Assembly: GCA_020724525.1 (NCBI GenBank)
Contig: DYGU01000004.1
Location: forward strand, 35,100 to 99,099
Origin: Dehalococcoides mccartyi
Lineage (GTDB): Bacteria > Chloroflexota > Dehalococcoidia > GIF9 > DYGU01
Direction of reading: 5' to 3'
DNA: 64,000 bases
In this document: positions 1 through 64,000 of the stretch, piece by piece
Numbering within the stretch: position 1 is the first letter of the stretch
Layout: the number at the start of each line of letters is the position of its first letter
Notes under the pieces: generated by a model
Databases searched by the model: none
Told to the model about the DNA's origin: nothing
The model's input: the letters and a program-made list of their open reading frames with translations, nothing else
Translations under genes and position numbers: made by a program

Positions 1-417
<417 letters not shown>

Positions 418-1263
418 CTATTCCTCTTCCGTCTCAACTTCTTCTTCCATCTCCTCAACCGGAACAGCCTCTTCAAGAATAGAGAAGCCATCAGGTAGCA
501 ATTCAGCTTCCTCTTCCTCCCGGGCTTCTTCAGCTTCCTCCCAAAATTCCTCCTCTTCGCTAATTACACCGCGCTGAAGAAGAGTATCCTTGATATAGGG
601 TCGAAAGCCTTCGACAGCCTTCACCGGGAAAGAAAGCCGCCCTGCCTGACCTGGATACTGATACACTTCCCGAATGATAACCTTAACCCTGGCCTCACTT
701 AAACTGACAATAGCGGCAACATACTTGTTCCCACCCTTCATTAACTTAGTCAAACGAAATCCGTGCTTTGGTTCAACCTCCCCCAGATATTCTCCCCGAT
801 CGTTTTCCACAACCAGATGTTGCCCCCTTACCTTCAAGTAGACCTCCTCCCCAGCGACCATTCTGGCTAATACCTCCTTCGGCGCCAGATTATGCAAGTT
901 AACCACCCCTGCTTTCCCCATTTCGGCAACAAAAAGCTGCGGTACCACTCTATGGTAATCTCCTTTAGCCGTTTCAGGAGTTTCCGGCAAAAGAGATAAC
1001 CGCTCCAGATTCTTTCTGGCAATAATATTATTCGGAGCCAGTTCCAAAGCCCGAGTATAGGCTTCTTTAGCTTCAGGAAATTCCCCCAGTTCCATCAGAG
1101 CTCTACCCAGACGATTATAGGCGTCAGCATCGGTGGGAAAGCTTTCAATTATACTTCTGTTCACAGCTACTGCTTCTTCCCAGCGACTCTCCATTGACAG
1201 AGCAATAGCCTCTTTGCTCAACTGGCGCCTCAGGCGAGTCCTATCTTCTTCCCAGTCAGGCAT
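418..1263 (-). CDS. TPR-repeat protein with a highly acidic Glu-rich C-terminal tail.
   Basis: The 281 aa ORF carries TPR-like helices (AYNRLGRALMELGEFPEAKEAYTRALELAPNN) and ends in EEEFWEEAEEAREEEEAE...EEMEEEVETEEE. It lies immediately upstream of gyrA on the same strand. Confidence 0.55.
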   Translation of the reverse strand: MPDWEEDRTRLRRQLSKEAIALSMESRWEEAVAVNRSIIESFPTDADAYNRLGRALMELGEFPEAKEAYTRALELAPNNIIARKNLERLSLLPETPETAKGDYHRVVPQLFVAEMGKAGVVNLHNLAPKEVLARMVAGEEVYLKVRGQHLVVENDRGEYLGEVEPKHGFRLTKLMKGGNKYVAAIVSLSEARVKVIIREVYQYPGQAGRLSFPVKAVEGFRPYIKDTLLQRGVISEEEEFWEEAEEAREEEEAELLPDGFSILEEAVPVEEMEEEVETEEE

Positions 1264-1448
1264 CTCAATCTCCCCTCTTTATACCTTTATTTTATAGCCC
1301 TTCTCTAACAAAAACAACCAAAGGCTTAAGTCACATGGACGAAGTCATCTCATAAAACTAAGGCAACTCTGTTTGACAAAATTGTCCCGCTATGTTAGCG
1401 TAAGAGACTGCTTGACAGCAAGTCAATATTAGTAAAAAGGAGAAGCTA

Positions 1449-1667
1449 ATGCGAGAAAAAGTGGAGGAAATTCTGGGAAGGATTCGTCCTCATCTCCATG
1501 CTGATGGTGGCGACGTTGAGTTAATTGAAGTTAATGATGGCATAGTTAAGGTAAAGCTTACCGGGGCTTGTGGTAGCTGCCCCATGGCTATACTTACCCT
1601 AAAGAATGGGATTGAGCGCATTCTTAAAACCGAAATGCCTGAAGTAAAAGAAGTAATCTCAGTTTGA
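1449..1667 (+). CDS. NifU-like Fe-S cluster assembly domain protein.
   Basis: The 72 aa product has a CGSC motif (LTGACGSCPMA) typical of the NifU C-terminal domain. A spaced RBS (aaaggag) sits upstream. Confidence 0.75.
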   Translation: MREKVEEILGRIRPHLHADGGDVELIEVNDGIVKVKLTGACGSCPMAILTLKNGIERILKTEMPEVKEVISV

Positions 1668-1672
1668 TTTCA

Positions 1673-1735
1673 CCCCACCAAATCTTCGATTTGGTGGGGA
1701 ACCCCGGTGCCCTAAAAAACAAAGTTTTTCAGGGG
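1673..1735. terminator. Two consecutive GC-clamped hairpins between convergent genes, likely a bidirectional terminator. They belong to a recurring palindromic repeat family.
   Basis: CCCCACCAAATC-TTC-GATTTGGTGGGG (1673-1699) is followed by CCCTAAAAAAC-AAA-GTTTTTCAGGG (1711-1735). The second is a variant of the hairpin at 31463 and 59866. Confidence 0.55.
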
Positions 1736-1748
1736 CGAGAATTCAGAC

Positions 1749-2966
1749 TTAAACCTTCTCCAGCTCAAAAGCTTTGTGTATCGCCCTAAGGGCGTCTTTT
1801 ACCCTATCCTCAGCTATAATACAGGTAATTCGGATTTCTGAAGTAGTAATCAACTGTATATTGATACCTTCTTCATAAAGGGCACGGAACATCTTAGCCG
1901 CATAACCAGGGGTATTTTGCATACCAGTGCCTATGATACTAACTTTGGCTAAAGCAGCATCGCTAACACATTCTTTAGCCCCGATGAACCTGGCTACCGG
2001 CTCTACTATGGACATAGCTTTGTTCAAGTCACTGCGGGCAACAGTAAAAGTCAGGTCAGTGATATTGTTAATACTGGCATTTTGGACAATAGTGTCCACA
2101 TTTATGTTAACCTGGGCTAAGGGCTCAAAAAGAGCTGCCGCAATACCGGGACGGTCAGGAACCCCGACCACAGTGATTTTAGCCACATTGACATCGTGAG
2201 CAATACCTCGGACTTTATTCCTTACTTCCATAGAAACCCCTCCATGAATCAGAGTGCCTGGTGCTTTACTGAAACTGGTGGCTACCAGTATTGGAATATT
2301 ATACACCTCACCCAACTCCATGGCTCGAGGATGGATCACCTTAGCCCCGTAGGTAGCTAATTCCAACATCTCCTCATAGCCAATCTCGGACAACTTCTGG
2401 GCTTCAGGGACAAGACGAGGGTCAGCCGTGAAAACCCCTTCCACATCGGTGTAAATTTCACAGACCTTGGCTTTCAAAGCCGCAGCCAAAGCCACCGCTG
2501 TAGTATCTGAGCCACCCCGCCCCAAGGTAGTGATATCCATATCCCGGCTTATACCCTGAAATCCAGCCACAATAACTATATTACCTTGCTCCAGCTCTCT
2601 AACAATCCGTTTTGGGGCAACCTCTAAAATGCGTGCCCGACTGTAACTGCTATCAGTGTGAATACCAGCTTGAACCCCGCTCAGGCTTATCGCTTTATAG
2701 CCTAACTCATTAAGAGCCATACTTAATAGAGTGCTGGACACAATTTCCCCGGTTGATAGCAACACATCCAGCTCCCGCTCATCAGGTTGCCGCACTATCT
2801 GGCGCGCCAGGGCAATTAGTTCATCAGTAGTATCACCCATGGCTGAGACAACCACCACTACCCGGTTACCCTTGTCTTTAGTCTCAGCCACCCGCCTGGC
2901 TACATTCTTGATTTTTTCGGCATCAGCTACCGAGCTACCACCATATTTCTGGACAATCAGTGGCAT
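1749..2966 (-). CDS. lysC: Aspartate kinase.
   Basis: 405 aa with the kinase N-terminus ([23 protein letters not shown]) and tandem C-terminal ACT domains. Confidence 0.9.
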
Positions 2967-2984
2967 TTCTCTTCTCGTTCCTTT

Positions 2985-3413
2985 TTACTCATCCCCCAAA
3001 CAACGAGTAAGAATGGTACGGACTTCATTTTGGTCTGCATAACTGATGCAGCTAAAAATTCGCTTGCCATATTCCTGCTCCGGATTAGGAATGCCAGCAC
3101 GTTCACTCAAGCTTATAAGGTCTTGACGCCGGGCTCCCACAAAAAGAAGAACCGTATCTCCCCCTTGGGCTATCTCACTCTCGACTCGCTGCCATCTGTC
3201 CAGGACTTTTCTTTGATGACTTTTTTGTTGCTGGAAAGTTACTTCAACTTCTACAAAAGCCCTGCGGTTATTTCGCGGGTTCAACAAAATCATATCTGGT
3301 TCCCCCGGGCGATTTTCACGATTTAAGAATTCTATATTATAGCCCAACTCTTCCGCCAACAAAGCTATTTGGATTAGATAGGCTCCATGGCGCTCATCCG
3401 AGGTTACTTCCAT
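2985..3413 (-). CDS. Hypothetical protein. A possible PD-(D/E)xK-like nuclease partner of the adjacent methyltransferase is unverified.
   Basis: The 142 aa ORF lies 15 bp downstream of the methyltransferase on the same strand. It contains GEPD...FVEVEV, reminiscent of a nuclease core but without a clear catalytic Lys. Its GC content resembles the host, unlike the methyltransferase. Confidence 0.4.
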   Translation of the reverse strand: MEVTSDERHGAYLIQIALLAEELGYNIEFLNRENRPGEPDMILLNPRNNRRAFVEVEVTFQQQKSHQRKVLDRWQRVESEIAQGGDTVLLFVGARRQDLISLSERAGIPNPEQEYGKRIFSCISYADQNEVRTILTRCLGDE

Positions 3414-3428
3414 TTTTGCTCCACCTTC

Positions 3429-4886
3429 TTAATAATTAACTTTAATGAAATCTCTTAGCTCTTTCGGAACTTCGTAAAGTTCGAAAACAAGCTCATTTAT
3501 TTTCTCTTGTTCTTTAGAATAATCATAATGGGGGCTGATTTTTAAGTTATCAACAATGCGCTTGACCAAGGTTTCCATCCACGACTGCATCTCTTTGGGA
3601 GGATACCTGAAGGGTAACGCTCTTATATCCTCTATTTGAAGGCAGTTTGTGGTATTGAGAATTCCTTTTGTTAGGAAATTATAAAGCTTGCTATTTAAGA
3701 GCCCCAAAGCGTACCAAATAGATACCTGACTGTCTTTAACAACAAATCCCATGGCTTTGTTAGTATCCCAAAGGCATCCCGGTGGCATATACCTGGCTGC
3801 TAACCTAGAACTTACGCCGCTTATCACTATGCCTTCCCTAAAAAACAAGTCATTCTTCTTCGGCACGTCATAATGCTTTACTGTGTCAGCACTCCAATCT
3901 ATAGCTTCTTCTATTTCTCGGTAATATTGTTCGTTTCCCCCCTTCTTTAGGTATGGTTGCCATCTGTTATCTTCCAATAAGACTTGTCTTGGGATAACTC
4001 TCCGCCCGTCTTTTTTAAATTTCTCCGACAATATAGTTCCTTCTATAGCAGCTATAAACCTCGCATTATCATGGGTATGCAATCCAATTTGGCCCTCGAT
4101 AACTTCACTAACTGAGGGTAACGAAGAAAAAAGCCTTACTACAAACTTATCGATATTTATAGAAATCGGGTAACCCCTTATTTTTAAGAAAAATTGCTGG
4201 GGTATTCGCTTTACTCTCGAGGGAGTATAATATTCTCTTTCCGTTTTCACTCTATCTATGAAGACAACCTCATGGCTATCATCCCATGGCTTCTTTTCTA
4301 TTACTACGATGCAAGGGTTATTGTTTACCCCCTGCTTTGAGAATAGATTTTTGGGGGCTAATATTATCTCATTAATTTTGAAATTTTTGAGTAAAAACTC
4401 ACGCAACTTCCGATGGTATCCAATAGTAAGAAAGGTATCACTAACAATAAAGCAGAGAATTCCTCCCTCTTTTAGGGAAAGCAAACTTCGATAGATAAAA
4501 AGGCTGTAAGTATCATAGACTCCTATTTGCTTAAACCGCCTTAAAAGTCCCCTTTTATTGGTTCGAATGTAAGTGCTGTGCCTACTTAAATACGGTGGAT
4601 TACCTATTACGCAGTCAAAAAGTTTCTGCGTGAAAACAGGGTCTTCTTCAAGTAAAAAATCAGTAATCTTATGATTAATTCCAAAATCTTGATATATCTT
4701 TTCAAAAGCCAGGTTGATTTCAAGAGCCGTAATTTGTTGGGGGTTTACATTTCTCCTCAAAAGCTCCTTCACAAAAACACCTTCTCCAGCACCAGGCTCC
4801 AAAATACTTTTCCCCACAAGACTTCCCAATTTATCTACCATAAACCTGGCAGTTTCTGGGGGGGTAAATATTTCACCTCTGTTCAT
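3429..4886 (-). CDS. N6-adenine DNA methyltransferase, gamma-class (M.TaqI / Eco57I-like).
   Basis: N-terminal FTPPETARFMVDKL and SAM motif ILEPGAGEGVF; catalytic motif IV is VIGNPPY. The gene is markedly AT-rich (about 35% GC) relative to its neighbours. Confidence 0.85.
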   Translation of the reverse strand: MNRGEIFTPPETARFMVDKLGSLVGKSILEPGAGEGVFVKELLRRNVNPQQITALEINLAFEKIYQDFGINHKITDFLLEEDPVFTQKLFDCVIGNPPYLSRHSTYIRTNKRGLLRRFKQIGVYDTYSLFIYRSLLSLKEGGILCFIVSDTFLTIGYHRKLREFLLKNFKINEIILAPKNLFSKQGVNNNPCIVVIEKKPWDDSHEVVFIDRVKTEREYYTPSRVKRIPQQFFLKIRGYPISINIDKFVVRLFSSLPSVSEVIEGQIGLHTHDNARFIAAIEGTILSEKFKKDGRRVIPRQVLLEDNRWQPYLKKGGNEQYYREIEEAIDWSADTVKHYDVPKKNDLFFREGIVISGVSSRLAARYMPPGCLWDTNKAMGFVVKDSQVSIWYALGLLNSKLYNFLTKGILNTTNCLQIEDIRALPFRYPPKEMQSWMETLVKRIVDNLKISPHYDYSKEQEKINELVFELYEVPKELRDFIKVNY

Positions 4887-5023
4887 TTCCTAATTCTCTT
4901 CGCTTATACAAGCCTCTTTGTATTCGCCTTTAAATTATTTTACGCTACCTGATGGGCTTTAACAAAGCAATTTTAAGGGATATTTTTAAACCTTTGTTGT
5001 TATTCCACCTCTGATAGCGACAC

Positions 5024-6217
5024 TCACATTATCCAGCCTATTAATTTACTCATAATACTACACCCTTCCACTACAAAAACGCCAGTCCTTTTAGCTTCAA
5101 CTTCGGTAAACCTCTCAGCCCCATTGGGGCTAAACCCCTCTCCCCAGAGTAGAAACGGGACCGGGGCATCGGTGTGGGTCTGAACCTTAATTGGCGTGGA
5201 GTGGTCAGGCATAATGAGCACCCTTAAGTTATCTCCTTGCCAGGAGCGGAGACGACTTACCATCTCCTGGTCAATTCTGTAGATGGTTTCTATTTTGTCA
5301 TCAACAGAACCGGAATGCCCAGCTTCATCTGGAGCTTCCACGTGGACAACCACTAAATCCCGTTCCTTAAGAGCTTCCAGGGCACCCGTTACCTGAGCCA
5401 CATAATCATTGTCCAGACCGTCAGTCACCCCCGGGATATCCAGTACTTCCATTCCCATCATCCGGGCTAAACCGCGGAGAAGGTCAACCCCGGAGGTCAT
5501 AGCCGCCTTTAGTCCATAAACTTGCTTGAAAGGCAGCATATCAGGTATTTTACCACTGCCCCAGAAAAGCCAGACCATAGTTGCCGGAATATCATCCCGA
5601 GCTTTTCGGCTTAAATTCACCGGATGATCTTTAAGCACAGCTTTAGAGCGCTCCATAATCTCTCGCAATAGCTCACTTCCCTTGCCTTTAGGTAAAAATT
5701 CAGCAATAGATTTCCCGGAAATATCATGAGGGGGGGTACAAATAGCCTGAAGGGTTTCTTCTCGCCCTTTTATCTTGCATATATGTCTGTAACTGACACC
5801 AGGATAAAAATGAATGTTTTCATCAGCCAAGCTTTCATTCAAGGCAGCAATCAGAGCCTGAGCCTCCTCAGTACTGATATAACCTGAGCTGTAACTCGAC
5901 ATTTTGCCATCCTGAACCGCTACCAGATTGCAGCGAAAAACCACTTCGCCATCCTCAATAGGAATGCCCATACTTTTAGCCTCAATAGCAGCCCTACCCC
6001 GGTAATAGACTTTCGGGTCATACCCCAGCACCGACATACAGGCACAGGCACTGCTCGGCTCCATTCCCTCGGGCACTGTCCTGACCAGACCAACCACCCC
6101 TTCTTTAGCCAAAGCATCCAGATTTGGTGTCGCAGCTAATTCGAGACAAGTCTTATCCCCCCGGTCAGGCAAAGGTAGACCAGAGGCTCCATCCATTATC
6201 AGAATGCAGTATTTCAC
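5024..6217 (-). CDS. apgM: Cofactor-independent phosphoglycerate mutase, archaeal-type (ApgM family).
   Basis: 397 aa with N-terminal ILIMDGASGLP...TPNLDALAKEG and a metal-binding core (MPDHSTP, VHVEAPDEAGH). Confidence 0.8.
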   Translation of the reverse strand: MKYCILIMDGASGLPLPDRGDKTCLELAATPNLDALAKEGVVGLVRTVPEGMEPSSACACMSVLGYDPKVYYRGRAAIEAKSMGIPIEDGEVVFRCNLVAVQDGKMSSYSSGYISTEEAQALIAALNESLADENIHFYPGVSYRHICKIKGREETLQAICTPPHDISGKSIAEFLPKGKGSELLREIMERSKAVLKDHPVNLSRKARDDIPATMVWLFWGSGKIPDMLPFKQVYGLKAAMTSGVDLLRGLARMMGMEVLDIPGVTDGLDNDYVAQVTGALEALKERDLVVVHVEAPDEAGHSGSVDDKIETIYRIDQEMVSRLRSWQGDNLRVLIMPDHSTPIKVQTHTDAPVPFLLWGEGFSPNGAERFTEVEAKRTGVFVVEGCSIMSKLIGWIM

Positions 6218-6340
6218 TGAGTTCTCCTATTCAGTTCTCCCGACTAATATCGAGAATGAAGCAAGTATAGCAAGAGGCTTATCTCAACTCAATGATTTAG
6301 CTTGCTAACCTGCTTACGAAAGGAATATAATAATTACTAA

Positions 6341-6414
<74 letters not shown>

Positions 6415-6416
6415 TT

Positions 6417-7196
6417 TTATTTTACCCTCTGTTTCGCTTCCTCCCATAGAGCATTCTGCTCATCCAGGGAAAGACTACTGATATTAACACCCCGCTGCCG
6501 GCACATTTCCTCCATATAAGAGAAGCGCTGAACGAAGCGCTGATTAGCTTGCCGCAAAGCCGCTTCCAGGTCCACATTTAAGCGACGACCGATATTCGTC
6601 AGGGTAAACAGCAAGTCGCCAAATTCCCTGGCTATTTGCTCCTGAGTGGGAGCTTGCTTTAATTCGGTTACCTCCTCTTTTAACTTATCCACAATCTCTG
6701 TCACTTTTTCCCAATCAAATCCAACACCCGCCACTCGCTGCTGGATTGACTGGCTGTAAGCCAAAGCCGGCATTTCTTTAGGGACACTATCTAAAAGGGA
6801 CTCCCCGTCTTCTCGTTCTTCCTGTTTTAATGCCTCCCAGTTGACTATCACTTCTCTGGCATCAGTCACTTTTAGCTGACCAAAAATATGGGGATGGCGA
6901 TGGATTAGTTTGGCATTAATGCTCTGAATAACATCTGTAATATTAAATTCATCGGCTTCAGCAGCAATCTGAGCCTGAAAGACAATTTGCATCAGGAGGT
7001 CGCCTAACTCTTCGCATAGCTTGAGCGGATTTTTCTGTTCAATAGCTTCCAGAACTTCATAGCACTCCTCAAGCAAGTGTGTTTTCAGGGAATGGCGAGT
7101 TTGCTGCCGGTCCCAGGGACAGCCTTTAGGGCTGCGCAACCGAGCCATGATCCCCTTTAAGGTAGCAAAGCTACACAAATTCTTTGGAAAAGACAT
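6417..7196 (-). CDS. mazG: MazG-family nucleoside triphosphate pyrophosphohydrolase.
   Basis: 259 aa with two MazG domains ([47 protein letters not shown]). Confidence 0.85.
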
Positions 7197-7229
7197 TCCA
7201 CTCCTTCAGAATGACATAAGACGAAGACT

Positions 7230-8186
7230 TCAGGTTTGGAGCAAGTAGCCAAGGAACTCCCTTTGTCCCCGGATAAACTCCGCTGCCGACATTCGGCGCT
7301 TCCCTTCAATTTGTACCTGACACAGCCCAAGCACACCATCCCCAGTGACTACCCCCACAGGTGTTGGAAAATCAGATGTCAGGGCTATAACTTTGCCCAC
7401 TTCCCCATCTGACCCTTTCAGTATCGGGATTGCCTCCCAAATCTTTAGCCGCCTGCCCTGATACCAGGTATAACAAACTGGCCAGGGATTAAAAGCCCGA
7501 ACCCGTCGCCATATTTCTAAAGCTGATAAGCGCCAATCTATTTGAGCATCTGCCGTAGTTACTCTTTTACTGTAAGTAGCCAAACTGTGGTCCTGTGGCT
7601 GAGGCTTAATTCTGCCCTCAAACCATAAAGGTAGAGTCTCCAAAAGGAGTTCGGCACTAAGTTGAGCTAATTTATCACCCAAAGAACCGGCAGTATCATC
7701 GCCAGAAATGGCTATTTCCCGCTGCCTTAGAATAGGACCGGTATCAAGGCTAGCATCCATCAGCATTATAGAAACACCAGTAACCTCATCGCCTTGAAGA
7801 ATAGCCGTAATAATAGGTGACGGACCCCGATGTCGCGGTAACAAGGAGGGGTGGATGTTAAGACATCTATATGGGGGTAAGTCCAAGACTTCCTTAGATA
7901 GAAGTTGGCCGAAGGCTGCCACCACAATAATATCCGGAGCCAAACTCCTGAGTAACTCCGTTTCCCGGGGCTCCCTCAAGGATTGAGGCTGAATTACCTG
8001 AAGTCCATGACTTGCTGCCAGCTTCTTCAGTGGAGACCAAGTAACCTTTTGCCCCCGCCCGGCTTTTCTATCGGGTTGAGTATATACCGCAACTACCTCA
8101 TAGGAACTATCAATCAAAGACTTCAAACTGGGGAGAGCAAATTCCGGCGTGCCCATAAAAACAATACGGTTTGCCATCGTTCTCAT
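7230..8186 (-). CDS. fmt: Methionyl-tRNA formyltransferase.
   Basis: 318 aa with N-terminal RIVFMGTPEFALPSL and the formyltransferase core (NIHPSLLPRHRG). Confidence 0.9.
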   Translation of the reverse strand: MRTMANRIVFMGTPEFALPSLKSLIDSSYEVVAVYTQPDRKAGRGQKVTWSPLKKLAASHGLQVIQPQSLREPRETELLRSLAPDIIVVAAFGQLLSKEVLDLPPYRCLNIHPSLLPRHRGPSPIITAILQGDEVTGVSIMLMDASLDTGPILRQREIAISGDDTAGSLGDKLAQLSAELLLETLPLWFEGRIKPQPQDHSLATYSKRVTTADAQIDWRLSALEIWRRVRAFNPWPVCYTWYQGRRLKIWEAIPILKGSDGEVGKVIALTSDFPTPVGVVTGDGVLGLCQVQIEGKRRMSAAEFIRGQREFLGYLLQT

Positions 8187-8400
8187 AATATTTTACTCAA
8201 CCCTTGCCTTATGTCAAAAACCCCCTTGACAACCATTATTAGCCTCGGTGTTAAACTTTAAAATTGTTTAGACCAGCTTCCCAGCTCATTATTCTCTTCC
8301 AATTATTTTTCGTCTAAATATGGGTAAACAATGTTTCTTCATCGGTTTGGGTAATTTCTGGTATCGGTAGTATAGTTTTGGCAAGGGAAGGAAAGCAAAT

Positions 8401-9756
8401 TTGAGGTCGGCACAAGAAATCTGGGAAACAGCCCTCGGGCAACTCCAAGTTCAAATCAGCAAACCAAATTTTGATACTTGGCTTAAAGATACTATCGGTT
8501 TGAATTACCACAATAACTACTTCACCATCGGCGTCCCTAATGCCTTTGTCGGCGAATGGCTTAATAACCGCTGGCGTTCTTTAATCACTAAGACATTAGT
8601 CGGAATTATAGATAAAGATACCGAAATTCAGTTTTCGGTAAATACCAGCAACCTATGTAAAACTCCATACACTTCTATCCTGCAAGCCGATGGTGGGCTT
8701 AGCTCCCGTGCCATATCACAAGCACTTTCTCCACCAAGACTTAATCCAAAATATACGTTCAATACCTTTGTCGTCGGCAATTGTAACCGGTTTGCTTACT
8801 CGGCTGCTTTACAGGTAGCCGAAAAGATGCCCGAGGAGTACAATCCGCTATTTATTTATAGCAGTACTGGTCTCGGCAAAACCCATTTATTGCACGCTAT
8901 CGGACATATAACCATGAATAATGGGCTAAGAACTCTCTACCTTACTGCTGAACAATTCACCAATGAGTTCGTAAAGTCTCTTAAGGAAGGAAAAAATGGG
9001 AGCTTCCGGAGCAAATTTAGAGCTGTCCAGGTATTACTCATGGACGATATCCACTTTTTCAACGGCAAAGGGCAAATCCAGGAATGTTTCCTCCACGTCT
9101 TTAATGAACTTTATCATGCTGACACACAAATTGTTCTTACCAGTGACCGGTCGCCTAAAGCAATAGCTCTCCTTAATAATAAACTACGGTCAAGATTTGA
9201 GTGGGGGCTGGTAACTGTTATTCAGTCACCAGAAATAGATACGCGCTTAGCCATCATTAGAGCCAAGGCTGAAGAAAGAGGGCTAAAAGTGCCACCCGAA
9301 GTTTTAAAGTTTTTAGCTGAAAAATGCCAGGGAAACATCAGAGAGCTGGAAGGAGTCCTAAATCGTGTTGTCGCCTATGCCCAAGTGCATAATACAAGTC
9401 TCAACCTTTGCTTAGCTGCCGAAGCCCTGGCTAAAATAACCACAGAAACTCAAAATGTAATAACTCCGCCAAAACACATAATACAGCTTGTAGCTCGTTA
9501 CTTTGGCTTAACTCCAGAGCTACTAAGGGGAAGAAAAAGAGACCCGAAGACCAGTCTGGCTCGCCAGATTGCCATTTACCTCCTCCGAGAAGAAAGCTGC
9601 TGCACCCTGTCTCAAATAAGCCGTGAATTTGGCAGCCGAGACCATTCCACAATTTTCTACAGCCATTTCAAAATAAAGGAGAGACTGAAAACTGAGCCGA
9701 AACTTCGCAGCCAAATAGCAGAAATACTCCGGGCACTCCAGTTCACTCAAGAATAG
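8401..9756 (+). CDS. dnaA: Chromosomal replication initiator protein DnaA (TTG start).
   Basis: 451 aa: N-terminus IWETALGQLQVQISKPNFDTWLKDT, AAA+ Walker A GLGKTHLLHAIG, Walker B LLMDDIHF, and the C-terminal DnaA DNA-binding domain. Confidence 0.95.
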   Translation: MRSAQEIWETALGQLQVQISKPNFDTWLKDTIGLNYHNNYFTIGVPNAFVGEWLNNRWRSLITKTLVGIIDKDTEIQFSVNTSNLCKTPYTSILQADGGLSSRAISQALSPPRLNPKYTFNTFVVGNCNRFAYSAALQVAEKMPEEYNPLFIYSSTGLGKTHLLHAIGHITMNNGLRTLYLTAEQFTNEFVKSLKEGKNGSFRSKFRAVQVLLMDDIHFFNGKGQIQECFLHVFNELYHADTQIVLTSDRSPKAIALLNNKLRSRFEWGLVTVIQSPEIDTRLAIIRAKAEERGLKVPPEVLKFLAEKCQGNIRELEGVLNRVVAYAQVHNTSLNLCLAAEALAKITTETQNVITPPKHIIQLVARYFGLTPELLRGRKRDPKTSLARQIAIYLLREESCCTLSQISREFGSRDHSTIFYSHFKIKERLKTEPKLRSQIAEILRALQFTQE

Positions 9757-9926
9757 TAATTAAACTTTTGAAAAATTTTGGAAAGGCTGTGGATAGCCCT
9801 TTTATTTGATTTTGGATTCTCTCCTTAATAAGAATTGCTTCCTAAATGTCATTAATAATATTATTAGTTAAATTATTAGTACTTTAGTTATTATAAAACT
9901 ATAAAAATAATAAGTTTTGAGCGATA
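9757..9926. promoter_or_regulatory. Candidate oriC segment: one DnaA-box-like site plus an AT-rich repeat tract that could be a DNA-unwinding element.
   Basis: TGTGGATAG at 9789-9797 matches the DnaA box TGTGGATAA at 8 of 9 positions. 9840-9926 is very AT-rich, with repeated ATTATTAGT-like units. Flanking gene orientation switches here (minus-strand genes upstream of dnaA, plus-strand from dnaA). Confidence 0.35.
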
Positions 9927-10526
9927 ATGAATATAGGCATTTTTGGTGGTACTTTTGACCCTGTCCACTCAGGGCATTTGTTTGTAGCTGAGGAAGTTAG
10001 AATTCAGCTGAAGTTGGGTTCTGTTTTATTTATACCTGCTGGGCAGCCCTGGCTTAAGGTTGATAGAGTTATTGCGCCAGCAAGACACCGTATAGCTATG
10101 CTGAATTTAGCTATTGCTTCCAACCTCGAATTTCAGCTATCTACTATTGAAGTTGAGCGACCCGGTCCATCTTATACCGTAGATACTATTCGTTCACTTC
10201 AAGCTCAAATGGGTAGCCAGGCTAAATTTCTGTTCATTTTGGGCTGGGACAGCCTTGATGAGTTACCTCAATGGAAAGAGCCTTCTGAACTAACCAAAAT
10301 GTGTAAATTTATAGCGATCCCTCGCCAGAACCACCCAAAGCCAGACCTTGACTCTTTAGACAGGGCTATCCCTGGGGCAGCGGCAAGTATTATCTTGCTT
10401 GATATGCCTATTATTGGTATTAGTTCTTCCGAAATCAGGAAGCGTGTTGCTGAGGGTAAATCTATTCGCTATTGGGTACCTGAAAAAGTGGCAGAATATA
10501 TAAAGGAGCACAGGTTATATCAATAG
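9927..10526 (+). CDS. nadD: Nicotinate-nucleotide adenylyltransferase.
   Basis: 199 aa with the GIFGGTFDPVHSGHL nucleotidyltransferase motif. Confidence 0.9.
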   Translation: MNIGIFGGTFDPVHSGHLFVAEEVRIQLKLGSVLFIPAGQPWLKVDRVIAPARHRIAMLNLAIASNLEFQLSTIEVERPGPSYTVDTIRSLQAQMGSQAKFLFILGWDSLDELPQWKEPSELTKMCKFIAIPRQNHPKPDLDSLDRAIPGAAASIILLDMPIIGISSSEIRKRVAEGKSIRYWVPEKVAEYIKEHRLYQ

Positions 10527-10527
10527 T

Positions 10528-10920
10528 ATGAATTGTCGTAAGTTAAAGAAAGTATTTCCTATTTTGTCGGGCATCCTGTTAACGGGGTGTGATTTATTAG
10601 CACCAGCACCTCAGCAGTCTCAGCCCCCTCAGCCGCCTCTGTCTGTACCTCCTCCAGTGCCTTCAATTCTTAAGGAAGTTGTTTCTTCCAAAGAGCCATT
10701 TATACGACAGTTTAGATGGCGACATGGTTCCAAACCTTATACTTGGGAACTACAAATACCGAATGAACTTTATACTTACTATAGGCAGAAACCCAGACCT
10801 CCCACAAAGAACTACTCAGTTTATGTGACTGATCCGTATGATGACCAATACATAGGAATGTTTGTAAAGTCGATTAAGGAAGCTGCCATAAGAGACAAAA
10901 TGGGTGTGGGGAGACTATAA
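10528..10920 (+). CDS. Proline-rich lipoprotein, function unknown.
   Basis: Signal peptide with lipobox LLTGC, followed by a PQQSQPPQPPLSVPPPVP tract. Confidence 0.5.
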   Translation: MNCRKLKKVFPILSGILLTGCDLLAPAPQQSQPPQPPLSVPPPVPSILKEVVSSKEPFIRQFRWRHGSKPYTWELQIPNELYTYYRQKPRPPTKNYSVYVTDPYDDQYIGMFVKSIKEAAIRDKMGVGRL

Positions 10921-11003
10921 ACTTTGTTATCTCCTTTGTACAGAGCCTCCCTTATACCTCTGATTCAGTTACAGCTGGGTTTGATGAGTATCCGCGGTAT
11001 CCT

Positions 11004-11565
11004 ATGGAGACATTAGTCGATTATGGTGGTGATTGCGAAGATACTTCTATCCTGATGGCAGCAATTCTCACTGCAATGGGATATGGAGTTGTCTTAATTG
11101 GACTGCCACGCCATATGGCAGTGGGAGTTTTAGGTGGCGAAGGCATTTATGGAAGTTATTATGAACACGAAGGGAAGAAATATTTCTATTTGGAAAATCG
11201 GGCAAATTCCGGAGGAATACAAAGGCAAGGGTGCTTACATCTATGACATCGAACCAATTCCAATTCTAACTCATAAATGGAAAGCAGTAATTGAGGCTTA
11301 CCAAGTAAAATTAACTGTCACTATCCAGAATTTGGGCACTGCCACTGCCTATAATGCGCACATCTTTGCTGGTTTTGATGCTGGTGGAGCGATGGTGTGG
11401 AACGCGAAACAGTCTGAACCTTTTACACTCAGCCCTAATTACAAAATAACTCAAACCATATATCTTGATATACCAAGGGGAAAACATACTCGGCTACTAA
11501 TTCAAATTGTGCATAATGGGTATAGTGTTGATCAAAGCCATTCAAGTTGGTTTAATACCAATTAG
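11004..11565 (+). pseudogene. Transglutaminase-like cysteine-peptidase-domain gene, frameshifted.
   Basis: Two overlapping ORFs in different frames (11004-11246 and 11134-11565). The first carries a transglutaminase-like core (YGGDCEDTSILMAAIL...HMAVGV). The reading frame is open upstream of the only ATG. A +1/-1 shift near 11140-11240 is needed to join the halves. Confidence 0.45.
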
Positions 11566-11577
11566 GGCAAACTTTGT

Positions 11578-13512
11578 CTAAATGTCTAAGTTTCTCACGT
11601 TTCGGGCATGGGCTTGGATGAAGTTCCTGCGGGGTGGCACTTCATCGCCCATCAACATGCGGAAGACCCAGTCTGCAGTTATCGCATCTTCTATTTCCGC
11701 CCGGAGTAAAGTTCGAGTAGTTGGGTTCATAGTTGTTTCCCAGAGTTGTTCTGGGCTCATTTCTCCAAGTCCTTTGTAGCGCTGGATTTCGAAACGGTCG
11801 CCCTTTAATTCCTTAAGCTTTGCCTCTTTTTCTTTTTCAGAATAGACCCAGAAGTGCTGTTTCCCGGCTTGAATACGGTAAAGTGGTGGCTGGGCGATGA
11901 AAAGATGACCCTGGTTGATTAGCCCCACCATATGGCGATAGAAAAAGGTGAGCAAAAGGGTCCGAATATGAGAGCCGTCCACATCAGCATCAGTCATAAT
12001 GATTATAGTGTGATACCGGAGTTTGGAGAGGTCCAGTTGGTCGCCGGTTCCAGTTCCTAAAGCTGTGATAATTGCCCGAATTTCCTCCTGCTCAAATATC
12101 TTATCTTTAGAAGCCTTTTCTACGTTGAGGATTTTGCCTCGTAAGGGGAGGATAGCTTGAAAACGGCGGTCTCGACCTTGTTTGGCTGAGCCACCAGCAG
12201 AGTCGCCTTCAACTATAAATAGTTCGCTCCGCCTCGGGTCTTTTTCGGAGCAATCAGCTAATTTTCCGGGCAGTGTAGCTGTTTCAAAGGCGCTTCTCTT
12301 GAAGATAAGATCGCGAGCCTTTCGGGCAGCTTCCCTGGCTTTAGCTGTAATGAAACATTTATCAATAATTGTTTTCGCCTCGTTAGGGTGCTGTTCCAGA
12401 TAAGTTGATAAGCCATCACTCACTGTCGCTTCTACATGAGTTTTTATTTCGGGGTTACCTAATTTGGCTTTAGTTTGACCTTCAAACTGGGGTTCGGGAA
12501 TTTTGACACTGATAATAGCTGTCAATCCCTCTCGAACATCTTCCCCTATTAGGTTAGGGTCAGCATCTTTAATGAGTTTGTTTTTTCGGGCATAGTCATT
12601 AAGGACACGGGTCAGAGCCGAGCGAAAACCAGTAAGATGACTGCCACCATCTACGGTGTTGACACAGTTGGCAAAACTGAAAATAGTCTCATTAAAACCA
12701 TCATTATATTGAATAGCTGCTTCAACCATAGTACTGTTGATTACCCGGGATAGATAGATAGGCCGAGAATGAAGAACAGTTCTCCTTTTGTTGAGACGTT
12801 GGACAAAACTGGCTATTCCTCCCTCGAAGTAGAAAGTTGCCTCTTGGTCACTTCGTTCGTCAATAAGAGTTAGTTGGAGATTCTTATTTAAGTAGGCTAA
12901 TTCTCGGAGACGCTGACAAATAGTGTCAAAATCGTAATTAAGCTCGCCAAATATTTCCCAATCGGCTAAAAAGGTGACGGTTGTCCCGGTATTATTGGCG
13001 TCACCAACTTCTTTTACTTCACCAGTGGGAATACCATGACGATATTCCTGCCGGTAATACTTACCTTGGCGTCTAACTTCAACTTTAAGCCACGAAGACA
13101 GGGCATTTACTACTGAAGCACCCACTCCATGTAAGCCGCTGGATACGGTGTAAGTATGTCCTCCAAATTTGGCGCCAGCATGGAGGCGAGTCATTACTGC
13201 TTCCAGGGCTGAGGTGTTTGTGGCTGCGTGGTAGTCTACAGGTATGCCTCGTCCATTATCACTAACGGTAACAGAGCCATCCTTGTGGATGATTACTTCG
13301 GTGTGGTCACAGTAACCAGCCATAGCTTCGTCTATACTGTTATAGACTATTTCATAGACGAGGTGATGTAAGCCACGCTGGTCAGTACTTCCAATATACA
13401 TACCGGGACGCCGTCTTACTGCTTCCAGCCCGTCTAAAACACGGATATCTTCGGCAGTATAGGTGCTTTCTGGTTGTCCCCAAGTATTAGCAGTGTCTTG
13501 TGCCATAGTCAT
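11578..13512 (-). CDS. gyrB: DNA gyrase subunit B.
   Basis: 644 aa with a GHKL ATPase N-terminus, a TOPRIM domain ([19 protein letters not shown]), and a C-terminal tail. Confidence 0.95.
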
Positions 13513-13725
13513 TTCGTTTCGGGCTCAAAAAGAGAAGGATTTGGGGTTATTTAGAAGACTGGAGAGAGATTGGTGGTGCTCTCCTTTGTCTTGAGAAAAG
13601 ACATCTTTGGTGAAGGATAACACAAACATATTTTATCATATTTTTGGTCGCGGTTAAAGGAGCCGAATTGCCTCCTTTAATGAGGGGTGTAAAATTGGGT
13701 GGACTGGCGAGCTGAATCTGTAAAA

Positions 13726-15060
13726 TCAACCTTTATCTTGACTTAGAAGGACTTGGAGATGGGTTATGGCAACAGCCTTTTGCTCGCCACTAAGCAGGTC
13801 ACGCAAGGTTACCACTTGGGTTTTCAGTTCCTCAGTGCCGATGATTATGGCGTAGTGGCAATCTAAACTATTGGCTTGCCTTAGCTGGGCTTTCAGGCTT
13901 CTGTCACCGACAGCGGCTATTACAGGAATCCCGGCCTGGCGCAGTTTAGAGGCAATCTTTATGGCTTCTTTTTCAGTTTCACTTCCAACATGAGCGATAA
14001 AGACCGTGGCTCTGGGTAAAGTTGGGGGAGATATTCCTTGTTTGACTAAATTGGTAATAATCCGCTCCAAGCCAGCAGCAAAGCCAACAGCGGGAGTAGG
14101 CTTGCCACCGAGTTCTTCAATGAGGTCATCATAGCGTCCGCCACCCCCAAGAGCTGTTTGTGCCCCGGCTTCTGTTTGGGGTTGAACTTCAAAGACAGTC
14201 CTGGTGTAGTAGTCCAATCCCCGGACTAATTTGTGGTCCAATTGAAAGGGAAGCTCAAGGACTACCAAATATTCTTGAACTTTGTCAAAATGGCTCTGGC
14301 ATTTGGGGCAGAGGTATTCAATGCTTTTTGGTGCCAGTTCGGCTAAATTCAAGCAGGCTAACTTTTTACAATCAAGGAGGCGTAGCGGGTTTCTTTCCAG
14401 CCTGGTTTGACAATCGGGGCAGAGGGAAGATATATGCCTTGAGTAATATTCCTTTAGGGCTTTCACGTATTCGGGGCGACATAACCAACAACCGATACTA
14501 TTTAATTTGAAAGAAAACTGGGTAAGACCCAGGGTAGAATAGAATTGTCTTGTCATATCAATGACTTCGGCATCAAGAGCGGGGTCACCATCGCCTATAG
14601 CTTCAAAACCAAACTGATGGTGCTGCCGATAGCGTCCAGCTTGGGGGCGTTCATATCGGAAAATAGTCGCCAGGTAGTAGAGTTTGACCGGTTGCGGTAA
14701 ATTATATAGACCGTGCTCCAGATAAGCCCGGCACACCGGGGCTGTCCCTTCTGGTCTTAAAGTTAGTTTCTTGCCCCCTTTGTCCTTGAAGGTATACATT
14801 TCTTTGGTCACAATATCTGTCTCTTCACCTATACTTCGGACAAAGAGGTGGAAATCTTCGAAGACGGGAGTCTCCAAACGCTGGTAGCCATAAAGAGTGC
14901 ACAAGGCAATGGCTTTATCCTCCACATATCTCCAGTAGGCTTGTTCTTCAGGTAGAATATCTGAGGTCCCTCTGGGTGCTTTGTACAAAAGAAAGTCCTC
15001 CAGGTTTGATATTGATTTAGAGGATACAGCATAGGAAGCGACTTTGTAAAGCGTTTGCAC
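13726..15060 (-). CDS. hisS: Histidine--tRNA ligase. The true start is probably downstream of the first ATG, for example TTG near 14985.
   Basis: Class II aaRS motifs (KAPRGTSDILPEE, TLRPEGTAP, FRYERPQAGRYRQHHQFGFE) and a C-terminal anticodon-binding domain. Confidence 0.9.
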   Translation of the reverse strand: MQTLYKVASYAVSSKSISNLEDFLLYKAPRGTSDILPEEQAYWRYVEDKAIALCTLYGYQRLETPVFEDFHLFVRSIGEETDIVTKEMYTFKDKGGKKLTLRPEGTAPVCRAYLEHGLYNLPQPVKLYYLATIFRYERPQAGRYRQHHQFGFEAIGDGDPALDAEVIDMTRQFYSTLGLTQFSFKLNSIGCWLCRPEYVKALKEYYSRHISSLCPDCQTRLERNPLRLLDCKKLACLNLAELAPKSIEYLCPKCQSHFDKVQEYLVVLELPFQLDHKLVRGLDYYTRTVFEVQPQTEAGAQTALGGGGRYDDLIEELGGKPTPAVGFAAGLERIITNLVKQGISPPTLPRATVFIAHVGSETEKEAIKIASKLRQAGIPVIAAVGDRSLKAQLRQANSLDCHYAIIIGTEELKTQVVTLRDLLSGEQKAVAITHLQVLLSQDKG

Positions 15061-17295
15061 TTATTCTTTTATTTGCGTTATCATACGGCTGGTAGTTCAG
15101 GAATCGGGGCTATGGTTCTCCTGGAAAAAGCTGGAAGATATTTACCTCCAGAAAAGTTAGCTATGGTGGAGGCTGCTTACCAGTTTGCCTTAAAAGCCCA
15201 CCAGGGGCGGAAAAGGAAATCTGGCGAACCCTATCTGGAGCATCCTTTAGCAACTGCTTTAACCCTATCTGAATTAGAACTGGATGCCACTACCTTAGTA
15301 GCCGCTTTACTCCATGATGTTCCTGAGGATTGTGGTGTCCCTCTCTCTGAGATTGAGCGTAATTTTGGTTCTGAAGTAAAGAAGTTAGTTGATGCCACGA
15401 CTAAGCTGGGTAAGGTTGCCTGGAAAGATAGCACTAAAACGGAGACTCCTTGGAAACGTCAGGGTAAACGCGGTTCTCAAGCCGAGTACCTGAGACGCAT
15501 GCTAATAGCTATGGCGGAAGACTTGCGCGTGGTTTTCATAAAGTTAGCCGATAGATTACATAATATGCGGACTTTGGGCACTCTTTCCCCAGAGAAAAGA
15601 CGAACTGTGGCTAAAGAGACTTTAGAAATATATGCCCCTTTAGCACATCGTTTGGGTATACGGGGGATTAAATGGCAATTAGAAGACTTAGCCTTCCGAT
15701 ATTTGGATGCTCAACAGTATCATCGAATTGCTCGATTGGTAGCCACCCGGCGAGTCCAGAGAGAAAGTTTTGTGAATGAAATTGCCCAAACTTTAGAAAC
15801 AGAGTTAAATAAAGCTGGTATAAAAGCCGAAGTTTCCGGGAGACCCAAGCACATCTATAGCATCTGCAAGAAAATGGAGAAATATTCTTCTTTAGGTAAA
15901 GATTTTGACGATGTTCATGACCTTTTTGCCTTTCGTATTCTTGTAGGTACCCCCTCTGATTGCTATAGAAGTTTAGGGATTGTCCATGGTTTGTGGCATC
16001 CTCTTCCCGAAGAGTTTAATGATTTTATTGCTAATCCAAAGGATAATGGTTACCAGTCACTGCATACTGCAGTGTTGTGTCGGGGAGTGCCTCTTGAAAT
16101 ACAAATTAGAACTTACGAAATGCATCGGGTCGCTGAATATGGGGTAGCCGCTCACTGGAGATATAAGGAAGGTGAGACAAAAGATTTACACTTCGAACAG
16201 AAATTAGCCTGGCTCCGGCAACTTATTGAGTGGCAAGAAGAACTTAGCAGTGAGGAGTTTCTGGAGTCAGTTAAGACGGATGTCTTTATTGATCAGGTCT
16301 TTGTCTATACGCCTAAGGGTGAAATAATAGAGCTACCTAAAGGAGCCACACCCCTCGATTTTGCCTACCGCATTCATACTGAGCTCGGTCATCGCTGTAT
16401 TGGTGCTAAAGTAAACAATCGCCTGGTTACGTTAAATTACGAACTTAAGAACGGGGGAATTGTGGAAATTTTAACCTCCAAGGGGGTGAAAGGTCCCAGT
16501 CTTGATTGGCTAAATCCTGACCTGGGCTATATTAAGACTTCCCATGCTCGGGAAAAGATTCGGCAATGGTTTAAGAAACAGGAACGGGCACAAAACGTAG
16601 CTCGAGGTCGGCAACTTCTGGATAGAGAGCTAAAGCGATTAGGTATTTTGACCAATGTGGAGGAGGTAGCTAAGCTGTTCAACTTTGAGGATGGGGATGA
16701 GTTTTTTGCTGCTCTCGGCTATGGTGGCATTACCCCTCATCAGGTAGCCCTTAAATTGATGGCAGCCCCGGAGGCACCCCGAGTCACTGTGGAACCTTTT
16801 GTTCCGAAGAGAACCAGCTCGGCAAGTATAGAAGTGCTCGGGGTTGGTAACCTGCTCACGCGACTGGCTCGGTGTTGCCACCCCTTGCCCGGGGATGAGA
16901 TAATTGGTTATATTACTCGTAGCCGTGGGGTTACCGTTCATCGCCAGGATTGCCTCACTATGCTAAACCAGAAAGAAAAGGAGCGATTGATTGGAGTAAA
17001 CTGGGGGTCTGTCCAGGAAGTTTACCCGGCGGTTATCCAGGTGGATGCTTGGGATAGGGTGGGTTTGCTTCGAGATATCACTGCGGTAATTGCTGAGGAT
17101 GGGGTGAATATAACCAGTGTCAACATGACGGAACATGGTGACAGCACTATATCTATATTGCTTACTTTGGAAATCAAAAATATGGCTCAATTAACTCGCT
17201 TATTGTCTCGAATTCAGGGTGTTCGAAGCGTTACCGGTGCCTCAAGAAAAAGCGAGGCAGAGATAAGCCTGGCCCAAAGTCCAAAGATTGACTAA
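15055..17295 (+). CDS. relA: Bifunctional (p)ppGpp synthetase/hydrolase RelA/SpoT. The likely start is the Met at 15112 (MVLLEKAG).
   Basis: HD domain (HDVPED), synthetase domain, TGS and C-terminal ACT domain. It is divergent from hisS. Confidence 0.9.
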   Translation: MHLFFYLRYHTAGSSGIGAMVLLEKAGRYLPPEKLAMVEAAYQFALKAHQGRKRKSGEPYLEHPLATALTLSELELDATTLVAALLHDVPEDCGVPLSEIERNFGSEVKKLVDATTKLGKVAWKDSTKTETPWKRQGKRGSQAEYLRRMLIAMAEDLRVVFIKLADRLHNMRTLGTLSPEKRRTVAKETLEIYAPLAHRLGIRGIKWQLEDLAFRYLDAQQYHRIARLVATRRVQRESFVNEIAQTLETELNKAGIKAEVSGRPKHIYSICKKMEKYSSLGKDFDDVHDLFAFRILVGTPSDCYRSLGIVHGLWHPLPEEFNDFIANPKDNGYQSLHTAVLCRGVPLEIQIRTYEMHRVAEYGVAAHWRYKEGETKDLHFEQKLAWLRQLIEWQEELSSEEFLESVKTDVFIDQVFVYTPKGEIIELPKGATPLDFAYRIHTELGHRCIGAKVNNRLVTLNYELKNGGIVEILTSKGVKGPSLDWLNPDLGYIKTSHAREKIRQWFKKQERAQNVARGRQLLDRELKRLGILTNVEEVAKLFNFEDGDEFFAALGYGGITPHQVALKLMAAPEAPRVTVEPFVPKRTSSASIEVLGVGNLLTRLARCCHPLPGDEIIGYITRSRGVTVHRQDCLTMLNQKEKERLIGVNWGSVQEVYPAVIQVDAWDRVGLLRDITAVIAEDGVNITSVNMTEHGDSTISILLTLEIKNMAQLTRLLSRIQGVRSVTGASRKSEAEISLAQSPKID

Positions 17296-17313
17296 GGGAA
17301 AGGAGGAAACAGA

Positions 17314-17592
17314 TTGCCTACTACTAAGCCCCGAGCCCAAAAAGCAGCCCGGTCTGCCGAAAAAAAACGGCTTCGGAATCGTTCTGTTCGCAGTGCTATA
17401 AAGACTTATATAACTAAAACTGAAAGACTTATTTCGAGCCGACAATTGGAATCAGCCCAACTGTCACTAACTGTTGCCATTCGGGCTTTGGATAAGGCAG
17501 TAAACAAGGGTGTTATCCACTCCAATAAGGCAGCCCGGCACAAATCCCGACTAATGAAAAAACTTAATCAGGCTTTGTCTTCTAACAGTTGA
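17314..17592 (+). CDS. rpsT: 30S ribosomal protein S20.
   Basis: 92 aa: PTTKPRAQKAARSAEKKRLRNRSVRSAIKTYITK. Confidence 0.9.
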   Translation: MPTTKPRAQKAARSAEKKRLRNRSVRSAIKTYITKTERLISSRQLESAQLSLTVAIRALDKAVNKGVIHSNKAARHKSRLMKKLNQALSSNS

Positions 17593-17653
17593 TGAGGGAT
17601 TTGATTTTGGGTACGGATAGTGTCACAATTTTAGTCAAACTCGAAGGTATAGG

Positions 17654-18226
17654 GTGATGCTTTTCCAGTTCCAGGCTGTTGGGCGTGACCTTTTTACCCG
17701 GGGACTTGTTTCCTCTCACAGTGGTAATTTGAGTATTAGACTTGGTGAGCGTTTGCTCATTACTCACCGGAATTCGAGGTTAGGTTGTCTTGAAGAGCAG
17801 GATTTGGTAGAAACAGGAATTTCCAGAAATGATCGGTCAACACCATTAGCCTCAACGGAGTTGGCTGTCCATCGTTTCATTTATCAACAGGCTCCAGTCC
17901 AGGCTATAGTCCATGCTCATCCCCCCTATACCGTTGCCTTGTCTTTCACCGAGTCGGAAATTGTCCCTTGGGATCTTGAAGGAAGGTTGCTTTTATCCAG
18001 GGTGCCAGTATTGTGTCAAAGAGAGGCAGTTAGACCGGGGGAACTGGCAGGTGAAATTGCCCAAACCCTCAAGGTACATAAAGTGGTTATTGTTCGCGGT
18101 CATGGCAGCTTCGCTACTGGTCAGCTCTTGGAAGAAGCCTACCATTACACCACCGCTTTAGAAGAGAGCTGCCGTCTTCTCTATTTACTGAAGACCTTAG
18201 GAATAACCCCTAACCAGACCTCTTAG
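17654..18226 (+). CDS. Class II aldolase/adducin-family protein (fuculose-phosphate aldolase or MTRu-1-P dehydratase-like).
   Basis: Carries SGNLSIR and HAHPPYTVALS motifs. Confidence 0.75.
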   Translation: MMLFQFQAVGRDLFTRGLVSSHSGNLSIRLGERLLITHRNSRLGCLEEQDLVETGISRNDRSTPLASTELAVHRFIYQQAPVQAIVHAHPPYTVALSFTESEIVPWDLEGRLLLSRVPVLCQREAVRPGELAGEIAQTLKVHKVVIVRGHGSFATGQLLEEAYHYTTALEESCRLLYLLKTLGITPNQTS

Positions 18227-18258
18227 CCCTTACTTTTTAAAGGATTTCCCTTGCCAAA

Positions 18259-19200
18259 TTAGCTGTGTTGTATCTTGGCTAACTTGGGATAGGTAGGGGT
18301 GCACCAGTCAAGGTATTTCGGGTTCTTCGCCTGGATTACAGCAAAATATAACTTTTGTAACTCTTTAGTTAATTTCCCAATTTCTCCGTTGCCGATGGGA
18401 CGATGGTCTATTTCTAAAATAGGGGTGATGTGGGCAGCCGTGCCGGTGAAAAAACACTCATCGGCAAGGTAAAGCTCACTCCGGTCTACAGACCTTTCTA
18501 TTGTTTCTATGCCCAGTTCCTTCTGAGCTAAGGTTATCACTGTGTCTCGAGTAATTCCCAGGAGGATGTTATCCGAGCTGGGTGGCGTTACCAGCTCTCC
18601 CTTTATGACGAGGAAGATATTTTCACCACTTCCCTCGGAAACATGACCGTCGTGAGTCAACAGTATAGCTTCATCATAACCATTTTCCCAGGCTTCTGTT
18701 TTGGCTAAGGCACTATTTACATATATACCAGTAATTTTCCCCCGAGCTGGTATCATGGTATCATCAATACGCCGCCAGGAGGAGGTGCAGCAACGACAAC
18801 CCTTTTCTACATCAAGGTAGGCAGGCAAAGTGGCTACAATAATAAGAAAGTCATCTTCCAAATCATACAGTCTGACTCCAATAGCTTCGGAGCCTTTATA
18901 AGCTAAGGGGCGGATATAAATATCCTCCTGATAGCCACTTCTTTCCACCACTTTCCGAGTCAATTCGCCTAACTCTTCAATGGAATAGGGCAAATTGATT
19001 TTCAACAGGCGACAGCCTTTGAGGAGACGCTCGTAATGGTCTTTAACCCGAAATAAATATAATTGTTCCTCGTCAGCATTCCAGTTGCCTCGGATACCAT
19101 CAAAACAGGCTGTGCCATAGTGGAAAGCATGAGTTAAAATGTTAATTTTAGCTTCGGAAAGAGGCACAAAGCGCTTCTGAAAATAAGCGTAAGGAGGCAA
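18259..19200 (-). CDS. ilvE: Branched-chain amino acid aminotransferase (class IV).
   Basis: 313 aa fold-type IV aminotransferase (FHYGTACFDGIRG, EGSGENIF, CFFTGTAAHITPI). Confidence 0.85.
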   Translation of the reverse strand: MPPYAYFQKRFVPLSEAKINILTHAFHYGTACFDGIRGNWNADEEQLYLFRVKDHYERLLKGCRLLKINLPYSIEELGELTRKVVERSGYQEDIYIRPLAYKGSEAIGVRLYDLEDDFLIIVATLPAYLDVEKGCRCCTSSWRRIDDTMIPARGKITGIYVNSALAKTEAWENGYDEAILLTHDGHVSEGSGENIFLVIKGELVTPPSSDNILLGITRDTVITLAQKELGIETIERSVDRSELYLADECFFTGTAAHITPILEIDHRPIGNGEIGKLTKELQKLYFAVIQAKNPKYLDWCTPTYPKLAKIQHS

Positions 19201-19289
19201 TTTTTGGTCTCCTTTCTTTATAAGTATCGGCTACTAATGGTTTTAAATTATAACTGTTGCTTTTATTAAAGGCAAGCGTTTGTTACAGG

Positions 19290-20456
19290 TTAGACCCCTT
19301 TTAGAGGAAGGGTTCGTCCAGTCTGGATAGAGGTAAAGCCGTATTTTCGGCGGATGCGGTCAATAGCCCGGTCTAAATGCTCTAATCTCTGTGTTTCTGA
19401 GTCAAGCATGGAGAGTTGTTTACCTTTCATCAAATTAGATACCTCAACACCAAGAAGGCGTACCAGCTTTTGCTTCCAGCTCAAAGCCCGACTCAGTAAT
19501 TGGAGGGCTGCGGTAAAGATAACCTCGTCCCTGTCGCTGGCTTCGGTTAAAGTCAGACGACGGCTAATAGTCTCAAAATCAGCATATCTCAGCTTTAGAG
19601 TTACTACTTTGGCTTGCTTGCCCTGGGAACGCAGTTCAGCGCCTAACCACTCGCATAAATAACGCAAAGTAGCCTGAAGAAAGGATTGGTCTAAAGTGTC
19701 CTCAGTGAAGGTAGTTTCCCGGCTGATAGATTTTGCCTCAGCCGGTGGTTCTACCTTTCGGTCATCTATGGCGTTGGCATAACGGTGAAGAATTAGCCCT
19801 GAAGCTCCAAAGTATTTCTTAAGGGAGTCCGGGGACATTTTAGCCAGCTGACCGATGGTAGTTATTCCTAATTCTCTCAATCTCTGTTCCGTCTTTTTAC
19901 CAATGCCGGGTAATTGACTAACAGGCAGAGGCGCCAGAAAAAGGCGTTCTTCCCCAGGGGCTACCTCGCATAGACCATCAGGCTTACACAGGTCTGAGGC
20001 AATTTTGGCAACAACCTTACAACCGGCAATACCGATGGAAGCCGTAAGCTTGAGCTCGTCTTTAATCCGTTCTTTTATCTTTAGGGCTAACTCGTGGGCA
20101 TGACCGAAAATACCTTCAGTGCCAGTAGCATCTAAGTAAGCTTCATCCAGCCCCACTGGCTCCAGATGGGGGGAGAAATTAGCCATAATTTCCATAAACC
20201 TATTTGAAGCTTCCTGGTACTGGGCAAAGTTACCTTGAATAAAAATAGCCTGGGGGCAGAGACGATAAGCCCGGATTAAAGGTATACCAGCCTTAATGCC
20301 AAAGTTTCGAGCTTCGTAAGATGCTGAAGCCACAACTCCACGGCGGTCAGGACGCCCCCCCACTACTACCGGTTTCCCTTTCAAGTTTGAGGCAAGGGCT
20401 TGCTCTACAGAAACAAAAAAAGCGTCTAAATCAATATGCAAAATGCGCCGGTTCAT
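19290..20456 (-). CDS. dinB: DNA polymerase IV (Y-family).
   Basis: N-terminus ILHIDLDAFFVSVEQ, palm and fingers motifs (VVVGG, SIGIAGCK), and a little-finger domain. Confidence 0.9.
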   Translation of the reverse strand: MNRRILHIDLDAFFVSVEQALASNLKGKPVVVGGRPDRRGVVASASYEARNFGIKAGIPLIRAYRLCPQAIFIQGNFAQYQEASNRFMEIMANFSPHLEPVGLDEAYLDATGTEGIFGHAHELALKIKERIKDELKLTASIGIAGCKVVAKIASDLCKPDGLCEVAPGEERLFLAPLPVSQLPGIGKKTEQRLRELGITTIGQLAKMSPDSLKKYFGASGLILHRYANAIDDRKVEPPAEAKSISRETTFTEDTLDQSFLQATLRYLCEWLGAELRSQGKQAKVVTLKLRYADFETISRRLTLTEASDRDEVIFTAALQLLSRALSWKQKLVRLLGVEVSNLMKGKQLSMLDSETQRLEHLDRAIDRIRRKYGFTSIQTGRTLPLKGV

Positions 20457-20521
20457 TTAGAGCAGCCTCATTTGTTCTTTTGCTACCTCAGCCTCTTTCC
20501 ATCCTTAAAATTTGCAACAAC

Positions 20522-20749
20522 TCACCTATTGCCACTTCTCTGTGGCTGGGGTGACGCAGGGGGCACAAAAGCTTTAAACCGGCGTTCAAAGGTATTTCTT
20601 TCCAGTAGAACTTGTCGTTGACACTTGAGGCATTTTATGCCGATATCAGCCCCTAACCTCACCACCTTCCACTCAAAACTGCCACAAGGATGCTTCTTGC
20701 GCAAACGGATGATGTCTCCTAACTTTATCTCTATCCTCATTTCTGGCAA
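20522..20749 (-). CDS. DUF951-family small protein.
   Basis: 75 aa: IEIKLGDIIRLRKKHPCGSFEWKVVRLGADIGIKCLKCQRQVLLER is the characteristic DUF951 pattern. Confidence 0.6.
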   Translation of the reverse strand: MPEMRIEIKLGDIIRLRKKHPCGSFEWKVVRLGADIGIKCLKCQRQVLLERNTFERRFKAFVPPASPQPQRSGNR

Positions 20750-20763
20750 TCTTAAACAATGCC

Positions 20764-21561
20764 TTAGCCGGAAATCAAGCGATTAATCCGGTCTCGAAAC
20801 TCCATAGAGACATGACGGGAGGCTTGAGCAAAGTCTTTCCCGGAAGAGGCATATAGAATTTGTCTGGATATGCTGATAATGGCTTTTCCCCCTCGGGCGT
20901 CAACCCCGTAGTTAACTGCCAGAGCCAGGTCTCCCCCTTGAGTCCCGACACCAGGTATCAGTATTGGCATTTCCGGGCATAGCTGGCGAAGGCGTTTCAG
21001 TTCTTCGGGATAGGTGGCTCCTACTACCAGCCCGATGTTACCGTAAGTATTCCACTCCTTAGCCCTTTGAGCTACTACTTCATATAAAGGTAGACCTGTA
21101 ATACAGGTAAGCCCCTGGAAATCTGAAGCCCCGGGATTAGATGTCCGACACAGGATGAAAACCCCTTTGTCATTATAGTCAAGGAAGGGCTGGATAGAAT
21201 CAAAGCCGAGATACGGATTAACGGTTGCCGCATCGCAGCCAAAAGTAGAGAAGATGGCTTTGGCATAAGCTTTAGCCGTATTACCGATATCGCTGCGTTT
21301 AGCATCACCGATTATAGGAATATGAGACGGTATAAACTTAATGGTCTTCTCCAAGATACCAAGTCCCTTTTTCCCCAGAGCTTCATAGAAAGCAAAATTA
21401 GGCTTATAGGCACAGACTAAGTCCGCTGTTGCCTCAATAATAGCTTTGTTGAAATCTAAAATGCTTACCCTAGGCATGAGTTCCGGGTCGGGGTCAAGTC
21501 CGATGCACAGCCAGCTCTTATTCTGCTGGCTTGCCTTGGAAAGTTTGTCTATAAATTTCAT
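20764..21561 (-). CDS. pyrF: Orotidine 5'-phosphate decarboxylase (long type-2 form).
   Basis: 265 aa with WLCIGLDPDPELMP, a DAKRSDIGNT catalytic Lys motif, and LIPGVGTQGG. Confidence 0.85.
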   Translation of the reverse strand: MKFIDKLSKASQQNKSWLCIGLDPDPELMPRVSILDFNKAIIEATADLVCAYKPNFAFYEALGKKGLGILEKTIKFIPSHIPIIGDAKRSDIGNTAKAYAKAIFSTFGCDAATVNPYLGFDSIQPFLDYNDKGVFILCRTSNPGASDFQGLTCITGLPLYEVVAQRAKEWNTYGNIGLVVGATYPEELKRLRQLCPEMPILIPGVGTQGGDLALAVNYGVDARGGKAIISISRQILYASSGKDFAQASRHVSMEFRDRINRLISG

Positions 21562-21814
21562 TTGATAGCGATAATAGCAGACAGGGGCTAAAAGTTAAAG
21601 TTAGCCTTTAAGAAAAGCAACGAAACAAGTGTTTATAAACACGCTCTCTGGAATACAACAAGAGCCGAACTTAGCACTTGCCAATTGATGTACCCTTTGA
21701 ATTATAATCTAAAAAGAAAGACAGAGATGGTTTCGCTTCAAAGATGATAGAATGAGACAAAGAGCTCTGGAGTGGCTTCAGGATATAGGTATAAAATTAG
21801 CTGAGGAGTGAGCT

Positions 21815-22312
21815 ATGGCATTGACTTCGAGCACAGTGGAGAGATTGGTTGAATGGTGTGCTAAAAACGACGATATTGCCGATATTCGGGCAGAAGCGAG
21901 AGCTGATTTCTTCGGTTATGATGAGCCAGGACCAGTTAGCTATATAGCTGACACCGGGGAAATCGTTAGTCGGGAGCGGCGGTTTTTGGGCTGGTTTACC
22001 TTTGGATTTAGATTACCCGATGGTCGGCACCCGGCTGAGTTAGCCGTCACTGCCCTTTTGAAAGGAGATGAGCTCAATTCAGCGCTCGACTCAATTCAGA
22101 AGGCAAAATATGTTACAGCAGTAGTTACTACTGTCGTTCCTGGGCGAGGGCTATACTTGGAACTGGAAGATGAGGAGTTTGAAGTGAACAGCCGTATGCT
22201 GAGCCACATCTTACAAAGAGGAGGCACTCTTTCTACCTATATCTTGCCTACCAGCCGTGACCAATGGCTACCCGGTCCCGGCTGGGTAGCCTGGCAATCC
22301 AATTTGGACTAG
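21815..22312 (+). CDS. Hypothetical protein (165 aa), first gene of a two-gene cassette.
   Basis: Long ORF with host-like codon usage, preceded by a 250 bp intergenic region. No motif recognised. Confidence 0.5.
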   Translation: MALTSSTVERLVEWCAKNDDIADIRAEARADFFGYDEPGPVSYIADTGEIVSRERRFLGWFTFGFRLPDGRHPAELAVTALLKGDELNSALDSIQKAKYVTAVVTTVVPGRGLYLELEDEEFEVNSRMLSHILQRGGTLSTYILPTSRDQWLPGPGWVAWQSNLD

Positions 22313-23961
22313 GAATATGCTCCCGCCTCAAAAAACTTCAGGCAAGTCCTATAGACGTTGAGAGGTTCTTGCAAGGGAGAATTAAAGGGAAAGAGGAACT
22401 ACACAAAGTGGAACGCCCTCAGGATGCTACGCTTGAGGCAGCGATAGCACGAATGTCTGAGATGGCAGGAAGAGAGGGAAAACCAAGGCTCATTATGACA
22501 TCAGAAGAATGGAAGAGGCTCGTTTTGTCCTACCTGACGAATAACGATTTCAGTGGATTCATGAAAGAAATCACTGAACGAAGCGGCGGTTTCAGGTCTG
22601 TTGAGGAAGCAAATAGATGGCTTGCCCTGGCTTCAAATATCTGGAACACAACACCACAACCAGACCGTGGTGGCAAATCAGCCTACCAGCTCTACCAAGG
22701 AAGGACAGTGAGTGATGACTGGCGCAAATACATGGATTACAAGGTGGCGCAGCTAATAGCCAGGCTTAGCGATGAAGCATTGGATAGACTCGAGCAAAGC
22801 TGGCGGCGGGATATAGAGTCCAAGTCTTTGCCCATAAATCCCACTCTCCAAGCGGCGCTGAACAAGCTACCGGCGGCATGGATAGATGCGATTTGTCTGT
22901 GTCTTGGTATCTGTGGGGAAAGGAAAAAACGGGACAAGGTTAGCCAAATTGTATCTCACCTGAAAGATGAGGCGAGCCTCGTGAAAACTGTCTTGGGGCT
23001 GCAGCCTCAACATCGAGAAGCGATGATTTACTTGCTACAGAGTGGTGGCTGGGTCAAATATGGTCAATTGTCCCGGAGATTTGGAGACGAGACTGGAGAT
23101 GGCTGGTGGTGGAATGAAAATCCGCCACACTCAATAATCGGTCAGTTGCGCCTCAGAGGGCTATTATTTGTCGGGCAAGCGCCTATAGGAAGCCGCCACT
23201 ACAAGGTAGCTGTTATCCCCGCTGACCTAAGACAGACACTTCCAAAAGCTGTGCATAAAGTTTCTTCGCTGAAGGCTAAGTTGCCATCACTGGTGGCTAA
23301 TGCCAGCTCTTACCAGGCTCTGGGTAATCAGCTTAGCGAACTGGAGTTGCACTACGGCACCTTTGCCACAGAGGATGAAAGCCTGAAAAAGTACTATGAG
23401 CAGCTTATGTCTTACTGGAATAAGACCGAGTACGCAAAGTACAAAGATACCGGTGAGTTTGGTGTGCAAGAATACCTGTGGAATTTCAGATTGCCTGGCA
23501 GTGATAAGTTTCTGCTGGACTACTTTCTTGAGCAGAAAAGAAATGAGCTCCCGGAGCGACTAATACCAGGACTGTTAAACTGGAGAGGTGCTGAACTGAA
23601 GTGCTGCCGAATCCTGGCACTGAAAGACCTCCTGTTGCTCGAGGATTTAGATACGGGACAAAGAATGTGGTCTTTTAGCTTAGAAATTGGTGGCACAAGA
23701 GCCTTCCAGGGGTCGGTCGGCAAGATGGTAATCAGCTATACGTGTCACTGGGACAAGGATACCTATTGTCTGCTTGGCTATTCTCTGCTGACGCCTGAAA
23801 GAAAGAGTTCGCTCAAAACCTATCAGAATTTGAAGTTTGCCCTGCGTGACACTACGGCAAAGGTACGCCAATATTTTCTTGGAACCCCAAGGAAAGCAAG
23901 ACCGGGACTTTCTGGAATACCGAAGTCCTTTCTCAAAGCTTTTGAAGAGGAGCCGAATTAA
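22264..23961 (+). CDS. Hypothetical protein (about 565 aa). It overlaps the upstream ORF by 49 nt at the first ATG; the true start is uncertain.
   Basis: Long uninterrupted ORF. Notable WWWNENPPHS and Cys-containing segments, no recognisable domain. Followed by about 430 bp of non-coding DNA. Confidence 0.55.
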   Translation: MATRSRLGSLAIQFGLGICSRLKKLQASPIDVERFLQGRIKGKEELHKVERPQDATLEAAIARMSEMAGREGKPRLIMTSEEWKRLVLSYLTNNDFSGFMKEITERSGGFRSVEEANRWLALASNIWNTTPQPDRGGKSAYQLYQGRTVSDDWRKYMDYKVAQLIARLSDEALDRLEQSWRRDIESKSLPINPTLQAALNKLPAAWIDAICLCLGICGERKKRDKVSQIVSHLKDEASLVKTVLGLQPQHREAMIYLLQSGGWVKYGQLSRRFGDETGDGWWWNENPPHSIIGQLRLRGLLFVGQAPIGSRHYKVAVIPADLRQTLPKAVHKVSSLKAKLPSLVANASSYQALGNQLSELELHYGTFATEDESLKKYYEQLMSYWNKTEYAKYKDTGEFGVQEYLWNFRLPGSDKFLLDYFLEQKRNELPERLIPGLLNWRGAELKCCRILALKDLLLLEDLDTGQRMWSFSLEIGGTRAFQGSVGKMVISYTCHWDKDTYCLLGYSLLTPERKSSLKTYQNLKFALRDTTAKVRQYFLGTPRKARPGLSGIPKSFLKAFEEEPN

Positions 23962-24394
23962 CCACCTTTGCCTAAAGTTTTAGTCGGAATTGTCAGTGTC
24001 CTCAGCGTCGTCTCTGAACCAAAACGATGGATTGTTGCTCAAATACTACCCAGAAACACTGGCTTGACGTAGCAGTGGGGTTAAGCTGACCATAAAAGGA
24101 AAATAAATAAGTTGGGCAATCAAGGGTATAAACAGAGCGGTCAAGTGCCTTTCCGCATCAGTTGAGCCGAATCTAATTTGACAAATGCTTCTACGAGGTA
24201 TAAAATTTTAGTTGCTATAGAAGTCTGGAGGATTTGCATTATGGGGCCTGTTTATCCTGTCTGAGGATGGGTGAGATAATTTTTATTTGGCTTTATTTTG
24301 CATAGAGCTTAAGTCGGACTGCTAATTCACCTTTACGCAATTTAAATTGGTGAAGACAACAAGAATTCGTTTATGGTTGTTGTTCGCCTAAGTA

Positions 24395-24694
24395 TTATAA
24401 GGTAGCTTCCAAACTCTTCTTGATTCCCAAAAACTCGTCCCTTCCTATCAAGTTTTGTATTTCCCCTCTCACTTTGTTTCTTTCCTCCTTTGTTTCAGCA
24501 AATCTCGCTTTTACAAATATGTAGGTTTCTACTAATTCTGGGTCATCGAAGCCTTTTATCGTCTTGTCATACTTCTTGTATGCTTCCTCTGCCCAATTCA
24601 ATGCGGTTTGTTTATCTGCTAGCAGTAGAGGCTCTTGCTGGTGTTTGAGTGCATAATAATAAGCTAAATTATTCTTCGCACAAATTCTTTCCAA
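24395..24694 (-). CDS. Hypothetical small protein (99 aa) in an AT-rich islet.
   Basis: ORF only. AT-rich codon usage differs from its neighbours. Confidence 0.35.
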   Translation of the reverse strand: MERICAKNNLAYYYALKHQQEPLLLADKQTALNWAEEAYKKYDKTIKGFDDPELVETYIFVKARFAETKEERNKVRGEIQNLIGRDEFLGIKKSLEATL

Positions 24695-24760
24695 GTTATC
24701 TAATTCTTCCTTTAAAGATTCTTTTGTTTTTCTTATCGCTAGGTCGATTTTTCCGTAGAA

Positions 24761-25087
24761 TTAATAATTTAAACCCATCGATATCGCCAATTTTCCTCCC
24801 ATTCTCGAAAAATTTTTCTCGATATCTGCTCTGACAGCCTTTATCGTTTCGTTTCGGACCATCCTCCAAACAAACCAAGCAGATACAGTTACCGCGGCAA
24901 GAAGAATTAGAAGTAAGTCTCTTAGGACTGCGTACTGGTCTATTAACCTATATGCTTCTGGAGCCCGAATAATATAGAAAGCTATCGCTACAACTACTCC
25001 GACAATTGCGAGAGGTAACAGTGTATCATAAAGAACCCTCCTCGAGATTCCACATATTTCCTTTGGTTTCCCCATTTTTGATATCAC
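24761..25087 (-). CDS. Small membrane protein (two predicted TM helices).
   Basis: Hydrophobic stretches LLPLAIVGVVVAIAFYII and LLLILLAAVTVSAWFVW. AT-rich. Confidence 0.4.
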   Translation of the reverse strand: MISKMGKPKEICGISRRVLYDTLLPLAIVGVVVAIAFYIIRAPEAYRLIDQYAVLRDLLLILLAAVTVSAWFVWRMVRNETIKAVRADIEKNFSRMGGKLAISMGLNY

Positions 25088-25576
25088 CTCCTTGTTGCCA
25101 TCGCCATAGCTGATTATTTCTGAACCAATTAGGTCATGCTTGAACGCAAAAACACCTGTGAGACAAGGGCAGGCAAATTCGTCCCTATCCTAGGGCTACT
25201 CATCTACACTCCGGGTATCTTCTTATTTCTTTTTTAAGTAGATTCATTCCACGGTTGTCAACTTGATAAGTAAACTGGGGACTTTTCGGTTTTCCAGAGC
25301 TTTAGGGGGCTTGGTGCGACTATTATGCCACATTTCATCATCTGCTCCAATCCTAAGACCCTTGAAGACAGGGCACGGTGACGCAAACCCAAATAACAGG
25401 GGATGGCGAGTTGCGCTTTCCCTCCGTGGTTAGCTGACCAAACTGGCTTTTGTTCAGCCCAGTCTATTGTATTGTTGGCTGCTGAACTGTCTAATCGTGG
25501 GGGTGGAGTTTCAGCAGTCCTGAAGGTTAGTTCTAAAAGAGCTGCAATTTGGTTGTGATATAATGACCCATCGGGA

Positions 25577-26920
25577 ATGGACTATAAACAAGCGGAAGAC
25601 TATATTCTCAGCTTTACTGATTATGAGAAAATCTCGGGTATTCTTTATACTTCGGCTAATTATGATTTGGGGCGGATGGATGAACTCCTGGAACCCTTGG
25701 GCAATCCTCACCTCTCAGCCCGGACGGTCCATATAGCCGGCACTAAAGGGAAAGGGAGTACTGCAGCTATGATTGCCCAGGTTCTGACCACTTCTGGCTA
25801 TAGGACAGGTCTCTATACTTCCCCCCACCTCCATACCTTGAGGGAGCGGATTAGAATTGATGGTGAATTAATTTCCGAGGTTGACTTTGTTTCTCTGGTT
25901 GAGATTCTTCAGCCAATAGTGGCAGAAGTAAATAATAAAGCTTCTTATGGACAACTGACCACCTTTGAAATCCTGACGGCTCTGGCTTTTGCCTATTTTG
26001 CTTGGGAAAAAACGGATTTTCAGGTACTGGAAGTGGGTTTAGGCGGGAGACTGGATGCTACAAATGTGGTTAAACCTGAAGTCTGTGTTATCACTTCTAT
26101 TAGTCTGGATCATACCGAGGTTTTGGGAGATACTATAGCCAAGATAGCTATGGAAAAAGCCGGAATTATTAAGGAGGGATGTCTTGTGGTCAGTGCTCCT
26201 CAGCCGGCAGAAGCTAAAGAGGTAATCAAACAGGTCTGCCGGGAAAAAGGAGCCAGATTAATTCAGGTGGGGGAGGATATAACCTGGCACAAGGCAAACT
26301 CAGACCTCAGCCATCAGTCTTTCCGGGTTAATAGCAAAGCCAACAGTTATTATCTCACCATTCCCCTTCTCGGCGACCACCAGTTGGAAAATGCGGCTAA
26401 TGCCGTAGCCGTGTTAGAAGCTTTGGCTTCTTCGGGGGCTAAAATCTCAGCCGAGGATATTAAAAGAGGTTTAGAGTGGGTGACCTGGGCGGGTCGTCTC
26501 CAGATTCTCAGCCATCAACCCCTCCTGGTGGTTGATGGGGCTCACAATGCTTACTCAATGAAGAAATTAATAGAGGCAGTCCGTCACCATTTTGACTATG
26601 ACCGATGCTTTGTCATCTTCGGCACTTCTTGCGATAAGGATATTTCTGGTATGGTTAGTGAGCTTATTTCCTTACCTTGTCATATTTTGGTCACCCGTTC
26701 CGCTCACCCCCGGGCGGCATCTCTTTCTGTGGTGACTCAAGAATTCGCCAATCACGATATTAGAGTAGATGTGGCAGAGAATACTGCTATCGCCTTGTCT
26801 CGTCTTTTAACTTTAGCCGGTCCTGAGGACCTTATTCTGGTAACTGGCTCTCTCTTTGTAGTTGCTGAAGCTATAGATTATGTCACCAAATATCTTCCCT
26901 TGCCAGGTAAAAAAGTTTAA
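25577..26920 (+). CDS. folC: Folylpolyglutamate synthase / dihydrofolate synthase.
   Basis: 447 aa with a Mur-ligase P-loop (IAGTKGKGSTAAM), HLHTLRERI, and a C-terminal Mur ligase domain. Confidence 0.9.
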   Translation: MDYKQAEDYILSFTDYEKISGILYTSANYDLGRMDELLEPLGNPHLSARTVHIAGTKGKGSTAAMIAQVLTTSGYRTGLYTSPHLHTLRERIRIDGELISEVDFVSLVEILQPIVAEVNNKASYGQLTTFEILTALAFAYFAWEKTDFQVLEVGLGGRLDATNVVKPEVCVITSISLDHTEVLGDTIAKIAMEKAGIIKEGCLVVSAPQPAEAKEVIKQVCREKGARLIQVGEDITWHKANSDLSHQSFRVNSKANSYYLTIPLLGDHQLENAANAVAVLEALASSGAKISAEDIKRGLEWVTWAGRLQILSHQPLLVVDGAHNAYSMKKLIEAVRHHFDYDRCFVIFGTSCDKDISGMVSELISLPCHILVTRSAHPRAASLSVVTQEFANHDIRVDVAENTAIALSRLLTLAGPEDLILVTGSLFVVAEAIDYVTKYLPLPGKKV

Positions 26921-26943
26921 TGAGTTGTTGAGTAATTATTGCC

Positions 26944-27088
26944 TGTTAGTGCGAGGGGCGTTAGCCCCGAAGCAATACCAAGAGATTGCCACGCTTCTTA
27001 CACCCAGCCGAATCGTAGATTCGGCTGGGAACCCGGGGTCCCCACAAAATCATAGATTTTGTGGGGTGTTCTTCGCTCGCAATGACAG
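26944..27088. repeat. MITE-like element A: terminal inverted repeats enclosing two GC-clamped hairpins.
   Basis: TIRs TGTTAGTGCGAGG (26944-26956) and CGCTCGCAATGACA (27075-27088). Internal hairpins CCCAGCCGAATC-GTA-GATTCGGCTGGG and CCCCACAAAATC-ATA-GATTTTGTGGGG. It shares a CAATACCAAGAGATTGCCACGCTT core with element B. A further hairpin GCAGGGCGACC-TTTTAA-GGTCGCCCTGC lies at 27130-27157. Confidence 0.7.
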
Positions 27089-27212
27089 AATGGGGTTAGT
27101 GAACAATCTCAAAGTTTAATGGCGACCTTGCAGGGCGACCTTTTAAGGTCGCCCTGCCCGACATTAGTAAAAAACCTCAAGAGTAATAAAAATTAAGGAG
27201 AGGAGGTGACTA

Positions 27213-27485
27213 ATGGTCGAGCAGATAGGGTATAAAATCATCGGCACCGTAACTGGTATTAAGGGGGAGTGTAGCTGGGGGCACAAAGTCGGCGATAAGT
27301 TTGAACTCAGTGGCTTTAATAGTGCCGGTCTTTGTGGCTTTTTCTATCACGATGCTTTTCCCTACATTATTATGCTCCAGTTCAGCGGCAGTTTCCCCGA
27401 AGAATGGGGACACCCCGATGTTGTAGAACTTGAATGTATGGATAGAGCTGTTGCCGTTAAGCTGGAGTTACGCCGGCTAAGATAG
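27213..27485 (+). CDS. Small Cys/His-rich conserved protein (TIGR04076-like family).
   Basis: 90 aa with GECSWGHKVGDKFE...GLCGFFYHDAFPYI. A strong RBS (aaggagaggagg) sits upstream. Confidence 0.5.
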   Translation: MVEQIGYKIIGTVTGIKGECSWGHKVGDKFELSGFNSAGLCGFFYHDAFPYIIMLQFSGSFPEEWGHPDVVELECMDRAVAVKLELRRLR

Positions 27486-27502
27486 AGCCCCCAGAGTTGT
27501 CC

Positions 27503-28704
27503 TTAGCTTAAGCCATATTTCTGGGCTGTCTTTCTAAAACCTGTTAGAGAGCCTTCTATGACTCTATCTTCGACACAGAAGGCGATGCGAAAATAGCCAG
27601 GGGCTCCAAAAGCAGTGCCGGGCACTACCAGTACCAGGTTCTTACTGAGCTCATCAGCAAACTCCAGGTTGTCTACCGGTGTCTTGGGGAACATATAAAA
27701 GGCGCCCTCGGGCTTCACTACGGGGTATCCTATCTGAGTCAGCTCCTGGTAGAGGAAGTCCCTTTTGCGTTGATATTCACCAATATTGACACAGGCTCGC
27801 TGTAGTTTACCGACTATTCGCTGCATTAAAGCCGGGGCGTTAACAAAGCCCAGAGCCTGGTTGCAGAAGCCAATAGCGGCTTCCAGTTCCCCACCTTCGT
27901 TACATTGCGGATTTACGGCTACATAACAATGCGCTCCCCTGCCAGAGAAAGGTCTTTGGAGTGGGGGGTAACGGCTATGGTCCGGGGATGGTAATAGAAT
28001 ACATAAGGGCACTTCACTCCGTCATAGACAAGCTTGCGGTAAGGTTCATCACTGAGGATAAAGATCCGGGTGCCCAAGCGTGATTCCTTAGCTTGGATTA
28101 TTTGTCCCATTTGTCGCAGGACATCCTCCTTATAAACGACGCCGGTGGGATTGTGGGGTGAATTTATTATTACCTTGGTGCGATGGGTGATGGCTCTTTC
28201 CAGAGCCTTTAGGTCGGGGTTAAAGTTAACACCAGAAGGTACTACTTTGGCAATCCCTGACTGATTGGCAATATAGAGCAAGAACTCAGGAAAGTAAGGG
28301 GCAAAGGCAATGGCTTCGTCTCCCTGGCTGAGCAGGGCTCTTAAGGTAATTGATATTCCACCCCCAGCACCTATGGACATAATAATATCCTTAGCCGTGA
28401 ACGGTAGCCCTGTTTCTGATGTCAGGTACTGGGCAATTTCAGCCCTCGTTTCCGGATAGCCGGCATTTACCATATACCGGTGCATACCTGAAATAGGGTG
28501 GTTGGCTAATTTCTGTAGCTGTTGGTAGAACTCTTGAGGGGGTTCCAGTATCGGATTACCCAAGGAAAGGTCAAAGACTTTGTCCTCACCATACTGCTTC
28601 TTTAATGCCACCCCCTCCTCAAAGGCTTTCCGGATGAAGCTACCTCGTTCTATTTGTTGCTGAATTTCTCGAGAGATTACCGAAGTCTTATTAGAAACTT
28701 TCAT
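27503..28704 (-). pseudogene. Class I/II PLP-dependent aminotransferase, interrupted by a frameshift.
   Basis: The N-terminal ORF (27919-28704, carries the PLP-Lys region TPHSKDLSLAGERIV) and the C-terminal ORF (27503-28012) overlap in different frames. The total span of 1202 nt is not a multiple of 3. Joined, they give a typical aminotransferase of about 400 aa. Confidence 0.7.
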
Positions 28705-28892
28705 TTGTCACATCCATAAAGTTTATTAAATAAGGAACCCTCCCGCGCGGGAGGGTTCCTTTAGTTTTCCTTTTAACTTGTAACTTGGGTTATATTTCTC
28801 TGGTTACGCAAACACCCCCTAAGCGGACTTAGACCACAGTCTAAAGAAGTAATAAACACTCTCCTTGACTGAGGGTGTTTACTAATTCCTAA

Positions 28893-29093
28893 CCGTCATT
28901 GCGAGGAGCATAGCGGTTGCGAGGCATAGCCGAAGCAACTCAGAGTGAGATTCCTCGCTTACGCTTCGGAACAAGCTCCGCAATACCAAGAGATTGCCAC
29001 GCTTCACGCCCCACAAAATCAAAGATTTTGTGGGGGCCCCGGGTTCCCAGCGAAATCTAAGATTTCGCTGGGTATGCTTGGCTCGCAGTGACA
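28893..29093. repeat. MITE-like element B, related to element A but with its internal hairpin block inverted and a duplicated about 30 nt submotif.
   Basis: TIRs CCGTCATTGCGAGG (28893-28906) and GCTCGCAGTGACA (29081-29093). Hairpins CCCCACAAAATC-AAA-GATTTTGTGGGGG and CCCAGCGAAATC-TAA-GATTTCGCTGGG occur in the opposite order to element A. Shared core CAATACCAAGAGATTGCCACGCTT. Confidence 0.7.
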
Positions 29094-29178
29094 ACTGGGC
29101 AATTGCTAAACGGTCTCCTTGACAAAGAGCACTCTAAAGACTTATTCTGTTTTTTGATTTTCTTCAGGAAAGGAGGTA

Positions 29179-29610
29179 ATGAAATTGGCTGAAGCTTCAG
29201 TAATAACGGACGAATTAAAGAACTTGCTCAATGTGGAATTTGGTCCGGAGGTATACGAAGTTGAGAAGGGGATGCTTAAGAAGTTTGCCGATGCTGTTGG
29301 TGACCCTAATCCGTTGTGGCGGAAAGTAGCTCCCCCCACCTTTGCTACAGCTCTAAGGCTGGACGAGTTGACCCAGAAGATGTGGACAGTCAAATGTCCC
29401 CTTACCCGCTTTCTTAATGCCGGAAATGAGCTGGAATATTACCAACCCATAAAAGTGGATGATGTTATCTCCGTTACCGGTAAACTGGCTGACATCCGGG
29501 AGCGGGAAGGTAAAATGGGTAAAATGCTGTTTATGACCCTGGAACTCACCTACAAAAACCAGAAAGGGGAAACCGTAATCAAGGGTCGGAATACTATTAT
29601 CAGGTATTAA
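29179..29610 (+). CDS. MaoC-like hotdog-fold dehydratase, N-terminal-type subunit.
   Basis: 143 aa hotdog fold. It is translationally coupled to the next MaoC-like gene (2 nt gap). Confidence 0.65.
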   Translation: MKLAEASVITDELKNLLNVEFGPEVYEVEKGMLKKFADAVGDPNPLWRKVAPPTFATALRLDELTQKMWTVKCPLTRFLNAGNELEYYQPIKVDDVISVTGKLADIREREGKMGKMLFMTLELTYKNQKGETVIKGRNTIIRY

Positions 29611-29611
29611 T

Positions 29612-30061
29612 TTGGGATGGTCTATTAAAGTGGCAAAGCAAGTTTTTTACGAAGATGTTGAAGTTGGTAGTGAACTTGCAGTATTGGTTAAACACCCCAC
29701 GACCATGCAGTTAGTCAAATGGGCTGGTGCCTCTGGAGACTACTACCCAATACACTATGATAAAGATTTTGCCCAAGCCAATGGACTGCCGGGGGTTATT
29801 GTTCACGGCTGGTTGACCTGTTCCTTTCTGGGGCAACTGGTAACGGACTGGATGGGGGAGAAGGGGACTCTGGCGAAATTGGGCTGTATCTATCGGGCAA
29901 TGCATTTCCCGTGCCAAAATATTACCTGTAAGGGGAAGGTGACTAAGAAATATGTTCAGGATGACAAGTATTATGTAGACTGTGAAGTCTGGGCAGAGAA
30001 CCCTAAAGGGGAAAGGACTACTCCCGGCTCAGCGACAGTCATTTTACCCTCTCGAAGTTAA
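29612..30061 (+). CDS. MaoC-family (R)-specific enoyl-CoA hydratase / dehydratase.
   Basis: 149 aa with GDYYPIHYDKDFAQANGLPGVIVHGWL, the MaoC hotdog signature. Confidence 0.8.
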   Translation: MGWSIKVAKQVFYEDVEVGSELAVLVKHPTTMQLVKWAGASGDYYPIHYDKDFAQANGLPGVIVHGWLTCSFLGQLVTDWMGEKGTLAKLGCIYRAMHFPCQNITCKGKVTKKYVQDDKYYVDCEVWAENPKGERTTPGSATVILPSRS

Positions 30062-30071
30062 GGAGAATTAA

Positions 30072-30854
30072 ATGGGCAAATTAGATGGTAAAGTTGCTGT
30101 CATTACTGGTTCTGGGCGAGGTATAGGTAAGGCTATTGCTATTCTTTTTGCCCGAGAAGGGGCGACAGTGGTAATTAATGACATTGATATTGCTCCAGCC
30201 CAGGAGACGGTTACAGAAATACAAGCTTTTGGCGGCAAGACCGCTGTTTGTGTTGCCGACATCACCAAAGCCGAGGAATCTCAAAAACTTATGGATACAG
30301 CCGGGGAAAAATTTGGCAAACTTGATATCCTGGTTAATAACGCCGGAATTACCAGGGATGCCTTGATTCCGAGGATGACCGATGCTGGGTGGGATACCTG
30401 TATTAATATTAATTTAAAGGGGACTTTTAACTGTATCCGAGCAGCTTCTAAATATATGATGAAGGATGGGCACAACGGGAGGATAATCAATGTCACTTCG
30501 GTAGCTGGGCTTATGGGTAATGTTGGGCAGATTAATTATTCGGCAGCTAAAGCCGGTATTATCGGGTTGACTAAGACGGTGGCTAAGGAATGGGCAAGCT
30601 ATGGCATTACCTGTAATGCCATAGCTTATGGCTTTGTGGATACTCGCTTGACCCGGGAAAAAGAGACCGGAGAGGAGGTTATGGGGAAGAAGGTGGGCAT
30701 ACCCAAGAAAATCAGGGATATGATGATAATGCAACTTGCCGGCAAGGTAATGACTCCTGAAGATGCAGCTAAACCAGTCCTTTTCTTAGCCTCTGAGGAT
30801 GCTGCCTTCATCACCGGTAACGTCCTTAATGTCACCGCCGGCTTGTATATGTAG
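30072..30854 (+). CDS. fabG: 3-oxoacyl-ACP reductase (short-chain dehydrogenase/reductase).
   Basis: 260 aa with [16 protein letters not shown], and a catalytic YSAAK motif. Confidence 0.85.
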
Positions 30855-30868
30855 AGATGTTCCAGCTT

Positions 30869-30882
30869 GGGCAATATTGCCC
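30869..30882 (+). terminator. Perfect 14 nt palindrome downstream of fabG; a weak terminator candidate.
   Basis: GGGCAATATTGCCC. There is no strong T-run after it. Confidence 0.3.
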
Positions 30883-30929
30883 ATAACCCTATTCTGTATA
30901 ACCGAATCGTGAGGAATAATTAGTGCTGG

Positions 30930-31330
30930 GCTTAGCTATGAACTGGGCTTAGCTCCTTAACAAACCAGTTAGCGACTACGGCAGTAACCGGTGTCCACCC
31001 AACCAGGCTCAGCCCTATGGCAACAATAACCCTATAGAGGAAGTAGAATTGCCACTGAGTAGTAGCCAGACTCACAAAGCCAGTCCCCCGCCTATAAGGC
31101 AAGCTCTACCGGGAAAACCAGCCTCGGTCCAAATCTATCCACAAGACCACCGGCTACTGGCGCCACCAAGCAATAAACGACAATGGTAATGGAGAACATC
31201 AGTGCCGTGCTGCCGCGCCCCCAGCCGACCTCTTCCACAATAGCCGGATAGAAGACTGAGAAGGTGTTCCGGATAGAATAGCCGAGCACTAAGGTGATAA
31301 AAGCAACACCTGCGACAATCCAGCCATAAA
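30930..31330 (-). pseudogene. Degenerate MFS-transporter gene remnant (N-terminal about 130 aa, with frameshifts).
   Basis: Reverse-strand translation gives an MFS N-terminus (GWIVAGVAFITLVLGYSIRNTFSVFYPAIVEEVGWGRGSTALMFSITIVVYCLVAPVAGGLVDRFGPRLV), then a stop. It continues in other frames (SLATTQWQFYFLYRVIVAIGLSLVGWTPVTAVVANWF) before terminating. There is no intact ORF of transporter length. Confidence 0.55.
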
Positions 31331-31462
31331 AGAGGCGTGGTCTCTTTTAAGCTATTCTTTGTCTTTTCCCGGTGCACCATCAGTTCAGGTATGAAGTATG
31401 ACACAATGGATATCTGTTTGGCAAGACATCCCATAATGGCATGCCCTTAGGCTTAGAAAAAA

Positions 31463-31489
31463 CCCCTGAAAAACGAAGTTTTTCAGGGG
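31463..31489. repeat. Palindromic hairpin repeat, copy 2.
   Basis: CCCCTGAAAAAC-GAA-GTTTTTCAGGGG followed by GCCCCGAATTT. It lies upstream of tldD. Confidence 0.6.
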
Positions 31490-31623
31490 GCCCCGAATTT
31501 GCAGACGGGTTGAGCATAGGTTTACTTTGAGAAAGGCATAGGGACTTTTTCAGTAATTTCTTAGAAGCTCCAATTTTCCTTGTCTTTGGTCCTTGGTAAG
31601 ACTACAATAATAGTTACTTTGGT

Positions 31624-32988
31624 TTGACTATGAGAGACCAACTTGTTGAAGCTTTGAAGGGACACGGTGCCGATTACGTGGAAATCCGCCTGGAGCAAGC
31701 TAAAGCCACTTCCCTGATTTACAGAGGGAAGAGGTTGGAAGAAGTAGCCAGGACTGCTCGGTCTGGCGGTAATGTTAGGGCTTTAGTTAAAGGAGGCTGG
31801 GGGTTTGTTAGTTTTAATGATATTAATGGACTACGGGGAAAGGTGAAGATGGCAGTAGAGCAGGCAAGATTTGCCCGACAGGAAAGGGGTCAGTTTGCCT
31901 CGGTGGCGCCGGTAGTTGATACAGTCAAAGCTAATGTGAAAAAGGACCCGACTTTACTGCCGCTAACAGTGAAGAAACAGCTCCTGGACGAGTACAATAA
32001 TATCATATTGAGTCCCCCCGGGATCCAGACTTCAAACATAAGTTATCAGGACAGCCGGAAAAAGGTTATTCTAGCTAGTTCTGAGGGCTCTTATATTGAA
32101 CAAGAGAAGGTAGACCTAAACCTCCGTTTAGTCGCTGTAGCCCGAGACGGCAGTAATGTCCAGCAACGGAGTTTGAGCCTGGGTAGCAATGGCGACTTTT
32201 CTGTTATTGAGAATTTGCACGGGAAAGTAGCTGAAATGGCTCGGCAGGCAGTGAGGCTTCTGTCAGCCCAGCAACTAAAGGGGGATGAATATACGGTTAT
32301 TCTGGACCCGGTACTGGCTGGAGTCTTTGCCCACGAAGCCTTTGGACACTTGTCTGAAGCTGATTTTGTTTATGAGAACAAGCAACTCCGGGAGATTATG
32401 GTCTTAGGGCGAAGATTTGGTAGTAAACACCTTAATATTGTGGACGGGGCGGCTGTCCCGGGACTGAGGGGTAGCTACAAGTATGATGATGAAGGGGTTC
32501 CAGCGACCAGGACTTACCTTATTCAGGAAGGTGTCCTGGAAGCCAGACTCCATTCCCGGGAAACAGCGGCTAAAATGGGGGAAAAACCTACCGCTAATGC
32601 CCGTGCCCTTAACTATTTCTTCCCCCCTGTGGTGAGGATGACCAATACCTTTATTGAGCCAGGGTCGGTTTCCTTTGAGGATATGCTTGCTGAAGTCAAA
32701 GAAGGGGTATATGCCAGGGAGTGGTACGGGGGAACCACCAGCCTGGAAATGTTTACTTTTTCGGCTGGAGAGACTTACATGATTCGCGACGGTAAATTAG
32801 CTGAGTTGCTTCGTCCGGCTGTTCTCACTGGTAATGTTTTCGCCACTTTGAACAATATAGATGCTATTGGTAATGACCTTCGGATGAATGAGGGGGGTGG
32901 TTGTGGTAAGGGGGAGCAAGTCCCCTTACCCGTTTCCAATGGTAGCCCCCATATCAGGATTCGCCATTGTCTGGTGGGAGGGAAGTAG
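31624..32988 (+). CDS. tldD: TldD-family metalloprotease.
   Basis: 454 aa with the HEAFGH zinc motif (FAHEAFGHLSEAD) and a TldD/PmbA fold. Confidence 0.9.
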   Translation: MTMRDQLVEALKGHGADYVEIRLEQAKATSLIYRGKRLEEVARTARSGGNVRALVKGGWGFVSFNDINGLRGKVKMAVEQARFARQERGQFASVAPVVDTVKANVKKDPTLLPLTVKKQLLDEYNNIILSPPGIQTSNISYQDSRKKVILASSEGSYIEQEKVDLNLRLVAVARDGSNVQQRSLSLGSNGDFSVIENLHGKVAEMARQAVRLLSAQQLKGDEYTVILDPVLAGVFAHEAFGHLSEADFVYENKQLREIMVLGRRFGSKHLNIVDGAAVPGLRGSYKYDDEGVPATRTYLIQEGVLEARLHSRETAAKMGEKPTANARALNYFFPPVVRMTNTFIEPGSVSFEDMLAEVKEGVYAREWYGGTTSLEMFTFSAGETYMIRDGKLAELLRPAVLTGNVFATLNNIDAIGNDLRMNEGGGCGKGEQVPLPVSNGSPHIRIRHCLVGGK

Positions 32989-34301
32989 TGGACGCTGAAG
33001 AATTACTGTCCCTGGCTAAGCGGGCGGCTGATGAAGCCGAAGTCTTTTGGGTCCATTCCTGGAGGACACCGGTTCGCTTTGAGGCTAACCGGCTAAAACA
33101 AATTCGAAGTCAGGAAACTACCAGTATAGCTCTACGCCTGGTCAAAGGGGGGAAGATAGGTTTTTCGGCTGCCAGCGGTGAAGTCAAAGCCCAGGCTCTG
33201 GTGGATATGGCAGTGGAGACATCGGAGTTTGGAATGACAGCTAACTTTGACTTCCCCACCACCCTGGCTTATCCCGGTGTGGAAGTCTTTGATTCCAGAA
33301 TAGAGACAGTAACTGAAGCCAGTATGGTAGAGCTGGGTGAGAAGCTGGTGGCTTGTCTTCGGGAACATACTCTGAGTATTGTCTGTGAAGCTGAGGTGGT
33401 TAAAGAGATGAGGCAGGTCCGGATTCTTAATTCCAGAGGCGGTGACATAAGTTATCGGAAGAGCCTTTTCGCTTTAGGTGTTGAAGGAGTAGTCGTTCAG
33501 AATACAGACCTGCTTTTTGTTGGGGATAGTGAGAGTTCGTGTCAGCCCTTCTTTGATTTTGAAATAATTGCCCGAAGGGTGATTAATCAATTAGAATTAG
33601 CTAAACGCCGGGCAAGCCTGTCTACGAAAGTAATGCCGGTGGTATTCACTCCTAAGGGTGTTGGTAGTGCTTTGGTAGCACCGCTAATTCTGGCTTTTAA
33701 TGGTAAACTGGTGCTGGAGGGAGCTTCACCTTTAAAGGGTAAGATAGGAGACGAGGTTTTTGATCGGAATTTTTCCCTGGAAGATGATGCTATTTTGCCT
33801 TATCGCCCTGCCAGCCGTCCCGGCGATGACGAAGGCGTCCCCAGTCAATTCATTCCTTTAATTGATAGGGGTGTGGTAGTAAATTTTCTGTATGATTTGC
33901 ACACAGCAGCTTTAGCCGGGACCCGGAGCACCGGCAGTGGCAGCCGTAGCCGGGGTGGTCTTCCTGTGCCATCGCCATCTTCTCTGGTAGTGAGTAGCGG
34001 TGAAGCTGCCTTTGAGGATATGATTAAGGATATGAAGGAGGGTCTGGTTATTGAGCAGGTTATAGGGGCAGAGCAGGGTAACCTTATGGGCGGGGAGTTT
34101 GGTGGTAACGTTCTTCTGGGCTATAAAGTGGAGAAGGGAGAAATAGTCGGTCGGGTGAAGGATATTATGATTTCCGGTAATATTTATCAGGTCTTAAAGG
34201 AGCTAAAAGCCGTGGGGAAGGAAAGAAGATGGGTTGGCGGAGTTTTACTTATACCAGCCGTTTATTGCTCACGCCTATCAGTGGCAGCCAAGGCAGGATG
34301 A
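32967..34301 (+). CDS. pmbA: PmbA/TldE-family protease partner.
   Basis: 444 aa TldD/PmbA paralog without HExxH. Overlaps tldD by 22 nt. Confidence 0.85.
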   Translation: MSGGREVVDAEELLSLAKRAADEAEVFWVHSWRTPVRFEANRLKQIRSQETTSIALRLVKGGKIGFSAASGEVKAQALVDMAVETSEFGMTANFDFPTTLAYPGVEVFDSRIETVTEASMVELGEKLVACLREHTLSIVCEAEVVKEMRQVRILNSRGGDISYRKSLFALGVEGVVVQNTDLLFVGDSESSCQPFFDFEIIARRVINQLELAKRRASLSTKVMPVVFTPKGVGSALVAPLILAFNGKLVLEGASPLKGKIGDEVFDRNFSLEDDAILPYRPASRPGDDEGVPSQFIPLIDRGVVVNFLYDLHTAALAGTRSTGSGSRSRGGLPVPSPSSLVVSSGEAAFEDMIKDMKEGLVIEQVIGAEQGNLMGGEFGGNVLLGYKVEKGEIVGRVKDIMISGNIYQVLKELKAVGKERRWVGGVLLIPAVYCSRLSVAAKAG

Positions 34302-35089
34302 TGAAAAAGGACGTCAAACTGTATAAGCAGCTCCATCCTAAAGCTTGTGATATGCTGACTGCCTGGCCGGGCATTGGTAATGTTTCCCTTATAGTAGCCC
34401 AATACCTGAGAGATAAGCTTAGAGCTGAGGAGATAGGAGAAGTTCTGCCGTTTAATTTCTTTGACCCCATTGGCGTAGTGGTCAAAGACAATGTGGTCGA
34501 AACTCCCCAATTCCCTGAGTCTAAATTGTATTACTGGCAGAACCCTGTTTCCGACAAGGGCTTAGTGATATTCATTGGGGAAGAACAGCCCAGCTTTAAG
34601 TGTTATGAATTAGCTCACTGTGTCCTCGATGTCGCCGAAAAATTTAAGGTCCGGAGGGTGTATACCTGTGCAGCTGCTATAGCCCGAATTCACCATACCG
34701 AAACCCCGAGGGTCTGGGGGGTAGCTACAGACAAGAAGCTTGTTCCGGAACTGGAAAAGTATGAGGTTGTCCTCCGGGGTGACCTTCATATTGCCGGGCT
34801 TAACGGATTGTTCCTTGGAGTAGCCAAGGAGAAGGGCATGGAGGGTATCTGCCTCTTAGGCGAGGTGCCTTCGTATGCTACCCGAATACCTAATCCAAAA
34901 GCTTCCCTGGCTATCATTGAAGTCTTGACTAAAATTCTGGCTGTGGGTATTGACCTGAGCGGATTAGTTAGCCTGGCGAAGGAAGCTGAAGAAGAAATGA
35001 AGAGGATTGCGGCTAAAGCTATGGGGGAGTTTATTGACCATTTCACTGAACCCCTTTGGGAAAAGAAAAAAGAGGAAGAAGAGGAGTGA
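34298..35089 (+). CDS. PAC2-family (proteasome-assembly-chaperone-like, COG1938) protein. Its start is coupled to the pmbA stop by an ATGA overlap.
   Basis: MMKKDVKLYKQ...WPGIGNVSLIVAQYL with an acidic C-terminus KKKEEEEE. The six-frame ORF begins further upstream (34229) but lacks an RBS there. Confidence 0.55.
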   Translation: MMKKDVKLYKQLHPKACDMLTAWPGIGNVSLIVAQYLRDKLRAEEIGEVLPFNFFDPIGVVVKDNVVETPQFPESKLYYWQNPVSDKGLVIFIGEEQPSFKCYELAHCVLDVAEKFKVRRVYTCAAAIARIHHTETPRVWGVATDKKLVPELEKYEVVLRGDLHIAGLNGLFLGVAKEKGMEGICLLGEVPSYATRIPNPKASLAIIEVLTKILAVGIDLSGLVSLAKEAEEEMKRIAAKAMGEFIDHFTEPLWEKKKEEEEE

Positions 35090-36006
35090 ATAAAAAAGAG
35101 TCACCTTTAGCCAGATTACTGGCTGAGCTTTCTGGCCCAGAACAGCCCTCGGTCAATACTCGGCTGGTATATTTGTCTGGTTTAGGTGGTAACGAGATAG
35201 AGCTCCTTAGACAGACTTGGACAAGAATAACCCCGGAGCGGCAATATCAAATTCTGTCTCATTTATTTCGGCTTAGTGAGCATAATCCAACCCTCGATTT
35301 TGACCATATCTTCGGTCTTTGTCTTCAGGCTTCTGATGAGAGAGTCAGGCTTCAAGCAGTTATAGGGTTGGAAAGGACTGAGGATGTTTCCTTTATTGTC
35401 CCTCTTATTCATTTACTGGAGACAGACGAAGCTAAGAAGGTTAGGGCAGCGGCGGCTATTGTTTTGGGCAACTTTGCTTTGCTTGCCGAGTTAGGGAAGT
35501 TATCGCCAAATCATAGGGCTCGAATATATTCAGCTTTGATTGGTGTCTTAGAAAAAGAAGGAGAATCTGTCGCTGTAAAGCGACGGGCTTTAGAATCCAT
35601 AGCTCCTTTCAGCCGGCCTCGTGTAGACGAGTTCATTAATCAAGCTTATCACAGTAATGATGTTGAACTTAAAGCCAGTGCTATATATGCTATGGGGCGC
35701 AATTGTAACCCGAAATGGTTGCCTATTGTCATTAAGGAATTGAGCAATAGCGAGCCGGAAATCCATTATGAAGCTGCTGAAGCTTGTGGTGAGTTAGAAG
35801 CTGAAGAAGCAGTACCCTTTTTAATAAACCTTGTTGATGATGACGAGGCTCAAGTGCCAGAAGCAGCTATAAGAGCCTTAGGTAAAATAGGTGGTGAGGA
35901 AGTTAAGAAAACGCTCCAGAGTTTACTAGGTAGTCCCGAGGAGCGAATACGTCAGGTAGCTAAGGTAGCCTTAACTGAGCTTATTTTTTGGGAAGAGCTT
36001 TTATAG
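35056..36006 (+). CDS. HEAT/PBS-lyase-like repeat protein. An alternative GTG start at 35086 overlaps the PAC2 stop.
   Basis: Repeated HEAT-like units (VRAAAAIVLGNFA, VKRRALESIAPF, ELKASAIYAMGR, IHYEAAEACGEL, EAAIRALGKIG). Confidence 0.65.
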   Translation: MGKEKRGRRGVNKKESPLARLLAELSGPEQPSVNTRLVYLSGLGGNEIELLRQTWTRITPERQYQILSHLFRLSEHNPTLDFDHIFGLCLQASDERVRLQAVIGLERTEDVSFIVPLIHLLETDEAKKVRAAAAIVLGNFALLAELGKLSPNHRARIYSALIGVLEKEGESVAVKRRALESIAPFSRPRVDEFINQAYHSNDVELKASAIYAMGRNCNPKWLPIVIKELSNSEPEIHYEAAEACGELEAEEAVPFLINLVDDDEAQVPEAAIRALGKIGGEEVKKTLQSLLGSPEERIRQVAKVALTELIFWEELL

Positions 36007-36018
36007 TTTGGGGGTAAT

Positions 36019-36627
36019 ATGCTGCTGGGCCAGAAGACGAAATTGCGCCCAAAACGTCTAAAGGATGCTGTTAATGATTATGCCTGGCGGGTAGACCCCG
36101 AGTTGAGTCACCTTGATGCCGCGGTGCCGTTACCCCTTTCTTTTGAGGAGTATTTAAAGGGTTGTGCCGCTGAATTGTCTCTTCTTGGCAATCAGGAGAC
36201 TCGCTTTGCCATCGAGACTCTTGACGGTAAGCATATTGGTAACTGTGCCTACTTTAAAATAGATAAGATTAAGCGAGAAGCTGAGCTGGGTATTACGATT
36301 GGCGACCGGAATTATTGGGACAAAGGCTATGGTACTGATGCCGTAATAACCTTGCTGAACCATATTTTTTCTAAGACCAATTTAAATAGGGTCTACCTTA
36401 AGACCCTGGACTGGAACCTAAGAGCTCAGAAGTGCTTTAAGAAATGTGGCTTTAGCCCTTGTGGTCATCTTCTTAAAGACGGATATAATTTTGTGGTTAT
36501 GGAAATTCATCGCCCTCGCTTCCCTGGCGATGATGAAAGGGAAAATGACAGAAGAAAGGATTTACGTATCCTCTTGCCAGCTATTTTCCCTTATATTCGG
36601 GCTTTCTCTTTTCCAGGAAAGCCTTAG
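36019..36627 (+). CDS. GNAT-family N-acetyltransferase.
   Basis: GNAT motifs: YWDKGYGTDAVITLLNHIF, LNRVYLKTLDWNLRAQKCFKKCGF. Confidence 0.8.
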   Translation: MLLGQKTKLRPKRLKDAVNDYAWRVDPELSHLDAAVPLPLSFEEYLKGCAAELSLLGNQETRFAIETLDGKHIGNCAYFKIDKIKREAELGITIGDRNYWDKGYGTDAVITLLNHIFSKTNLNRVYLKTLDWNLRAQKCFKKCGFSPCGHLLKDGYNFVVMEIHRPRFPGDDERENDRRKDLRILLPAIFPYIRAFSFPGKP

Positions 36628-37360
36628 CTCCCTCCTTCTGGTCCTCGGTGCCAAAGCACATGGCGAAAAGGTCGCGTTCGTAGCTCATACCAATGGCTAA
36701 GGGAGTTTCTAAGGACTTATTTATGGCTATCTTGGCAAGTTTCAATATTACCGGGCTATGCTGCAGAATAGCCTTAGCTACTTCCATAACTGTTTCTTGA
36801 AGCTTTTCTTGGGGGACAACCTTGTTCACCAGCCCCAGCTCTAAAGCTTCTTTGGCGGTGATAAAGTTTCCCGTAAAGATGAGTTCCTTGGCTTTCTTTT
36901 CTCCCACCAGTCGAGGCAGGATCTGAGTCCCACCAGCGCCTGGTATTACGCCAACCCGGATTTCAGGCTGCCCAAACTGAGCATTTTCAGAGGCGATGAT
37001 AATATCGCAAGCCATAGCCAGCTCACAGCCGCCACCAAGAGCAAAACCGTTTACCATGGCTATAACTGGTTTCGGGATTTCCCTCAGCATCTCCACAGCT
37101 CTCTGGGTGCCCTTCGCCCGGAGGATGTCGGCAGGCATCCTTTTGGGAAACTCACTTATATCAGCCCCGGCGCTAAAGGCTTTGTCTCTTGCCCCGGTGA
37201 TGATAATAACTCGGACATTGTCATCATCGCGGGCATCTTCCAGTACCTGGACAAGTTCTGCCCTCATAGTGTCATTCTGGGCATTTCTGACTTCAGGACG
37301 ATTTAAGGTTATCCAGGCTAAAAAGTCTTTTTTCTCATAAATTATGGTCTGTAATTGCAT
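36581..37360 (-). CDS. Enoyl-CoA hydratase (crotonase family).
   Basis: 259 aa with an oxyanion-hole region (FSAGADISEF, ALGGGCELAMACD). Confidence 0.85.
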   Translation of the reverse strand: MQLQTIIYEKKDFLAWITLNRPEVRNAQNDTMRAELVQVLEDARDDDNVRVIIITGARDKAFSAGADISEFPKRMPADILRAKGTQRAVEMLREIPKPVIAMVNGFALGGGCELAMACDIIIASENAQFGQPEIRVGVIPGAGGTQILPRLVGEKKAKELIFTGNFITAKEALELGLVNKVVPQEKLQETVMEVAKAILQHSPVILKLAKIAINKSLETPLAIGMSYERDLFAMCFGTEDQKEGAKAFLEKRKPEYKGK

Positions 37361-37375
37361 CGCTTGTCTCCTTTA

Positions 37376-38329
37376 TTACCATTTTGACAGCACTTCTTTC
37401 CAGAAGTCGTAGATCCCCTTCTTGCCCGGTCCACCGGTATAGCCGGCTCTCACCATAAGGCGTATCAGAGGATGGAGCTGTCCTTTTTCTGAGCCAAGTT
37501 CCTTTATCCTGTCTTCTTCCGAGGCTGCCCTTATTGCCCAGGCGCCAATCCGGTCACTCAACTCCAGGGGACCTACAGGCAGGTTGTATCCCAGTTTCAG
37601 GGCTTTGTCTATGTCCTCGGGAGAGGCTACTCTCTCCCACACCATCTGAACGGCTTCAGAAGTCATAGCCACGTAGGCACGGTTAGCCAGAAAGCCGAAG
37701 CTAACATCGCGGCAGACTACCGGCTCCTTTTCCAGAATTCGGGCTAAGGCGTAGGTCACTTCTACTGTATTGTCAGAAGTATTGGCTCCTTTCACCACCT
37801 CCACGAGCTTCATAACAGCTACTGGATTAAAAAAGTGCATACCTGCCACCTTGTCTGGACGCTTGGTAACAGATGCCATCTCGGTTATGTTTAACCAGGA
37901 GGTGTTGGATGCCAGAATAGCCTGGGGAGGGGCATCAGCATCTAACTTACGAAAGACATCCTTCTTAATAGCCATGCTCTCGGTCACGGCTTCTATAACA
38001 AAATCGGCATCGGAAACAGCTTTGGTTAGGTCAGTAGTCCCTTCAATCCTGCCTGTAATCTCCTTCTTCTCCTCAGGGGTCATCTTGCCTTTGGCGACAA
38101 AGAATTGATCAAGCCTCTGCTGTATGCTTGCTAGCCCTTTATTGATGAACTCATCGCTTACGTCCGTGACTGAGACCCTGTATTTCCCGATCCGCGACAG
38201 GACTTCTGCTATCTGGGAGCCCATGAGTCCCGCCCCAACCACCGCCACCTTCTTGATATTCTCTGCTTTCAAAAGTTCCATTGTCTCCTCCTTGAGACTT
38301 TTTCTGTCAGAGAGCAAGTTTAAACTCAT
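37376..38329 (-). CDS. hbd: 3-hydroxyacyl/3-hydroxybutyryl-CoA dehydrogenase (start probably at MELLK, about 38284).
   Basis: Rossmann motif VAVVGAGLMGSQIA plus a C-terminal 3HCDH domain. Confidence 0.85.
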   Translation of the reverse strand: MSLNLLSDRKSLKEETMELLKAENIKKVAVVGAGLMGSQIAEVLSRIGKYRVSVTDVSDEFINKGLASIQQRLDQFFVAKGKMTPEEKKEITGRIEGTTDLTKAVSDADFVIEAVTESMAIKKDVFRKLDADAPPQAILASNTSWLNITEMASVTKRPDKVAGMHFFNPVAVMKLVEVVKGANTSDNTVEVTYALARILEKEPVVCRDVSFGFLANRAYVAMTSEAVQMVWERVASPEDIDKALKLGYNLPVGPLELSDRIGAWAIRAASEEDRIKELGSEKGQLHPLIRLMVRAGYTGGPGKKGIYDFWKEVLSKW

Positions 38330-38431
38330 TTACCTGCGAATGTCAATTGCCAGATGTCTTGATCCCCTCTGAAGGTGGTGATAGAATACGCTTTGGTTTG
38401 TCTCCTGAATTAGGAAAAGGGGGAGTTTTTT

Positions 38432-39310
38432 ATGGTTATTATCGGTGAGAGTATTCATATTATTTCCAAGGTGGTCAGTGATGCTATTAAGGAGAGAAAT
38501 CCAAAGCCAATTCAGGAATTAGCTATCGCTCAAAATAGAGCTGGTGCTGACTATATAGACTTGAACTTGGGTCCAGTCCGCCGAGACCCAGAAGAAACAA
38601 TGCAGTGGCTGGTTAATGCTGTTCAGGAAGTTGTCGTTTTGCCTTTGTCATTAGATACTATGAACCCGATAGCTATGGAAGCCGGGCTTAAAATCTGTAA
38701 CAAACGCCCCTTGCTTAACTCAGCTTCAGGAAAAACAGATAGCAAGGAACAGATGCTTCCTTTAGCCAAAAAATATTCCTGTGATGTGGTTATCTCAGTA
38801 ATCACGGACAGAGGCTGTCCCCCCGGTGTTGATGCCAGAGTTGAGAGTATTATGGAAACGGTGGCGCTGGCTAATGAGATGGGTATTCCCAACGAAGATA
38901 TCTGGGTTGACCCAATTCTGTTGCCGGTTAGTGCCAGCCAGGCTGAGGTTAAGGAAACTCTGGAATTTGTGAAAATATTGTCTGATCTTCTGCCTGGCAT
39001 TAAGTCAACTATAGGGTTGTCTAATATATCCAACGGCACACCTGAAGCCCTCCGGGGTATTCTTAACCGAACTTATATGGTGATGTTAGGCAGATATGGA
39101 CAATATTCAGTGATTGCTGATGCCTTAGACAAGGAGCTTATCAGCCTGAAGAGGGGGGAGATGCCTAACATCGTTGACCTTATTTACCGGACTATGGATG
39201 GGGAGGATATAGACCTTTCGTCCCTGTCGCCAAAAGAGCGGGACTATGTCAAAACAACCAAAGTGCTTACGGGGGAAATATTGTATTCCCACGCCTGGCT
39301 GGAAAGTTGA
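38432..39310 (+). CDS. acsE: Methyltetrahydrofolate:corrinoid/iron-sulfur protein methyltransferase (pterin-binding, AcsE-like).
   Basis: Aligns by eye with AcsE throughout: IIGESIH...DYIDLNLGP...LSLDTMNP...LLNSASG...WVDPILLP...IGLSNISNG. Confidence 0.8.
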   Translation: MVIIGESIHIISKVVSDAIKERNPKPIQELAIAQNRAGADYIDLNLGPVRRDPEETMQWLVNAVQEVVVLPLSLDTMNPIAMEAGLKICNKRPLLNSASGKTDSKEQMLPLAKKYSCDVVISVITDRGCPPGVDARVESIMETVALANEMGIPNEDIWVDPILLPVSASQAEVKETLEFVKILSDLLPGIKSTIGLSNISNGTPEALRGILNRTYMVMLGRYGQYSVIADALDKELISLKRGEMPNIVDLIYRTMDGEDIDLSSLSPKERDYVKTTKVLTGEILYSHAWLES

Positions 39311-39331
39311 TATTTTGATAAAGGAATAAAA

Positions 39332-40237
39332 ATGGAATATAGAGCACCCATTGAAACCTATGCGGGTAAGGTCCGAGAGGTGGTAATTGGTAAGGGGAGT
39401 AAAGCTATGAAGATTGGGGGGGAAAGTATTCTCCCTCTTCATTTTTTTGAGGGCTCTATTGAGAACCCCCCTCGACTTGTTTTAGAGGTCTATGATATGG
39501 AGCCAGACGATTGGGCAGGGGCAGTGCTTGAGCCTTATAAAGATGTTGTTTCCGACCCGGTAAAATGGGCACAGAAATGTTTAGATTTTGGTGCTGACCT
39601 TGTCTGCCTTAAGCTAATGAGTACTGACCCGGGCGGGGAAAATGCACCGGCAGAGGCAGTAGCAGCCCTTACCAAAAAAGTAGCCACCACCATTAACACC
39701 CCCCTCATTGTTTATGGCTCGGGGGATGAGACCAAAGACATTGAGGTGTTAACTAAGGTGGCTGAAGTCTGCGCTGGAGAAAACCTCCTCTTAGGTCCAG
39801 CGGTTAAGGAAAATTATGAGCCGATATGCAAAGCCGCTTTGGACTATGGGCATTGTCTTATTGCCCAGACCCCCATAGATATAAACTTGGAAAAGGAACT
39901 AAATATAAAACTGATGAAGTCCTTTCCACCGGAGAGAATAGTTATTGACCCCTTAAGCTCGGCTTTAGGCTATGGTATTGAATACAGCTTCAGCATAATG
40001 GAAAGGACCAAACACATTGGCATTATGTTTAAGGATGCCACCATGCAGATGCCTATAATCGCCGACCTGGGTAAGGAATCGTGGAAAACCAAAGAAGCTA
40101 AAGCCAGTGAAAAGCAGGGTATATTATGGGAAAGCATTGCGGCTTTAACTTTTCTTTTAGCCGGGGCTAATATTTTGGTCTTGCGTCACCCCGAAACCCT
40201 TAAGTTAATTAAGGAAGTAATTACGGGGAAAATTTGA
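39332..40237 (+). CDS. acsD: Corrinoid/iron-sulfur protein small subunit (AcsD / CdhD-like TIM barrel).
   Basis: 301 aa, adjacent to acsE. A degenerate partial copy of its 3' end recurs at 45682-45817. Confidence 0.75.
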   Translation: MEYRAPIETYAGKVREVVIGKGSKAMKIGGESILPLHFFEGSIENPPRLVLEVYDMEPDDWAGAVLEPYKDVVSDPVKWAQKCLDFGADLVCLKLMSTDPGGENAPAEAVAALTKKVATTINTPLIVYGSGDETKDIEVLTKVAEVCAGENLLLGPAVKENYEPICKAALDYGHCLIAQTPIDINLEKELNIKLMKSFPPERIVIDPLSSALGYGIEYSFSIMERTKHIGIMFKDATMQMPIIADLGKESWKTKEAKASEKQGILWESIAALTFLLAGANILVLRHPETLKLIKEVITGKI

Positions 40238-40319
40238 CCTTACATGAGACCGGTGGGCAAAATACTAAAAGCTTTGATATCTTTGCCCTCGCACGAGAAG
40301 TAGTAGCATCGGAGGGATT

Positions 40320-40796
40320 ATGGAAGACCACCTATCAGAGATTTTGCCATCCTATAGAGGAAAGAGAAGCAAACTGATTCCGATTCTACAAGAGGTTCAG
40401 GCAAAATTTGGCTACCTGCCCGAGGAGGTGATGCGTGAGCTTGCCACGTTTATCGGCATACCGGAGTGTGAGGCATATAGTGTAGCTACTTTTTATGCTC
40501 AATTCCGGCTCATGCCCCTTGGTAAGAAACGGGTTGCGATCTGCCGAGGCACTGCGTGTCACATCAGCGGTGCCCCCAAAATTCTCGAGGCGACAGAGAA
40601 GGTACTCGGCATAAAGGATGGGGAAACCACAGCTGACCTGGAATATACCCTGGAAACTGTTGCCTGTATTGGTTGCTGTGCGCTAGCCCCTTGTCTAAGG
40701 ATTAACGAGGATGTCCATGGTCGGCTGACGCCGGCAAAGGCAAGCGAACTTTTCCCCGCCCCAAGTACAAATAAAGGAGAGCAAGATGTCCAATAG
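40320..40796 (+). CDS. NuoE/HymA-like [2Fe-2S] thioredoxin-fold subunit.
   Basis: 158 aa with the Cys pattern CRGTACH...CIGCCALAP. Overlaps the next gene by 11 nt. Confidence 0.85.
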   Translation: MEDHLSEILPSYRGKRSKLIPILQEVQAKFGYLPEEVMRELATFIGIPECEAYSVATFYAQFRLMPLGKKRVAICRGTACHISGAPKILEATEKVLGIKDGETTADLEYTLETVACIGCCALAPCLRINEDVHGRLTPAKASELFPAPSTNKGEQDVQ

Positions 40797-42603
40797 GCAA
40801 TGCACTGTTTTAGTTTGCCAGGGGACAGGCTGTATTTCAGGGGGGGCCGAACCAATTTACTCTTCACTGGAAGGAGAGATAGCCAAGCCCGATCTGAGGG
40901 AAAACGTTCATCTCAAGCGTACTGGCTGTCATGGCTTTTGCCAACAAGGTCCTCTTGTCATTGTTGAGCCGGAAGGCTTTTTTTATTCAAAAGTTAAACC
41001 AGATGATGTACACGAAATTGTTCAATCACTTTTACCGGAAAGAAAGGTTGTAAAACGCCTCTTATACCGCGACCCTATTACCAATAAGCGTATACCTTAT
41101 TATCGTGATATCCCTTTCTATAGTAAACAACAACGCACGGTGCTTAGAAATTGTGGCAAAATCAACCCCGAGGATATTAATGACTATCTTGCTTCGAATG
41201 GCTATCAGGCGCTGCGGAAGGCTCTTTTTGAGCTCACCTCGGAGCAAATTATTGAGGAGGTGAAACACTCCGGACTTCGGGGACTGGGGGGAGCGGGCTT
41301 CCCTGCTGGACAGAAGTGGGAAGCCTGCCGTAGAGCGCCTGGTGAGGTAAAGTATGTGATCTGCAACGCTGATGAAGGTGACCCCGGGGCATTTCAGGAC
41401 CGCTCAGTTTTAGAGGGAGACCCTCATTCAGTTTTGGAGGGGATGATAATCGCTGGGTATGCTGTTGGTGCAAAACAGGGCTTTGTCTACGTGCGTGCCG
41501 AATATCCACTGGCGGTGAAGCGCCTTTACATTGCCACCGCCCAAGCGAGGGAAAGGGGATTTCTGGGCCGGAATATTTTGGGGAGCGGATTTGTTTTTGA
41601 TATAGAGATCTTCCAGGGAGCCGGAGCCTTCGTTTGTGGCGAGTCTACAGCGCTAGTCCTTTCCATTGAAGGCAAAAGGGGGATGCCGAAGTCTCTCCCT
41701 CGTCCCAGAACTACCGAGGTAGGGTTATGGGGTAAGCCAACTTTGCTTAATAATGTAAAGACCTTCGCCAATATCCCTCTGATTATTATTCATGGTTCAG
41801 AGTGGTTTGCCTCCAGAGGCACTGAGCGGAGTAAAGGCACGGCTATTTACTCACTGACGGGCAAGGTGGCAAACTGCGGTCTGATAGAAGTGCCTATGGG
41901 AATTAAGCTTCGAGAAATTGTCTATGGTATTGGAGGAGGACCTCCGGGAGGGAAGGCTTTCAAGGCGGTCCAAACCGGCGGACCCTCAGGTGGTTGTCTT
42001 CCGGCAGAGCTTTTGGATATGCCGATCGATTTTGACTCACTTACTGCCGCCGGCTCGATGATGGGCTCGGGAGGCGTAGTGGTGGTGGATGAAGATACCT
42101 GCATGGTTGATGTAGCCCGCTATTTTCTTGACTTCACCCAAAAAGAATCCTGCGGTCAATGTTTGCCATGTAGACTCGGCACGTACCAGATGCTTCAAAT
42201 ATTGGAAAGGATTACAAGGGGGGAGGGGGTACCCGGCGACATAGAGAGACTTGAGTGGATTGGACGGAGGGTCAAGGAGTATTCTCTTTGTGGACTTGGA
42301 ACGACTGCGCCAAATCCTGTGCTTAGTACTATTAAATATTTTCGTGAGGAATATGAAGAGCATATTTATAATAAATACTGCCGGGCAAAGGTCTGCGCCT
42401 TAGGCATGTTCCGGATTGAACCGGATGAATGTGTTCTCTGTGGCCTTTGCCAAGGGGTATGTGAAACTGGGGCGGTAAAGGAAATCAGGAATAAGTTTTT
42501 TATAGTCCAGGATTACTGCAACAAATGCAAGTCCTGCTATACTATCTGTCCTGTTGGGGCAGTAAGGGTGGAGAAATACTTACCTAAAGAGGTGACAAAG
42601 TGA
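40786..42603 (+). CDS. NuoF/HymB-like flavoprotein: N-terminal [2Fe-2S] domain, FMN/NAD(P)H domains, an N3-type [4Fe-4S], and two C-terminal ferredoxin motifs.
   Basis: GGAGFPAGQKWE and CNADEGDPGAF (FMN/NADH site); ESCGQCLPCRLGT-x39-C; C-terminal CVLCGLCQGVCETGAV and CNKCKSCYTICPVGAV. Confidence 0.85.
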   Translation: MSNRQCTVLVCQGTGCISGGAEPIYSSLEGEIAKPDLRENVHLKRTGCHGFCQQGPLVIVEPEGFFYSKVKPDDVHEIVQSLLPERKVVKRLLYRDPITNKRIPYYRDIPFYSKQQRTVLRNCGKINPEDINDYLASNGYQALRKALFELTSEQIIEEVKHSGLRGLGGAGFPAGQKWEACRRAPGEVKYVICNADEGDPGAFQDRSVLEGDPHSVLEGMIIAGYAVGAKQGFVYVRAEYPLAVKRLYIATAQARERGFLGRNILGSGFVFDIEIFQGAGAFVCGESTALVLSIEGKRGMPKSLPRPRTTEVGLWGKPTLLNNVKTFANIPLIIIHGSEWFASRGTERSKGTAIYSLTGKVANCGLIEVPMGIKLREIVYGIGGGPPGGKAFKAVQTGGPSGGCLPAELLDMPIDFDSLTAAGSMMGSGGVVVVDEDTCMVDVARYFLDFTQKESCGQCLPCRLGTYQMLQILERITRGEGVPGDIERLEWIGRRVKEYSLCGLGTTAPNPVLSTIKYFREEYEEHIYNKYCRAKVCALGMFRIEPDECVLCGLCQGVCETGAVKEIRNKFFIVQDYCNKCKSCYTICPVGAVRVEKYLPKEVTK

Positions 42604-43445
42604 TAAGGATGGAGGATGTAAAGGCAAAGGCAGAGGAGAGAAGGTGTCCACTGCAGAAAGCAATTGTCTTCATAGAGGAGTTTTTAAATGAACCACTGTG
42701 TGGAGAATGTCTTCCGTGCACACTTGGGAGTCAGGAACTTAAGATAAGGTTACAGAAGATTGCCGACGGTAAAGGAACTCAATTAGATATCGATGCTATA
42801 GATAAAATTACCGGACATATGCTTGAGATATCAAGATGTAGGAAAGGTATGGATACAGCGAGATTCATAATAGACTCTACAAAGGAAGGCTCATTTAAAG
42901 GACATCTTGAGGGGGTGTGTAATGAAAAAGAATGCCTGTCACTTATTATGTACCGGATTATACCTGAGAAGTGCGTAATGTGCGGCACTTGTCAAGATAT
43001 TTGTAAAGAGAATGCAATAATCGGGGAAAAGAAAAAGCCTTTAAGCTACCAGCCTATTCAGATAAATGCCAGGAAATGCAGAAGTGAAAGGGGTTGTAAT
43101 GAGTGCGTAAGAGTATGTCCTACAGGAGCAATAGAGGTGATAGAGGTAGAAGGTAGGTACTTGCCTTTTGAGATAAGTCAGAAGAGATGTACAAGATGTG
43201 ATGAATGTATAAAGGTGTGTCCTGTTTCAGGAGCAATAGGGGTAATAGAGATAGCTGGTTTAAGGGTAGTACCAATTGACTGGTTAGATATTTCAAAAGC
43301 AATAGGGGTAGCAGATATAGGCTTCCGACCTTTTGAGATAGTTCAGAAGAGATGCACCACCAAATGTGGTGAGTGTATAAAGGGATGTCCCTCAGGAGCA
43401 ATAGAGGTGGTAGATATAAAAGAGCAAGTAGCAGTTGGCAGTTAG
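42600..43445 (+). CDS. Polyferredoxin with an N-terminal NuoF-C-terminal-like [4Fe-4S] module and tandemly repeated [4Fe-4S] motifs.
   Basis: CGECLPCTLGS-x39-C reproduces the NuoF N3 cluster spacing. It is followed by CVMCGTCQDICKENA and a series of CxRCDECIKVCP / CTTKCGECIKGCP units. The 3' third contains an about 130 bp tandem DNA duplication (43140-43400). AT-rich, with AGA/ATA-biased codon usage. Confidence 0.7.
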   Translation: MIRMEDVKAKAEERRCPLQKAIVFIEEFLNEPLCGECLPCTLGSQELKIRLQKIADGKGTQLDIDAIDKITGHMLEISRCRKGMDTARFIIDSTKEGSFKGHLEGVCNEKECLSLIMYRIIPEKCVMCGTCQDICKENAIIGEKKKPLSYQPIQINARKCRSERGCNECVRVCPTGAIEVIEVEGRYLPFEISQKRCTRCDECIKVCPVSGAIGVIEIAGLRVVPIDWLDISKAIGVADIGFRPFEIVQKRCTTKCGECIKGCPSGAIEVVDIKEQVAVGS

Positions 43446-43468
43446 AACAAAAAGGATAAGGAGAGAAA

Positions 43469-45511
43469 ATGGCAGATTTGGTAACAGTAAAGATAGACGG
43501 CCGGCAAGTTAGTGTCCCGCCAGGGACTAATCTGATTGATGCCGCTGAGATAGCTGGCATTCATATACCAAACCTTTGTTATCTTAAGGGTATGAGGGGA
43601 GTAGGCGCATGCCGGCTCTGCCTTGTTGAGGTGGCGGGGGCAGAAAGGCTAATGGTAGCCTGCATGACAAGGGTTAGGGAAGGGATGAGTGTAATTACAA
43701 ATTCAGAGCGCGTGCTCGACGGCCGAAGATTTGTGATTGACATTATTATTTCTATGCATCCTCTTGATTGTATGACATGCACAAAGAGCGGTGTCTGCAA
43801 ACTCCAAAAATACGCTTATGATTTTGGGTTGAAGGAGTCGAGCTTTACCAGGAAGAGATTTGACTACCCAACTGATGAGGCAAATCCATTCATAAAGCGT
43901 GACCCTGATTACTGTATACTCTGTGGACGCTGTGTGCGAATGTGTAAGGCACAGGGCACCAGTGTGCTTGACTTTATGAGAAGGGGTATTAGTACAAAGG
44001 TTACTACAACCCGAGACAGACCACTTCACGAGTCAGGATGCACATTTTGTGGCAGCTGTGTTGATGTCTGTCCTACCAATGCCTTTGTCGAAGCCGGCAG
44101 ATGGGGAAAGGGTAGGGAGTGGGAATATGAGGATATAAGTTCTGTATGCCTTTACTGTGGTAACAGCTGTGATATAAATGTGAGCCGAAAAGACAACGAG
44201 ATCATAAAGATTAGTAGTAATGCCCCTGAGGACTCGGTTGAACACTATTTATGCGCTATCGGCAGATTTGGTTTTGACTATATCCACTCTCATACCAAGG
44301 TGATGTCTCCTATGAAAAGAGTAGATGGTAAACTTCAGGCGACAACATGGGAAGAGGCACTTGATATTGTTGCCGCTAAACTCAAAGATGCCGGCATGGA
44401 TGCCGGATTTGTCAGCACGGCAGACATCCTTAATGAAGATGCTTTAGTGTTAAGGAGATTTGCTAAGGATGTTGTTAAGACAAAAAACTTTGATACAACT
44501 GTAAGCCTTTATGCCGAAGCTGACTCTATGAGGCTTTCGGGTGTGGCTAATATGGATAAAGCAGACCTTATAGTAGTTGTTGGACTTAACCCATCTCAGT
44601 GGGAGAGGGTTCTTCCTGCCCTTGATGCCTCAATAAGAAAAAAGCTTGACAGGGGTGCAAAACTTATTGTCATAAATTCGGCTGAGACACGGCTTTCATC
44701 TGTAGCCGATATAACCCTCAGGGGAGAGGAGGTATCTAATCTCAAGGCAATTGTAAAGGCATTGATAGACAGGGGTTTTAAGGCTGACAAAGAAATAGAG
44801 GATGCCGTTTCAGGGGCAAAAATTTCCGAAGATATTGAAAATGCTGCAAAATTATATGCTGAGTCAAAGAGCCCATTAATCCTGGTAGCGCCATCCCTTT
44901 ATAATGCCTCAGCCAATATTGGACTTCTTAGTTCCTCCTCCCCACTCACTACCTCGTTGGTTGCAGTTCCAGCAGAGAGCAATGCCAGAGGTGTTGTTCT
45001 TATGGGGCTGACGACAAAAAACAAAACATACAGAGATATGATTTCAGGTGATATAAAGTTGCTATATGTACTCGGTGAGATACCTTTAGCGGAAAGACCA
45101 AATGTTGATTTCCTTATAGCACAGAGTTCACACTTTACCGAACTTTCAAAGCAAGCTGATATAGTCCTTCCAGCGTCAGCTGCCCTTGAGGCAGAGGGCA
45201 GTATTGTGGACTATCTTGGCAGACTGAAATATCTACGTAAAGCAGTTGCGCCGGCAGGCGAGGCTAAATTACATCGGGAGATATTTATGGAGCTTTCCAA
45301 GATAATGGGTTGTCCAATCGAGGTACCAAAAGAGACAGAGATTAAAGAGTCTTTAAGGATAGAGGTAAAACCCTCATTTAGTCCCTTTAAGAAAAAAGAG
45401 GGACTTGATTTTGGCTTTTACGAGATGATTGAACTAATAAATGCCTCAGTGATTGGTAGTTCAAGGTTATTGTGGCTTAAAGAGGCTAAGATACTTCAAA
45501 AGGTCAAATGA
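43469..45511 (+). CDS. NuoG / formate-dehydrogenase-alpha-like Fe-S subunit (680 aa). It lacks a full molybdopterin C-terminal domain.
   Basis: N-terminal plant-type [2Fe-2S] (CYLKGMRGVGACRLCLV...C), a His-ligated cluster HPLDCMTCTKSGVC, CILCGRCVRMC, CTFCGSCVDVCP, then a MopB-type CLYCGNSCD and a truncated molybdopterin-oxidoreductase-like region. Same AT-rich, AGA/ATA codon bias as the preceding gene. Confidence 0.7.
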   Translation: MADLVTVKIDGRQVSVPPGTNLIDAAEIAGIHIPNLCYLKGMRGVGACRLCLVEVAGAERLMVACMTRVREGMSVITNSERVLDGRRFVIDIIISMHPLDCMTCTKSGVCKLQKYAYDFGLKESSFTRKRFDYPTDEANPFIKRDPDYCILCGRCVRMCKAQGTSVLDFMRRGISTKVTTTRDRPLHESGCTFCGSCVDVCPTNAFVEAGRWGKGREWEYEDISSVCLYCGNSCDINVSRKDNEIIKISSNAPEDSVEHYLCAIGRFGFDYIHSHTKVMSPMKRVDGKLQATTWEEALDIVAAKLKDAGMDAGFVSTADILNEDALVLRRFAKDVVKTKNFDTTVSLYAEADSMRLSGVANMDKADLIVVVGLNPSQWERVLPALDASIRKKLDRGAKLIVINSAETRLSSVADITLRGEEVSNLKAIVKALIDRGFKADKEIEDAVSGAKISEDIENAAKLYAESKSPLILVAPSLYNASANIGLLSSSSPLTTSLVAVPAESNARGVVLMGLTTKNKTYRDMISGDIKLLYVLGEIPLAERPNVDFLIAQSSHFTELSKQADIVLPASAALEAEGSIVDYLGRLKYLRKAVAPAGEAKLHREIFMELSKIMGCPIEVPKETEIKESLRIEVKPSFSPFKKKEGLDFGFYEMIELINASVIGSSRLLWLKEAKILQKVK

Positions 45512-45681
45512 TACTGGTGGGGTTCCTAATAGGAGTATCCAACAGGATGCCACAAGAGTTTAGGTGGATTCTTATTGATGATGCTATCCAGGTATGGTCA
45601 ATTGGCTTGGATGGGGAGAGAAGCTTAAATAAGGGATAAATGCTTAGTATTGTTGACCTTGTCAAAGATAGCATGACACAC

Positions 45682-45817
45682 ATGCCTATAATTGCTGACC
45701 TGGGCGGGAATGCTGGAAAGCCAAAGAAGCCTTCTTTTAGTCGGGGCTAACATTTTAGTATTACGGCACCCAGATAACTACAAACTAATTAAGGAAGTGA
45801 TTCAGCAGAAATTTGAT
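45682..45817 (+). pseudogene. Vestigial duplicate of the acsD 3' end (non-coding remnant) immediately upstream of cdhA.
   Basis: CATGCCTATAATTGCTGACCTGGG...CCAAAGAAGC...CTAATTAAGGAAGTGATT...AAATTTGAT matches acsD 40046-40237 (ATGCCTATAATCGCCGACCTGGG...CTTAAGTTAATTAAGGAAGTAATTACGGGGAAAATTTGA). It carries an internal deletion and stop codons. Confidence 0.6.
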
Positions 45818-45854
45818 AAAAAATGAGAATGAATTGCTATAAGAATAAGATTAA

Positions 45855-48182
45855 ATGCCAGAGGAGGTATATAACGTGGTAGTAATAGTTAAGAAAAAGA
45901 CAAGGAAAGACGAGAAACTGGAAATTATACGAGCCGAGGACTTATGGGAACCAGTAGGCCCGACGCCAATGCCGGACCTTGCTGATTTGAGAAACTGGGA
46001 CATGAGACTGCTCAAAACCTATAAGCCTTTTTATGCCCCCTTCTGCGACTTATGCTGCTTTTGTACCTATGGCAAATGCGACCTTACTGGTGAACAAGGG
46101 GGTGCCTGTGGCATTGATATGCCCACTCAGCAAGGAAGGATAGTTCTTCTGGCTTGCTGTGGGGGGGTTGCGGCTCATGGTGCTCATGGCAGGCATATTA
46201 TTGACTATTTGATTGAGAAATATGGAGAAGATTATAAAATTGACCTGGGAACACAGGTAGCTGTAGAAGCACCAATAATCAGGACTGTTCTTGGTCTTAA
46301 ACCAGAGACTCTGGGAGATTTAAAGAAAGCTATAGAGTATGTGGAACGAGGGCTCATTCATCTTGTTTCCTCACTACACACCGGTCAGGAGGGGAGTGAT
46401 TTAGATTACGAATCAAAAGCTCTCCACGCCGGGATGCTTGACCATGTCGCCCTGGAGGTTACTGATATTGCCCAGATTGTCGGCTTCAGCTTTCCCACAT
46501 CTATTGCTGATACTCCTTTGGTGGATTTCGGTTGGGGAGTAGTAGACAAAACTAAGCCGGTAATTTTATGTATTGGGCATAATCCAGCTACAGCCACTTC
46601 CATTATTGATTACTTGAACCAGAACAATTTGCAAGATGAAGTTGAGGTCTGTGGAATATGTTGCACTGCCCTTGAGGTAACCAGATATTCAAAAGCAGCC
46701 AAAGTTATCGGTCCTCTATCCCGGCAGCTTTTCTTTGTGAGGAGCGGTGTGGCTGATGTCATTGTTACTGAGGAACAGTGTATAAGAGCTGATACTTCCC
46801 TTGAAGCCAAGAAGGCAGGTTCGGCTCTAATTGCTGCCTCGGACAAAGCTTGTTACGGACTTGATAATGTCACTGAAAAGGAAGCCGATGAGATTGTTAA
46901 GGAGATGGTGGAGGTAGGAAAGCAAGTATTGATACTTGTCCCGGAGAAGGCAGCTGAGGTGGCGGTAAAGGTAGCTATAAAAATTGCTCGACAAAGGGAA
47001 AAAGAACTTATTGAGGCATCTCAGGTTCCTGAACTTGTCCAGGAATGTCATAATTGCCGTATTTGTGACCGGAACTGCCCTAACCTTTTGCCTGTAGGTG
47101 AAGCGGTGGAGCAAGCTGGTAAAGGCAACTTGGAAAAGTTAATTGAGGTGTTTAATAAGTGCCTTGGCTGTGGCAAGTGTGAGCAAGACTGCCCTCGTAA
47201 TATTCCTATTTTAAAGCTGATGCAGGCGGTTGCCAGCGGGGAAACTTTTAAGCTCAGGAGCGGGCGTGGACCCATCCATGATGTGGAAATAAGAAAGGTT
47301 GGCGCCCCTATTGTCTTAGGGACTATACCTGGAGTTGTTGCCTTTGTTGGTTGCTCTAACTTCCCTGAGGAAATAGATGAAGTGGCTGAGATGATGGAGG
47401 AGTTTGCCCGGAGGAAGTATATTGTAGTAGCTTCAGGCTGCGCTGCCATGGCGGCGGCGACGAAGAAAGATGCCGAAGGAAAAACTATTTATGAGAAGTA
47501 CCCCCCCGATTTCGATGCTGGCGGTGTTTTGAATGTGGGCTCCTGTGTGGCTAATTCTCATATTGCAGGAGCGGCTATAAAAATAGCCAACATTTTTGCC
47601 GCTCTGCCATTGAGAGCTAATTACGAGGTCATTGCTGACTATATTCTTAACCGGGTTGGGGCTTGTGGGGTTGCCTGGGGGGCTTATTCCTGGAAAGCAG
47701 CGGCAATTGCCACCGGCTGTAATAGATGGGGAATTCCAGTAGTTGTTGGTCCTCACTCTTCCAAATACCGGAGGCTCTATCTCAGTCGGAAAGAGGAAGA
47801 TGACTGGACAGTGATGGATGGCAGGACAAGGCAGTTAGTGGATACTCAGGAGCCATCTCCAGAGCATTTAATCAATGTAGTTGAGTCTAAAGAACGAGCT
47901 ATAGTCACTATAGCCAAGCTATGCATCCGGAAAAATGATACCCCTCAGGGGAGGCAGATAAAGCTTAACCATTACATTGCTCTTCATAAGCAATATCTGG
48001 GAACTCTACCCGATGATCTTCACCTCTTTATCCGACGAACTACTGACATTCCCATTTTCTTCAAAAAGGAGGTTATGGAATATCTCCAAAAAGTTGGCTG
48101 GAAAGAAAAGCCAGTATTGACTTTACCAACTCTGATCGGGACTTACCCTTCTAAGGTGCCTCTGGAGGCTGTTATCCATTAA
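45855..48182 (+). CDS. cdhA: CO dehydrogenase catalytic subunit, archaeal CdhA type (ACDS alpha).
   Basis: N-terminus GPTPMPDLADLRNWDMRLLKTYKPFYAPFCDLCCFCTYGKCDLTGEQGGACGIDM...AAHGAHGRHIIDYLIEKYGED closely follows archaeal CdhA. Mid-protein has two ferredoxin-type motifs (CHNCRICDRNCP, CLGCGKCEQDCP) characteristic of CdhA. Confidence 0.85.
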   Translation: MPEEVYNVVVIVKKKTRKDEKLEIIRAEDLWEPVGPTPMPDLADLRNWDMRLLKTYKPFYAPFCDLCCFCTYGKCDLTGEQGGACGIDMPTQQGRIVLLACCGGVAAHGAHGRHIIDYLIEKYGEDYKIDLGTQVAVEAPIIRTVLGLKPETLGDLKKAIEYVERGLIHLVSSLHTGQEGSDLDYESKALHAGMLDHVALEVTDIAQIVGFSFPTSIADTPLVDFGWGVVDKTKPVILCIGHNPATATSIIDYLNQNNLQDEVEVCGICCTALEVTRYSKAAKVIGPLSRQLFFVRSGVADVIVTEEQCIRADTSLEAKKAGSALIAASDKACYGLDNVTEKEADEIVKEMVEVGKQVLILVPEKAAEVAVKVAIKIARQREKELIEASQVPELVQECHNCRICDRNCPNLLPVGEAVEQAGKGNLEKLIEVFNKCLGCGKCEQDCPRNIPILKLMQAVASGETFKLRSGRGPIHDVEIRKVGAPIVLGTIPGVVAFVGCSNFPEEIDEVAEMMEEFARRKYIVVASGCAAMAAATKKDAEGKTIYEKYPPDFDAGGVLNVGSCVANSHIAGAAIKIANIFAALPLRANYEVIADYILNRVGACGVAWGAYSWKAAAIATGCNRWGIPVVVGPHSSKYRRLYLSRKEEDDWTVMDGRTRQLVDTQEPSPEHLINVVESKERAIVTIAKLCIRKNDTPQGRQIKLNHYIALHKQYLGTLPDDLHLFIRRTTDIPIFFKKEVMEYLQKVGWKEKPVLTLPTLIGTYPSKVPLEAVIH

Positions 48183-48199
48183 AAGGAGGTTTAAGTAAT

Positions 48200-48745
48200 A
48201 TGAGTATACCTTATCACTATGTCAATGTCCCTACTGGATTTAAGACCGCTCGCATTATAGAAGATGCCAGTGAATATGCCCACTTAATCAAAAGAGCCAG
48301 AAGACCCTTATTGCTCTTAGGACCGCTGACACTGAGGATATCCCTTAATGGCAGGCTACTTATGGAGTATGGTGTGGATATAGCTAAAGCAGCTAACATC
48401 CCGGTATGTGCCACTGCCCATACTAAGAAGAAATTGCTCGAACTAGGAGTAACTCCAGAAAGCACCTATGACATAATAGAAATCATTAATCATCTCAAGG
48501 ATAAGGAATGGCGAGGAGTTAAAAAAGAAGGTAATCACGACCTGGTGATGTTCCTGGGTTTCAGGACTGATTTAGGCCAGCAGGGACTGTCAACACTGAA
48601 GCATTTTGCTCCCCACCTCAGGACTATGACTTTATGTAAGTATTATTATCCCAATGCTGCTTACTCTCTTCCTAATCTAAAAGATGATAAATGGGGAGAA
48701 TTTCTGGAAAATCTAATAGCAAATCTAAAGGAAAAGGGGGTATAA
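48200..48745 (+). CDS. cdhB: ACDS epsilon subunit (CdhB).
   Basis: 181 aa. ARRPLLLLG and AANIPVCATA segments match CdhB (AKRPLLMVG, AANIPIAATG). It lies immediately after cdhA. Confidence 0.7.
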   Translation: MSIPYHYVNVPTGFKTARIIEDASEYAHLIKRARRPLLLLGPLTLRISLNGRLLMEYGVDIAKAANIPVCATAHTKKKLLELGVTPESTYDIIEIINHLKDKEWRGVKKEGNHDLVMFLGFRTDLGQQGLSTLKHFAPHLRTMTLCKYYYPNAAYSLPNLKDDKWGEFLENLIANLKEKGV

Positions 48746-48748
48746 AAA

Positions 48749-49975
48749 ATGGCAGGAATGTTTCCAGTAGATGTTGGACCCCAGTATGAAGGGGAAGCCA
48801 TCAGAAAAGCTGATTTTTATGTAGAGTTCGGTGGACCTGATGTAAAAAGTAAATTTGAACTGGTAACCCTAAAGACCATGAATGAGGTAGAGCATGAAAA
48901 GATTGAGGTAGTTGGACCGGATATACCGGAACTGACGGAGGGAGGCAGCTATCCTTTAGGCATTCTTATTGATGTTGCCGGTTCTGAGATAGAAAAAGAA
49001 ATGGAGCCTGTTTTTGAAAGAAGGATACATCTTTATGCTAACTATATCGAAGGCTTCTGGCACATGGCGCAGAGGAATGATATTTGGATGAGATTACATA
49101 AAAACTCCTATAAAAAGGGGCTCAACTCCTTAAAGGAAATTGGTAAAATCCTTATTTTCCTTTATACCTCTGAGATACCTATTATTGAGAAAATTAGCAC
49201 CACCTTCATTACTGATGAAAAGAAAGTGGAGGAGTTTTTGCCTAAGGCTCTGGAGGTCTATAAAGCCAGGGATGAGCGGCTTAAGGGTATAAGAGAAGAG
49301 GATGTGGAGGAATTTTATAGCTGTTCCTTGTGTCAGAGTTTTGCCCCGACTCATATTTGTATTGCTACTCCAGAGAGAGTTGCCAATTGTGGAGCTATAA
49401 ACTGGTTTGATGGCAGAGCTGCCTATAAGCTTGACCCTGAGGGTCCGGTACAAGAAGTGAAAAAGGGTGAGTGCTTAGACCCGATACGGGGTGAGTATAG
49501 CGGCTGTAACGAACTGGCTGTGGTCAAGTCCTTGAGGTCTTATGACCGGGTTTACCTCCATAGTGCCTTTGAACATCCCCATACTTCCTGTGGTTGCTTT
49601 CAGGCTATCTGCTTTTATATTCCGGAAGCGGATGCCTTTGGCATTGTTCATCGGGACTTTGTTGGCAATACGGTAATGGATGTCCCCTTCTCTACTATGG
49701 CTGGTCAAACGAGTGGCGGCAGACAGGTGGAGGGCTCTTTAGGCATAGCGCTGGAGTATTTACGGTCACCAAAATTCCTCCAAGCTGATGGCGGTTTATA
49801 CCGTGTAGTTTGGATGCCAAAGGAAATAAAGGAAAGATATAAAGAGGCTACTCCCCAGGACTTGTATGATAAGATAGCTACTGAAGAGGATGTCACTAAT
49901 GCTGACGAGCTTGTGGACTTTCTTAAGCGGGTTGGGCATCCATGGGTGAAGGGTGAAGTGGAACTTCCTGTCTAA
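48749..49975 (+). CDS. cdhC: Acetyl-CoA synthase, short archaeal-type CdhC/AcsB (A-cluster subunit).
   Basis: 408 aa with the A-cluster ligands CSLCQSF...C and a SCGCF Ni-binding motif (HTSCGCFQAICFY). Confidence 0.85.
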   Translation: MAGMFPVDVGPQYEGEAIRKADFYVEFGGPDVKSKFELVTLKTMNEVEHEKIEVVGPDIPELTEGGSYPLGILIDVAGSEIEKEMEPVFERRIHLYANYIEGFWHMAQRNDIWMRLHKNSYKKGLNSLKEIGKILIFLYTSEIPIIEKISTTFITDEKKVEEFLPKALEVYKARDERLKGIREEDVEEFYSCSLCQSFAPTHICIATPERVANCGAINWFDGRAAYKLDPEGPVQEVKKGECLDPIRGEYSGCNELAVVKSLRSYDRVYLHSAFEHPHTSCGCFQAICFYIPEADAFGIVHRDFVGNTVMDVPFSTMAGQTSGGRQVEGSLGIALEYLRSPKFLQADGGLYRVVWMPKEIKERYKEATPQDLYDKIATEEDVTNADELVDFLKRVGHPWVKGEVELPV

Positions 49976-49997
49976 AGACTAAATTAGGAGGTTTGTC

Positions 49998-51365
49998 ATG
50001 CCACTTAAAGGGACTGATATTGTCAAAAAGCTTCCTGAATCGGGCAAAAAGAACTGTAAGGAATGTGGTTTCCCTACCTGCTTTGCCTTTGCTATGAAGT
50101 TAGCCTCAGGGGGGACTACTGTGGACAAGTGTCCCTATCTTTCCCCAGAGGTCAAGGCTGAATTAGAAGATGCCTTAGCTCCTCCGATACGGTTGGTTAC
50201 CATTGGTCGTGGTGAAAATAGCCTTCAGATTGGTAATGAAGAAGTAATTTACAGGCATGAGAAGACCTTTATCCATAAACCTGGCATTGCCTTTCTTATT
50301 TCTGACATAGAGAGCGAGGCTAAGGTTGAGGAAAAGGTGGAGAAGCTTAGGGGACTCCAGTTTCCGCGGGTAGGGCTAACCCTTAAAGCTGACCTGCTGG
50401 CTTTAAGGAATGAATCAGGGGAAAAATCTAAGTTTGAAGCTTTAGTAAGGAGAGTTTACCAGAATACTGATGCTCCCCTTATATTAATTTCTGAGGATAC
50501 AGATGCCCTGTTTTTGGCTCGGGACATATGTGCCGATAGGTCACCCCTTGTTTATCCCATAACTAAAGAAAATATCGATGAGGCAATTCCGAAAATAAAG
50601 GAGAAGCCAACTCCGGTGGGAGTGCGGGGACAAAATATTGAAGACCTTATTTTCCTTACCACTAAATTGAAAGACGCCGGAATTGGAGATATAGTTTTAG
50701 ACCCTGGCTCCAGATGCTTTCAGCAAGCTATAGCTGATCAGACTCTAATTCGCCGCGCCGCTTTAAAGCAGAATTTTAGACCTTTGGGCTATCCTACTAT
50801 TGGCTTTCCTTGTTTCATGGCTAAAGATAACTTGAGGGAGTTCCTTGTTGCGGCTATGTTTATTATTAAATACGCTGGGATTATTGTCCTTTCCGATACC
50901 GACAAGGAATCGTTACTGCCCCTATTAGTCCAAAGACTTAGTATCTACACTGACCCCCGGATACCTATGTCTGTTGAAGACAAAGTATATGAAATCCTCG
51001 AAGCTACTGAAGAATCGCCTGTACTCCTGACTGCTAATTGGGCATTGACCTATTTTATCGTTTCCGGGGAAATTGAAGGTAGTAAGGTTTCGTCTTGGCT
51101 GTGCGTTAAGAATACGGAAGGGCTGGGGGTGCTTACTGCCTGGGCAGCCGGTAAGTTTTCCGGTGATACTATAGGTCCCTTTATCAGGAAATGTGGCATT
51201 GAAGGTAAGGTGAAACATCGCCGGCTAATTATTCCGGGGAAAGTAGCCCGGATTAAAGGCGAGCTGGAAGAGGCATTGCCTGGCTGGGAAATTATTGTTG
51301 GACCTCGGGAAGCCGCTGAAATCCCAGCCTTTTTGCCAACCCTTGTGCGGCAGTGGCAGAACTAA
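49998..51365 (+). CDS. acsC: Corrinoid/iron-sulfur protein large subunit (AcsC / CdhE).
   Basis: N-terminal [4Fe-4S] motif CKECGFPTCFAFAMKLASGGTTVDKCPY, followed by TIM-barrel and B12-binding regions. Confidence 0.85.
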   Translation: MPLKGTDIVKKLPESGKKNCKECGFPTCFAFAMKLASGGTTVDKCPYLSPEVKAELEDALAPPIRLVTIGRGENSLQIGNEEVIYRHEKTFIHKPGIAFLISDIESEAKVEEKVEKLRGLQFPRVGLTLKADLLALRNESGEKSKFEALVRRVYQNTDAPLILISEDTDALFLARDICADRSPLVYPITKENIDEAIPKIKEKPTPVGVRGQNIEDLIFLTTKLKDAGIGDIVLDPGSRCFQQAIADQTLIRRAALKQNFRPLGYPTIGFPCFMAKDNLREFLVAAMFIIKYAGIIVLSDTDKESLLPLLVQRLSIYTDPRIPMSVEDKVYEILEATEESPVLLTANWALTYFIVSGEIEGSKVSSWLCVKNTEGLGVLTAWAAGKFSGDTIGPFIRKCGIEGKVKHRRLIIPGKVARIKGELEEALPGWEIIVGPREAAEIPAFLPTLVRQWQN

Positions 51366-51835
51366 AAGAGCGTCTTCAGAGGCTCCTAACTGAAGAAAAA
51401 AGGGACAAACGACACTTAATTTCCCTCCTTCAGGAAATTCAACAGGAGTTTAGTTATCTTCCTCGGGAAGTGATGTTGGAAATTGCCTGGTTCCTGGGAG
51501 TATCTCCGAGCACTGTTTATAGTGTAACTACTTTCTTTAATCAATTCCGCTTTACCCCGGTGGGAAAGCATCCCATAAGAATCTGTCTGGGAACAGCTTG
51601 TCATCTGGCTGGGGGTAAGTTAGTCCTGGAAACTGTGGAAAGGGAGCTTGATATTAAAGTTGGTGGTGTAACTGCTGATGGTCAATTTGGTTTGGAGAGG
51701 GTGGCTTGCATTGGCTGCTGTGCTCTGGCTCCGGTAATGACCATTAATGGTGACGTTTACTCCAGGCTGACTCCGCTAAAGATGGAAGAGGTGTTGACTT
51801 TGCTTAAGTCTGGTGGTGAGTCTGAAAGAAAGTGA
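51353..51835 (+). CDS. NuoE-like [2Fe-2S] subunit (second copy).
   Basis: 160 aa with CLGTACH...CIGCCALAP. Host-like codon usage. Overlaps acsC by 13 nt. Confidence 0.85.
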   Translation: MAELKERLQRLLTEEKRDKRHLISLLQEIQQEFSYLPREVMLEIAWFLGVSPSTVYSVTTFFNQFRFTPVGKHPIRICLGTACHLAGGKLVLETVERELDIKVGGVTADGQFGLERVACIGCCALAPVMTINGDVYSRLTPLKMEEVLTLLKSGGESERK

Positions 51836-53721
51836 CCTTCAAAGAAATTCAGAAACTGGCAAGAGCTGAGTGGGACTCTCTCTATTATGGGGAAATTCCT
51901 CTTATCCTTGTGGGTACTGCGACCTGCGGTCGGGCTGCTGGCGCCTTGGCTGTGGTTGAGGCTTTTGAAAAAGAAATAGTCCGGCGGAAGGCTGCTGCCA
52001 GAGTTATCCAGGTTGGCTGTATGGGGCTTTGTTATACTGAACCCCTGGTCACTATAATCAAACCTAAATCCTTTCGGGTTTGCTACAAAAATATTACCCC
52101 GGACTTGGTACCTCGGCTTGTAGAAGGCTATATTTTGGGTGATGACCCTTGTTTGGAGCTTGCTTTGGGCACCTTAGCCGGGGGTAATGGTGAAGCTATC
52201 TCCATTCCTGAACTGTCTCGGTTTGAAAAGGAGCCTCGCCTCATTATGCGCCGCTGCGGCTATATTAACCCTGAAGATATAAAACACTATGTTGCCAGCG
52301 GTGGGTATAGTAGCTTGGTTCGGGCTTTACAAATGCCCGCCCGGGAAATAATTAGTCAGCTAAAAAGGTCGGGGTTAAGAGGGATGGGCGGCGCCGGTTT
52401 CCCCACCGGAGAAAAATGGGAACTTTGTCAAAAAGCTAAAGGTAAGCCTAAATATGTGATATGCAATGCTGATGAAGGTGACCCCGGCGCTTTTATGGAC
52501 CGGGTTGTCCTGGAAAGTGACCCCCACCAGGTTTTAGAAGGCATGATTATCGCCGGTTATGCTTTGGGTAGTTCTCAAGGCTATATTTATATTCGAGCCG
52601 AATACCCTTTAGCTATTAAGCGTTTGAAGATTGCCCTTGACCAGGCTCAAGAATATGGTTTTTTAGGTAAAAACATATTAGGCACTGTTTTTAGTTTTTA
52701 CATAGAATTAGAATCAGGAGCTGGGGCTTTTGTCTCTGGTGAGGCGACGGCGCTGATGCGTGCCATCGAAGGCAAGCGGAGCATACCGAGGGCAAGACCA
52801 CCACATTCGGTAGAGGCTGGCTTGTGGGGGAAGCCAACTTTACTTAATAATGTAAAAACTTTTGTTTTTGTTCCTCTCATAATAGCCCGCGGCGCTGACT
52901 GGTTTTCTACTATAGGCACCGAAAGAAGTAAGGGGACAGCCATTTTCGCTTTAGCTGGTAAGATAACCAATACCGGCTTAGTTGAAGTGCCTATGGGAAC
53001 GACTTTGCGTGAGCTAATTTTTGATATTGGTGGTGGTATTCGGCAGGGTAAGCTTTTCAAAGGAATACAAATTGGAGGTCCCTCAGGAGGTTGCTTGCCG
53101 GCGAGTCTCCTGGAAACTCCCGTTGACTTTGATTCTTTGTCTAAAGCCGGAGCCATGATGGGTTCCGGTGGGCTAATTGTCATGGATGAGGACAATTGTA
53201 TGGTAGATACGGCTCGCTTCTTCCTTGATTTTACCCAGAAAGAGTCCTGTGGCAAATGCACCACCTGCCGTATAGGTACTAAACAAATGCTGGATGTATT
53301 GGAAGATATTGTTGCCGGAAGAGGCAAAATAGAAGATATGGATTTGCTTGTTGAGTTGGGTGAAGATATCAGGGATGGCTCCCTTTGTGGCTTAGGCAGA
53401 ACGGCTTCCAACCCGGTGCTGACTACTATCCGCTATTTTCATGATGAATATGAGGCTCATATTCTCGAAAAACGCTGCCCGGCTCTGGTTTGTAAAGAGC
53501 TTATTGCCTATTATATTATTCCGGAAAAATGTGAGAAAGGCTGTGAACATTGTGTTCTCAATTGCCCGGTAAAAGCCATTTCCAGCGATGAAAGGAGACT
53601 GAAAATTATTGACCAGACGAAGTGTACTAAATGTGGCACTTGCCTGGAGGTATGTCCCGCTGAGTATAATGCTGTGGTAAAATTATCACCTCCTACTTTA
53701 GTGCCAATGAAGGAGGGTTAA
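51832..53721 (+). CDS. NuoF-like flavoprotein (second copy), with N-terminal thioredoxin-like domain and C-terminal ferredoxin motifs.
   Basis: GGAGFPTGEKWE, CNADEGDPGAF, ESCGKCTTCRIGT-x39-C, C-terminal CEKGCEHCVLNCP and CTKCGTCLEVCP. About 65% identical by eye to the 40786 copy across the core. Confidence 0.85.
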   Translation: MTFKEIQKLARAEWDSLYYGEIPLILVGTATCGRAAGALAVVEAFEKEIVRRKAAARVIQVGCMGLCYTEPLVTIIKPKSFRVCYKNITPDLVPRLVEGYILGDDPCLELALGTLAGGNGEAISIPELSRFEKEPRLIMRRCGYINPEDIKHYVASGGYSSLVRALQMPAREIISQLKRSGLRGMGGAGFPTGEKWELCQKAKGKPKYVICNADEGDPGAFMDRVVLESDPHQVLEGMIIAGYALGSSQGYIYIRAEYPLAIKRLKIALDQAQEYGFLGKNILGTVFSFYIELESGAGAFVSGEATALMRAIEGKRSIPRARPPHSVEAGLWGKPTLLNNVKTFVFVPLIIARGADWFSTIGTERSKGTAIFALAGKITNTGLVEVPMGTTLRELIFDIGGGIRQGKLFKGIQIGGPSGGCLPASLLETPVDFDSLSKAGAMMGSGGLIVMDEDNCMVDTARFFLDFTQKESCGKCTTCRIGTKQMLDVLEDIVAGRGKIEDMDLLVELGEDIRDGSLCGLGRTASNPVLTTIRYFHDEYEAHILEKRCPALVCKELIAYYIIPEKCEKGCEHCVLNCPVKAISSDERRLKIIDQTKCTKCGTCLEVCPAEYNAVVKLSPPTLVPMKEG

Positions 53722-53839
53722 AAATCCCCATGACAGATATCGTCTAAACCAAGACTTTTGCCTGCAGCAATAAACTGTCATGGGGTCCCCATTATGGCTT
53801 ATTGCTGGGGACATATGTAAAAGGTAGACGCTATCCATA

Positions 53840-54616
53840 ATGGGGTTTAGAAGGAGGGTTAAGTTGACTACTGTTGCCGTTGCCGGAAAGGGAGGTGTCG
53901 GTAAAACAGTCATCGCTGCTTTGTTAATAAAGGCTCTTTCGGAAAAGGGTGTGGTTCTGGCGATTGATGCTGACCCCAGTACTAACCTGAATTTAGCTTT
54001 GGGCTTACCTCTAACCGAAACTGTGGGCAGAGTGCGCGAAGACCTGACCGAGGACATTACTAAAGGAAGTTTGCCTACTGGGGTATCCAAGCAAGAACTT
54101 CTGGATATGAAGATAAGGGAAGCTTTGGTCGAGTCAGCCAGAATTGACCTTTTAGCTATGGGACGCCCTGAGGGTCCTGGCTGTTATTGCGCCGCTAATC
54201 ATATGCTCCGTCTCTCCATTGACCAGCTGGCTAAGAGTTATGATTATACAGTCATAGATTGTGAAGCCGGTATGGAACATATTAGCCGACGGACAACCCG
54301 TGATATAGATATTTTGCTTATTATTTCTGACCCCACAATACGGGGTGTGACCGCAGCAGCTCGGATGAAGGAACTTATGAAAGAATTACGCACCAGGACA
54401 GGGAAAATTTATCTAGCAGTGAACCGGGTAAAAGACGGACTCCCTAAAGAAATTGGAGAAGCTATTAATAAGTCCGGGCTTAACCTGATTGCTATCATAC
54501 CTGAAGACCCTAACATTGCTCCTTTGGAAGTAAAAGGAGCCCCTCTCGTTGAACTTCCGCCTGATTCCCCTCTCCAGTCGGGGGTAAGAGAAATAGTTAC
54601 CAAGTTAGGTCTTTGA
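53840..54616 (+). CDS. cooC: CooC/AcsF-type Ni-insertion ATPase (MinD family). A TTG start at 53864 is possible.
   Basis: P-loop VAVAGKGGVGKT and a CooC-like CxC motif (GPGCYCAANHM). Confidence 0.8.
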   Translation: MGFRRRVKLTTVAVAGKGGVGKTVIAALLIKALSEKGVVLAIDADPSTNLNLALGLPLTETVGRVREDLTEDITKGSLPTGVSKQELLDMKIREALVESARIDLLAMGRPEGPGCYCAANHMLRLSIDQLAKSYDYTVIDCEAGMEHISRRTTRDIDILLIISDPTIRGVTAAARMKELMKELRTRTGKIYLAVNRVKDGLPKEIGEAINKSGLNLIAIIPEDPNIAPLEVKGAPLVELPPDSPLQSGVREIVTKLGL

Positions 54617-54689
54617 CTATTAGTTTGGAGACGATTGGTGTCCTTTATATAAGGGAAACTAATCCGGATAAAAATCTTCCCGAAATTTG

Positions 54690-56384
54690 CTACCGAGTGT
54701 GACTACTTGCCATCCTGCCAAACTCCTTTTCCAACTGGCGCGAACTTAAATGGACCATAGTTGGTCTGGCGTGAGGGCAGGCGCGAGGCTGGCTGGTCTG
54801 CTCCAGTTGCCTTACCAACTCTCTTATTTCTTCGTTGCTTAATATCTGTCCAGCTTTGATAGCGTTATGACAAGCTAAGGACTGGGCTATCTTTTCTTCC
54901 CAGGAAGCCGAAGCCTCCTTAAAGGTCAGTAAGTCCATTAAGGCTTTAGTGCTTTCCATTAAATTTGCTTCCTTAATCAAGGCTGGTACCGTCTTTATCA
55001 GATAGCTTCTGGTTCCGAAGGGTTCTATACTAAAACCAAATTGGTTAAGGACATCGGCTTTAGTTCTCAGGATTTCCTCTTGCCTTGGAGTTAGCTCTAT
55101 CACTATTGGCTCCAGAAGTCCCTGGACTTCTACCTGTTGCCGGGAGCGCTGAGTCAAGAGTTTTTCATAGAGAATACGCTCATGAGCCGCATGTTGGTCG
55201 ATGAGATAAAGTCCCTCCGGACCTTCGGTTATAATGTAGTTATTAGCTAACTGCCCTACCACCCTGAGAATTGGCAGTTCCAGAGACAAAGCTGACTTTT
55301 CACCGGTCTCAACCCATGGATTGGAGGGCAAAATAGCTGGTGTGGGGACAGTCTTGAACTTTGGTGCCGGGACTGCCGCCAGTGCTTTCCTTATTGCCCT
55401 TTGTGTGGCTATAAACACATTCTGGTCATGCCAGAATTTAACCTCTCTTTTGGCAGGGTGGACATTGACATCAATTTCCTCAGGTGGTAGTGACAGGCTT
55501 ATTATTACTATGGGATATTTTCCACTCATTAGAAAGCCCTGATAAGCTTGCTCCACTGCTTTAGTCAGAAGGCGGCTTTGTATCCAGCGCCGGTTAACAA
55601 AGAAGCTGAAATAGCCCCGACTGGAGCGGCTTAAAGACGGTAGACTTACCAGCCCACTAACAACAGGCATAGTATCCCGGTTGTTTACCTCCAGCATTTT
55701 CTGAGCCACTTCCGCCCCGTAGACTTCAACGACAACGTCTCTCAGGTTGCCGTTGCCTGAAGTGTTGAGGACTAAACGCCCGTTGATAATTAAGCTAAAC
55801 CTTATTTCAGGGAAGGCTAAAGCATATTGGCTTACCAGGTGAGCGATATAGCTATTTTCGGTGGCTGGTGACTTAAGGAACTTGAGCCGAGCCGGGAAGT
55901 TGCGGAAAAGCTGACGGACGCTAATGGTAGTTCCTCGGGCACGAGCCCGGCTTTCCCGCCGATTTATTGCGCCATTTTTAAGGCTAAGGTAAGTTCCAGA
56001 ACTATCCGCCACTGATTGGGTCAGAATTTCCACCTCCGCCACTGTGGCGATACTGGGTAAGGCTTCCCCCCTAAAACCGAGGGTTGAAATTCTCTCCAAA
56101 TCTGCCAGTTGGCTAATTTTGCTGGTAGCATAGCGCTGGAAAGCCAGTTCTATCTCCCTTGCCGGAACCCCCAGACCATTATCGGTTACCCGAATTAACT
56201 CTATTCCACCACCCCTGACCTCAACACCAATCTGAGTAGCACCAGCATCCAAGGAGTTCTCCACCAGCTCCTTCACCACTGAAGCCGGTCTCTCCACCAC
56301 CTCCCCGGCAGCAATTTTAGAGACAACCTCAGGGGCTAAAACTTGGATGGGCATCAACCTTTTGTCAAGTAAAAGCAGTGACAT
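54690..56384 (-). CDS. mutL: DNA mismatch repair protein MutL (start probably MPIQVL, about 56354).
   Basis: GHKL ATPase N-terminus (VVKELVENSLDAGA, DNGLGV) and a C-terminal dimerisation domain. Confidence 0.9.
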   Translation of the reverse strand: MSLLLLDKRLMPIQVLAPEVVSKIAAGEVVERPASVVKELVENSLDAGATQIGVEVRGGGIELIRVTDNGLGVPAREIELAFQRYATSKISQLADLERISTLGFRGEALPSIATVAEVEILTQSVADSSGTYLSLKNGAINRRESRARARGTTISVRQLFRNFPARLKFLKSPATENSYIAHLVSQYALAFPEIRFSLIINGRLVLNTSGNGNLRDVVVEVYGAEVAQKMLEVNNRDTMPVVSGLVSLPSLSRSSRGYFSFFVNRRWIQSRLLTKAVEQAYQGFLMSGKYPIVIISLSLPPEEIDVNVHPAKREVKFWHDQNVFIATQRAIRKALAAVPAPKFKTVPTPAILPSNPWVETGEKSALSLELPILRVVGQLANNYIITEGPEGLYLIDQHAAHERILYEKLLTQRSRQQVEVQGLLEPIVIELTPRQEEILRTKADVLNQFGFSIEPFGTRSYLIKTVPALIKEANLMESTKALMDLLTFKEASASWEEKIAQSLACHNAIKAGQILSNEEIRELVRQLEQTSQPRACPHARPTMVHLSSRQLEKEFGRMASSHTR

Positions 56385-56439
56385 AAGTTAACCCCGGGTG
56401 GATTTCGTGTTCCACATCTCAAGCAACTTCTTGGAGTAT

Positions 56440-56637
56440 TCATAGCAACCTCCTCTTTGCCCCCCGTCGTGGCTGATAAGTTCCAGCAAATATTTCCAGT
56501 TTATTTCTATCAATAAGCCAGGTATTGTGGATTTTGGTAGCCGGTATGTCGCCTTGACGACAAAGACGCTTTACCGTTTCAGGGTGAATCCTTAGCCTTC
56601 GCGCAGCTTCAATCACTGTTAAATAATGATCTAACAT
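56440..56637 (-). CDS. Excisionase/MerR-type helix-turn-helix DNA-binding protein.
   Basis: 65 aa: LTVIEAARRLRIHPETVKRLCRQGDIPATKI is a typical HTH_17 motif. Confidence 0.55.
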   Translation of the reverse strand: MLDHYLTVIEAARRLRIHPETVKRLCRQGDIPATKIHNTWLIDRNKLEIFAGTYQPRRGAKRRLL

Positions 56638-56743
56638 AGCACCTTTCGGCTAATGCTTTATCAAAGCAATATTAACACAGGTAATCAGCAGAGTCAAATG
56701 CCATCATCAATGTTACACGCTTCCGTGTAAACTGTCAATACCC

Positions 56744-58924
56744 CTATGACCTAAATTCCGGGGCTTTCTCGACTTTCTTTAACGGTGCCAGGCTGAGGAG
56801 GAGCTTTTTTGTCCCGGCTTCCTTAAAAGTCACGGTTACTACTTGGTCGTCCCCCATCCGGGAGCAGTCTATTACTTCCCCTTCGCCAAATATTTTATGG
56901 TGGACATGCTCACCAATTTTTAGGCTTAATAAGGTGAAACGACGAGGCGAAGGAGCAGCTACCGGGGCAAAGAGTTCTTCCTCCCACAGACCTTTAATAG
57001 TTACCAGGTGGGGCGGGATATCTTTGAGGAAGCGTGATGGGGGATTTAAGGAACTGCCGCCGAGGAAACTACGCCGGTAGGCGCGCAATAGATAGACTTG
57101 TTTCTGAGCCCGGGTCACTCCCACATAGCACAAACGCCGTTCCTCCTCTATTTCCTCAGGGTCGTCAAAAGACTTCCGGTGGGGCAGAACCCCTTCCTCC
57201 ATCCCCACAATAAACACAACCGGAAATTCCAAGCCCTTAGCCTGATGTAAGGTGATCAAGGTAACAGCCTCGGCTTTTTCATCCAGTTCATCAACATCGG
57301 ACACCAGAGTTACTTTCTCTAGGAAAGTGGCTAAAGCTTCTTCAGGACTAAGCCCTCCGTATTCCTCGGTTGCCGCCCGCAATTCCAGGACATTTTCCCA
57401 GCGCTCTTCGCCATCTTCTTGGCCCAAAAGGTATTTCTGGTAGCCAGTGCTTTCGAGCACTTCGTCTACCAATTCAGAGAGACTCAGCTCCTTGCTTTTA
57501 TTTCTGAGTTCTTCCATAAGATTAAAGAAAGTGTTCAAGGCGTAGGTGGTGCGGGGGGTAAAAGCTGGTTCTTTCTCCTCGCTTGCCTTTAGGGCATGAT
57601 AGAGAGAGATATTTTGAGAGCGTGCCCAGGCTGATAACTCTGCCAGAGTGCGCTGTCCAATTCCTCGTCCCGGGATATTTATTATGCGCATCAAACTGAT
57701 ATTGTCTGAAGGATTGTGGAGGACTCGAAGATAAGCGATAATATCTTTAATTTCCCGGCGCTGGTAGAAGCGAGTGCCACCCACCAGCTTGTAAGGCACT
57801 CCATAGCGCATAAAGGCTTCTTCTAAAGCTCGTGACTGGGCATTGACCCGATACATAACGGCGCAGTCCCGTAGGGAGGCTTCGCCATCACTCGCCAGCT
57901 TTTCTATTTCGCCGACGACAAACTGGGCTTCTTCGTCTTCGCTGTAGGTCTCCACAATAGCTACCGCGACACCCGTTTCATTTTCCGTCCACAGACTCTT
58001 TGGTTTGCGCTTAAGGTTAGCCGAGATGATATGGGAGGCTATTTCAAGAACGGTCTTGGTCGAGCGGTAATTCTGTTCCAGGAAAACCACTTTGGTATCA
58101 GGATAGTCTTTCTCAAAGCTAAGAATATTTCGCAGGTCAGCAAAGCGCCAGGAGTAAATGGACTGGTCGGGATCACCGACCACGCAAATATTACGGTACT
58201 TCCCAGCCAGTTGTTTTATCAGTATATACTGGGTGATATTAGTATCCTGGAACTCATCAACAAGGATATGGAGATAACGGGACTGGTAGCGGTTAAGAAC
58301 TTCAGGATGCTCTGCAAAAAGTTGCACTGTCTTTAGTAGCAGGTCGTCAAAATCAACCGCTTGGCTCCGGGTAAGGAGTTGCTGGTAGTGCTCATAGACT
58401 CGGTGTACTACCTCATCAAAATAGCTATGAGTCTGGTGGGCATACTCCTTAGGCGATAGCCCTCGGCTTTTGGCGGCTTTAATAGCTGATTGGATAGCCC
58501 GGGGAGTATAGTGTTTAGGGTCAAGCCTGACTTCCAGAAGACTCTGTTTGATTAAGGTTAGCTGGTCTTCTTCGTCATAAATAACAAACCTGGGGTCAAG
58601 CCCGATAACTTTGCCTTCCCGGCGCAGAATGCCAGCACAGATAGCATGAAAGGTGCCTAAGGTTAGGGCCTCGGATGTTTGCCCCAGAAGCCTTTCCAGC
58701 CTTTCTCTCATTTCATTAGCTGCCTTATTGGTAAAGGTAACTGCCATAATGCGGTGCGGGTTAATGCCACAAACCTTAATAAGATAAGCTACTCGATGAG
58801 TGATAACCCGGGTCTTACCACTGCCAGGACCAGCTAAGATAAGGAGAGGTCCCTGAATAGTCTGAACGGCCTGTCTCTGGGCGGGATTAAGTCCAGCAAG
58901 GATGTCCATGGGGTTAAAAGCCAT
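56744..58924 (-). CDS. pcrA: ATP-dependent DNA helicase PcrA/UvrD.
   Basis: N-terminus LNPAQRQAV, Walker A AGPGSGKTRV, DEFQDTN, and a C-terminal HQAKGLEFP motif. Confidence 0.9.
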   Translation of the reverse strand: MAFNPMDILAGLNPAQRQAVQTIQGPLLILAGPGSGKTRVITHRVAYLIKVCGINPHRIMAVTFTNKAANEMRERLERLLGQTSEALTLGTFHAICAGILRREGKVIGLDPRFVIYDEEDQLTLIKQSLLEVRLDPKHYTPRAIQSAIKAAKSRGLSPKEYAHQTHSYFDEVVHRVYEHYQQLLTRSQAVDFDDLLLKTVQLFAEHPEVLNRYQSRYLHILVDEFQDTNITQYILIKQLAGKYRNICVVGDPDQSIYSWRFADLRNILSFEKDYPDTKVVFLEQNYRSTKTVLEIASHIISANLKRKPKSLWTENETGVAVAIVETYSEDEEAQFVVGEIEKLASDGEASLRDCAVMYRVNAQSRALEEAFMRYGVPYKLVGGTRFYQRREIKDIIAYLRVLHNPSDNISLMRIINIPGRGIGQRTLAELSAWARSQNISLYHALKASEEKEPAFTPRTTYALNTFFNLMEELRNKSKELSLSELVDEVLESTGYQKYLLGQEDGEERWENVLELRAATEEYGGLSPEEALATFLEKVTLVSDVDELDEKAEAVTLITLHQAKGLEFPVVFIVGMEEGVLPHRKSFDDPEEIEEERRLCYVGVTRAQKQVYLLRAYRRSFLGGSSLNPPSRFLKDIPPHLVTIKGLWEEELFAPVAAPSPRRFTLLSLKIGEHVHHKIFGEGEVIDCSRMGDDQVVTVTFKEAGTKKLLLSLAPLKKVEKAPEFRS

Positions 58925-59048
58925 TATAGCATTGAGTGGGTTATAGCTTCAAAAGAAAATCCTTAGGCCACACAATTTGACAAAGAGCCCAAGCGGATGT
59001 ATCATTCAAAATGCCTACCAGATGGATACAACTTCTTAGAGACAACAG

Positions 59049-59339
59049 GTGGCAACAATTACTGTCCGTTTCTATACATTTCTCTGCCATATACTGGGCG
59101 TAGATAGTCTTCCTTTGGAAGTAGATAATGTAGAGGAGGCTATAATGCAGCTGGAAGAGAAATTTCAGTCCCGACTTCAGGAACAGATCCATGCCCGAGG
59201 AGTCGGAGCAGATATAAAGCTGCGGGATTTTTGGCTCTTGCTTGTTAATGGTCGTACCGTAGATAAGCAGAACTTAAGACAGATTAGGTTAGAAACGGGG
59301 GACGTTCTGCAGTTTCTCCCTCCTGCTGCCGGTGGCTAA
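59049..59339 (+). CDS. MoaD/ThiS-family ubiquitin-like sulfur-carrier protein.
   Basis: 96 aa ending in PPAAGG (C-terminal Gly-Gly) with the MoaD-like pattern (ITVRFY...VNGRTV...ETGDVLQFLPP). Confidence 0.65.
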   Translation: MATITVRFYTFLCHILGVDSLPLEVDNVEEAIMQLEEKFQSRLQEQIHARGVGADIKLRDFWLLLVNGRTVDKQNLRQIRLETGDVLQFLPPAAGG

Positions 59340-59366
59340 AAGTGCTCTCGCCATTGTTTTTTTGCT

Positions 59367-59730
59367 TTAGAATCTCTCAAGCCGGTATGCCCACCATCCT
59401 TTCGAGAGCCTCAGTTTTGCGCTAATCTCGTCTGATATCCCTAATTTAGCGGCAATCTCTTCTTTCTTCAGCCCTTTCTCTTTCAATCGGAATATTTTCT
59501 GTGTATATTTGGCTTGTTCTCTTTTCCTGTCTGCTATTTCCCGGATAGCAGCTATGTTCCCTACTGGGTTTACATCTACAATCTTGTTTTCCTCAAGCTT
59601 TAAAAAGATACGTTCCCCTTCTTCGGTCCTGATTACTACTGTTGACCATCCTTCCTGGGAGCCTTCCCTGCCGATGGATATGTCAGCTAATTCATTGGTG
59701 AAATCTTCACACGCAAGGCAGTGTTTTTCT
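59367..59730 (-). pseudogene. Start-less fragment encoding an FrhB-C-terminal-like segment fused to an HTH-like tail; probably a gene remnant.
   Basis: Reverse frame reads ...ELADISIGREGSQEGWSTVVIRTEEGERIFLKLEENKIVD... (F420 hydrogenase/dehydrogenase beta C-terminal signature), then KEKGLKKEEIAAKLGISDEISAKL. The frame opens right after a TAA and contains no Met. Confidence 0.35.
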
Positions 59731-59865
59731 TAAAAAATCTCAAAAGTGGACTGTTTAAACTTGAAAACGGACTGTTAAAGGCTGAAAAGTAAACTCCGAT
59801 GGTACATTCCTCAGTAATCAACCTCATTTACAATATTTGCCGGTGGGTAGTGGCTAATCGGGGCC

Positions 59866-59892
59866 CCCTGAAAAACGAAGTTTTTCAGGGGT
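59866..59892. repeat. Palindromic hairpin repeat, copy 3. Likely the speE terminator.
   Basis: GGGGCC + CCCCTGAAAAAC-GAA-GTTTTTCAGGGG, followed by TTTTAAT. The flank is inverted relative to copy 2. Confidence 0.6.
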
Positions 59893-59893
59893 T

Positions 59894-60811
59894 TTAATAG
59901 GTAAAAATAGGCTTTTGGTCAGTGATGATTCTCTTGGTTATGGCTAACTGGTGGCGGAGGTGTTTGGGGAGGGTAAACAAGGCTTGATGGGTAAGTCCGT
60001 CGTAGAATTTTAGTTTTTTGGACAGTCTTATAGCCAGTCTTTGTTCTATTTCTTTGGCTGATAACTTGGAAGGATTGAGGCTATTTGAGGCGCAGACAAA
60101 GCCCCATGAATCGACAAAGGCAGGAACATAAGCTTGATAGGGGCAGACTATAGGAAATATAGTCTTTAAGGTGTTAACAATGGCAGTGAAGGTTTGCCAG
60201 TTAATTAGGCTCGTTGGTCCAGCTTGGACAGACATTATCCCATCTGGCTTTAGCCTTCCCTTGATTAATTGGTAGAATTCCCGGGTATATAACAAATAGG
60301 CGGGACCACCTTCCATCGGCTCAACCAAGTCAAGGATAATGGTGTCAAACTGCTCTTTACTTTCCTCCAGGTATTCACGAGCCTCGGTGAAATGTAGCTG
60401 GGCACGGGGGTCATTAAAAGAATTCTGGTGAAAAGAAGGGAGAAGCTGGCGACAGATATCAACTACTTCCTGGTCAATGTCCACCATTACTGCCGTTTCT
60501 ACCGATTTATGGGCTAAGACTTCTCTTAAGGTAGCACCTTCACCCCCACCAGCAACAAACACGTTCCGGGGGTTAGGATGGGTAATTAAAGGTGGATGGA
60601 CTAAAGTCTCATGATAAATAAACTCATCCTTCTCACTGGACTGAATTTTGCCATCTAAAACGAGACAAACACCAAAGCTTCCAGTCTCAACAATATCTAT
60701 AGACTGAAATTTGGTCTGCCCTGAATATATTACCTTTCTCAGACTATGGAACTGAATAAGGTCAGGGCTAACACGGTCGCGGAGCCACTTATTTTTATCC
60801 AACCCTTCCAT
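59894..60811 (-). CDS. speE: Spermidine synthase.
   Basis: 305 aa with a GGGEGATLREV SAM-binding motif and a spermidine synthase tetramerisation N-terminus. Confidence 0.9.
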   Translation of the reverse strand: MEGLDKNKWLRDRVSPDLIQFHSLRKVIYSGQTKFQSIDIVETGSFGVCLVLDGKIQSSEKDEFIYHETLVHPPLITHPNPRNVFVAGGGEGATLREVLAHKSVETAVMVDIDQEVVDICRQLLPSFHQNSFNDPRAQLHFTEAREYLEESKEQFDTIILDLVEPMEGGPAYLLYTREFYQLIKGRLKPDGIMSVQAGPTSLINWQTFTAIVNTLKTIFPIVCPYQAYVPAFVDSWGFVCASNSLNPSKLSAKEIEQRLAIRLSKKLKFYDGLTHQALFTLPKHLRHQLAITKRIITDQKPIFTY

Positions 60812-60812
60812 T

Positions 60813-61184
60813 TCAACGGCACTTAAGCTGGCTTTCTGGCATTAAGCCGCGTCTTAATTCAATAAGAGACGAATTCTTCGCCCCCAACTTCTGGATTATT
60901 AGTTCGGCGGCTTTTTCAGGTTGGACGGAGTTACCGCAGGTAAAAATATCTGCAGCAGCATAATTGTATTCAGGCCAGGTATGAATGAACAGGTGGGATT
61001 CAGCAATAATAACCACCCCACTTACTCCTTGGGGGCTAAATTGATAGAAGGACTCGGCAACTACAGTGGCTCCAGCCTCCTCGACAGCAATTCGAAGGCA
61101 GTCTTTAAGAAAATCTAAGTCATTTAGCATCTCCGGGTTACAATCTTTTAGTTCTAATAGTAAGTGTCTTCCGAGAGCATTCAA
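60813..61184 (-). CDS. speH: S-adenosylmethionine decarboxylase proenzyme (small SpeH type).
   Basis: 123 aa with the IIAESHLFIHTWPE self-cleavage motif. Confidence 0.85.
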   Translation of the reverse strand: MNALGRHLLLELKDCNPEMLNDLDFLKDCLRIAVEEAGATVVAESFYQFSPQGVSGVVIIAESHLFIHTWPEYNYAAADIFTCGNSVQPEKAAELIIQKLGAKNSSLIELRRGLMPESQLKCR

Positions 61185-61400
61185 ATCACCTTCCCTCCTT
61201 GAGATTTGGTTTTGGCATTCGCTCTTTTCAAAACCACGGGCGAATTTTATTATAATATGAGTGACTTTATCAATACTTTTGCCAGGATTTTTTAATCAAA
61301 ATGCCCTCATTGGTAAGCCTTGAAGACCGGCTGTTTTCCCAAAGTTCCTTTGACTTAGGCTGGGCAGCTATAGTGGCTTCTGGAGTTCTAAGGACTCGCC

Positions 61401-61799
61401 TTGCTCTATAATGTTTTGTGTCACAGGTTTAGTCTGGAAGTCAAAGCTGGCTATGTGGATGAGGCTTTTGGCTTAGGTCCTCACGTTTTTTCTATTCTGA
61501 CTACCGAGTCTGGGACTATTGATGTCGAAAACATATTCCCTTATGGCTTTGACTATCGGGGGCATATTGACAATCCAGGGAGGCAGGAATGGGGGGACCG
61601 GGAACTGGGAGCTGATATTTATTTAAGTATTGGCAATAGTCTTTTTGAAAAAAGGACTTTGCTAAAGCTATTAAAAATTATGACAAGGCTCTAAAACTGA
61701 ACCCGGAATATGACAAAGCTTACCATAACAAGGGATTAGCCTTGTTAGAGCTGGGCAGGGTGGAGGGAAGCCAAGGAATATCTGGCAAAGTAGATTAAC
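61401..61799 (+). pseudogene. TPR-repeat gene interrupted by a frameshift at a poly-A run.
   Basis: ORF 61401-61694 continues after the A6 tract (about 61650) in another frame as AIKNYDKALKLNPEYDKAYHNKGLALLELGR (a canonical TPR) to a stop at 61797-61799. Confidence 0.3.
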
Positions 61800-62853
61800 T
61801 TTTCAGCCCCAACTCATGATAGAAAAGCTGAAAATCAAAATACTGGTCCAGAATCTGGCTAAATTTTTCCAGTTTTTTTAGACTATGGAATTTTGATTGG
61901 CTTAAGGCTACCTCGATATCCAGTATAGCACTTTTGGTGTCCTGTTTAACCACTATTATAGGTATGCTCTTGCTTTGAGCTTCGTTGAGAATAAGGGATG
62001 ACGGGGGGACATTTCCAGTGAGGATGAGGCACTTAGTTGAGGTCTGTAAGGCAGCTAATTGCATATCAGCTCGGTCTCCCCGGATTATGGCTGCCTTATT
62101 AGCTTTGCGCTCAAAATAATCAATACCGGAATCAGGTGTCATTGCTCCCAGCATTATGTTTTCCACTATCTCGTTTTCAGCTTCAGGGGAAGTTACAATT
62201 TCACCATTTAAACTTTTAACCAGCTCGCCAACAGTGACACCAAGGAGAGTCCGGTCTTCAGGGAGACACCCTAATACTCTTATACCTTCTTTTTGGAACA
62301 AAGACTTTGCTTCTTCCGTTATTGCTTTTAGCTTGGACCGGGGTATATTATTGACGACGACGCCTATCAGTTTTTGCCCCAGGCGCTGGCTAATTTCGGA
62401 GAGCTCTGGGATGGCTAAAGTTTGGGAATAGCGAAGCACAATAATAACTCGAGCATTCAGGGTATCGGTAATCTGGTAGCAGGCTTCAGTAGTTACCTTG
62501 TCTGTTCCAAGCTCGCTTAGCCCCTCCATAAGGACTAAATCTTTACCCTTGGCAATGGTAGTATAGGCTTGTTTGAGTCTCCGCTGGAAATTGTCTACAT
62601 CTGTAGTGAGGTTATGCCACAGGTCACGGCGGAACAGAAGGATGGGTGATAAAGTATCTACAGGTTCTACCAAGCCGAGAGCGGTCTTGATAAAAGAAGT
62701 ATCTTTGTAGCCATCCATAGCACTTGGTTCGGAAAGGCGGACTGGTCTAAAAAAGCTTACCTGTTTATTTTCCTTTAATAATTTTTTGCCAATAGTGGCG
62801 CACAAAGCCGTTTTGCCAGCAGCTTCCCTGGAAGTAAAGTAAACACAAACCAA
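61795..62853 (-). CDS. Stand-alone phosphotransacetylase-N-terminal-like protein (BioD-like + DRTGG domain).
   Basis: N-terminal P-loop-like TSREAAGKT and a DRTGG-type motif (AIIRGDRADMQLAALQTSTKCLILTGN). Confidence 0.65.
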   Translation of the reverse strand: MVCVYFTSREAAGKTALCATIGKKLLKENKQVSFFRPVRLSEPSAMDGYKDTSFIKTALGLVEPVDTLSPILLFRRDLWHNLTTDVDNFQRRLKQAYTTIAKGKDLVLMEGLSELGTDKVTTEACYQITDTLNARVIIVLRYSQTLAIPELSEISQRLGQKLIGVVVNNIPRSKLKAITEEAKSLFQKEGIRVLGCLPEDRTLLGVTVGELVKSLNGEIVTSPEAENEIVENIMLGAMTPDSGIDYFERKANKAAIIRGDRADMQLAALQTSTKCLILTGNVPPSSLILNEAQSKSIPIIVVKQDTKSAILDIEVALSQSKFHSLKKLEKFSQILDQYFDFQLFYHELGLKS

Positions 62854-62869
62854 AGTCTTGTCCTATTCC

Positions 62870-63364
62870 TTATTTCTTTCTTGAGCCTAAGAAGAGACCA
62901 AGGAGAAAAGCGCCGAGAGAAATTAGAGGCCAAATGTCAGGGTCACCTTTCCTTTCTTGTTCTAACTTTGATACTAAATTGTTGTAATCTCTAACTTCGT
63001 CTGGTAAGAAGAATTCGCCCCTTCTTACTTTTGCTAAATAAGTATTTAGTCTCGTTTGTTCCTCTAATAGTAATGGGTTGCTAGCCCTTTCTGGGAGGCG
63101 GGCTAATTCAGCATAAGTTTAGAGAATGTCTTGAAGTTTGCTACCACTAAGAGCTTTTCTATTGTGCAGAAGCCCAATAACGTGACCTACTAAGCCAATC
63201 AATCCGTTAGTTGTTTTGTTAAGCGCACTCAGGCCATGTTCCAAACGGCTAAATCGACCCTCCAAGTATGAGAAAAAACGAATAACAGCAACAATACCAC
63301 CAATAATAGCTACAATAATGCCTAATAGTATGAGAACTGAAATTGTTGTCATGGTTATAACCAA
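62870..63364 (-). pseudogene. Small two-TM membrane-protein gene containing an in-frame TAA (63119-63121). Alternatively an 81 aa product (63119-63364) plus a start-less downstream ORF.
   Basis: 81 aa N-terminal ORF (TM helix ISVLILLGIIVAIIGGIVAVI). After the TAA the same frame continues for about 82 codons with a second TM helix (IWPLISLGAFLLGLFLG), without any Met. Confidence 0.4.
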
Positions 63365-63538
63365 CTCATAAGTAAAGTAATACCTCTTATTATAGCATCC
63401 TTTACAATAAGATAAAGACCAGTCTATAATATAAGCGGAAGAAAAATTAAGAACTTGGGCTGAGCAGTATGACTGAGAGTCCTTAGCTCTCAGTTTTTTA
63501 ATACCTGACTGAATAAGTTTTCGACAAGGAGGGTCGTT

Positions 63539-64000
63539 GTGGGACAGAAAGAGCTTTTTATTACCAAGGAAGGATTGAAGAAGTTACAAGCCGAATTAAA
63601 CTATTTGCGTTCGGTGCGAAGGCAAGAAGTAGCTGAAAAGATTAAGAGAGCTATAGAGGTGGGTGGCACTGAAAATAATGCCGAATATGAAGATGCTAAG
63701 AATGACCAGGCTTTTGTCGAGGGCAGAATCCTGACTCTGGAAAATATGATTAGAAAAGCGGTGATTATTAACCAAAAAACTGGTTCAGGCAGAGTGACTC
63801 TTGGCTCCCGGGTATTACTGCGCAATCAGGATGGGAAGATAGAGCAATTTGTTATTGTTGGTAGCGCTGAGGCTAATCCTATTAATGGCAAGATTTCTAA
63901 TGAGTCACCAGTGGGACAGGCGCTTCTGGGTCGGGCGGTGGGGGATGAGGTTGAAGTGCCCACCCCGGCAGGGGTGCTCAAATTGGTGGTGATGGAAATA
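63539..64000 (+). CDS. greA: Transcription elongation factor GreA (GTG start; partial, runs off the window end).
   Basis: RBS aaggaggg 6 nt before GTG. Translation KELFITKEGLKKLQAELNYLRSVRRQEVAEKIKRAIEVGGTENNAEYEDAKNDQAFVEGRILTLE matches the GreA coiled-coil and C-terminal FKBP-like domain. Confidence 0.85.
   Translation, partial: MGQKELFITKEGLKKLQAELNYLRSVRRQEVAEKIKRAIEVGGTENNAEYEDAKNDQAFVEGRILTLENMIRKAVIINQKTGSGRVTLGSRVLLRNQDGKIEQFVIVGSAEANPINGKISNESPVGQALLGRAVGDEVEVPTPAGVLKLVVMEI

Follow-up and report, generated by a model that had tools for sequence, protein, structure and literature searches.

The analysed window is a 64,000-nt stretch of a Dehalococcoidia (Chloroflexota) metagenome contig and carries an operon with the gene order acsE-acsD-cdhA-cdhB-cdhC-acsC, followed by nuoE2-nuoF2-cooC (Table 1). 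The operon belongs to the already known hybrid CODH/ACS type: its resident part is identical in make-up and order to the acsED-cdhABC-acsC operon of some bacteria, in which bacterial acsE, acsD, and acsC are combined with archaeal-type cdhA, cdhB, and cdhC (PMC7325909; PMC9586279; both citing Adam et al. 2018). It differs from that operon in that acsD and cdhA are parted by a 5.6-kb insert and an acsD pseudogene, and in that the Dehalococcoidia version adds its own nuoE2-nuoF2-cooC tail. Gene content and coordinates, which were checked with Pfam and NCBIfam profiles, agree with the first-pass annotation of the window, which had placed four genes (40320-45511) between acsD and cdhA.

Table 1. 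Features of the acsD-cdhA region and of the resident nuoE2-nuoF2 pair (window coordinates).
Feature	Position	Strand	Evidence
acsE-like methyl-THF:corrinoid/Fe-S protein methyltransferase, first resident operon gene	38432-39310	+	Pfam Pterin_bind, 74 bits
acsD, resident, intact (CODH/ACS delta subunit, small corrinoid Fe-S protein subunit)	39332-40237	+	NCBIfam NF003376, 369 bits, above cutoff
Left junction spacer, acsD stop to L078-shared sequence	40238-40297	.	
nuoE1, NuoE/HydC (BfuC)-like [2Fe-2S] subunit, inserted	40320-40796	+	Pfam 2Fe-2S_thioredx, 168 bits; NF005722, 154.6 bits, above cutoff
nuoF1, HydB (BfuB)-type flavoprotein, inserted	40786-42603	+	Pfam Complex1_51K, NADH_4Fe-4S, 2Fe-2S_thioredx, Fer4
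Polyferredoxin, NADH_4Fe-4S domain and Fer4 repeats, inserted	42600-43445	+	Pfam
NuoG/HydA-N-terminal (BfuA)-like Fe-S subunit, inserted	43469-45511	+	Pfam Fer2_4, NADH-G_4Fe-4S_3, Fer4, Molybdop_Fe4S4, Molybdopterin
acsD 3'-end pseudogene remnant, two blocks, one frameshift	45664-45817	+	blastn; repeat families D3, D7, D13
cdhA, archaeal-type CODH alpha subunit	45855-48182	+	TIGR00314, 1125.7 bits
nuoE2, resident	51353-51835	+	
nuoF2, resident	51832-53721	+	

The acsE-like gene scores 223.7 bits against NCBIfam NF005719, under the 259-bit cutoff, and its ortholog occupies the equivalent position in all relatives. Resident AcsD is 87-88 per cent identical to its L004 and P0002 orthologs, and the AcsD tree places it in a {window, L004, L075} clade (199 of 200 bootstraps). 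The more likely start of cdhA is the GTG at 45876, which is preceded by GGAGG; downstream of this gene lie cdhB, cdhC, acsC, nuoE2, nuoF2, and a cooC-like gene. The nuoE2-nuoF2 pair comes after acsC in nearly all related loci with enough sequence (mostly directly, in three after cooC; 49-81 per cent identity), and NuoF2 clusters with the orthologs from related loci in the NuoF tree. This pair is inherited vertically along with the operon: it keeps its place in all relatives and follows the species tree, in line with its earlier description as host-like. Neighbouring genes scanned at 31624-38329 and 54690-60811 have beta-oxidation, peptidase, DNA-repair, and other ordinary functions.

Insertion between acsD and cdhA

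The genes acsE, acsD, and cdhA are contiguous in every one of the 17 Dehalococcoidia/Chloroflexota genome loci that have an operon of this type (L004-L006, L008-L020, and L062; AcsD 64-87 per cent identical) and also in the P0002 lineage (88 per cent). The adjacency extends to the two closest relatives (AcsD 87-88 per cent), and the acsD-cdhA spacer measures 18-66 nt among the loci whose start codons were read. Because acsD is directly followed by cdhA in these 18 relatives, the two closest included, the module is a lineage-specific insertion: the 5.2-kb block of nuoE1, nuoF1, polyferredoxin, and nuoG-like genes is inserted between acsD and cdhA in this lineage alone. The proposal that acsD and cdhA were formerly contiguous is thus confirmed by their adjacency in all 18 related lineages. 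Since the source is a metagenome contig, the block might have been misjoined to the operon during assembly. We regard such a chimera as having practically no chance of being correct: sequences from three independent datasets (L001-L003) are identical to the window base for base across the region (0 mismatches), two of them (L001 and L002) cross both junctions, and independent contigs of a second lineage repeat the module-cdhA adjacency.

In that second lineage (L078-L080), nuoE, nuoF, polyferredoxin, and nuoG genes that are respectively 76, 88, 61, and 79 per cent identical to the inserted ones sit 46 nt upstream of cdhA. Their presence there, as well as NuoEFG-like genes that adjoin the operon in L010 and L017, might suggest that the module is ancestral to the Dehalococcoidia operon and was cleanly deleted in all other sampled lineages. 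This scenario is very improbable: precise deletions would have had to occur many times independently, leaving 18-66-nt spacers in 18 lineages, among them the two nearest relatives, and the presence of an acsD pseudogene next to a complete acsD would go unexplained. Moreover, the NuoEFG-like genes of L010 and L017 reach no more than 32-54 per cent identity and have a different place, upstream of acsE, and no other genes deviate as strongly in codon usage as the polyferredoxin and nuoG-like genes (see below). No transposase or integrase families were detected among the four long ORFs of the insert, and a repeat search found no prominent terminal repeats around it.

Composition and ancestry of the inserted genes

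NuoE1 has cysteine motifs Cx4C (75) and Cx3C (116) and is 49 per cent identical to NuoE2. In NuoF1, an FMN/NADH core is flanked by a [2Fe-2S] domain at the N-terminus and a 2x[4Fe-4S] domain at the C-terminus, with CxxCxxCxxxC motifs at 549 and 578; in a comparison with PDB structures the protein matches 7t2r_B over its full length (808 bits), and HydB, StnB, and NfnB chains are matched too. The polyferredoxin has the architecture of the C-terminal part of HydB/NuoF, in the PDB comparison it matches 7t2r_B and related HydB chains between residues ~435 and 594, and its ferredoxin units are repeated internally at 43089-43424 (direct repeats D1, D2, D4, D5, and D11). By its sequence, it is identified as a putative derivative of the C-terminal half of a HydB-type NuoF. 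In the NuoG-like protein, a molybdopterin-oxidoreductase-like domain is present, but Molydop_binding (PF01568) is absent in the Pfam scan; its PDB matches are 9bov_A, 8oh5_C, StnA, FdsA, Nqo3, and complex I 75-kDa subunits. Collectively, these protein features identify the four-gene block as a predicted flavin and iron-sulfur module of the HydABC/Bfu type.

Third-position GC contents of nuoE1, nuoF1, polyferredoxin, and nuoG-like genes (0.49, 0.47, 0.35, and 0.40, respectively) are unremarkable on their own against a window mean of 0.445 (sd 0.048). The view that the inserted nuoE and nuoF are GC-richer at third positions does not hold, as both lie within 1 sd and the difference is not significant. 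When the synonymous-codon distances of 51 window genes were compared with a sampling null, the polyferredoxin gene (z 7.5) and the nuoG-like gene (z 7.0) ranked first and second in atypicality, whereas nuoF1 (z 3.0) ranked 7th and nuoE1 (z 0.7) 26th. ATA accounts for 23 of the 34 Ile codons in the polyferredoxin gene. The first-pass claim of a compositionally foreign module therefore stands for the polyferredoxin and nuoG-like genes, the top two codon outliers, but not for nuoE1 and nuoF1, which are not atypical.

In the NuoF tree, NuoF1 and the L078 NuoF fall inside a 16-member clade with Chloroflexi/Dehalococcoidia-labelled proteins (100 per cent bootstrap support), apart from the clade of NuoF proteins from Nitrospirota modules. 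NuoF1 is only 52 per cent identical to NuoF2 and belongs to a separate clade with 100 per cent bootstrap support; it is a distant paralog or xenolog of NuoF2, in agreement with the first-pass view of the inserted pair. The NuoG-like protein is 79 per cent identical to P0122 and at most 64 per cent identical to all others; besides P0122, its nearest relatives (60-64 per cent) come from sources whose labels, where given, are almost all Nitrospirota or Thermodesulfovibrionales. The module may thus be a mosaic, with nuoE1 and nuoF1 from a clade with Chloroflexi/Dehalococcoidia NuoEF and with polyferredoxin and nuoG-like genes that are nearest to the Nitrospirota type.

Scars at the junctions and ancestry of cdhA

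A blastn comparison of the spacer downstream of the module with the whole window matched 45732-45816 to 40152-40237 (76.7 per cent over 86 nt, E 3e-12) and 45679-45730 to 40046-40098 (83 per cent over 53 nt, E 5e-9), both within acsD, whereas all remaining matches had E >= 0.2. The degenerate acsD 3' copy noticed earlier at 45682-45817 is therefore significant on alignment. An independent repeat search recovered the same pairs and lengthened the 5' block to 45664 (D3, D7, and D13); upstream of ~45664, similarity to acsD is at noise level (45 per cent). In tblastn, the remnant matches AcsD residues 273-300 at 71 per cent identity and residues 232-259 in a different frame. It lacks ~50 nt of acsD (40099-40151) between its blocks, and its stop codon (45815-45817) is at the position homologous to the resident acsD stop. 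No RNA structure signal (z -0.77) and no Rfam match were found in the remnant. None of the three circumstances that the first-pass annotation had named as speaking against an insertion was observed: the same gene order in relatives with no acsD remnant, a non-significant similarity, or uniform codon usage.

In L078, the scar is a fragment of the cdhA 5' end, situated immediately upstream of nuoE and carrying an internal deletion and a stop codon (Smith-Waterman score 66 vs shuffle maximum 35). This lineage has its scar left of the module and none to the right; on that side, the contig reaches 110 nt beyond nuoE. An interpretation of this scar as being of a 'donor type' was rejected, as one of its blocks resembles the cdhA of L078 itself and the shortness of the other prevents its placement. 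In the window, the sole part of the left spacer that aligns with L078 is 40298-40319, the last ~21 nt ahead of the nuoE1 ATG (Smith-Waterman score 27 vs shuffle maximum 26); comparison of the remainder with the cdhA 5' end gave nothing significant (Smith-Waterman; 18 of 300 shuffles scored equally high).

Approximately the first 1.3 kb of cdhA (to about 47150) has an ancestry unlike that of the remaining operon. In neighbour-joining trees reconstructed from corrected p-distances (not by maximum likelihood), the {window, L004, L075} clade is recovered for AcsE, AcsD, the CdhA C-terminus, CdhB, CdhC, AcsC, and NuoF2 in 185-200 of 200 bootstraps, but for CdhA residues 1-430 in only 24 of 200, where L004 and L075 pair in 200 of 200. 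The discordance is composite: residues 1-280 place the window outside the L004/L075/L078 group (an L004-L075 pair that excludes the window has 298 of 300 bootstraps), residues 281-450 join it with L016/L017/L020 (295 of 300), and residues 561-775 pair it with L004 (269 of 300). Because the window is no further from outgroups than L004 in the CdhA identity matrix, the discordance is not a simple rate acceleration. A clear recombination signal at the DNA level is limited to 46691-47147, the maximum chi-squared segment, whose value was reached by none of 200 permutations. Gene conversions that took place separately and had nothing to do with the insertion could also account for the discordance.

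Arrival of the module

Overall, the locus is a clear and rather ordinary instance of operon remodelling through recombination. Because the 5' half of cdhA is recombinant, the event looks like an import of the module, an acsD fragment, and a cdhA 5' end from a related lineage. On balance, we favour the joint reading that a HydABC/Bfu-type module serving as a CODH electron partner was imported by recombination from related Dehalococcoidia with the geometry of a single crossover. The module would have arrived with DNA of a related Dehalococcoidia lineage, and not via a transposon, adjoining an acsD-cdhA junction, of which the acsD 3' pseudogene (45664-45817) and the cdhA 5' half of foreign ancestry would be the leftovers. 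The phylogenetic discordance would put the right crossover inside cdhA, at about 47150-47500.

The cdhA 5' scar of L078, being on the opposite side of the module, fits a single crossover that duplicates the junction. The best fit to both lineages would be a Campbell-type single crossover of a circular fragment bearing the module and an acsD3'-spacer-cdhA5' stretch, with acsD-(cdhA5')-module-(acsD3')-cdhA as the product; the window and L078 lineages would later each have deleted one of the two redundant fragments. Integration of this type duplicates its homologous target and predicts truncated flanking genes permuted around the insert (cdhA5' left, acsD3' right), and the predicted scars match those of L078 (left) and of the window (right). 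However, the two scars occur in different lineages and never together, and neither a circular intermediate nor a donor is known; the loci compared include no donor genome arranged as predicted.

Alternatively, the junction was duplicated in situ: the insertion occurred ~12 nt past the resident acsD stop, the acsD 3' end was copied and decayed neutrally, and the odd cdhA 5' end results from a later, unrelated gene conversion. The remnant is indeed closest to the resident acsD (76 per cent, vs 72-73 per cent for the L075 and L004 orthologs and 56-69 per cent for others), both copies stop at the homologous position, and the similarity may extend ~12 nt beyond both stop codons (D17). Yet the lead of the resident copy over L075 and L004 amounts to merely ~5 nt, and the substitutions between remnant and resident acsD (5, 6, and 16 at the three codon positions) show a third-position excess of 16/27 (P about 0.007-0.016, from merely 27 substitutions over 137 aligned sites) that is unexpected under neutral decay. 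Furthermore, the discordant cdhA tract starts directly beside the scar, and the cdhA scar that L078 has on the opposite side of the module is not predicted by a simple acsD 3' duplication. We therefore consider in situ duplication unlikely, although an old one is conceivable. Given the third-position bias and the discordant adjoining cdhA 5' end, the scar looks like an imported allele and not like a fresh copy of the resident gene. The earlier idea of a recombination event that duplicated the junction is accordingly retained in its structural part, as there are two junction copies, but a fresh copying of the resident acsD is an unlikely origin for the remnant.

Predicted function

In 27 of the 28 informative metagenome loci (those with at least 2.5 kb of upstream sequence), the module is immediately preceded by acsB/acsA-like genes; the four-gene version behind these bacterial-type acs operons is 57-64 per cent identical and lies mostly on Nitrospirota-labelled contigs. 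Because a related version follows acs operons in 27 of 28 loci, the module probably serves to move electrons between CODH and NAD(H)/ferredoxin. Judging from gene content and context, it is most likely a dedicated electron-transfer partner whose low-potential Fe-S chains connect the CODH active site with NAD(H) and ferredoxin, and electron bifurcation or confurcation may be involved. A bifurcating role would require a third redox partner.

Alternatively, the block might be NuoEFG, the NADH-input (N) module of an 11-subunit complex I, encoded apart from the other subunits, and its position next to acs genes would be a mere convenience of co-expression. The three core subunits are homologous to those of the N-module, NuoE1 passes the NCBIfam NuoE model, and the alignment of the NuoG-like protein covers residues 3-660, nearly its full length, with complex I 75-kDa subunits and residues 57-618 with Nqo3; the protein also matches TIGR01973 at 339.8 bits. 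In addition, nuoEFG genes are reported to be missing from the nuo operons of deep-sea Dehalococcoidia, one relative keeping them in a separate operon (PMC5736913). Nevertheless, this explanation is improbable. Complex I NuoF lacks the HydB-type additions of NuoF1, the [2Fe-2S] domain at the N-terminus and the 2x[4Fe-4S] domain at the C-terminus, and NuoF1 scores 657-808 bits over its full length against bifurcating B subunits (629 for a truncated HydB chain) but about 350-377 against NuoF/Nqo1. Neither the NuoF nor the NuoG equivalog cutoff is reached (470 bits for TIGR01973), the polyferredoxin has no counterpart in complex I, and the module lies outside any nuo operon, with CODH/ACS genes adjoining it in 27 of 28 loci.

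The reading as a CODH partner has a parallel in the Bfu (HydABC-type) family (Schut et al. 2022; PMC9304861), whose subunit set (a NuoE-like C, a NuoF-like B with N-terminal [2Fe-2S] and C-terminal 2x[4Fe-4S] domains, and a NuoG-like A) matches the module. The best solved-structure matches of the module are the B subunits of bifurcating NiFe/FeFe hydrogenases, StnABC, and NfnABC. The same study proposed an uncharacterised Codh-Bfu in Firmicutes that shares with the module a genetic linkage to a Ni-CODH. In Codh-Bfu, however, a stand-alone CooS-type CODH lies between bfuB and bfuA, whereas the module is linked to a complete CODH/ACS operon and has an additional polyferredoxin resembling a truncated B subunit. 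In contrast to the Firmicutes setting of Codh-Bfu, the module is found in Dehalococcoidia, with a homologous version in Nitrospirota-labelled contigs.

NAD-dependent formate dehydrogenases (FdsABG/FdhA-NuoEF) occur in Wood-Ljungdahl clusters of relatives (L163). A catalytic formate dehydrogenase was considered for the NuoG-like protein and rejected, because the 680-aa protein, in contrast to the FdsABG alpha subunit, is without a Molydop_binding domain and scores 163.8 bits against TIGR01591 (cutoff 666 bits). The alpha subunit has N-terminal Fe-S domains in common with the NuoG-like protein, and the NuoE/NuoF-like subunits of these enzymes come from the clade of NuoF1 (P0267 is 70 per cent identical to NuoF1).

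Organization of the locus and insertion of the four-gene block

In profile searches, a single cluster combines archaeal-type cdhA, cdhB, and cdhC with bacterial acsE, acsD, and acsC, making the locus a hybrid archaeal/bacterial CODH/ACS operon. The true start of cdhA is likely the GTG at 45876, behind a GGAGG.

Features of the CODH/ACS locus (window coordinates) and the evidence for their assignment
Feature	Position	Strand	Evidence
acsE-like methyltransferase gene	38432–39310	+	PF00809
acsD (delta subunit), resident copy	39332–40237	+	NF003376
nuoE1 (NuoE-like)	40320–40796	+	PF01257, 168 bits
nuoF1 (NuoF-like)	40786–42603	+	Complex1_51K, 149.8 bits; NADH_4Fe-4S, 112 bits
Polyferredoxin gene	42600–43445	+	ORF listing, profile searches
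nuoG-like gene	43469–45511	+	Fer2_4, NADH-G_4Fe-4S_3, Fer4
Spacer of 343 nt with decayed acsD 3′ end	between nuoG-like gene and cdhA		
cdhA, archaeal-type	45855–48182	+	TIGR00314, 1125.7 bits (cutoff 781.3)
cdhB	after cdhA	+	PF02552
cdhC	after cdhA	+	PF03598, PF19436
acsC	after cdhA	+	PF03599, PF04060
nuoE2-nuoF2 (second NuoE/NuoF pair)	51353–53721, after acsC	+	
cooC-like ATPase gene	after nuoE2-nuoF2	+	

The first-pass annotation proposed that a module had been inserted between once-adjacent acsD and cdhA and had left a scar at the junction, and both synteny and blastn bear out the core of that interpretation. The nearest AcsD homologs come from Dehalococcoidia/Chloroflexota MAGs. We scanned the genome collection with AcsD and mapped all operon proteins onto the resulting 70 loci. 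In all 17 Dehalococcoidia/Chloroflexota loci with this operon type (L004–L006, L008–L020, and L062; AcsD 64–87 per cent identical), acsD is directly followed by cdhA in a contiguous acsE-acsD-cdhA arrangement, and the order usually continues with cdhB, cdhC, acsC, and nuoE2-nuoF2 as far as the contig extends, with cooC present in some. The P0002 lineage (AcsD 88 per cent identical) has the same acsD-cdhA order with an 18-nt spacer; across the loci whose start codons were read, this spacer measures 18–66 nt. The contiguity of acsD and cdhA in relatives indicates that the four-gene block is an insertion specific to the lineage of the window, and the insertion postdates the divergence from the two nearest relatives sampled. 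An identical AcsD is encoded on three contigs, one of them a 102.8-kb JGI metagenome contig and the remaining two from different sequencing runs. Because these three contigs match the window base for base over 7.4–20.9 kb, and two of the three cross both junctions, the arrangement is not an assembly artefact.

The insert does not have the features of a transposon, an insertion sequence, or an integrative element. Its four long ORFs, the ones scanned, matched redox-protein families only, with no transposase or integrase family among the matches. Terminal inverted repeats were not found, the inverted repeats present being short, 70–93 per cent complementary, and away from the insert ends, and the direct repeat is a gene fragment of 165–220 nt, unlike a short target-site duplication. 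The neighbouring genes scanned have ordinary metabolic and DNA-repair functions. A promoter and terminator scan of 38200–46200 returned fewer promoter-like sites than in shuffled sequences and none at the junctions, and Rfam matched only a tRNA in the window, with no match at the junctions.

The acsD remnant and the mosaic cdhA

When the spacer was compared with the whole window by blastn, 45732–45816 matched 40152–40237 (76.7 per cent of 86 nt; E = 3e-12) and 45679–45730 matched 40046–40098 (83 per cent of 53 nt; E = 5e-9), with no further match below E = 0.2. A repeat search found the same pairs and extended the 5′ block to 45664; upstream of approximately this position, similarity to acsD is noise. 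About 50 nt of acsD are absent between the two blocks, which lie in different reading frames, and the remnant has a stop codon at the position homologous to that of resident acsD. The remnant spacer gave no structured-RNA signal (z = −0.77).

The remnant differs from resident acsD by 27 substitutions, of which 5, 6, and 16 fall on codon positions 1, 2, and 3, respectively (P about 0.007–0.016). This predominance of third-position changes indicates that purifying selection acted on both copies during most of their divergence, and the remnant does not resemble a duplicate of resident acsD that decayed neutrally. In a column-by-column table, it is 76 per cent identical to resident acsD, 73 per cent to that of the close relative L075, and 72 per cent to that of the close relative L004. 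A donor resembling L016, L017, or L018, considered on a few states shared by eye, was rejected: identity to L016–L018 and L020 is only 60–67 per cent, and the window, L075, and L004 are closest.

The cdhA gene that adjoins the remnant has a composite phylogenetic signal in our distance-based trees. The window, L004, and L075 form a clade in 185–200 of 200 bootstrap replicates for AcsE, AcsD, the CdhA C-terminus, CdhB, CdhC, AcsC, and NuoF2. For CdhA residues 1–430, this clade appears in only 24 of 200 replicates, and L004 and L075 pair alone in 200 of 200. Within residues 1–280, L004 groups with L075 (298 of 300) and both with the second module carrier L078 (295 of 300), each time without the window; within residues 281–450, the window groups with L016, L017, and L020 (295 of 300), and within residues 561–775 with L004 (269 of 300). 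Window CdhA is no more distant from the outgroups than that of L004 in the identity matrix, and the discordance is therefore not due to rate acceleration. A triplet max-chi-square analysis placed the sharpest anomaly in cdhA at 46691–47147, a value reached in none of 200 permutations.

This stretch (CdhA residues ~280–430) is hypervariable: the window is 53–65 per cent identical to every relative here, whereas L004 and L075 are 84 per cent identical to each other. It reaches into a ferredoxin-like 2×[4Fe-4S] domain (Pfam 395–450) and may be a surface that meets an electron-transfer partner.

A second carrier and the route of entry

The same module lies 46 nt upstream of a native-type cdhA in L078–L080, where no acsD scar is found (window versus L078 identity: NuoE 76 per cent, NuoF 88 per cent, polyferredoxin 61 per cent, and NuoG 79 per cent). 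Directly upstream of the L078 nuoE is a fragment of the cdhA 5′ part (residues ~95–105 and 136–160) that has lost an internal stretch and contains a stop codon. Overall, this fragment is 74.7 per cent identical to the cdhA of the window versus 67.8 per cent to that of L078 itself, both values from short blocks. The proposal that it is of window type is unsupported, since its first block matches the L078 cdhA (93 per cent of 29 nt) and its second is only ~46 nt long. A corresponding cdhA 5′ relic in the left spacer of the window (40238–40297) is not significant, as 18 of 300 shuffles score as high. The 80 metagenome loci listed for the NuoG-like protein are all 57–64 per cent identical and include no close further carrier of the insertion.

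The nuoG-like gene of the window ends seven codons before its L078 counterpart (680 versus 687 aa). Because DNA similarity (45509–45535 versus L078 5300–5330) persists ~25 nt beyond the window's stop codon, a recent change seems to have cut its 3′ end short.

We favour recombination with DNA of a related lineage as the event that brought the module, the acsD fragment, and the 5′ part of cdhA together, based on the third-position substitutions, the mosaic cdhA, and the scar on the opposite side of the module in L078. All three pieces would have arrived as one import, with the right crossover inside cdhA. The incoming DNA could have been a circular fragment, carrying the module and a stretch from the acsD 3′ end through the spacer to the cdhA 5′ end, that integrated by a single crossover; a left-hand truncated cdhA 5′ end combined with a right-hand truncated acsD 3′ end is the permuted pattern expected of such an event, with one redundant fragment of the pair later deleted in each lineage. 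For the import as a whole, the substitutions are few, the trees are distance-based, and the cdhA discordance is composite; the L078 sequence stops short of where acsD is predicted, the longest contig of that lineage in our searches being 6 kb, and no donor was found.

The first-pass annotation had instead read the repeat as a junction duplicated in place. Its degenerate second acsD 3′ end stands, with significant alignments, but the scar and the adjoining half of cdhA look imported. We consider an old in situ duplication of acsD, followed by a separate gene conversion of cdhA, clearly the less probable course, though one that retains appreciable weight: the distribution of remnant substitutions over codon positions is unlike neutral decay, the mosaic cdhA directly adjoins the scar, and L078 bears its cdhA 5′ scar on the other side of the module.

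Composition and ancestry of the module

GC content, GC3, and single-codon fractions do not separate the insert from the rest of the window (GC3 of 0.49, 0.47, 0.35, and 0.40 for nuoE1, nuoF1, the polyferredoxin gene, and the nuoG-like gene; window mean 0.445, sd 0.048). We compared the codon usage of each of 51 genes with that of all others using Karlin's B and a parametric sampling null. The polyferredoxin gene ranks first in codon distance (z = 7.5), the nuoG-like gene second (z = 7.0), and nuoF1 seventh (z = 3.0), whereas nuoE1 is ordinary (z = 0.7). The atypical codon use claimed from sequence alone thus holds for the polyferredoxin and nuoG-like genes; the claimed GC3 enrichment of nuoE1 and nuoF1 does not. 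Part of the polyferredoxin bias comes from its C-terminal repeat region (43089–43424), with a GC3 of 0.30 and 13 of the gene's 23 ATA codons. This region contains three to four internal direct repeats (spacing 66–168 nt, 66–90 per cent DNA identity) that encode CxxCxxCxxxCP-GAIEVIE units, suggesting a recent domain duplication.

The two NuoEF pairs are distantly related (NuoF1 versus NuoF2, 52 per cent; NuoE1 versus NuoE2, 49 per cent). In a neighbour-joining tree, NuoF2 clusters with its counterparts downstream of acsC in the relatives, which indicates vertical descent, and NuoF1 falls elsewhere, in agreement with the earlier view of a host-like resident pair and an inserted xenolog or paralog. 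NuoF1 pairs with L078 NuoF (100 per cent bootstrap support) inside a 16-member clade (100 per cent) that includes Chloroflexi/Dehalococcoidia-labelled proteins, encoded beside a glutamate-synthase-like gene, a HoxU-like gene, and an FAD oxidoreductase gene, or forming the NuoEF part of an NAD-linked formate dehydrogenase next to MTHFR.

Compared with the Nitrospirota-type module, identities are 46 per cent for NuoE, 57 per cent for NuoF, 50 per cent for the polyferredoxin, and 64 per cent for NuoG. NuoF is the slowest-evolving of the four in the comparison with L078, yet falls below NuoG in this distant one, and the discordance parallels the step in codon usage between nuoF1 and the polyferredoxin gene. 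Together with the nesting of NuoF1 among NuoFs of which some are Chloroflexi-labelled, these observations suggest that the module is a mosaic of a nuoEF akin to Chloroflexi NuoEF and a Nitrospirota-type polyferredoxin-nuoG.

The N-terminal extension of resident NuoF2 (51832–53721) aligns with the [2Fe-2S] domain of NuoF1 but has no PF01257 match. It seems to retain three of four cysteines (TATCGRA versus CQGTGC) and may be a degenerate, cluster-less domain.

Distribution and predicted function of the module

Apart from P0122 (79 per cent), all relatives of the NuoG-like protein are at most 64 per cent identical, and their labels, where given, are almost all Nitrospirota/Thermodesulfovibrionales. 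The gene order in one locus, L081, is acsE-acsD-acsC-acsB-acsA-nuoE-nuoF-polyferredoxin-nuoG. In 28 of the 80 listed metagenome loci, sequence extends 2.5 kb or more upstream of nuoE, and in 27 of these acsB/acsA-like genes lie directly upstream. The four-gene unit is thus a conserved appendage of bacterial-type acs operons. Other NuoE/NuoF/short-NuoG (HoxU-like) sets, 32–58 per cent identical, adjoin acs/cdh clusters at different positions (L010 6066–8979; L017 7–2875, minus strand; L041 and L044 ~6400–9500; L029 10087–12485) in several other lineages, a pattern that suggests repeated recruitment of NuoEF(G)-type modules to CODH/ACS operons.

NuoF1 contains a NuoF core with the FMN/NADH site and an N3-type [4Fe-4S] cluster (motifs GAGFPAGQKWE and NADEGDPGAF), plus extra PF01257 (residues 6–82) and Fer4 (543–594) domains with Cx3C at 48 and CxxCxxCxxxC at 549 and 578; complex I NuoF lacks both of these domains. 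The full-length alignment of residues 6–593 with 7t2r_B, from a NiFe hydrogenase complex, scores 808 bits. NuoF1 also matches HydB chains of FeFe hydrogenases, NfnB, and 8oh5_B and 9bov_B (whose deposited names are 'NAD-reducing hydrogenase subunit HoxF' and 'NADH dehydrogenase (Quinone)'); its scores against complex I NuoF (~350–377 bits) are far below those against B subunits of bifurcating enzymes. The polyferredoxin aligns with the C-terminal part of the same B subunits and has additional ferredoxin units, and the NuoG-like protein aligns with 9bov_A, 8oh5_C, FdsA, complex I 75-kDa subunits, and Nqo3. With a B-subunit core, extra N- and C-terminal cluster domains, a C subunit (NuoE-like [2Fe-2S]), and an A subunit (NuoG/HydA N-terminal [2Fe-2S] and [4Fe-4S]), all with their Cys motifs, the module belongs by sequence to the Bfu (HydABC-type) family.

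Schut et al. (2022; PMC9304861) defined this family and proposed an uncharacterised 'Codh-Bfu' in Firmicutes only, with CODH genes between bfuB and bfuA. The window differs in both respects, with the order acsD-bfuC-bfuB-polyferredoxin-bfuA-(scar)-cdhA on a Dehalococcoidia contig. Nor is the NuoG-like protein the alpha subunit of an NAD-dependent formate dehydrogenase: it has 680 aa, lacks PF01568 (Molydop_binding), and scores 163.8 against a TIGR01591 cutoff of 666.25.

The module most likely serves CODH as a dedicated electron route, inward or outward, linked to NAD(H) and ferredoxin, as suggested by the 27/28 linkage and the independent capture beside cdhA. It may couple NAD(H), ferredoxin, and a third substrate by bifurcation, gene linkage being the one pointer to that substrate (possibly CO/CO2 via CdhA). 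Deep-sea Dehalococcoidia have been reported to possess an 11-subunit Nuo (PMC5736913), which a detached complex I N-module (NuoEFG) could serve. This is less likely because NuoF1 is of HydB type, a polyferredoxin is added, and the genes are linked to CODH/ACS. The neighbours here are acs/cdh genes and not nuoA-N; scores fall below the cutoffs of the NuoF model TIGR01959 (470.7 versus 558.65) and the NuoG model TIGR01973 (339.8 versus 470.05), and only NuoE1 passes a Nuo model (NF005722, 154.6 above 141).

Beyond a dedicated electron path, we regard it as unlikely that the module and the N-terminal half of CdhA moved between Dehalococcoidia lineages as a co-adapted cassette, spread by recombination that is guided by homology and duplicates the junction, with the module docking on CdhA to form a Bfu-type bifurcating or confurcating CODH/ACS. 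That half includes the highly divergent ferredoxin-like 2×[4Fe-4S] domain (residues ~395–450), within the discordant tract. If true, this reading would define a new functional class of Bfu serving both bacterial-type AcsA, in the Nitrospirota-type loci, and archaeal-type CdhA, in the window lineage.

How very low-potential electrons reach or leave CODH/ACS is an outstanding question for many uncultured Wood–Ljungdahl lineages. The same kind of module stands beside CODH in two unrelated operon types, the bacterial-type acs of mostly Nitrospirota-labelled loci and the archaeal-type cdh of one Dehalococcoidia lineage, a natural experiment that points to CODH as its partner. The latter case is a datable insertion into an operon with a resident nuoEF pair already in place, and closely related strains with and without the module are available for comparison. 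In the literature, we found no description of the insertion or of an acs-linked four-gene module, only general notes that nuo genes often neighbour Wood–Ljungdahl genes. Both the gain of operon genes by homologous recombination and modules of the Bfu family are known, and this locus adds a case of each; the paired scars are a rare readable record of such gain without mobile elements. Current views are not overturned, and the locus matters mainly because it points to a redox partner of CODH that is so far uncharacterised.

Other features of the window

Many relatives carry a DUF166 gene between cdhA and cdhB (231 aa in L075–L077; L075 4570–5265). The corresponding junction of the window (48182–48200) has only 17 nt and no such gene, and the gene is also absent from L016, L017, L020, and L062; the cdhA-cdhB gap is ~740 nt in L005, L006, L008–L012, L014, and L015 and 210 nt in L004. 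This gene is a second presence/absence polymorphism within the CODH/ACS operon. Elsewhere, in an otherwise gene-poor gap (30854–31624), the source annotation lists a 65-aa product with an MFS_1 match at ~31092–31289 on the minus strand (L001 1761–1958), a candidate fragment of a major-facilitator transporter gene.

Follow-up and report, generated by a model that had tools for sequence, protein, structure and literature searches.

The 64 kb window, the stretch of Dehalococcoides mccartyi DNA analysed here, contains a single + strand operon (38432-54616) that encodes a hybrid bacterial CODH/ACS together with two NuoE/NuoF pairs, a 281 aa poly-Fe-S protein and a 680 aa NuoG-like protein. We propose that these additional proteins constitute a Bfu-family NAD(P)H/ferredoxin module that serves CODH/ACS, a form of the predicted 'Codh-Bfu', and we judge the chances of this reading to be about even. 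Comparable arguments led earlier to the proposal of a bifurcating Codh-Bfu in four gene clusters from Firmicutes (PMC9304861). The features of the operon are as follows.

38432-39310, +, AcsE-like methyltetrahydrofolate:corrinoid/Fe-S protein methyltransferase, first gene of the operon (Pfam Pterin_bind, 1.6e-20)
39332-40237, +, CdhD/AcsD, corrinoid Fe-S protein small subunit (delta) (Pfam CdhD, 3.4e-46)
40238-45889, +, inserted cassette NuoE1-NuoF1-FeS-NuoG-like plus scar, 5.6 kb, between cdhD and cdhA
40320-40796, +, NuoE1, BfuC/HydC-type [2Fe-2S] subunit of the cassette (Pfam 2Fe-2S_thioredx, E 1.5e-49)
40786-42603, +, NuoF1, BfuB/HydB-type FMN and NAD(P)H subunit of the cassette (Complex1_51K, 6.8e-44; NADH_4Fe-4S, 1.2e-32)
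42600-43445, +, 281 aa poly-Fe-S subunit, paralogue of the BfuB C-terminal third with extra [4Fe-4S] units
43469-45511, +, 680 aa NuoG/NDUFS1-like, pterin-less FdhA-like subunit of BfuA type (Fer2_4, NADH-G_4Fe-4S_3, Fer4, Molybdop_Fe4S4)
45658-45816, +, degraded, frameshifted duplicate of the cdhD 3' end, a scar at the right edge of the insertion (blastx, blastn)
45855-48182, +, CdhA, archaeal-type CODH alpha subunit with a ferredoxin-like 2x[4Fe-4S] insert (Pfam Prismane, 9.6e-63)
48200-48745, +, CdhB, epsilon subunit (Pfam CO_dh, 1.1e-30)
48749-49975, +, CdhC, short archaeal-type acetyl-CoA synthase beta subunit (Pfam CdhC, 1e-60; ACS_CODH_B_C, 3.5e-80)
49998-51365, +, CdhE/AcsC, corrinoid Fe-S protein large subunit (gamma) (Pfam FeS and CdhD)
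51353-51835, +, NuoE2, native BfuC-type subunit (Pfam, 6.5e-48), overlapping the end of cdhE by 13 bp
51832-53721, +, NuoF2, native BfuB-type FMN and NAD(P)H subunit (739 bits to 9bov_B)
53840-54616, +, CooC/AcsF-like P-loop ATPase, putative Ni-insertion chaperone, last gene of the operon (Pfam CbiA/AAA_31)

The hybrid enzyme combines CdhA, CdhB and CdhC with AcsC-, AcsD- and AcsE-like components. CdhD and CdhE scored 369 and 568 bits against NCBIfam NF003376 and NF003195, over the respective cut-offs of 280 and 306 bits; the AcsE-like protein reached 224 bits against NF005719, under its 259-bit cut-off, and is 85% identical to its orthologue in the related locus L086. CdhA matched the ACDS alpha chain 8riu_A with 859 bits and is 72-82% identical to CdhA of Chloroflexi/Dehalococcoidia; its start in the JGI gene call is at 45876. 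The CooC-like ATPase occupies the identical position in all relatives, and its family and position suggest a role in Ni insertion. An assembly artefact was ruled out, since an independent Logan assembly (L002) has the identical gene order and the junction of the NuoG-like gene with cdhA is also present on three contigs from other sequencing runs (L088-L090).

The initial annotation had described two NuoE/NuoF pairs and a NuoG-like protein bracketing CODH/ACS within 40320-53721. This arrangement is real, with strong Pfam support for ORFs at those coordinates. The range did not capture the limits of the operon, which also takes in AcsE (38432) and CdhD (39332) on the upstream side and the CooC-like gene (53840-54616) on the downstream side, and the gene list of the module was right about NuoE, NuoF and the NuoG-like protein while omitting a fourth gene, that of the 281 aa poly-Fe-S protein (42600-43445). 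CODH/ACS is indeed the sole catalytic enzyme within the operon, and no hydrogenase large subunit is encoded immediately beyond it: enoyl-CoA hydratase and 3-hydroxyacyl-CoA dehydrogenase genes lie upstream, and those of MutL and UvrD downstream. Scanned ORFs throughout the 64 kb window yielded no hydrogenase, formate dehydrogenase or MetF gene.

Both NuoF proteins are of the BfuB/HydB type, the bifurcating kind, and not of the complex I type, in agreement with the earlier assignment of the NuoE/NuoF pairs to bifurcating enzymes. The best solved relative of NuoF1 is the A. mobile NiFe-HydB (7t2r_B; 808 bits, end to end) and that of NuoF2 the C. saccharolyticus NfnB (9bov_B; 739 bits). Extra metal sites distinguish bifurcating BfuB from non-bifurcating homologues, which are without them (PMC9304861), and the full-length match of both NuoF proteins to bifurcating BfuB takes in these extra sites. 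In NuoF1 these comprise an N-terminal thioredoxin-like 2Fe-2S domain and a C-terminal 2x[4Fe-4S] domain, and the site-B2 Cys/Thr/His/Cys/Cys, the N-terminal Cys cluster and the C-terminal 2 x CxxCxxCxxxC are all conserved; in NuoF2 the site-B2 His and Cys and the C-terminal clusters are invariant across four genomes. NuoE1 has Cys at positions 75, 80, 116 and 120. Counting against Codh-Bfu, the flavin-site signature of NuoF1 is 'AFQDR', with Gln replacing the Met listed as a Bfu signature in PMC9304861.

The nucleotide site reads 'GES' in NuoF1 and 'GEA' in NuoF2. In NfnB, Glu-274 hydrogen-bonds the adenine ribose of NADH, whereas CODH-linked BfuB proteins have Ser (as in NuoF1) or Ala (as in NuoF2) at this position. 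Such a replacement was present in 55/55 single-copy Nitrospirota loci compared with 4/79 control BfuB copies. Since the change removes Glu from the adenine-ribose site for NADH, CODH-linked BfuB proteins are predicted to use NADP(H), and the cautious 'NAD(P)H' of the initial annotation was apt.

The 680 aa protein retains five invariant Fe-S motifs (C37/48/51/65, H97/C101/104/110, C149/152/155/159, C191/194/197/201 and C227/230/234/262). It had been called Mo-domain-less; this holds for Molydop_binding (PF01568), which is absent from it and from all 120 homologues listed, but not for the molybdopterin core PF00384, which is retained in degenerate form (residues 280-611, E 3.7e-29) along with the MopB [4Fe-4S] motif. 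The Cys/Sec-His active-site motif is missing, as 'CARVCHSPTG' of FdsA aligns to 'TTVSL' and a 6-residue gap. The protein is thus not a formate dehydrogenase, as previously suspected, and with intact Fe-S motifs and no active site it can only carry electrons. The 281 aa protein aligns at residues 13-178 to residues 435-594 of 7t2r_B (E 1.6e-18) and has 23 Cys in B1-like, B2-like and four ferredoxin-type motifs; compared with the 200 aa version in Nitrospirota, its terminal unit is triplicated. Certain relatives encode it fused to BfuB as a single ~900 aa protein, and it is therefore a module subunit.

Alternatively, NuoE, NuoF and the NuoG-like protein may act as diaphorase and scaffold for a pterin enzyme, formate dehydrogenase or another, whose catalytic subunit is encoded at a distance, in the way that HylABC works with FdhF2; that enzyme would then feed the methyl branch. 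The 680 aa protein is clearly derived from a NuoG-MopB-type protein (30% identity over 677 residues), and the pathway needs a formate dehydrogenase, none of which is in the window. In locus L172, NuoE-NuoF at the same position in the cdh operon is followed directly by an 850 aa NuoG-MopB protein with Molydop_binding that matches FdsA over its full length (531 bits); this observation counts against Codh-Bfu and keeps the alternative alive. However, the L172 protein itself has Cys-Gln in place of Cys-His, the pterin-less form is the conserved one among the homologues listed, the recurring neighbour of the module is CODH, and neither the 64 kb window nor the genes adjoining the module in 80 Nitrospirota loci yielded a pterin catalytic subunit. 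We consider a pterin partner unlikely.

The two flavoprotein pairs differ in history, a point not raised by the initial annotation. NuoE2-NuoF2 is native to Dehalococcoidia cdh operons: a NuoE-NuoF pair follows cdhE with a 10-13 bp overlap in 5/6 operons of the Dehalococcoidia type, the NuoE2 position and overlap recurring in L086, L087, L091 and L173. NuoE1-NuoF1 is part of a horizontally acquired cassette whose relatives are found in Thermodesulfovibrionia (Nitrospirota). The closest relative, L091, has an empty site with 22 bp between cdhD and cdhA, and by blastn it is colinear with the window at 36578-40237 and resumes at 45890. The cassette is also missing from L086, L087, L173 and L172, and is shared with L088-L090, a second lineage carrying the insertion. 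At its right edge, the scar matches the CdhD C-terminus at 20/28 and 13/28 residues in two frames (blastx) and is 77-83% identical to nucleotides 40046-40237 (blastn).

This degraded fragment and the unusual Met-to-Gln change in NuoF1 are what might be expected if the cassette were a non-functional passenger of a recombination accident. That explanation is scarcely credible, as the four ORFs are intact with every metal ligand kept, the gene overlaps inside the cassette are preserved (11 bp between nuoE1 and nuoF1), and the inserted genes are under purifying selection (dN/dS of 0.15-0.29 for the four genes between the two lineages).

The insertion point is directly after cdhD, and NuoE2 overlaps cdhE, so both contacts are with corrinoid-protein genes. 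Bifurcation is a known route to potentials near -500 mV, and the scanned ORFs of the window revealed no RACo-like protein. The module could make very low-potential electrons that return the corrinoid Fe-S protein (AcsC/AcsD) from its inactive Co(II) state to the reduced form, taking the place of the reductive activator RACo without a requirement for ATP. This is very unlikely, since an occasional repair reaction would not need two flavoprotein cores, the Nitrospirota module follows CooS rather than AcsC/AcsD, the paralogue linked to pyruvate:ferredoxin oxidoreductase (POR) has no corrinoid protein nearby, and a RACo gene may lie outside the window.

Synteny across genomes favours a functional link between the module and CODH/ACS. 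In Thermodesulfovibrionia, the four-gene module directly follows AcsB-CooS, a bacterial-type CODH/ACS, in 47/51 species-level loci with at least 5.5 kb of upstream sequence, while CODH/ACS genes adjoin BfuB in 2/80 arbitrary BfuB loci (Fisher p ~3e-28, overstated since the loci are related). The same module stands beside unrelated CODHs, following CooS in Nitrospirota and placed exactly between cdhD and cdhA of the Cdh-type CODH/ACS in Dehalococcoidia.

A linkage of this kind might also be seen if the module were a stand-alone redox balancer, acting as a transhydrogenase akin to Nfn or as an NAD(P)H:ferredoxin oxidoreductase, whose genes share a transcript with those of the Wood-Ljungdahl pathway and which is connected to CODH/ACS via free ferredoxin only. 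Among solved structures, the 680 aa protein best matches the Fdh-like domain of NfnA (9bov_A), which is pterin-free (PMC11829005); NfnA/StnA is part of bifurcating transhydrogenases. NfnAB-like genes flank the module in ~9 Nitrospirota loci, a paralogous module adjoins the genes of POR, another ferredoxin enzyme, and 6/11 two-BfuB loci pair one canonical 'GEE' copy with one 'GES' copy, as expected of an NADH site paired with an NADPH site. On the other hand, Pfam detected no GltD-like NADPH/FAD domain in the 680 aa protein, in most loci there is only one BfuB and hence no place for a third substrate, and the tight adjacency to CODH and the insertion inside a cdh operon exceed what co-regulation requires. 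We regard a stand-alone balancer as possible but doubtful.

Two considerations temper the Codh-Bfu reading as well. Contact does not follow from synteny, and the occurrence of the module with two structurally different CODHs (CooS and CdhA), together with the POR-linked paralogue, fits diffusible ferredoxin equally well as docking. Furthermore, since the CO/CO2 couple (E0' -520 mV) lies below ferredoxin, a need for bifurcation is not obvious, as the authors of the Bfu proposal themselves noted (PMC9304861).

If Codh-Bfu is correct, flavin-based bifurcation hardware of the HydABC/Bfu family, without a catalytic domain of its own, would equip CODH/ACS. One part would be the native BfuC/BfuB pair NuoE2/NuoF2, translationally coupled to cdhE, and the other the acquired BfuC, BfuB, poly-Fe-S protein derived from the BfuB C-terminus, and pterin-less NuoG/FdhA-like BfuA. 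In the flavoproteins, FMN would be the site for NAD(P)H and the C-terminal di-cluster domain that for ferredoxin, and the Fe-S chains of the NuoG-like and poly-Fe-S subunits may link these proteins with the CdhA Fe-S clusters. That the module associates physically with CODH/ACS, that it bifurcates, in which direction electrons flow and that NADP(H) is used are predictions. Running reductively, the system would combine electrons of NAD(P)H with those of reduced ferredoxin to convert CO2 to enzyme-bound CO for acetyl-CoA synthesis; running oxidatively, it would couple the oxidation of acetyl-CoA or CO to the joint reduction of NAD(P)+ and ferredoxin. The gene layout points to, but does not prove, an exchange of electrons between this CODH/ACS and NAD(P)H besides ferredoxin.

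The two NuoE/NuoF pairs lie in a single operon on the + strand (38432-54616) whose thirteen genes overlap or are tightly packed. The initial annotation had described these pairs and a NuoG-like protein bracketing the CODH/ACS genes, and its coordinates and gene calls held up in ORF, Pfam, NCBIfam and PDB searches; its list left out a fourth subunit of the module, a 281 aa poly-Fe-S protein. Genes 3 to 6 are referred to as the cassette.

Genes of the operon at 38432-54616, in order, all on the + strand.
Gene 1, +, AcsE-like methyltransferase (Pfam, NCBIfam and PDB sequence searches)
Gene 2, +, CdhD/AcsD (same searches)
Gene 3, 40320-40796, +, NuoE1 (PF01257, E 1e-48 to 1e-49; four Cys)
Gene 4, 40786-42603, +, NuoF1, Bfu type (605 aa)
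Gene 5, 42600-43445, +, 281 aa poly-Fe-S protein (sequence searches)
Gene 6, 43469-45511, +, 680 aa NuoG-like protein (sequence searches)
Gene 7, +, CdhA (matches 8riu_A, the alpha chain of ACDS, at 859 bits)
Gene 8, +, CdhB (Pfam, NCBIfam and PDB sequence searches)
Gene 9, +, CdhC (same searches)
Gene 10, +, CdhE/AcsC (same searches)
Gene 11, 51353-51835, +, NuoE2 (PF01257, E 1e-48 to 1e-49; four Cys)
Gene 12, 51832-53721, +, NuoF2, Bfu type
Gene 13, the last, +, CooC-like ATPase (sequence searches)

By its Pfam, NCBIfam and PDB matches, the CODH/ACS is of the hybrid bacterial type, in which archaeal-type alpha, epsilon and short beta subunits (CdhAB and CdhC) are combined with bacterial-type corrinoid subunits and a methyl-THF methyltransferase. 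The subunit mix is identical to that of the hybrid enzyme described as CdhAB and CdhC with AcsC, AcsD and AcsE (PMC9751293). Unlike our reading, such descriptions do not count the NuoE/NuoF genes as parts of the system; NuoE/NuoF genes near CODH/ACS have merely been remarked on (PMC6305446, PMC6344411), as have nuoEF or NuoEFG-like COGs (PMC3971608). The scan of ORFs across the 64 kb window turned up no gene for a hydrogenase, formate dehydrogenase or MetF. The operon is directly flanked by genes of fatty-acid beta-oxidation at one end and by mutL/uvrD at the other, rather than by a hydrogenase, in keeping with the initial annotation. A promoter and terminator scan of 37-56 kb gave the same counts as shuffled sequence, and the gap after the 680 aa gene has no terminator. 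The position of the genes weakly favors a role in reductive reactivation of the corrinoid protein, which we consider very unlikely. In two relatives (L091, 18809-20660; L086, 19336-21197), CooC and MutL are separated by genes for DUF3786 and for a protein resembling ADP-forming acetyl-CoA synthetase (CoA_binding/Succ_CoA_lig); both are missing from the window at 54617-54689, where mutL directly follows CooC. Elsewhere in the window, an Eco57I/N6_Mtase/TaqI_C-type DNA methyltransferase of 485 aa (3429-4886, - strand) adjoins a 142 aa ORF without a Pfam match, a 565 aa ORF (22264-23961, +) and an overlapping 165 aa ORF (21815-22312, +) match no Pfam family at E <= 1e-5, and a single tRNA gene (6341-6414) is the sole Rfam match at the gathering threshold.

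The window NuoF proteins (605 and 629 aa) were compared with solved structures. NuoF1 aligns over its full length with BfuB, the NuoF-like subunit, of A. mobile NiFe-HydABCSL (7t2r_B; 808 bits, ~60% identity), and the closest solved relative of NuoF2 is NfnB (739 bits); matches to the non-bifurcating NuoF, FdsB and Nqo1 are confined to the central 400 residues. The Bfu family comprises bifurcating enzymes of the HydABC type (Schut et al. 2022, PMC9304861), which tightly couple the reactions of NAD(P)(H), ferredoxin and one further substrate. Its BfuB subunits are set apart from non-bifurcating NuoF homologues by an N-terminal thioredoxin-like site, a 3Cys+His site across the N3 motif and a C-terminal 2x[4Fe-4S] domain (PMC9304861). 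Both NuoF1 (Cys 11/16/48/52; C439, T, H, C532 and C537; CxxCxxCxxxC at residues 549 and 578) and NuoF2 carry all three, and the NuoF2 sites C456, H543, C549 and C554, C567-578 and C598-608 are invariant in four genomes. The pairs had been proposed to be of the bifurcating-enzyme type, and the extra BfuB sites in both NuoF proteins agree with this, as does the [2Fe-2S] BfuC (NuoE-like) subunit in each pair. By these sequence criteria, NuoF1 and NuoF2 belong to the Bfu family. The flavin-site signature of A. mobile BfuB includes Ala202 and Met204 ('GAFMD') (PMC9304861). NuoF2 has AFMDR, as do 76 of 77 Nitrospirota copies; NuoF1 and its orthologue in L088, from a second lineage with the cassette, have AFQDR ('DEGDPGAFQDR'), a Met-to-Gln change common to both Dehalococcoidia-type lineages.

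The poly-Fe-S protein contains 23 Cys in total. Its residues 13-178 are homologous to BfuB residues 435-594, a region with the N3-type cluster as well as the Cys/His site and di-cluster domain, and extra [4Fe-4S] units follow. The last of these is triplicated in the window and in L088 relative to the 200 aa Nitrospirota form. We regard this protein as a subunit of the module because it is fused to the BfuB C-terminus in some relatives, as a single protein of ~900 aa.

In the 680 aa NuoG-like protein, five metal-cluster motifs are invariant among 14 homologues: a [2Fe-2S], a [4Fe-4S] with a His ligand, two [4Fe-4S] of ferredoxin type and one [4Fe-4S] of MopB type. It had been called Mo-domain-less and probably not a formate dehydrogenase. 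The former wording is inexact because the PF00384 core is kept (E 3.7e-29); PF01568, the C-terminal dinucleotide-binding domain IV, is indeed missing, both here and in the 120 homologues listed (667-693 aa). The Mo-ligand motif of FdsA, 'CARVCHSPTG', aligns with 'TTVSL' and a six-residue gap, and the family consensus at this site, 'DTTxSLYADAD', contains no Cys. With the Cys/Sec-His motif and PF01568 both missing, the protein has no full Mo-bisPGD domain with a catalytic Cys or Sec, and a formate dehydrogenase of the FdsA/FdhF, Mo/W-bisPGD type was rejected. We also rejected a lost Molydop_binding domain hidden by readthrough or frameshift in the 343 bp after the gene, which hold many stops and a cdhD remnant instead.

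Among solved structures, the 680 aa protein best matches the C-terminal, Fdh-like part of NfnA from C. saccharolyticus (254 bits), a domain whose pterin site is incomplete and in which pterin density is absent (PMC11829005). Large subunits of the Nfn-Bfu/StnABC enzymes (C. saccharolyticus NfnABC, 9BOV; S. ovata StnABC, 8OH5) also end in a pterin-less Fdh-like domain, but NfnA and StnA (~1175 aa) have an inserted GltD-like FAD/NADPH domain that the 680 aa protein lacks: its alignment to 9bov_A skips NfnA residues 103-563, Pfam finds no Pyr_redox or Fer4_20 domain in it, and membership of the Nfn-Bfu/Stn transhydrogenases was rejected for this reason. The NAD-dependent formate dehydrogenase FdsABG (6TG9, 9WXB) and the bifurcating HylABC-FdhF2 have NuoE/NuoF partners in common with the window, and their NuoG-like N-terminal cluster domain and first MopB half align with residues 5-405; in contrast to FdsABG, the 680 aa protein is without the Cys/Sec-His motif and domain IV, and FdsB is without the extra Bfu sites of NuoF1 and NuoF2. 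Mitochondrial NDUFS1 aligns end to end (residues 3-660, 201 bits), and the pterin-less MopB-like architecture is common to both proteins. A respiratory complex I N-module (NuoE, NuoF, NuoG/NDUFS1) was nonetheless rejected since no nuo membrane or Q-module genes occur among the scanned window ORFs, the NuoF proteins are of the long Bfu type, and the NCBIfam NuoG, NuoF and most NuoE models fall below cut-off (NuoG 340 vs 470 bits). The missing active-site motif and PF01568, together with the likeness to pterin-less NfnA and NDUFS1, indicate that the 680 aa protein is an electron-carrying scaffold and not a formate dehydrogenase.

Such a scaffold could, with its diaphorase, serve a pterin enzyme encoded elsewhere. 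A related cdh operon of Chloroflexi type (L172) favors this explanation, since an 850 aa NuoG-MopB protein that contains PF01568 (16888-19440) comes after NuoE-NuoF in it. That protein, however, has Cys-Gln rather than Cys/Sec-His at the Mo-ligand position, and no such gene adjoins the module in 80 Nitrospirota loci; we consider the explanation unlikely. An AlphaFold2 model of the 680 aa protein, built on an alignment of 14 sequences, had a mean pLDDT of 53 and a pTM of 0.32, a quality too low for a fold search; the available homologues are all at least 59% identical and would give no deeper alignment. Residues 664-672 ('GSRLLWLKE'; window 45458-45490) are invariant or nearly so across 14 homologues otherwise ~60% identical, and this C-terminus could be a docking motif.

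Proteins named Dehalococcoidia or Chloroflexi match the window's GyrB at 75-89% identity, and its CdhA is 72-82% identical to Chloroflexi/Dehalococcoidia CdhA. A MazG-Fmt-DnaA-...-GyrB backbone is common to the window and a 1.39 Mb contig with the same operon type. The DnaA gene (8401-9756) coincides with the minimum of cumulative GC skew (~8000-10000), probably the region of the chromosomal replication origin, with GyrB close by (11578-13512); the DnaA-GyrB-cdh neighborhood also occurs in L087 and L173. The gene order in five related genomes (L086, L087, L091, L172 and L173) is AcsE-CdhD-CdhA-CdhB-CdhC-CdhE-NuoE-NuoF-(...)-CooC, and nuoE overlaps the cdhE end by 10-13 bp in the window and four of the five, the spacing in L172 being 37 bp. 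Since NuoE2 and NuoF2 hold the same position in all five, gene order indicates that this pair is native to the operon.

The closest relative, L091 (GCA_042408205.1; GyrB 87%), has the same flanks on both sides and a cdhD-cdhA spacing of 22 bp. In window coordinates, the two are colinear as far as 40237 and from 45890 onward, and the 5.6 kb between are occupied by the four cassette genes. The 343 bp after the 680 aa gene include a frameshifted copy of the last ~60 cdhD codons (45658-45816), a duplicate left as a recombination scar. A HEAT-repeat gene (35056-36006) between the PAC2 and GNAT genes is also missing at that place in the otherwise colinear L091. Base composition gives no trace of transfer (GC 0.453 in the insertion vs 0.454 in the rest of the operon). 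The second lineage, in three sequencing runs (L088-L090), holds the same cassette with CdhA after it, and the cassette proteins there are 76-88% identical to those of the window over aligned residues, or 61% for the poly-Fe-S protein when alignment gaps are counted. As this second lineage carries the cassette and dN/dS between the two is 0.15-0.29, we take the cassette to be real and kept by selection; with metal ligands intact as well, it is extremely unlikely to be a dead passenger. Between the window and L088, dS is 0.43-0.61 for the four cassette genes and 1.5 for the CdhA N-terminus (~214 codons only). Cassette values so far below that of CdhA hint at lateral spread of the cassette between the two lineages after their divergence.

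Outside these two lineages, the nearest relatives of all four cassette genes are in the same order in Thermodesulfovibrionia (Nitrospirota), at 46-64% identity. In 80 species-level Nitrospirota loci the order is AcsE-AcsD-AcsC-AcsB-CooS-NuoE-NuoF(-NuoF)-FeS-NuoG-like. A CODH gene is present in 47 of the 51 Nitrospirota loci with at least 5.5 kb upstream, whereas CODH/ACS genes adjoin only 2 of 80 arbitrary metagenomic BfuB loci, a control set from the NuoF2 metagenome scan that is mostly generic BfuB at ~50% identity (Fisher p ~3e-28, inflated by relatedness of the loci). This difference shows that the module travels with bacterial-type CODH/ACS. In the window, gene order indicates its insertion into an operon of the archaeal type. 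Of the four exceptions, three represent a paralogue of the module, a copy in which a BfuB-poly-Fe-S fusion (~900 aa) is followed by a 673 aa NuoG-like protein (L065, 7258-15954; L042, 2843-10658; L039, 5738-8422); at least two genomes with this copy also hold the CODH-linked one. It adjoins pyruvate/2-oxoacid:ferredoxin oxidoreductase (POR) gamma, alpha and beta genes in L065 and L042, while L039 ends before this region, and a NuoE gene was seen nearby in L065 only. Eleven Nitrospirota loci have two BfuB genes, so the two-flavoprotein design is not unique to the window. Inserts within the Nitrospirota 680-aa-type gene were suggested by tblastn matches longer than 2.0 kb in some loci; in L018, where this was rejected, the excess was an extra weak match in the upstream Fe-S gene.

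The nucleotide site of these flavoproteins departs from the canonical one. In NfnB with NADH bound, Lys-164 together with Glu-274 hydrogen-bonds the adenine ribose (PMC11829005). The NuoF2-NfnB alignment places Glu-274 as the second Glu of 'CGEETAL'. We take this position to be Glu183 of E. coli NuoF, whose replacement reportedly lifts NADPH use up to ~200-fold. Glu occupies the position in 75 of 79 control BfuB copies and in none of the 55 single-BfuB Nitrospirota loci (44 Ser, 11 Ala); canonical 'GEE' copies occur in Nitrospirota only as the extra gene of two-BfuB loci. NuoF1 has Ser ('GES') and NuoF2 has Ala ('GEA'). Because the adenine-ribose Glu is replaced by Ser or Ala, we predict that flavoproteins of the NuoF1/NuoF2 type accept NADP(H).

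The pairing of GEE and GES copies in two-BfuB loci would also suit a stand-alone, Nfn-like redox balancer tied to CODH/ACS by free ferredoxin alone, as would the NfnA-like top match of the 680 aa protein, NfnAB-like neighbors in about nine loci and the POR-linked paralogue. Most loci, however, have a single BfuB, and the 680 aa protein has no NADPH/FAD domain; we consider such a balancer rather improbable. Its motifs give the module a site for pyridine nucleotides, an exit domain of ferredoxin type and long chains of Fe-S clusters but no catalytic centre of its own, and CODH/ACS is the sole enzyme that consistently accompanies it. For these two reasons, a Bfu-type NAD(P)H/ferredoxin module serving CODH/ACS is the best-supported reading, with a coupling that we infer and a likelihood that we place near the midpoint. 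The earlier proposal of an NAD(P)H/ferredoxin-coupled CODH is therefore supported in part, by the Bfu-type flavoproteins and the CODH/ACS synteny.

In the reductive direction, electrons of NAD(P)H and reduced ferredoxin would be merged for CO2 reduction at CODH; in the oxidative direction, electrons from CO or acetyl-CoA would be split between NAD(P)+ and ferredoxin. CODH could be faced either by the NuoG-like chain or by the poly-Fe-S part that extends the ferredoxin-side domain, the two candidate ports. Thauer's tables put the overall acetyl-CoA couple near -200 mV, so that a pyridine-nucleotide share would be energetically allowed. The standard CO2/CO potential of -520 mV argues against a need for bifurcation; the answer given in PMC9304861 is that very low CO activity shifts the effective potential to mid range. 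More tentatively, CODH/ACS may not depend purely on ferredoxin but form the catalytic end of a bifurcating supercomplex, hard-wired and linked to NADP(H), with the poly-Fe-S subunit and a pterin-less FdhA relic wiring one or two flavoprotein cores to CODH, and with the module portable from CooS-type to Cdh-type enzymes by horizontal transfer; this is possible, although we would not favor it.

The module resembles the solved Bfu enzymes (A. mobile NiFe-HydABCSL, 7T2R; T. maritima and T. kivui HydABC) in its [2Fe-2S] BfuC subunit, in a BfuB with FMN, the N3-type [4Fe-4S], the 3Cys+His site, the N-terminal thioredoxin-like site and the C-terminal 2x[4Fe-4S], and in a NuoG-like multi-cluster BfuA. 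It differs from them in lacking any catalytic domain or subunit of the hydrogenase, pterin or flavin kind, and in having an additional subunit copied from the BfuB C-terminus, two BfuBC cores in the window, and Ser or Ala for the nucleotide-site Glu. Within this family a Codh-Bfu, a prediction only, has been proposed in Acetohalobium arabaticum and Clostridium cellulovorans, where bfuB and bfuA flank CooS and Fe-S genes; it comprises four sequences, from Firmicutes only, with monofunctional CODH, a Type 2 BfuA lacking two of five clusters and BfuB of clade 49 (PMC9304861). In the window, Ni-CODH genes are likewise interleaved with bfuA, bfuB and bfuC in one operon with no other catalytic partner, and the logic would be the same, with CO/CO2 as a third substrate beside NAD(H) and ferredoxin. 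The best match of NuoF1 is to a clade-49 member. By sequence criteria the module is thus a Bfu member that resembles the predicted Codh-Bfu and differs from it in five ways. The partner in the window and in Nitrospirota is a complete CODH/ACS, of two types (Cdh-type in the window) instead of monofunctional CooS; the hosts are Chloroflexota (here a Dehalococcoidia) and Nitrospirota, in hundreds of species, instead of Firmicutes; the BfuA carries five cluster motifs together with an Fdh relic that lacks pterin, instead of being Type 2; a BfuB-derived Fe-S subunit is present; and the nucleotide site departs from the canonical form. For CooS-CooF-FNOR clusters (cited in PMC6344411), in which CODH occurs with an FAD-dependent NAD(P) oxidoreductase, a tie of Ni-CODH to pyridine nucleotides has also been proposed. 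The literature searched contained no report of a characterized pyridine-nucleotide-linked or bifurcating CODH/ACS; the Bfu proposal alone turned up. FNOR comes from a flavoprotein family unrelated to Bfu and is by design no bifurcating enzyme, and its CODH partner is monofunctional.

To our knowledge, electrons enter or leave every biochemically studied CODH/ACS via ferredoxin. The source of low-potential electrons in Wood-Ljungdahl bacteria that are not classical acetogens is a question of energetics for subsurface life, and Dehalococcoidia and Thermodesulfovibrionia are two such groups. If the proposal is true, a bifurcating module at CODH/ACS would cut by half the ferredoxin needed in the carbonyl branch, and in the reverse direction acetyl-CoA oxidation would feed NAD(P)H directly; if the supercomplex reading is true, this would be the first pyridine-nucleotide-coupled acetyl-CoA synthase/decarbonylase. 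A four-gene cassette kept in hundreds of species, its natural transplantation between two CODH types and a single-residue prediction for NADPH use, Glu to Ser or Ala, together offer a test system that makes it possible to test directly what donates electrons to CODH/ACS in Wood-Ljungdahl bacteria other than acetogens.

Follow-up and report, generated by a model that had tools for sequence, protein, structure and literature searches.

Gene X of the analysed window (the whole 64,000-nt stretch of DNA) encodes an iron-sulfur protein that is the long form of a family of free-standing "BfuB C-terminal modules". Its product, here also called X, probably serves a HydABC-like (Bfu-type) complex of NuoE/NuoF/NuoG-like proteins as an accessory iron-sulfur subunit; the complex is encoded within a CODH/ACS (Wood–Ljungdahl) cluster. 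The 281-aa reading frame given in the preliminary description was confirmed. Its GTG start codon (42600–42602) overlaps the TGA stop codon of the upstream BfuB-like gene (42601–42603), and the GAGGTG preceding it sits within the 3′ end of that gene. This motif and the stop/start overlap suggest translational coupling of gene X to the BfuB-like gene; the gap between gene X and the BfuA gene is 23 nt. A public collection contains a protein identical to the gene X product (P0001).

Table 1. Features of gene X and its surroundings (positions in the window).
Feature	Position	Strand	Evidence
acsE-like methyltransferase and CdhD-like gene, upstream	38432–40237		Pfam; source-contig gene table
BfuC/NuoE-like [2Fe-2S] subunit, gene X operon	40320–40796	+	PF01257, E 1.5e-49
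BfuB/HydB-like flavoprotein, 605 aa, complete	40786–42603	+	Pfam; 7T2R chain B alignment
Shine–Dalgarno-like GAGGTG, 5 nt before gene X GTG	42589–42594	+	Sequence inspection
Gene X, 281-aa iron-sulfur protein	42600–43445	+	ORF; PF10589 and Fer4 models in Pfam scan
Predicted Cys3His hinge metal site, span of four residues	42645–42935	+	Alignment to 7T2R chain B
N3-type [4Fe-4S] four-helix-bundle domain, residues 22–93	42663–42878	+	PF10589, AF2, Foldseek
Fer4 motif A, C125-x2-C128-x2-C131-x3-C135, then Lys instead of Pro	42972–43004	+	Motif scan
Lys-rich loop GEKKKP, residues 142–147	43023–43040	+	Alignment
Repeat unit B1, residues 150–184, C160-x5-C166-x2-C169-x3-C173-P	43047–43151	+	Repeats, alignment
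Repeat unit B2, residues 187–220, canonical C197-x2-C200-x2-C203-x3-C207-P	43158–43259	+	Repeats, alignment
23-aa insertion V209–I231, VSGAIGVIEIAGLRVVPIDWLDI, overlapping the end of B2	43224–43292	+	Alignment with three long-form relatives
Repeat unit B3, residues 242–273, C252-x3-C256-x2-C259-x3-C263-P	43323–43418	+	Repeats, alignment
BfuA/NuoG-like Fe-S subunit, 680 aa	43469–45511	+	Pfam; NuoG TIGR01973; PDB relatives
Archaeal-type CODH/ACS genes cdhA, cdhB, cdhC, cdhD, directly downstream	45855–51365	+	Pfam; source-contig gene table

The Pfam scan matched PF10589 (NADH_4Fe-4S) to residues 22–93 of X with 43.0 bits and an E value of 4.1e-11, above the gathering cut-off of 23.5 bits. The predicted ligands of the N3-type cluster are C34-x2-C37-x2-C40 and, 39 residues further on, C80; they are invariant or nearly so among 40 aligned relatives. 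The AF2 model built from the 40-sequence alignment was confident over the N-terminal 148 residues and showed helices at 17–30, 39–55, 61–77, and 81–95, which form a four-helix bundle; pLDDT was mostly >90 in the N3 region and dropped to 66 at residues 31–40. The top Foldseek matches of this model were all BfuB/HydB-type chains, with best superpositions over ~205 aligned columns at an rmsd of 2.1–2.6 Å, and the bundles of BfuB and NuoF were matched. The FMN domain PF01512 was absent from X in the Pfam scan and present in the neighbouring 605-aa protein. The preliminary description had proposed a NuoF-type N3 domain at the N-terminus without any FMN or NADH domain, to be checked by HMM search with PF10589 and Fer4 models; these claims held, and the Fer4 models matched as well. 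Homology confined to the N3 domain was too narrow a view, since the whole of residues 1–178, including the Cys3His hinge site, is paralogous to the C-terminal third of BfuB/HydB.

The predicted hinge site is formed by C16 (codon 42645–42647), H102 (42903–42905), C107 (42918–42920), and C112 (42933–42935). Their counterparts in 7T2R chain B are C438, H525, C531, and C536, and all four residues are invariant or nearly so among the 40 aligned relatives. In the solved Bfu enzymes, the equivalent site holds Zn2+ or a [2Fe-2S] cluster (PMC9304861; PMC10021017; PMC12018979). The conserved His and Cys of this "B2" site set bifurcating BfuB apart, the His being missing from non-bifurcating HydB homologues (PMC9304861). 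The fifth hinge ligand of the NiFe enzyme, C476, corresponds to Ala55 in X and to Thr in most BfuB (PMC9304861). Because this ligand is absent, the putative Cys3His site of X most likely binds a structural Zn2+.

The last ~160 residues of BfuB/HydB (7T2R_B, 8A6T_B, 7Q4V_B, 9BP5_B, 8OH5_B, and 9N5U_B) are homologous to residues 12–178 of X, which align to 7T2R_B 435–594, 8A6T_B 468–627, and other BfuB chains; the eight best chains gave E values of 1e-18 to 1e-14. Both have the N3 bundle, the GEKKKP loop, the Cys3His hinge site, and a C-terminal 2x[4Fe-4S] domain; motifs A and B1 of X pair with this domain of BfuB, and Fer4 dicluster models match X. Unlike BfuB/HydB, to which it is ~23–31% identical, X is without the N-terminal [2Fe-2S], FMN/NADH Rossmann-like, and SLBB domains, is a separate polypeptide next to a complete BfuB, and in its long form carries two further Fer4 motifs. 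NuoF/Nqo1/NDUFV1 of complex I has the same CxxCxxC-x39/40-C motif and four-helix bundle; unlike X, NuoF has no C-terminal ferredoxin domain, and X fits bifurcating BfuB (E 1e-18) far better than NuoF (E 2e-5). The polyferredoxins MvhB and FwdF were matched in the PDB search over the Fer4 motifs only. By sequence, X and the last third of BfuB/HydB are old paralogues. It represents a second copy of the BfuB C-terminal module, since the adjacent BfuB is complete with its own tail: This protein contains the N-terminal [2Fe-2S], FMN, and N3 domains and its own C-terminal 2x[4Fe-4S] domain (Pfam), and its residues 6–593 align end to end with 7T2R chain B (E 4.5e-242). Gene fission, in which X would be the split-off tail of BfuB, was ruled out by this complete tail; over the part they have in common, BfuB and X share only 31% identity.

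G142 and E143 of the Lys-rich loop do not vary in the family, and the loop pairs with GEKKKP of Thermoanaerobacter kivui HydB. Simulations led to the proposal that the Lys-rich loop of Acetobacterium woodii HydB (Lys570–572) is a ferredoxin docking site (PMC10021017); by homology, in an alignment made with the T. kivui protein, the loop of X would be its equivalent.

The genes on either side form a HydABC-like BfuC–BfuB–X–BfuA operon, and this part of an earlier comparison with HydABC/Hnd-type complexes stood. The rest did not: The neighbours are CODH/ACS genes, BfuA is NuoG-like and showed neither an H-cluster domain nor a Molydop_binding domain in the Pfam scan, and neither the window proteins scanned nor the source-contig gene table from ~10 kb either side of X yielded a hydrogenase family. 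A reading of X as a hydrogenase subunit was ruled out on the same ground, as the scanned parts of the window hold no hydrogenase gene.

The detached architecture had been regarded as unusual, yet it is the rule in a family that gave 269 tblastn matches in all and occurs in at least 80 species-level genomes. Relatives of ~200 aa are abundant in Nitrospirota, where they lie beside BfuB, upstream of a NuoG-like protein, and usually by CODH/ACS genes. A full BfuB precedes X in 69 of 80 species-level genomes, and a NuoG-like gene follows within 600 nt in 72 of 80. When loci with at least 7 kb upstream were considered, acs genes were present in 52 of 57, with none nearby in the other five. The order BfuB–X–NuoG-like recurs on metagenome contigs and on contigs with the long form. 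In some Nitrospirota loci, X stands ahead of BfuB, or several BfuB and X copies are present. The family-invariant set comprises C16, PxCGxCxPC, SxCxKGxD, H102, C107, C112, motif A, and GEKKKP, all present in the window protein, which has SRCRKGMD where the family has SMCKKGKD.

The ~200-aa proteins (mainly Nitrospirota/Thermodesulfovibrionia) are 40–55% identical to residues 1–185 of X and share with it the invariant residues and the place by BfuB and the NuoG-like protein, near acs genes. They carry one dicluster domain (motifs A and B), whereas the window protein has A followed by B1, B2, and B3; its gene also differs in setting, as it lies beside cdh genes of the archaeal type on a Chloroflexota-like contig. 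Such long forms are rare. The 281 residues and four Fer4 motifs of the window protein contrast with a family length of ~195–205 aa, its form is shared only by P0002, P0003, and P0026, and a metagenome scan for further long forms returned short forms only, at ≤53% identity. Source annotations of the ~200-aa proteins read "ferredoxin", "4Fe-4S dicluster domain-containing protein", or [quoted passage not shown]. The NCBIfam scan of X gave no family at cut-off (best scores far below, e.g., 43.9 versus 251 bits), no curated family model or solved structure was found for the X family, and no description of the protein was found in the open-access literature on Bfu, Thermodesulfovibrionia/Wood–Ljungdahl, NuoEFG/acetyl-CoA synthase, and HytE topics.

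For the proposed accessory subunit, translational coupling would lead to synthesis of X together with BfuB and BfuA, and X would bind the Bfu complex, giving it another arm through which low-potential electrons enter or leave. The arm could link the Bfu core to CODH/ACS, or to a ferredoxin-like partner docked on the Lys-rich loop. The C-terminal domain of BfuB is the ferredoxin branch of the enzyme (PMC9304861; PMC10021017; PMC12018979). In solved BfuB, the N3-type and C-terminal clusters are beyond direct electron-transfer distance and are bridged by a mobile BfuC domain (PMC10021017); by analogy, X itself may not conduct as a single unbroken wire. Extra subunits consisting of Fe-S modules only have been described in other BfuABC-type operons, namely HytD/HytE1/HytE2 of the Clostridium autoethanogenum Hyt–Fdh complex (PMC6085437), the proposed extra subunits of Codh–Bfu (PMC9304861), and the polyferredoxin of a tungsten aldehyde oxidoreductase–Bfu complex (PMC12318220). 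Such accessory polyferredoxins are thought to link the core electronically to a third partner (PMC6085437; PMC9304861; PMC12318220); their likeness to X lies in operon setting and Fe-S-only make-up. In CP070788.1, the BfuB that precedes X seemed to be "FMN-less", but this was traced to an assembly gap, a run of N, and gives no sign that X works without the flavoprotein.

X could instead be a free soluble ferredoxin-like carrier, like CooF or a dedicated ferredoxin, that shuttles between CODH/ACS and the Bfu-type complex and is not a fixed subunit. The small size of the family members (~200–281 aa), their content of Fe-S binding modules only, the lack of a membrane or anchoring domain, and the frequent occurrence of accessory polyferredoxins near CODH genes (PMC9304861) are consistent with such a carrier, but X strictly adjoins BfuB and precedes BfuA, and the genes overlap or are separated by very short gaps, as is typical of stoichiometric subunits. 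Moreover, the N3-type bundle and hinge site are interface elements inside BfuB of solved complexes (PMC10021017) and not features of diffusible ferredoxins, and the Lys-rich loop points to X as the docking partner of an acidic ferredoxin, not as such a ferredoxin itself. A carrier role is considered unlikely.

A second alternative, judged improbable to the same degree, is that BfuC–BfuB–X–BfuA is the module through which NADH and ferredoxin feed a complex I-like membrane enzyme of 11 subunits whose genes lie elsewhere ("Nuo-Bfu" type), with X as an extra N-module subunit and the CODH/ACS link reflecting regulatory co-expression only. BfuA matched the NuoG model TIGR01973 at full length (positions 1–602 of 606, E 3.6e-101), and its PDB relatives include complex I 75-kDa subunits; the score of 340 bits, however, is below the 470-bit cut-off. 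Nuo-Bfu clades occur in Nitrospirae and Planctomycetes according to Schut et al. (PMC9304861), and an 11-subunit Nuo together with separate nuoEFG genes has been reported in Chloroflexi (PMC5736913), but no nuo membrane-subunit gene was present in the four gene tables searched, those of the source contig and three relatives, and acs genes are the consistent neighbours in the family.

The accessory-subunit reading can be extended, more speculatively, to a previously unrecognised Bfu class, BfuC–BfuB–X–BfuA, wired directly to CODH/ACS, with X as the physical and electronic link and the five-cluster long form adapted to archaeal-type Cdh; this extension is rather doubtful. If true, Nitrospirota and some Chloroflexota would be able to power the CO2/CO step, or to draw on it, with NADH and ferredoxin. 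Bfu (HydABC-type) enzymes are a large electron-bifurcating family, many members of which have a "third partner" still to be found, and the supply of low-potential electrons to CODH/ACS in organisms other than classical acetogens is poorly understood. With the X family, acs operons would have a conserved fourth subunit, a copy of the ferredoxin-reducing branch of BfuB. As a natural "domain-only" BfuB C-terminal module, X would also allow spectroscopy of the N3-type cluster and Cys3His site without flavin.

The interest of X lies in this family and operon and not in the duplication. The preliminary description had correctly noted a chain of ferredoxin-type units after the N3 domain; four Fer4-type motifs were found, CVMCGTCQDIC-K, CRSERGCNECVRVC-P, CTRCDECIKVC-P, and CTTKCGECIKGC-P. 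All four Cys residues of motif A are invariant in the family alignment. The B unit of ~100 nt is present in three copies with start-to-start spacings of 111/105 nt and then 165 nt. B1 is the most diverged and retains the upstream context of the ancestral B motif, and B3 retains its C-terminal context (...KEQVAVGS). The Cx5C of B1 and Cx3C of B3 depart from the canonical spacing, and cluster binding is assumed there; Pfam Fer4 models match the extra tail. With the 40-sequence alignment, AF2 gave low confidence for B1 and B3 (pLDDT <50 at B3 and the tail end), and B2 was confident only through pairing with motif A, a pairing that arose because MAFFT put the B motif of the family on B2. With the four long forms only, mean pLDDT was 33, again with <50 at B3 and the tail end. 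The two extra Fer4 motifs probably form a second dicluster domain, which would bring X to five [4Fe-4S] sites in total.

The two repeat peptides compared previously are indeed ~70% identical (22/31, 71%; 81% at the DNA level), far above the chance level given by in-frame random 33-mers of the gene (average 28%, sd 8%). However, each B unit also shows 70–77% identity to the B motif that occurs once in the 200-aa family members, so that the likeness of the repeats reflects a strongly conserved motif and not recent origin. Instead of the ~130-bp tandem duplication claimed earlier, the three ~100-nt units were found, and Tandem Repeats Finder reported no array in 42400–43600. The three close relatives P0002, P0003, and P0026 (53–61% identical to X by BLASTP) all have the three B units, each with its own conserved flanks. 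At synonymous sites, B2 and B3 diverge by 0.52, an estimate that is noisy at ~31 codons; this matches the gene-wide value of 0.58 between the window gene and its P0003 orthologue. B2 and B3 share identical codons at 17 of 22 identical residues, compared with 8.8 expected from codon usage, but non-orthologous units of different organisms are equally codon-alike (e.g., 16/19), and codon sharing therefore carries no signal of recency. A recent duplication is thus not supported; the same tail in all three close relatives, which are three and not many genomes, refutes it in substance. From the sequence comparison, the tail is best explained by triplication of the second Fer4 motif (B1–B2–B3) within the gene, an ancient event in the window lineage that added two Fer4 motifs.

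A reading of X as a duplicated BfuB in decay, with a recent, functionless slippage product as its tail, is very improbable and already contradicted by the conservation data, for although some loci carry tandem duplications of BfuB and X and the window protein has a lineage-specific insertion with a partial repeat, all cluster ligands are kept across the 40 relatives, dN/dS against P0003 is 0.27 overall and 0.28 in the B2–B3 tail, the three-unit tail is common to all long-form relatives, B2/B3 synonymous divergence is ~0.5, and X is only 27–31% identical to the BfuB tails in the window. The insertion, 69 nt between B2 and B3, is found in the window protein only when compared with the three long-form relatives, and nucleotide comparison and a repeat search showed that part of it (43227–43259) is a 77%-identical copy of 43293–43322.

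X, a 281-aa iron-sulfur protein, is encoded among the genes for BfuC, BfuB and BfuA, which are NuoE-, NuoF(HydB)- and NuoG-like subunits, respectively. The GTG start codon of X overlaps the TGA stop codon of the upstream gene and has a GAGGTG Shine-Dalgarno sequence 5 nt upstream, and the downstream gene, preceded by AAGGAG, begins 23 nt past the X stop codon. The Pfam scan of X identified an NADH_4Fe-4S domain (PF10589) at residues 22-93 (43.0 bits against a cut-off of 23.5, E = 4.1e-11) and strong Fer4-family matches in up to four separate stretches, with no match to an FMN domain. The N-terminal cysteines are C34, C37, C40 and, after 39 further residues, C80, exactly the NuoF-like pattern without an FMN domain that had been read in the preliminary description. 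Four Fer4-type motifs, named A, B1, B2 and B3, begin at C125, C160, C197 and C252.

The resemblance of X extends beyond the N3 domain. Sequence searches of the PDB aligned residues 12-178 to the final ~160 residues in the Bfu (HydABC-type) flavoprotein subunit, and the eight best chains were all BfuB-type (E 1e-18 to 1e-14), with matches including 7T2R_B residues 435-594 and 8A6T_B residues 468-627, whereas the resemblance to complex I NuoF was confined to the N3 domain (E 2e-5). The AF2 model, built on 40 relatives, was confident for residues 1-148 and gave no fold for the tail; the top-ranking PDB entries by Foldseek were all BfuB/HydB/NfnB/StnB chains, the best superpositions covering about 205 aligned columns at an rmsd of 2.1-2.6 Å. 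Residue-by-residue alignment paired C16, H102, C107 and C112 of X with C438, H525, C531 and C536 of 7T2R_B, the published ligands of the BfuB 'B2' site. When the fifth-ligand position (C476) is not a cysteine, this site, located in the linker from the four-helix bundle to the ferredoxin-like domain, has Zn2+ held by three Cys and one His (PMC10021017, PMC12018979); the position is Ala55 in X and variable among its relatives. X also retains a GEKKKP loop that aligns with GEKKKP of T. kivui HydB and is probably equivalent to the Lys-rich loop of A. woodii HydB (Lys570-572), which was proposed from simulations as the ferredoxin docking site (PMC10021017). As the alignment, the hinge-site residues and the loop all match BfuB, X is a free-standing copy of the entire C-terminal third of BfuB, not of the N3 domain alone. 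It resembles and descends from this module but lacks the flavin domain and is not a BfuB. A gene split off from the neighboring BfuB was ruled out, because the upstream 605-aa gene encodes a complete BfuB that has a C-terminal ferredoxin domain of its own and is only 31% identical to X in the shared part; X is an old extra BfuB paralogue.

X is the long-form variant of an unnamed family. The large protein collection contained 131 relatives, nearly all of 195-205 aa and covering about 65% of the query, and those with names came from Nitrospirae/Thermodesulfovibrionia MAGs with generic annotation only. The cluster cysteines and H102 were all invariant or nearly invariant among 40 aligned relatives. 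When 1.8 billion representative sequences were searched exhaustively with a profile, 30 representatives reached E <= 1e-30; most were no longer than 262 aa, and BfuB C-termini ranked lower. No NCBIfam model attained its cut-off for X, no stand-alone version of the module was found among solved structures by PDB sequence and Foldseek searches, and no paper (in the open-access literature), curated model or structure was found for the family. More distant stand-alone proteins of 171-185 aa (P0137, P0139, P0140, P0141, P0145, P0149 and P0154) show the same motif pattern, C...CxxCxxC...C...H...C...C plus two Fer4 motifs, P0154 being without the His/Cys part.

The tail of the short forms consists of motif A (CxxCxxCxxxCK), a GEKKKPYLSGY loop, a single B motif (LPFEIVQKRCTKCGECIKVCP) and a short end, whereas the A-B1-B2-B3 tail is common to X, P0002 (283 aa), P0003 (282 aa) and the fragment P0026; the metagenome scan gave no additional long forms. 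The tail of X had been described as a recent tandem duplication of ~130 bp. Tandem Repeats Finder returned nothing in the X region, and a repeat search instead gave three copies of a ~100-nt unit, spaced 111/105 nt and 165 nt apart. B1 has kept the upstream and B3 the C-terminal (...KEQVAVGS) context of the ancestral B motif, as would be expected from an internal tandem triplication. The closest match of each unit was the same-numbered unit in other proteins: B3 of X was 84% identical to B3 of P0002 versus 68% to its own B2, and B2 of X was 77% identical to that of P0026. Unit-specific flanks (EVEG..YLPFEI before B2, G[FY]xPFEI before B3) were also present in all four long forms, indicating that the triplication predates their divergence. 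These proteins share 53-61% identity by BLASTP.

Recent expansion was likewise not supported by synonymous divergence. The dS between B2 and B3 was 0.52 in the X gene and 0.45 in the P0003 gene, unit-level values that are rough at about 31 codons per unit, versus 0.58 between the two whole genes. Similarly high codon identity was seen between non-orthologous units of different organisms, and that of B2 and B3 is therefore uninformative on age. The two peptides noted earlier as ~70% similar were indeed 71% identical (81% in DNA), because every B unit has kept 70-77% identity with the family B motif. The gene is under purifying selection (dN/dS between X and P0003 of 0.27 over the whole gene and 0.28 over the B2-B3 tail). 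Changes seen only in X were a 26-aa deletion of the helical linker joining B1 to B2, and a 23-aa insertion following the B2 Cys-Pro, the first 11 codons of which copy the segment after it at 77% identity.

The operon position of X is strict. Scanning one genome per species by tblastn yielded 269 matches. The best 80 were almost all from Nitrospirota; a Brocadiia match and one on a contig labelled Woesearchaeota were also among them. Among these 80 loci, full-length BfuB preceded X in 69 and a ~670-aa NuoG-like gene followed within 600 nt in 72; acs genes (acsE, D, C, B, A) were present in 52 of the 57 loci that extended 7 kb or more upstream. The pattern was repeated on metagenome contigs with X, and ordinary BfuCBA operons from the metagenome scan were without X. 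About 150 syntenic loci were gathered in all. The gene order in the window is acsE-like, CdhD-like, BfuC, BfuB, X, BfuA, archaeal-type cdhABCD, a second BfuC/BfuB pair and a CooC-like ATPase.

Coordinates of X and of other features in the window
Feature	Position (nt)	Strand	Source or remark
X ORF, 281 aa	42600-43445	+	ORF call
CODH/ACS genes, archaeal Cdh type	45855-51365		Pfam and source gene table
Second NuoE-like/BfuB-like pair, 160 and 629 aa	51353-53721		directly after cdhD
CooC/CbiA-type ATPase	53840-54616		after the second NuoE-like/BfuB-like pair
43-aa ORF	45508-45639		between NuoG-like gene and cdhA; source annotation; no Pfam match on record
565-aa ORF	22264-23961	+	no Pfam match at E <= 1e-5
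146-aa Leu-rich antisense ORF	43120-43560	-	overlaps X end and BfuA start

The Cdh set comprises CdhA (775 aa, with an inserted Fer4 pair), the CdhB epsilon subunit, CdhC (408 aa) and CdhD, whereas the short-form X loci of Nitrospirota carry bacterial-type AcsA/AcsB. The contig is bacterial and carries RelA, MutL, UvrD and a Mur ligase; the named close relatives of RelA are Chloroflexi/Chloroflexota. Because of the second pair after cdhD, the CODH/ACS genes are flanked by two NADH-module-like gene sets, and no second NuoG-like gene adjoins that pair. The antisense ORF corresponds to the purine-rich Fer4 repeat region read in reverse complement and most likely does not represent a gene.

By homology, X would hold one N3-type [4Fe-4S] cluster, a structural Zn2+ and two [4Fe-4S] clusters, and the long form probably two further [4Fe-4S] clusters. 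Presumably produced together with BfuB and BfuA, it is probably a fourth subunit in a Bfu-type complex linked to acs genes, where it would serve as a second ferredoxin-type arm between the core and either CODH/ACS or a partner resembling ferredoxin. Schut et al. proposed that extra Fe-S subunits pass electrons of a third substrate into BfuA, CO possibly being such a substrate in Firmicutes (PMC9304861). A serious rival is that the module with X docks onto a complex I-like membrane enzyme, because BfuA is NuoG-like over its whole length. The reading of X as an electron-wire subunit of a HydABC/Hnd-type complex is supported in part, the operon being HydABC-like; a hydrogenase subunit was rejected, as the stretches scanned contained no hydrogenase gene. 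Nor need X form one continuous wire, because the N3-type and C-terminal clusters of BfuB connect only via the mobile BfuC domain (PMC10021017). The detached BfuB module and its acs-linked operon merit experimental follow-up.

Tandem variants of the module occurred in the Nitrospirota loci L013, L015, L091, L093 and L094, with the orders BfuC-BfuB-X-BfuB'-BfuA, BfuC-X-BfuB-BfuA and BfuC-BfuB-X-BfuB-BfuB-X-BfuA. The BfuB adjoining X was of two sizes, either about 628 aa or about 780 aa, and the 779-aa protein of L008 (7644-9983) matched CBS (PF00571). As nucleotide sensing is frequent among CBS domains, this hints at regulation. An apparent FMN-less truncated BfuB upstream of X (L006/L059, CP070788.1, around 9134-9400) was not real; a run of N there marks an assembly or masking gap. 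X contigs labelled Woesearchaeota (L024, JACQXV010000028.1, 2.8 kb) and Aenigmarchaeota (P0044) had the gene order of the Nitrospirota loci, and their X proteins were 49% and 52% identical to that of the window, about level with Nitrospirota X proteins; mis-binning of both contigs is therefore likely.
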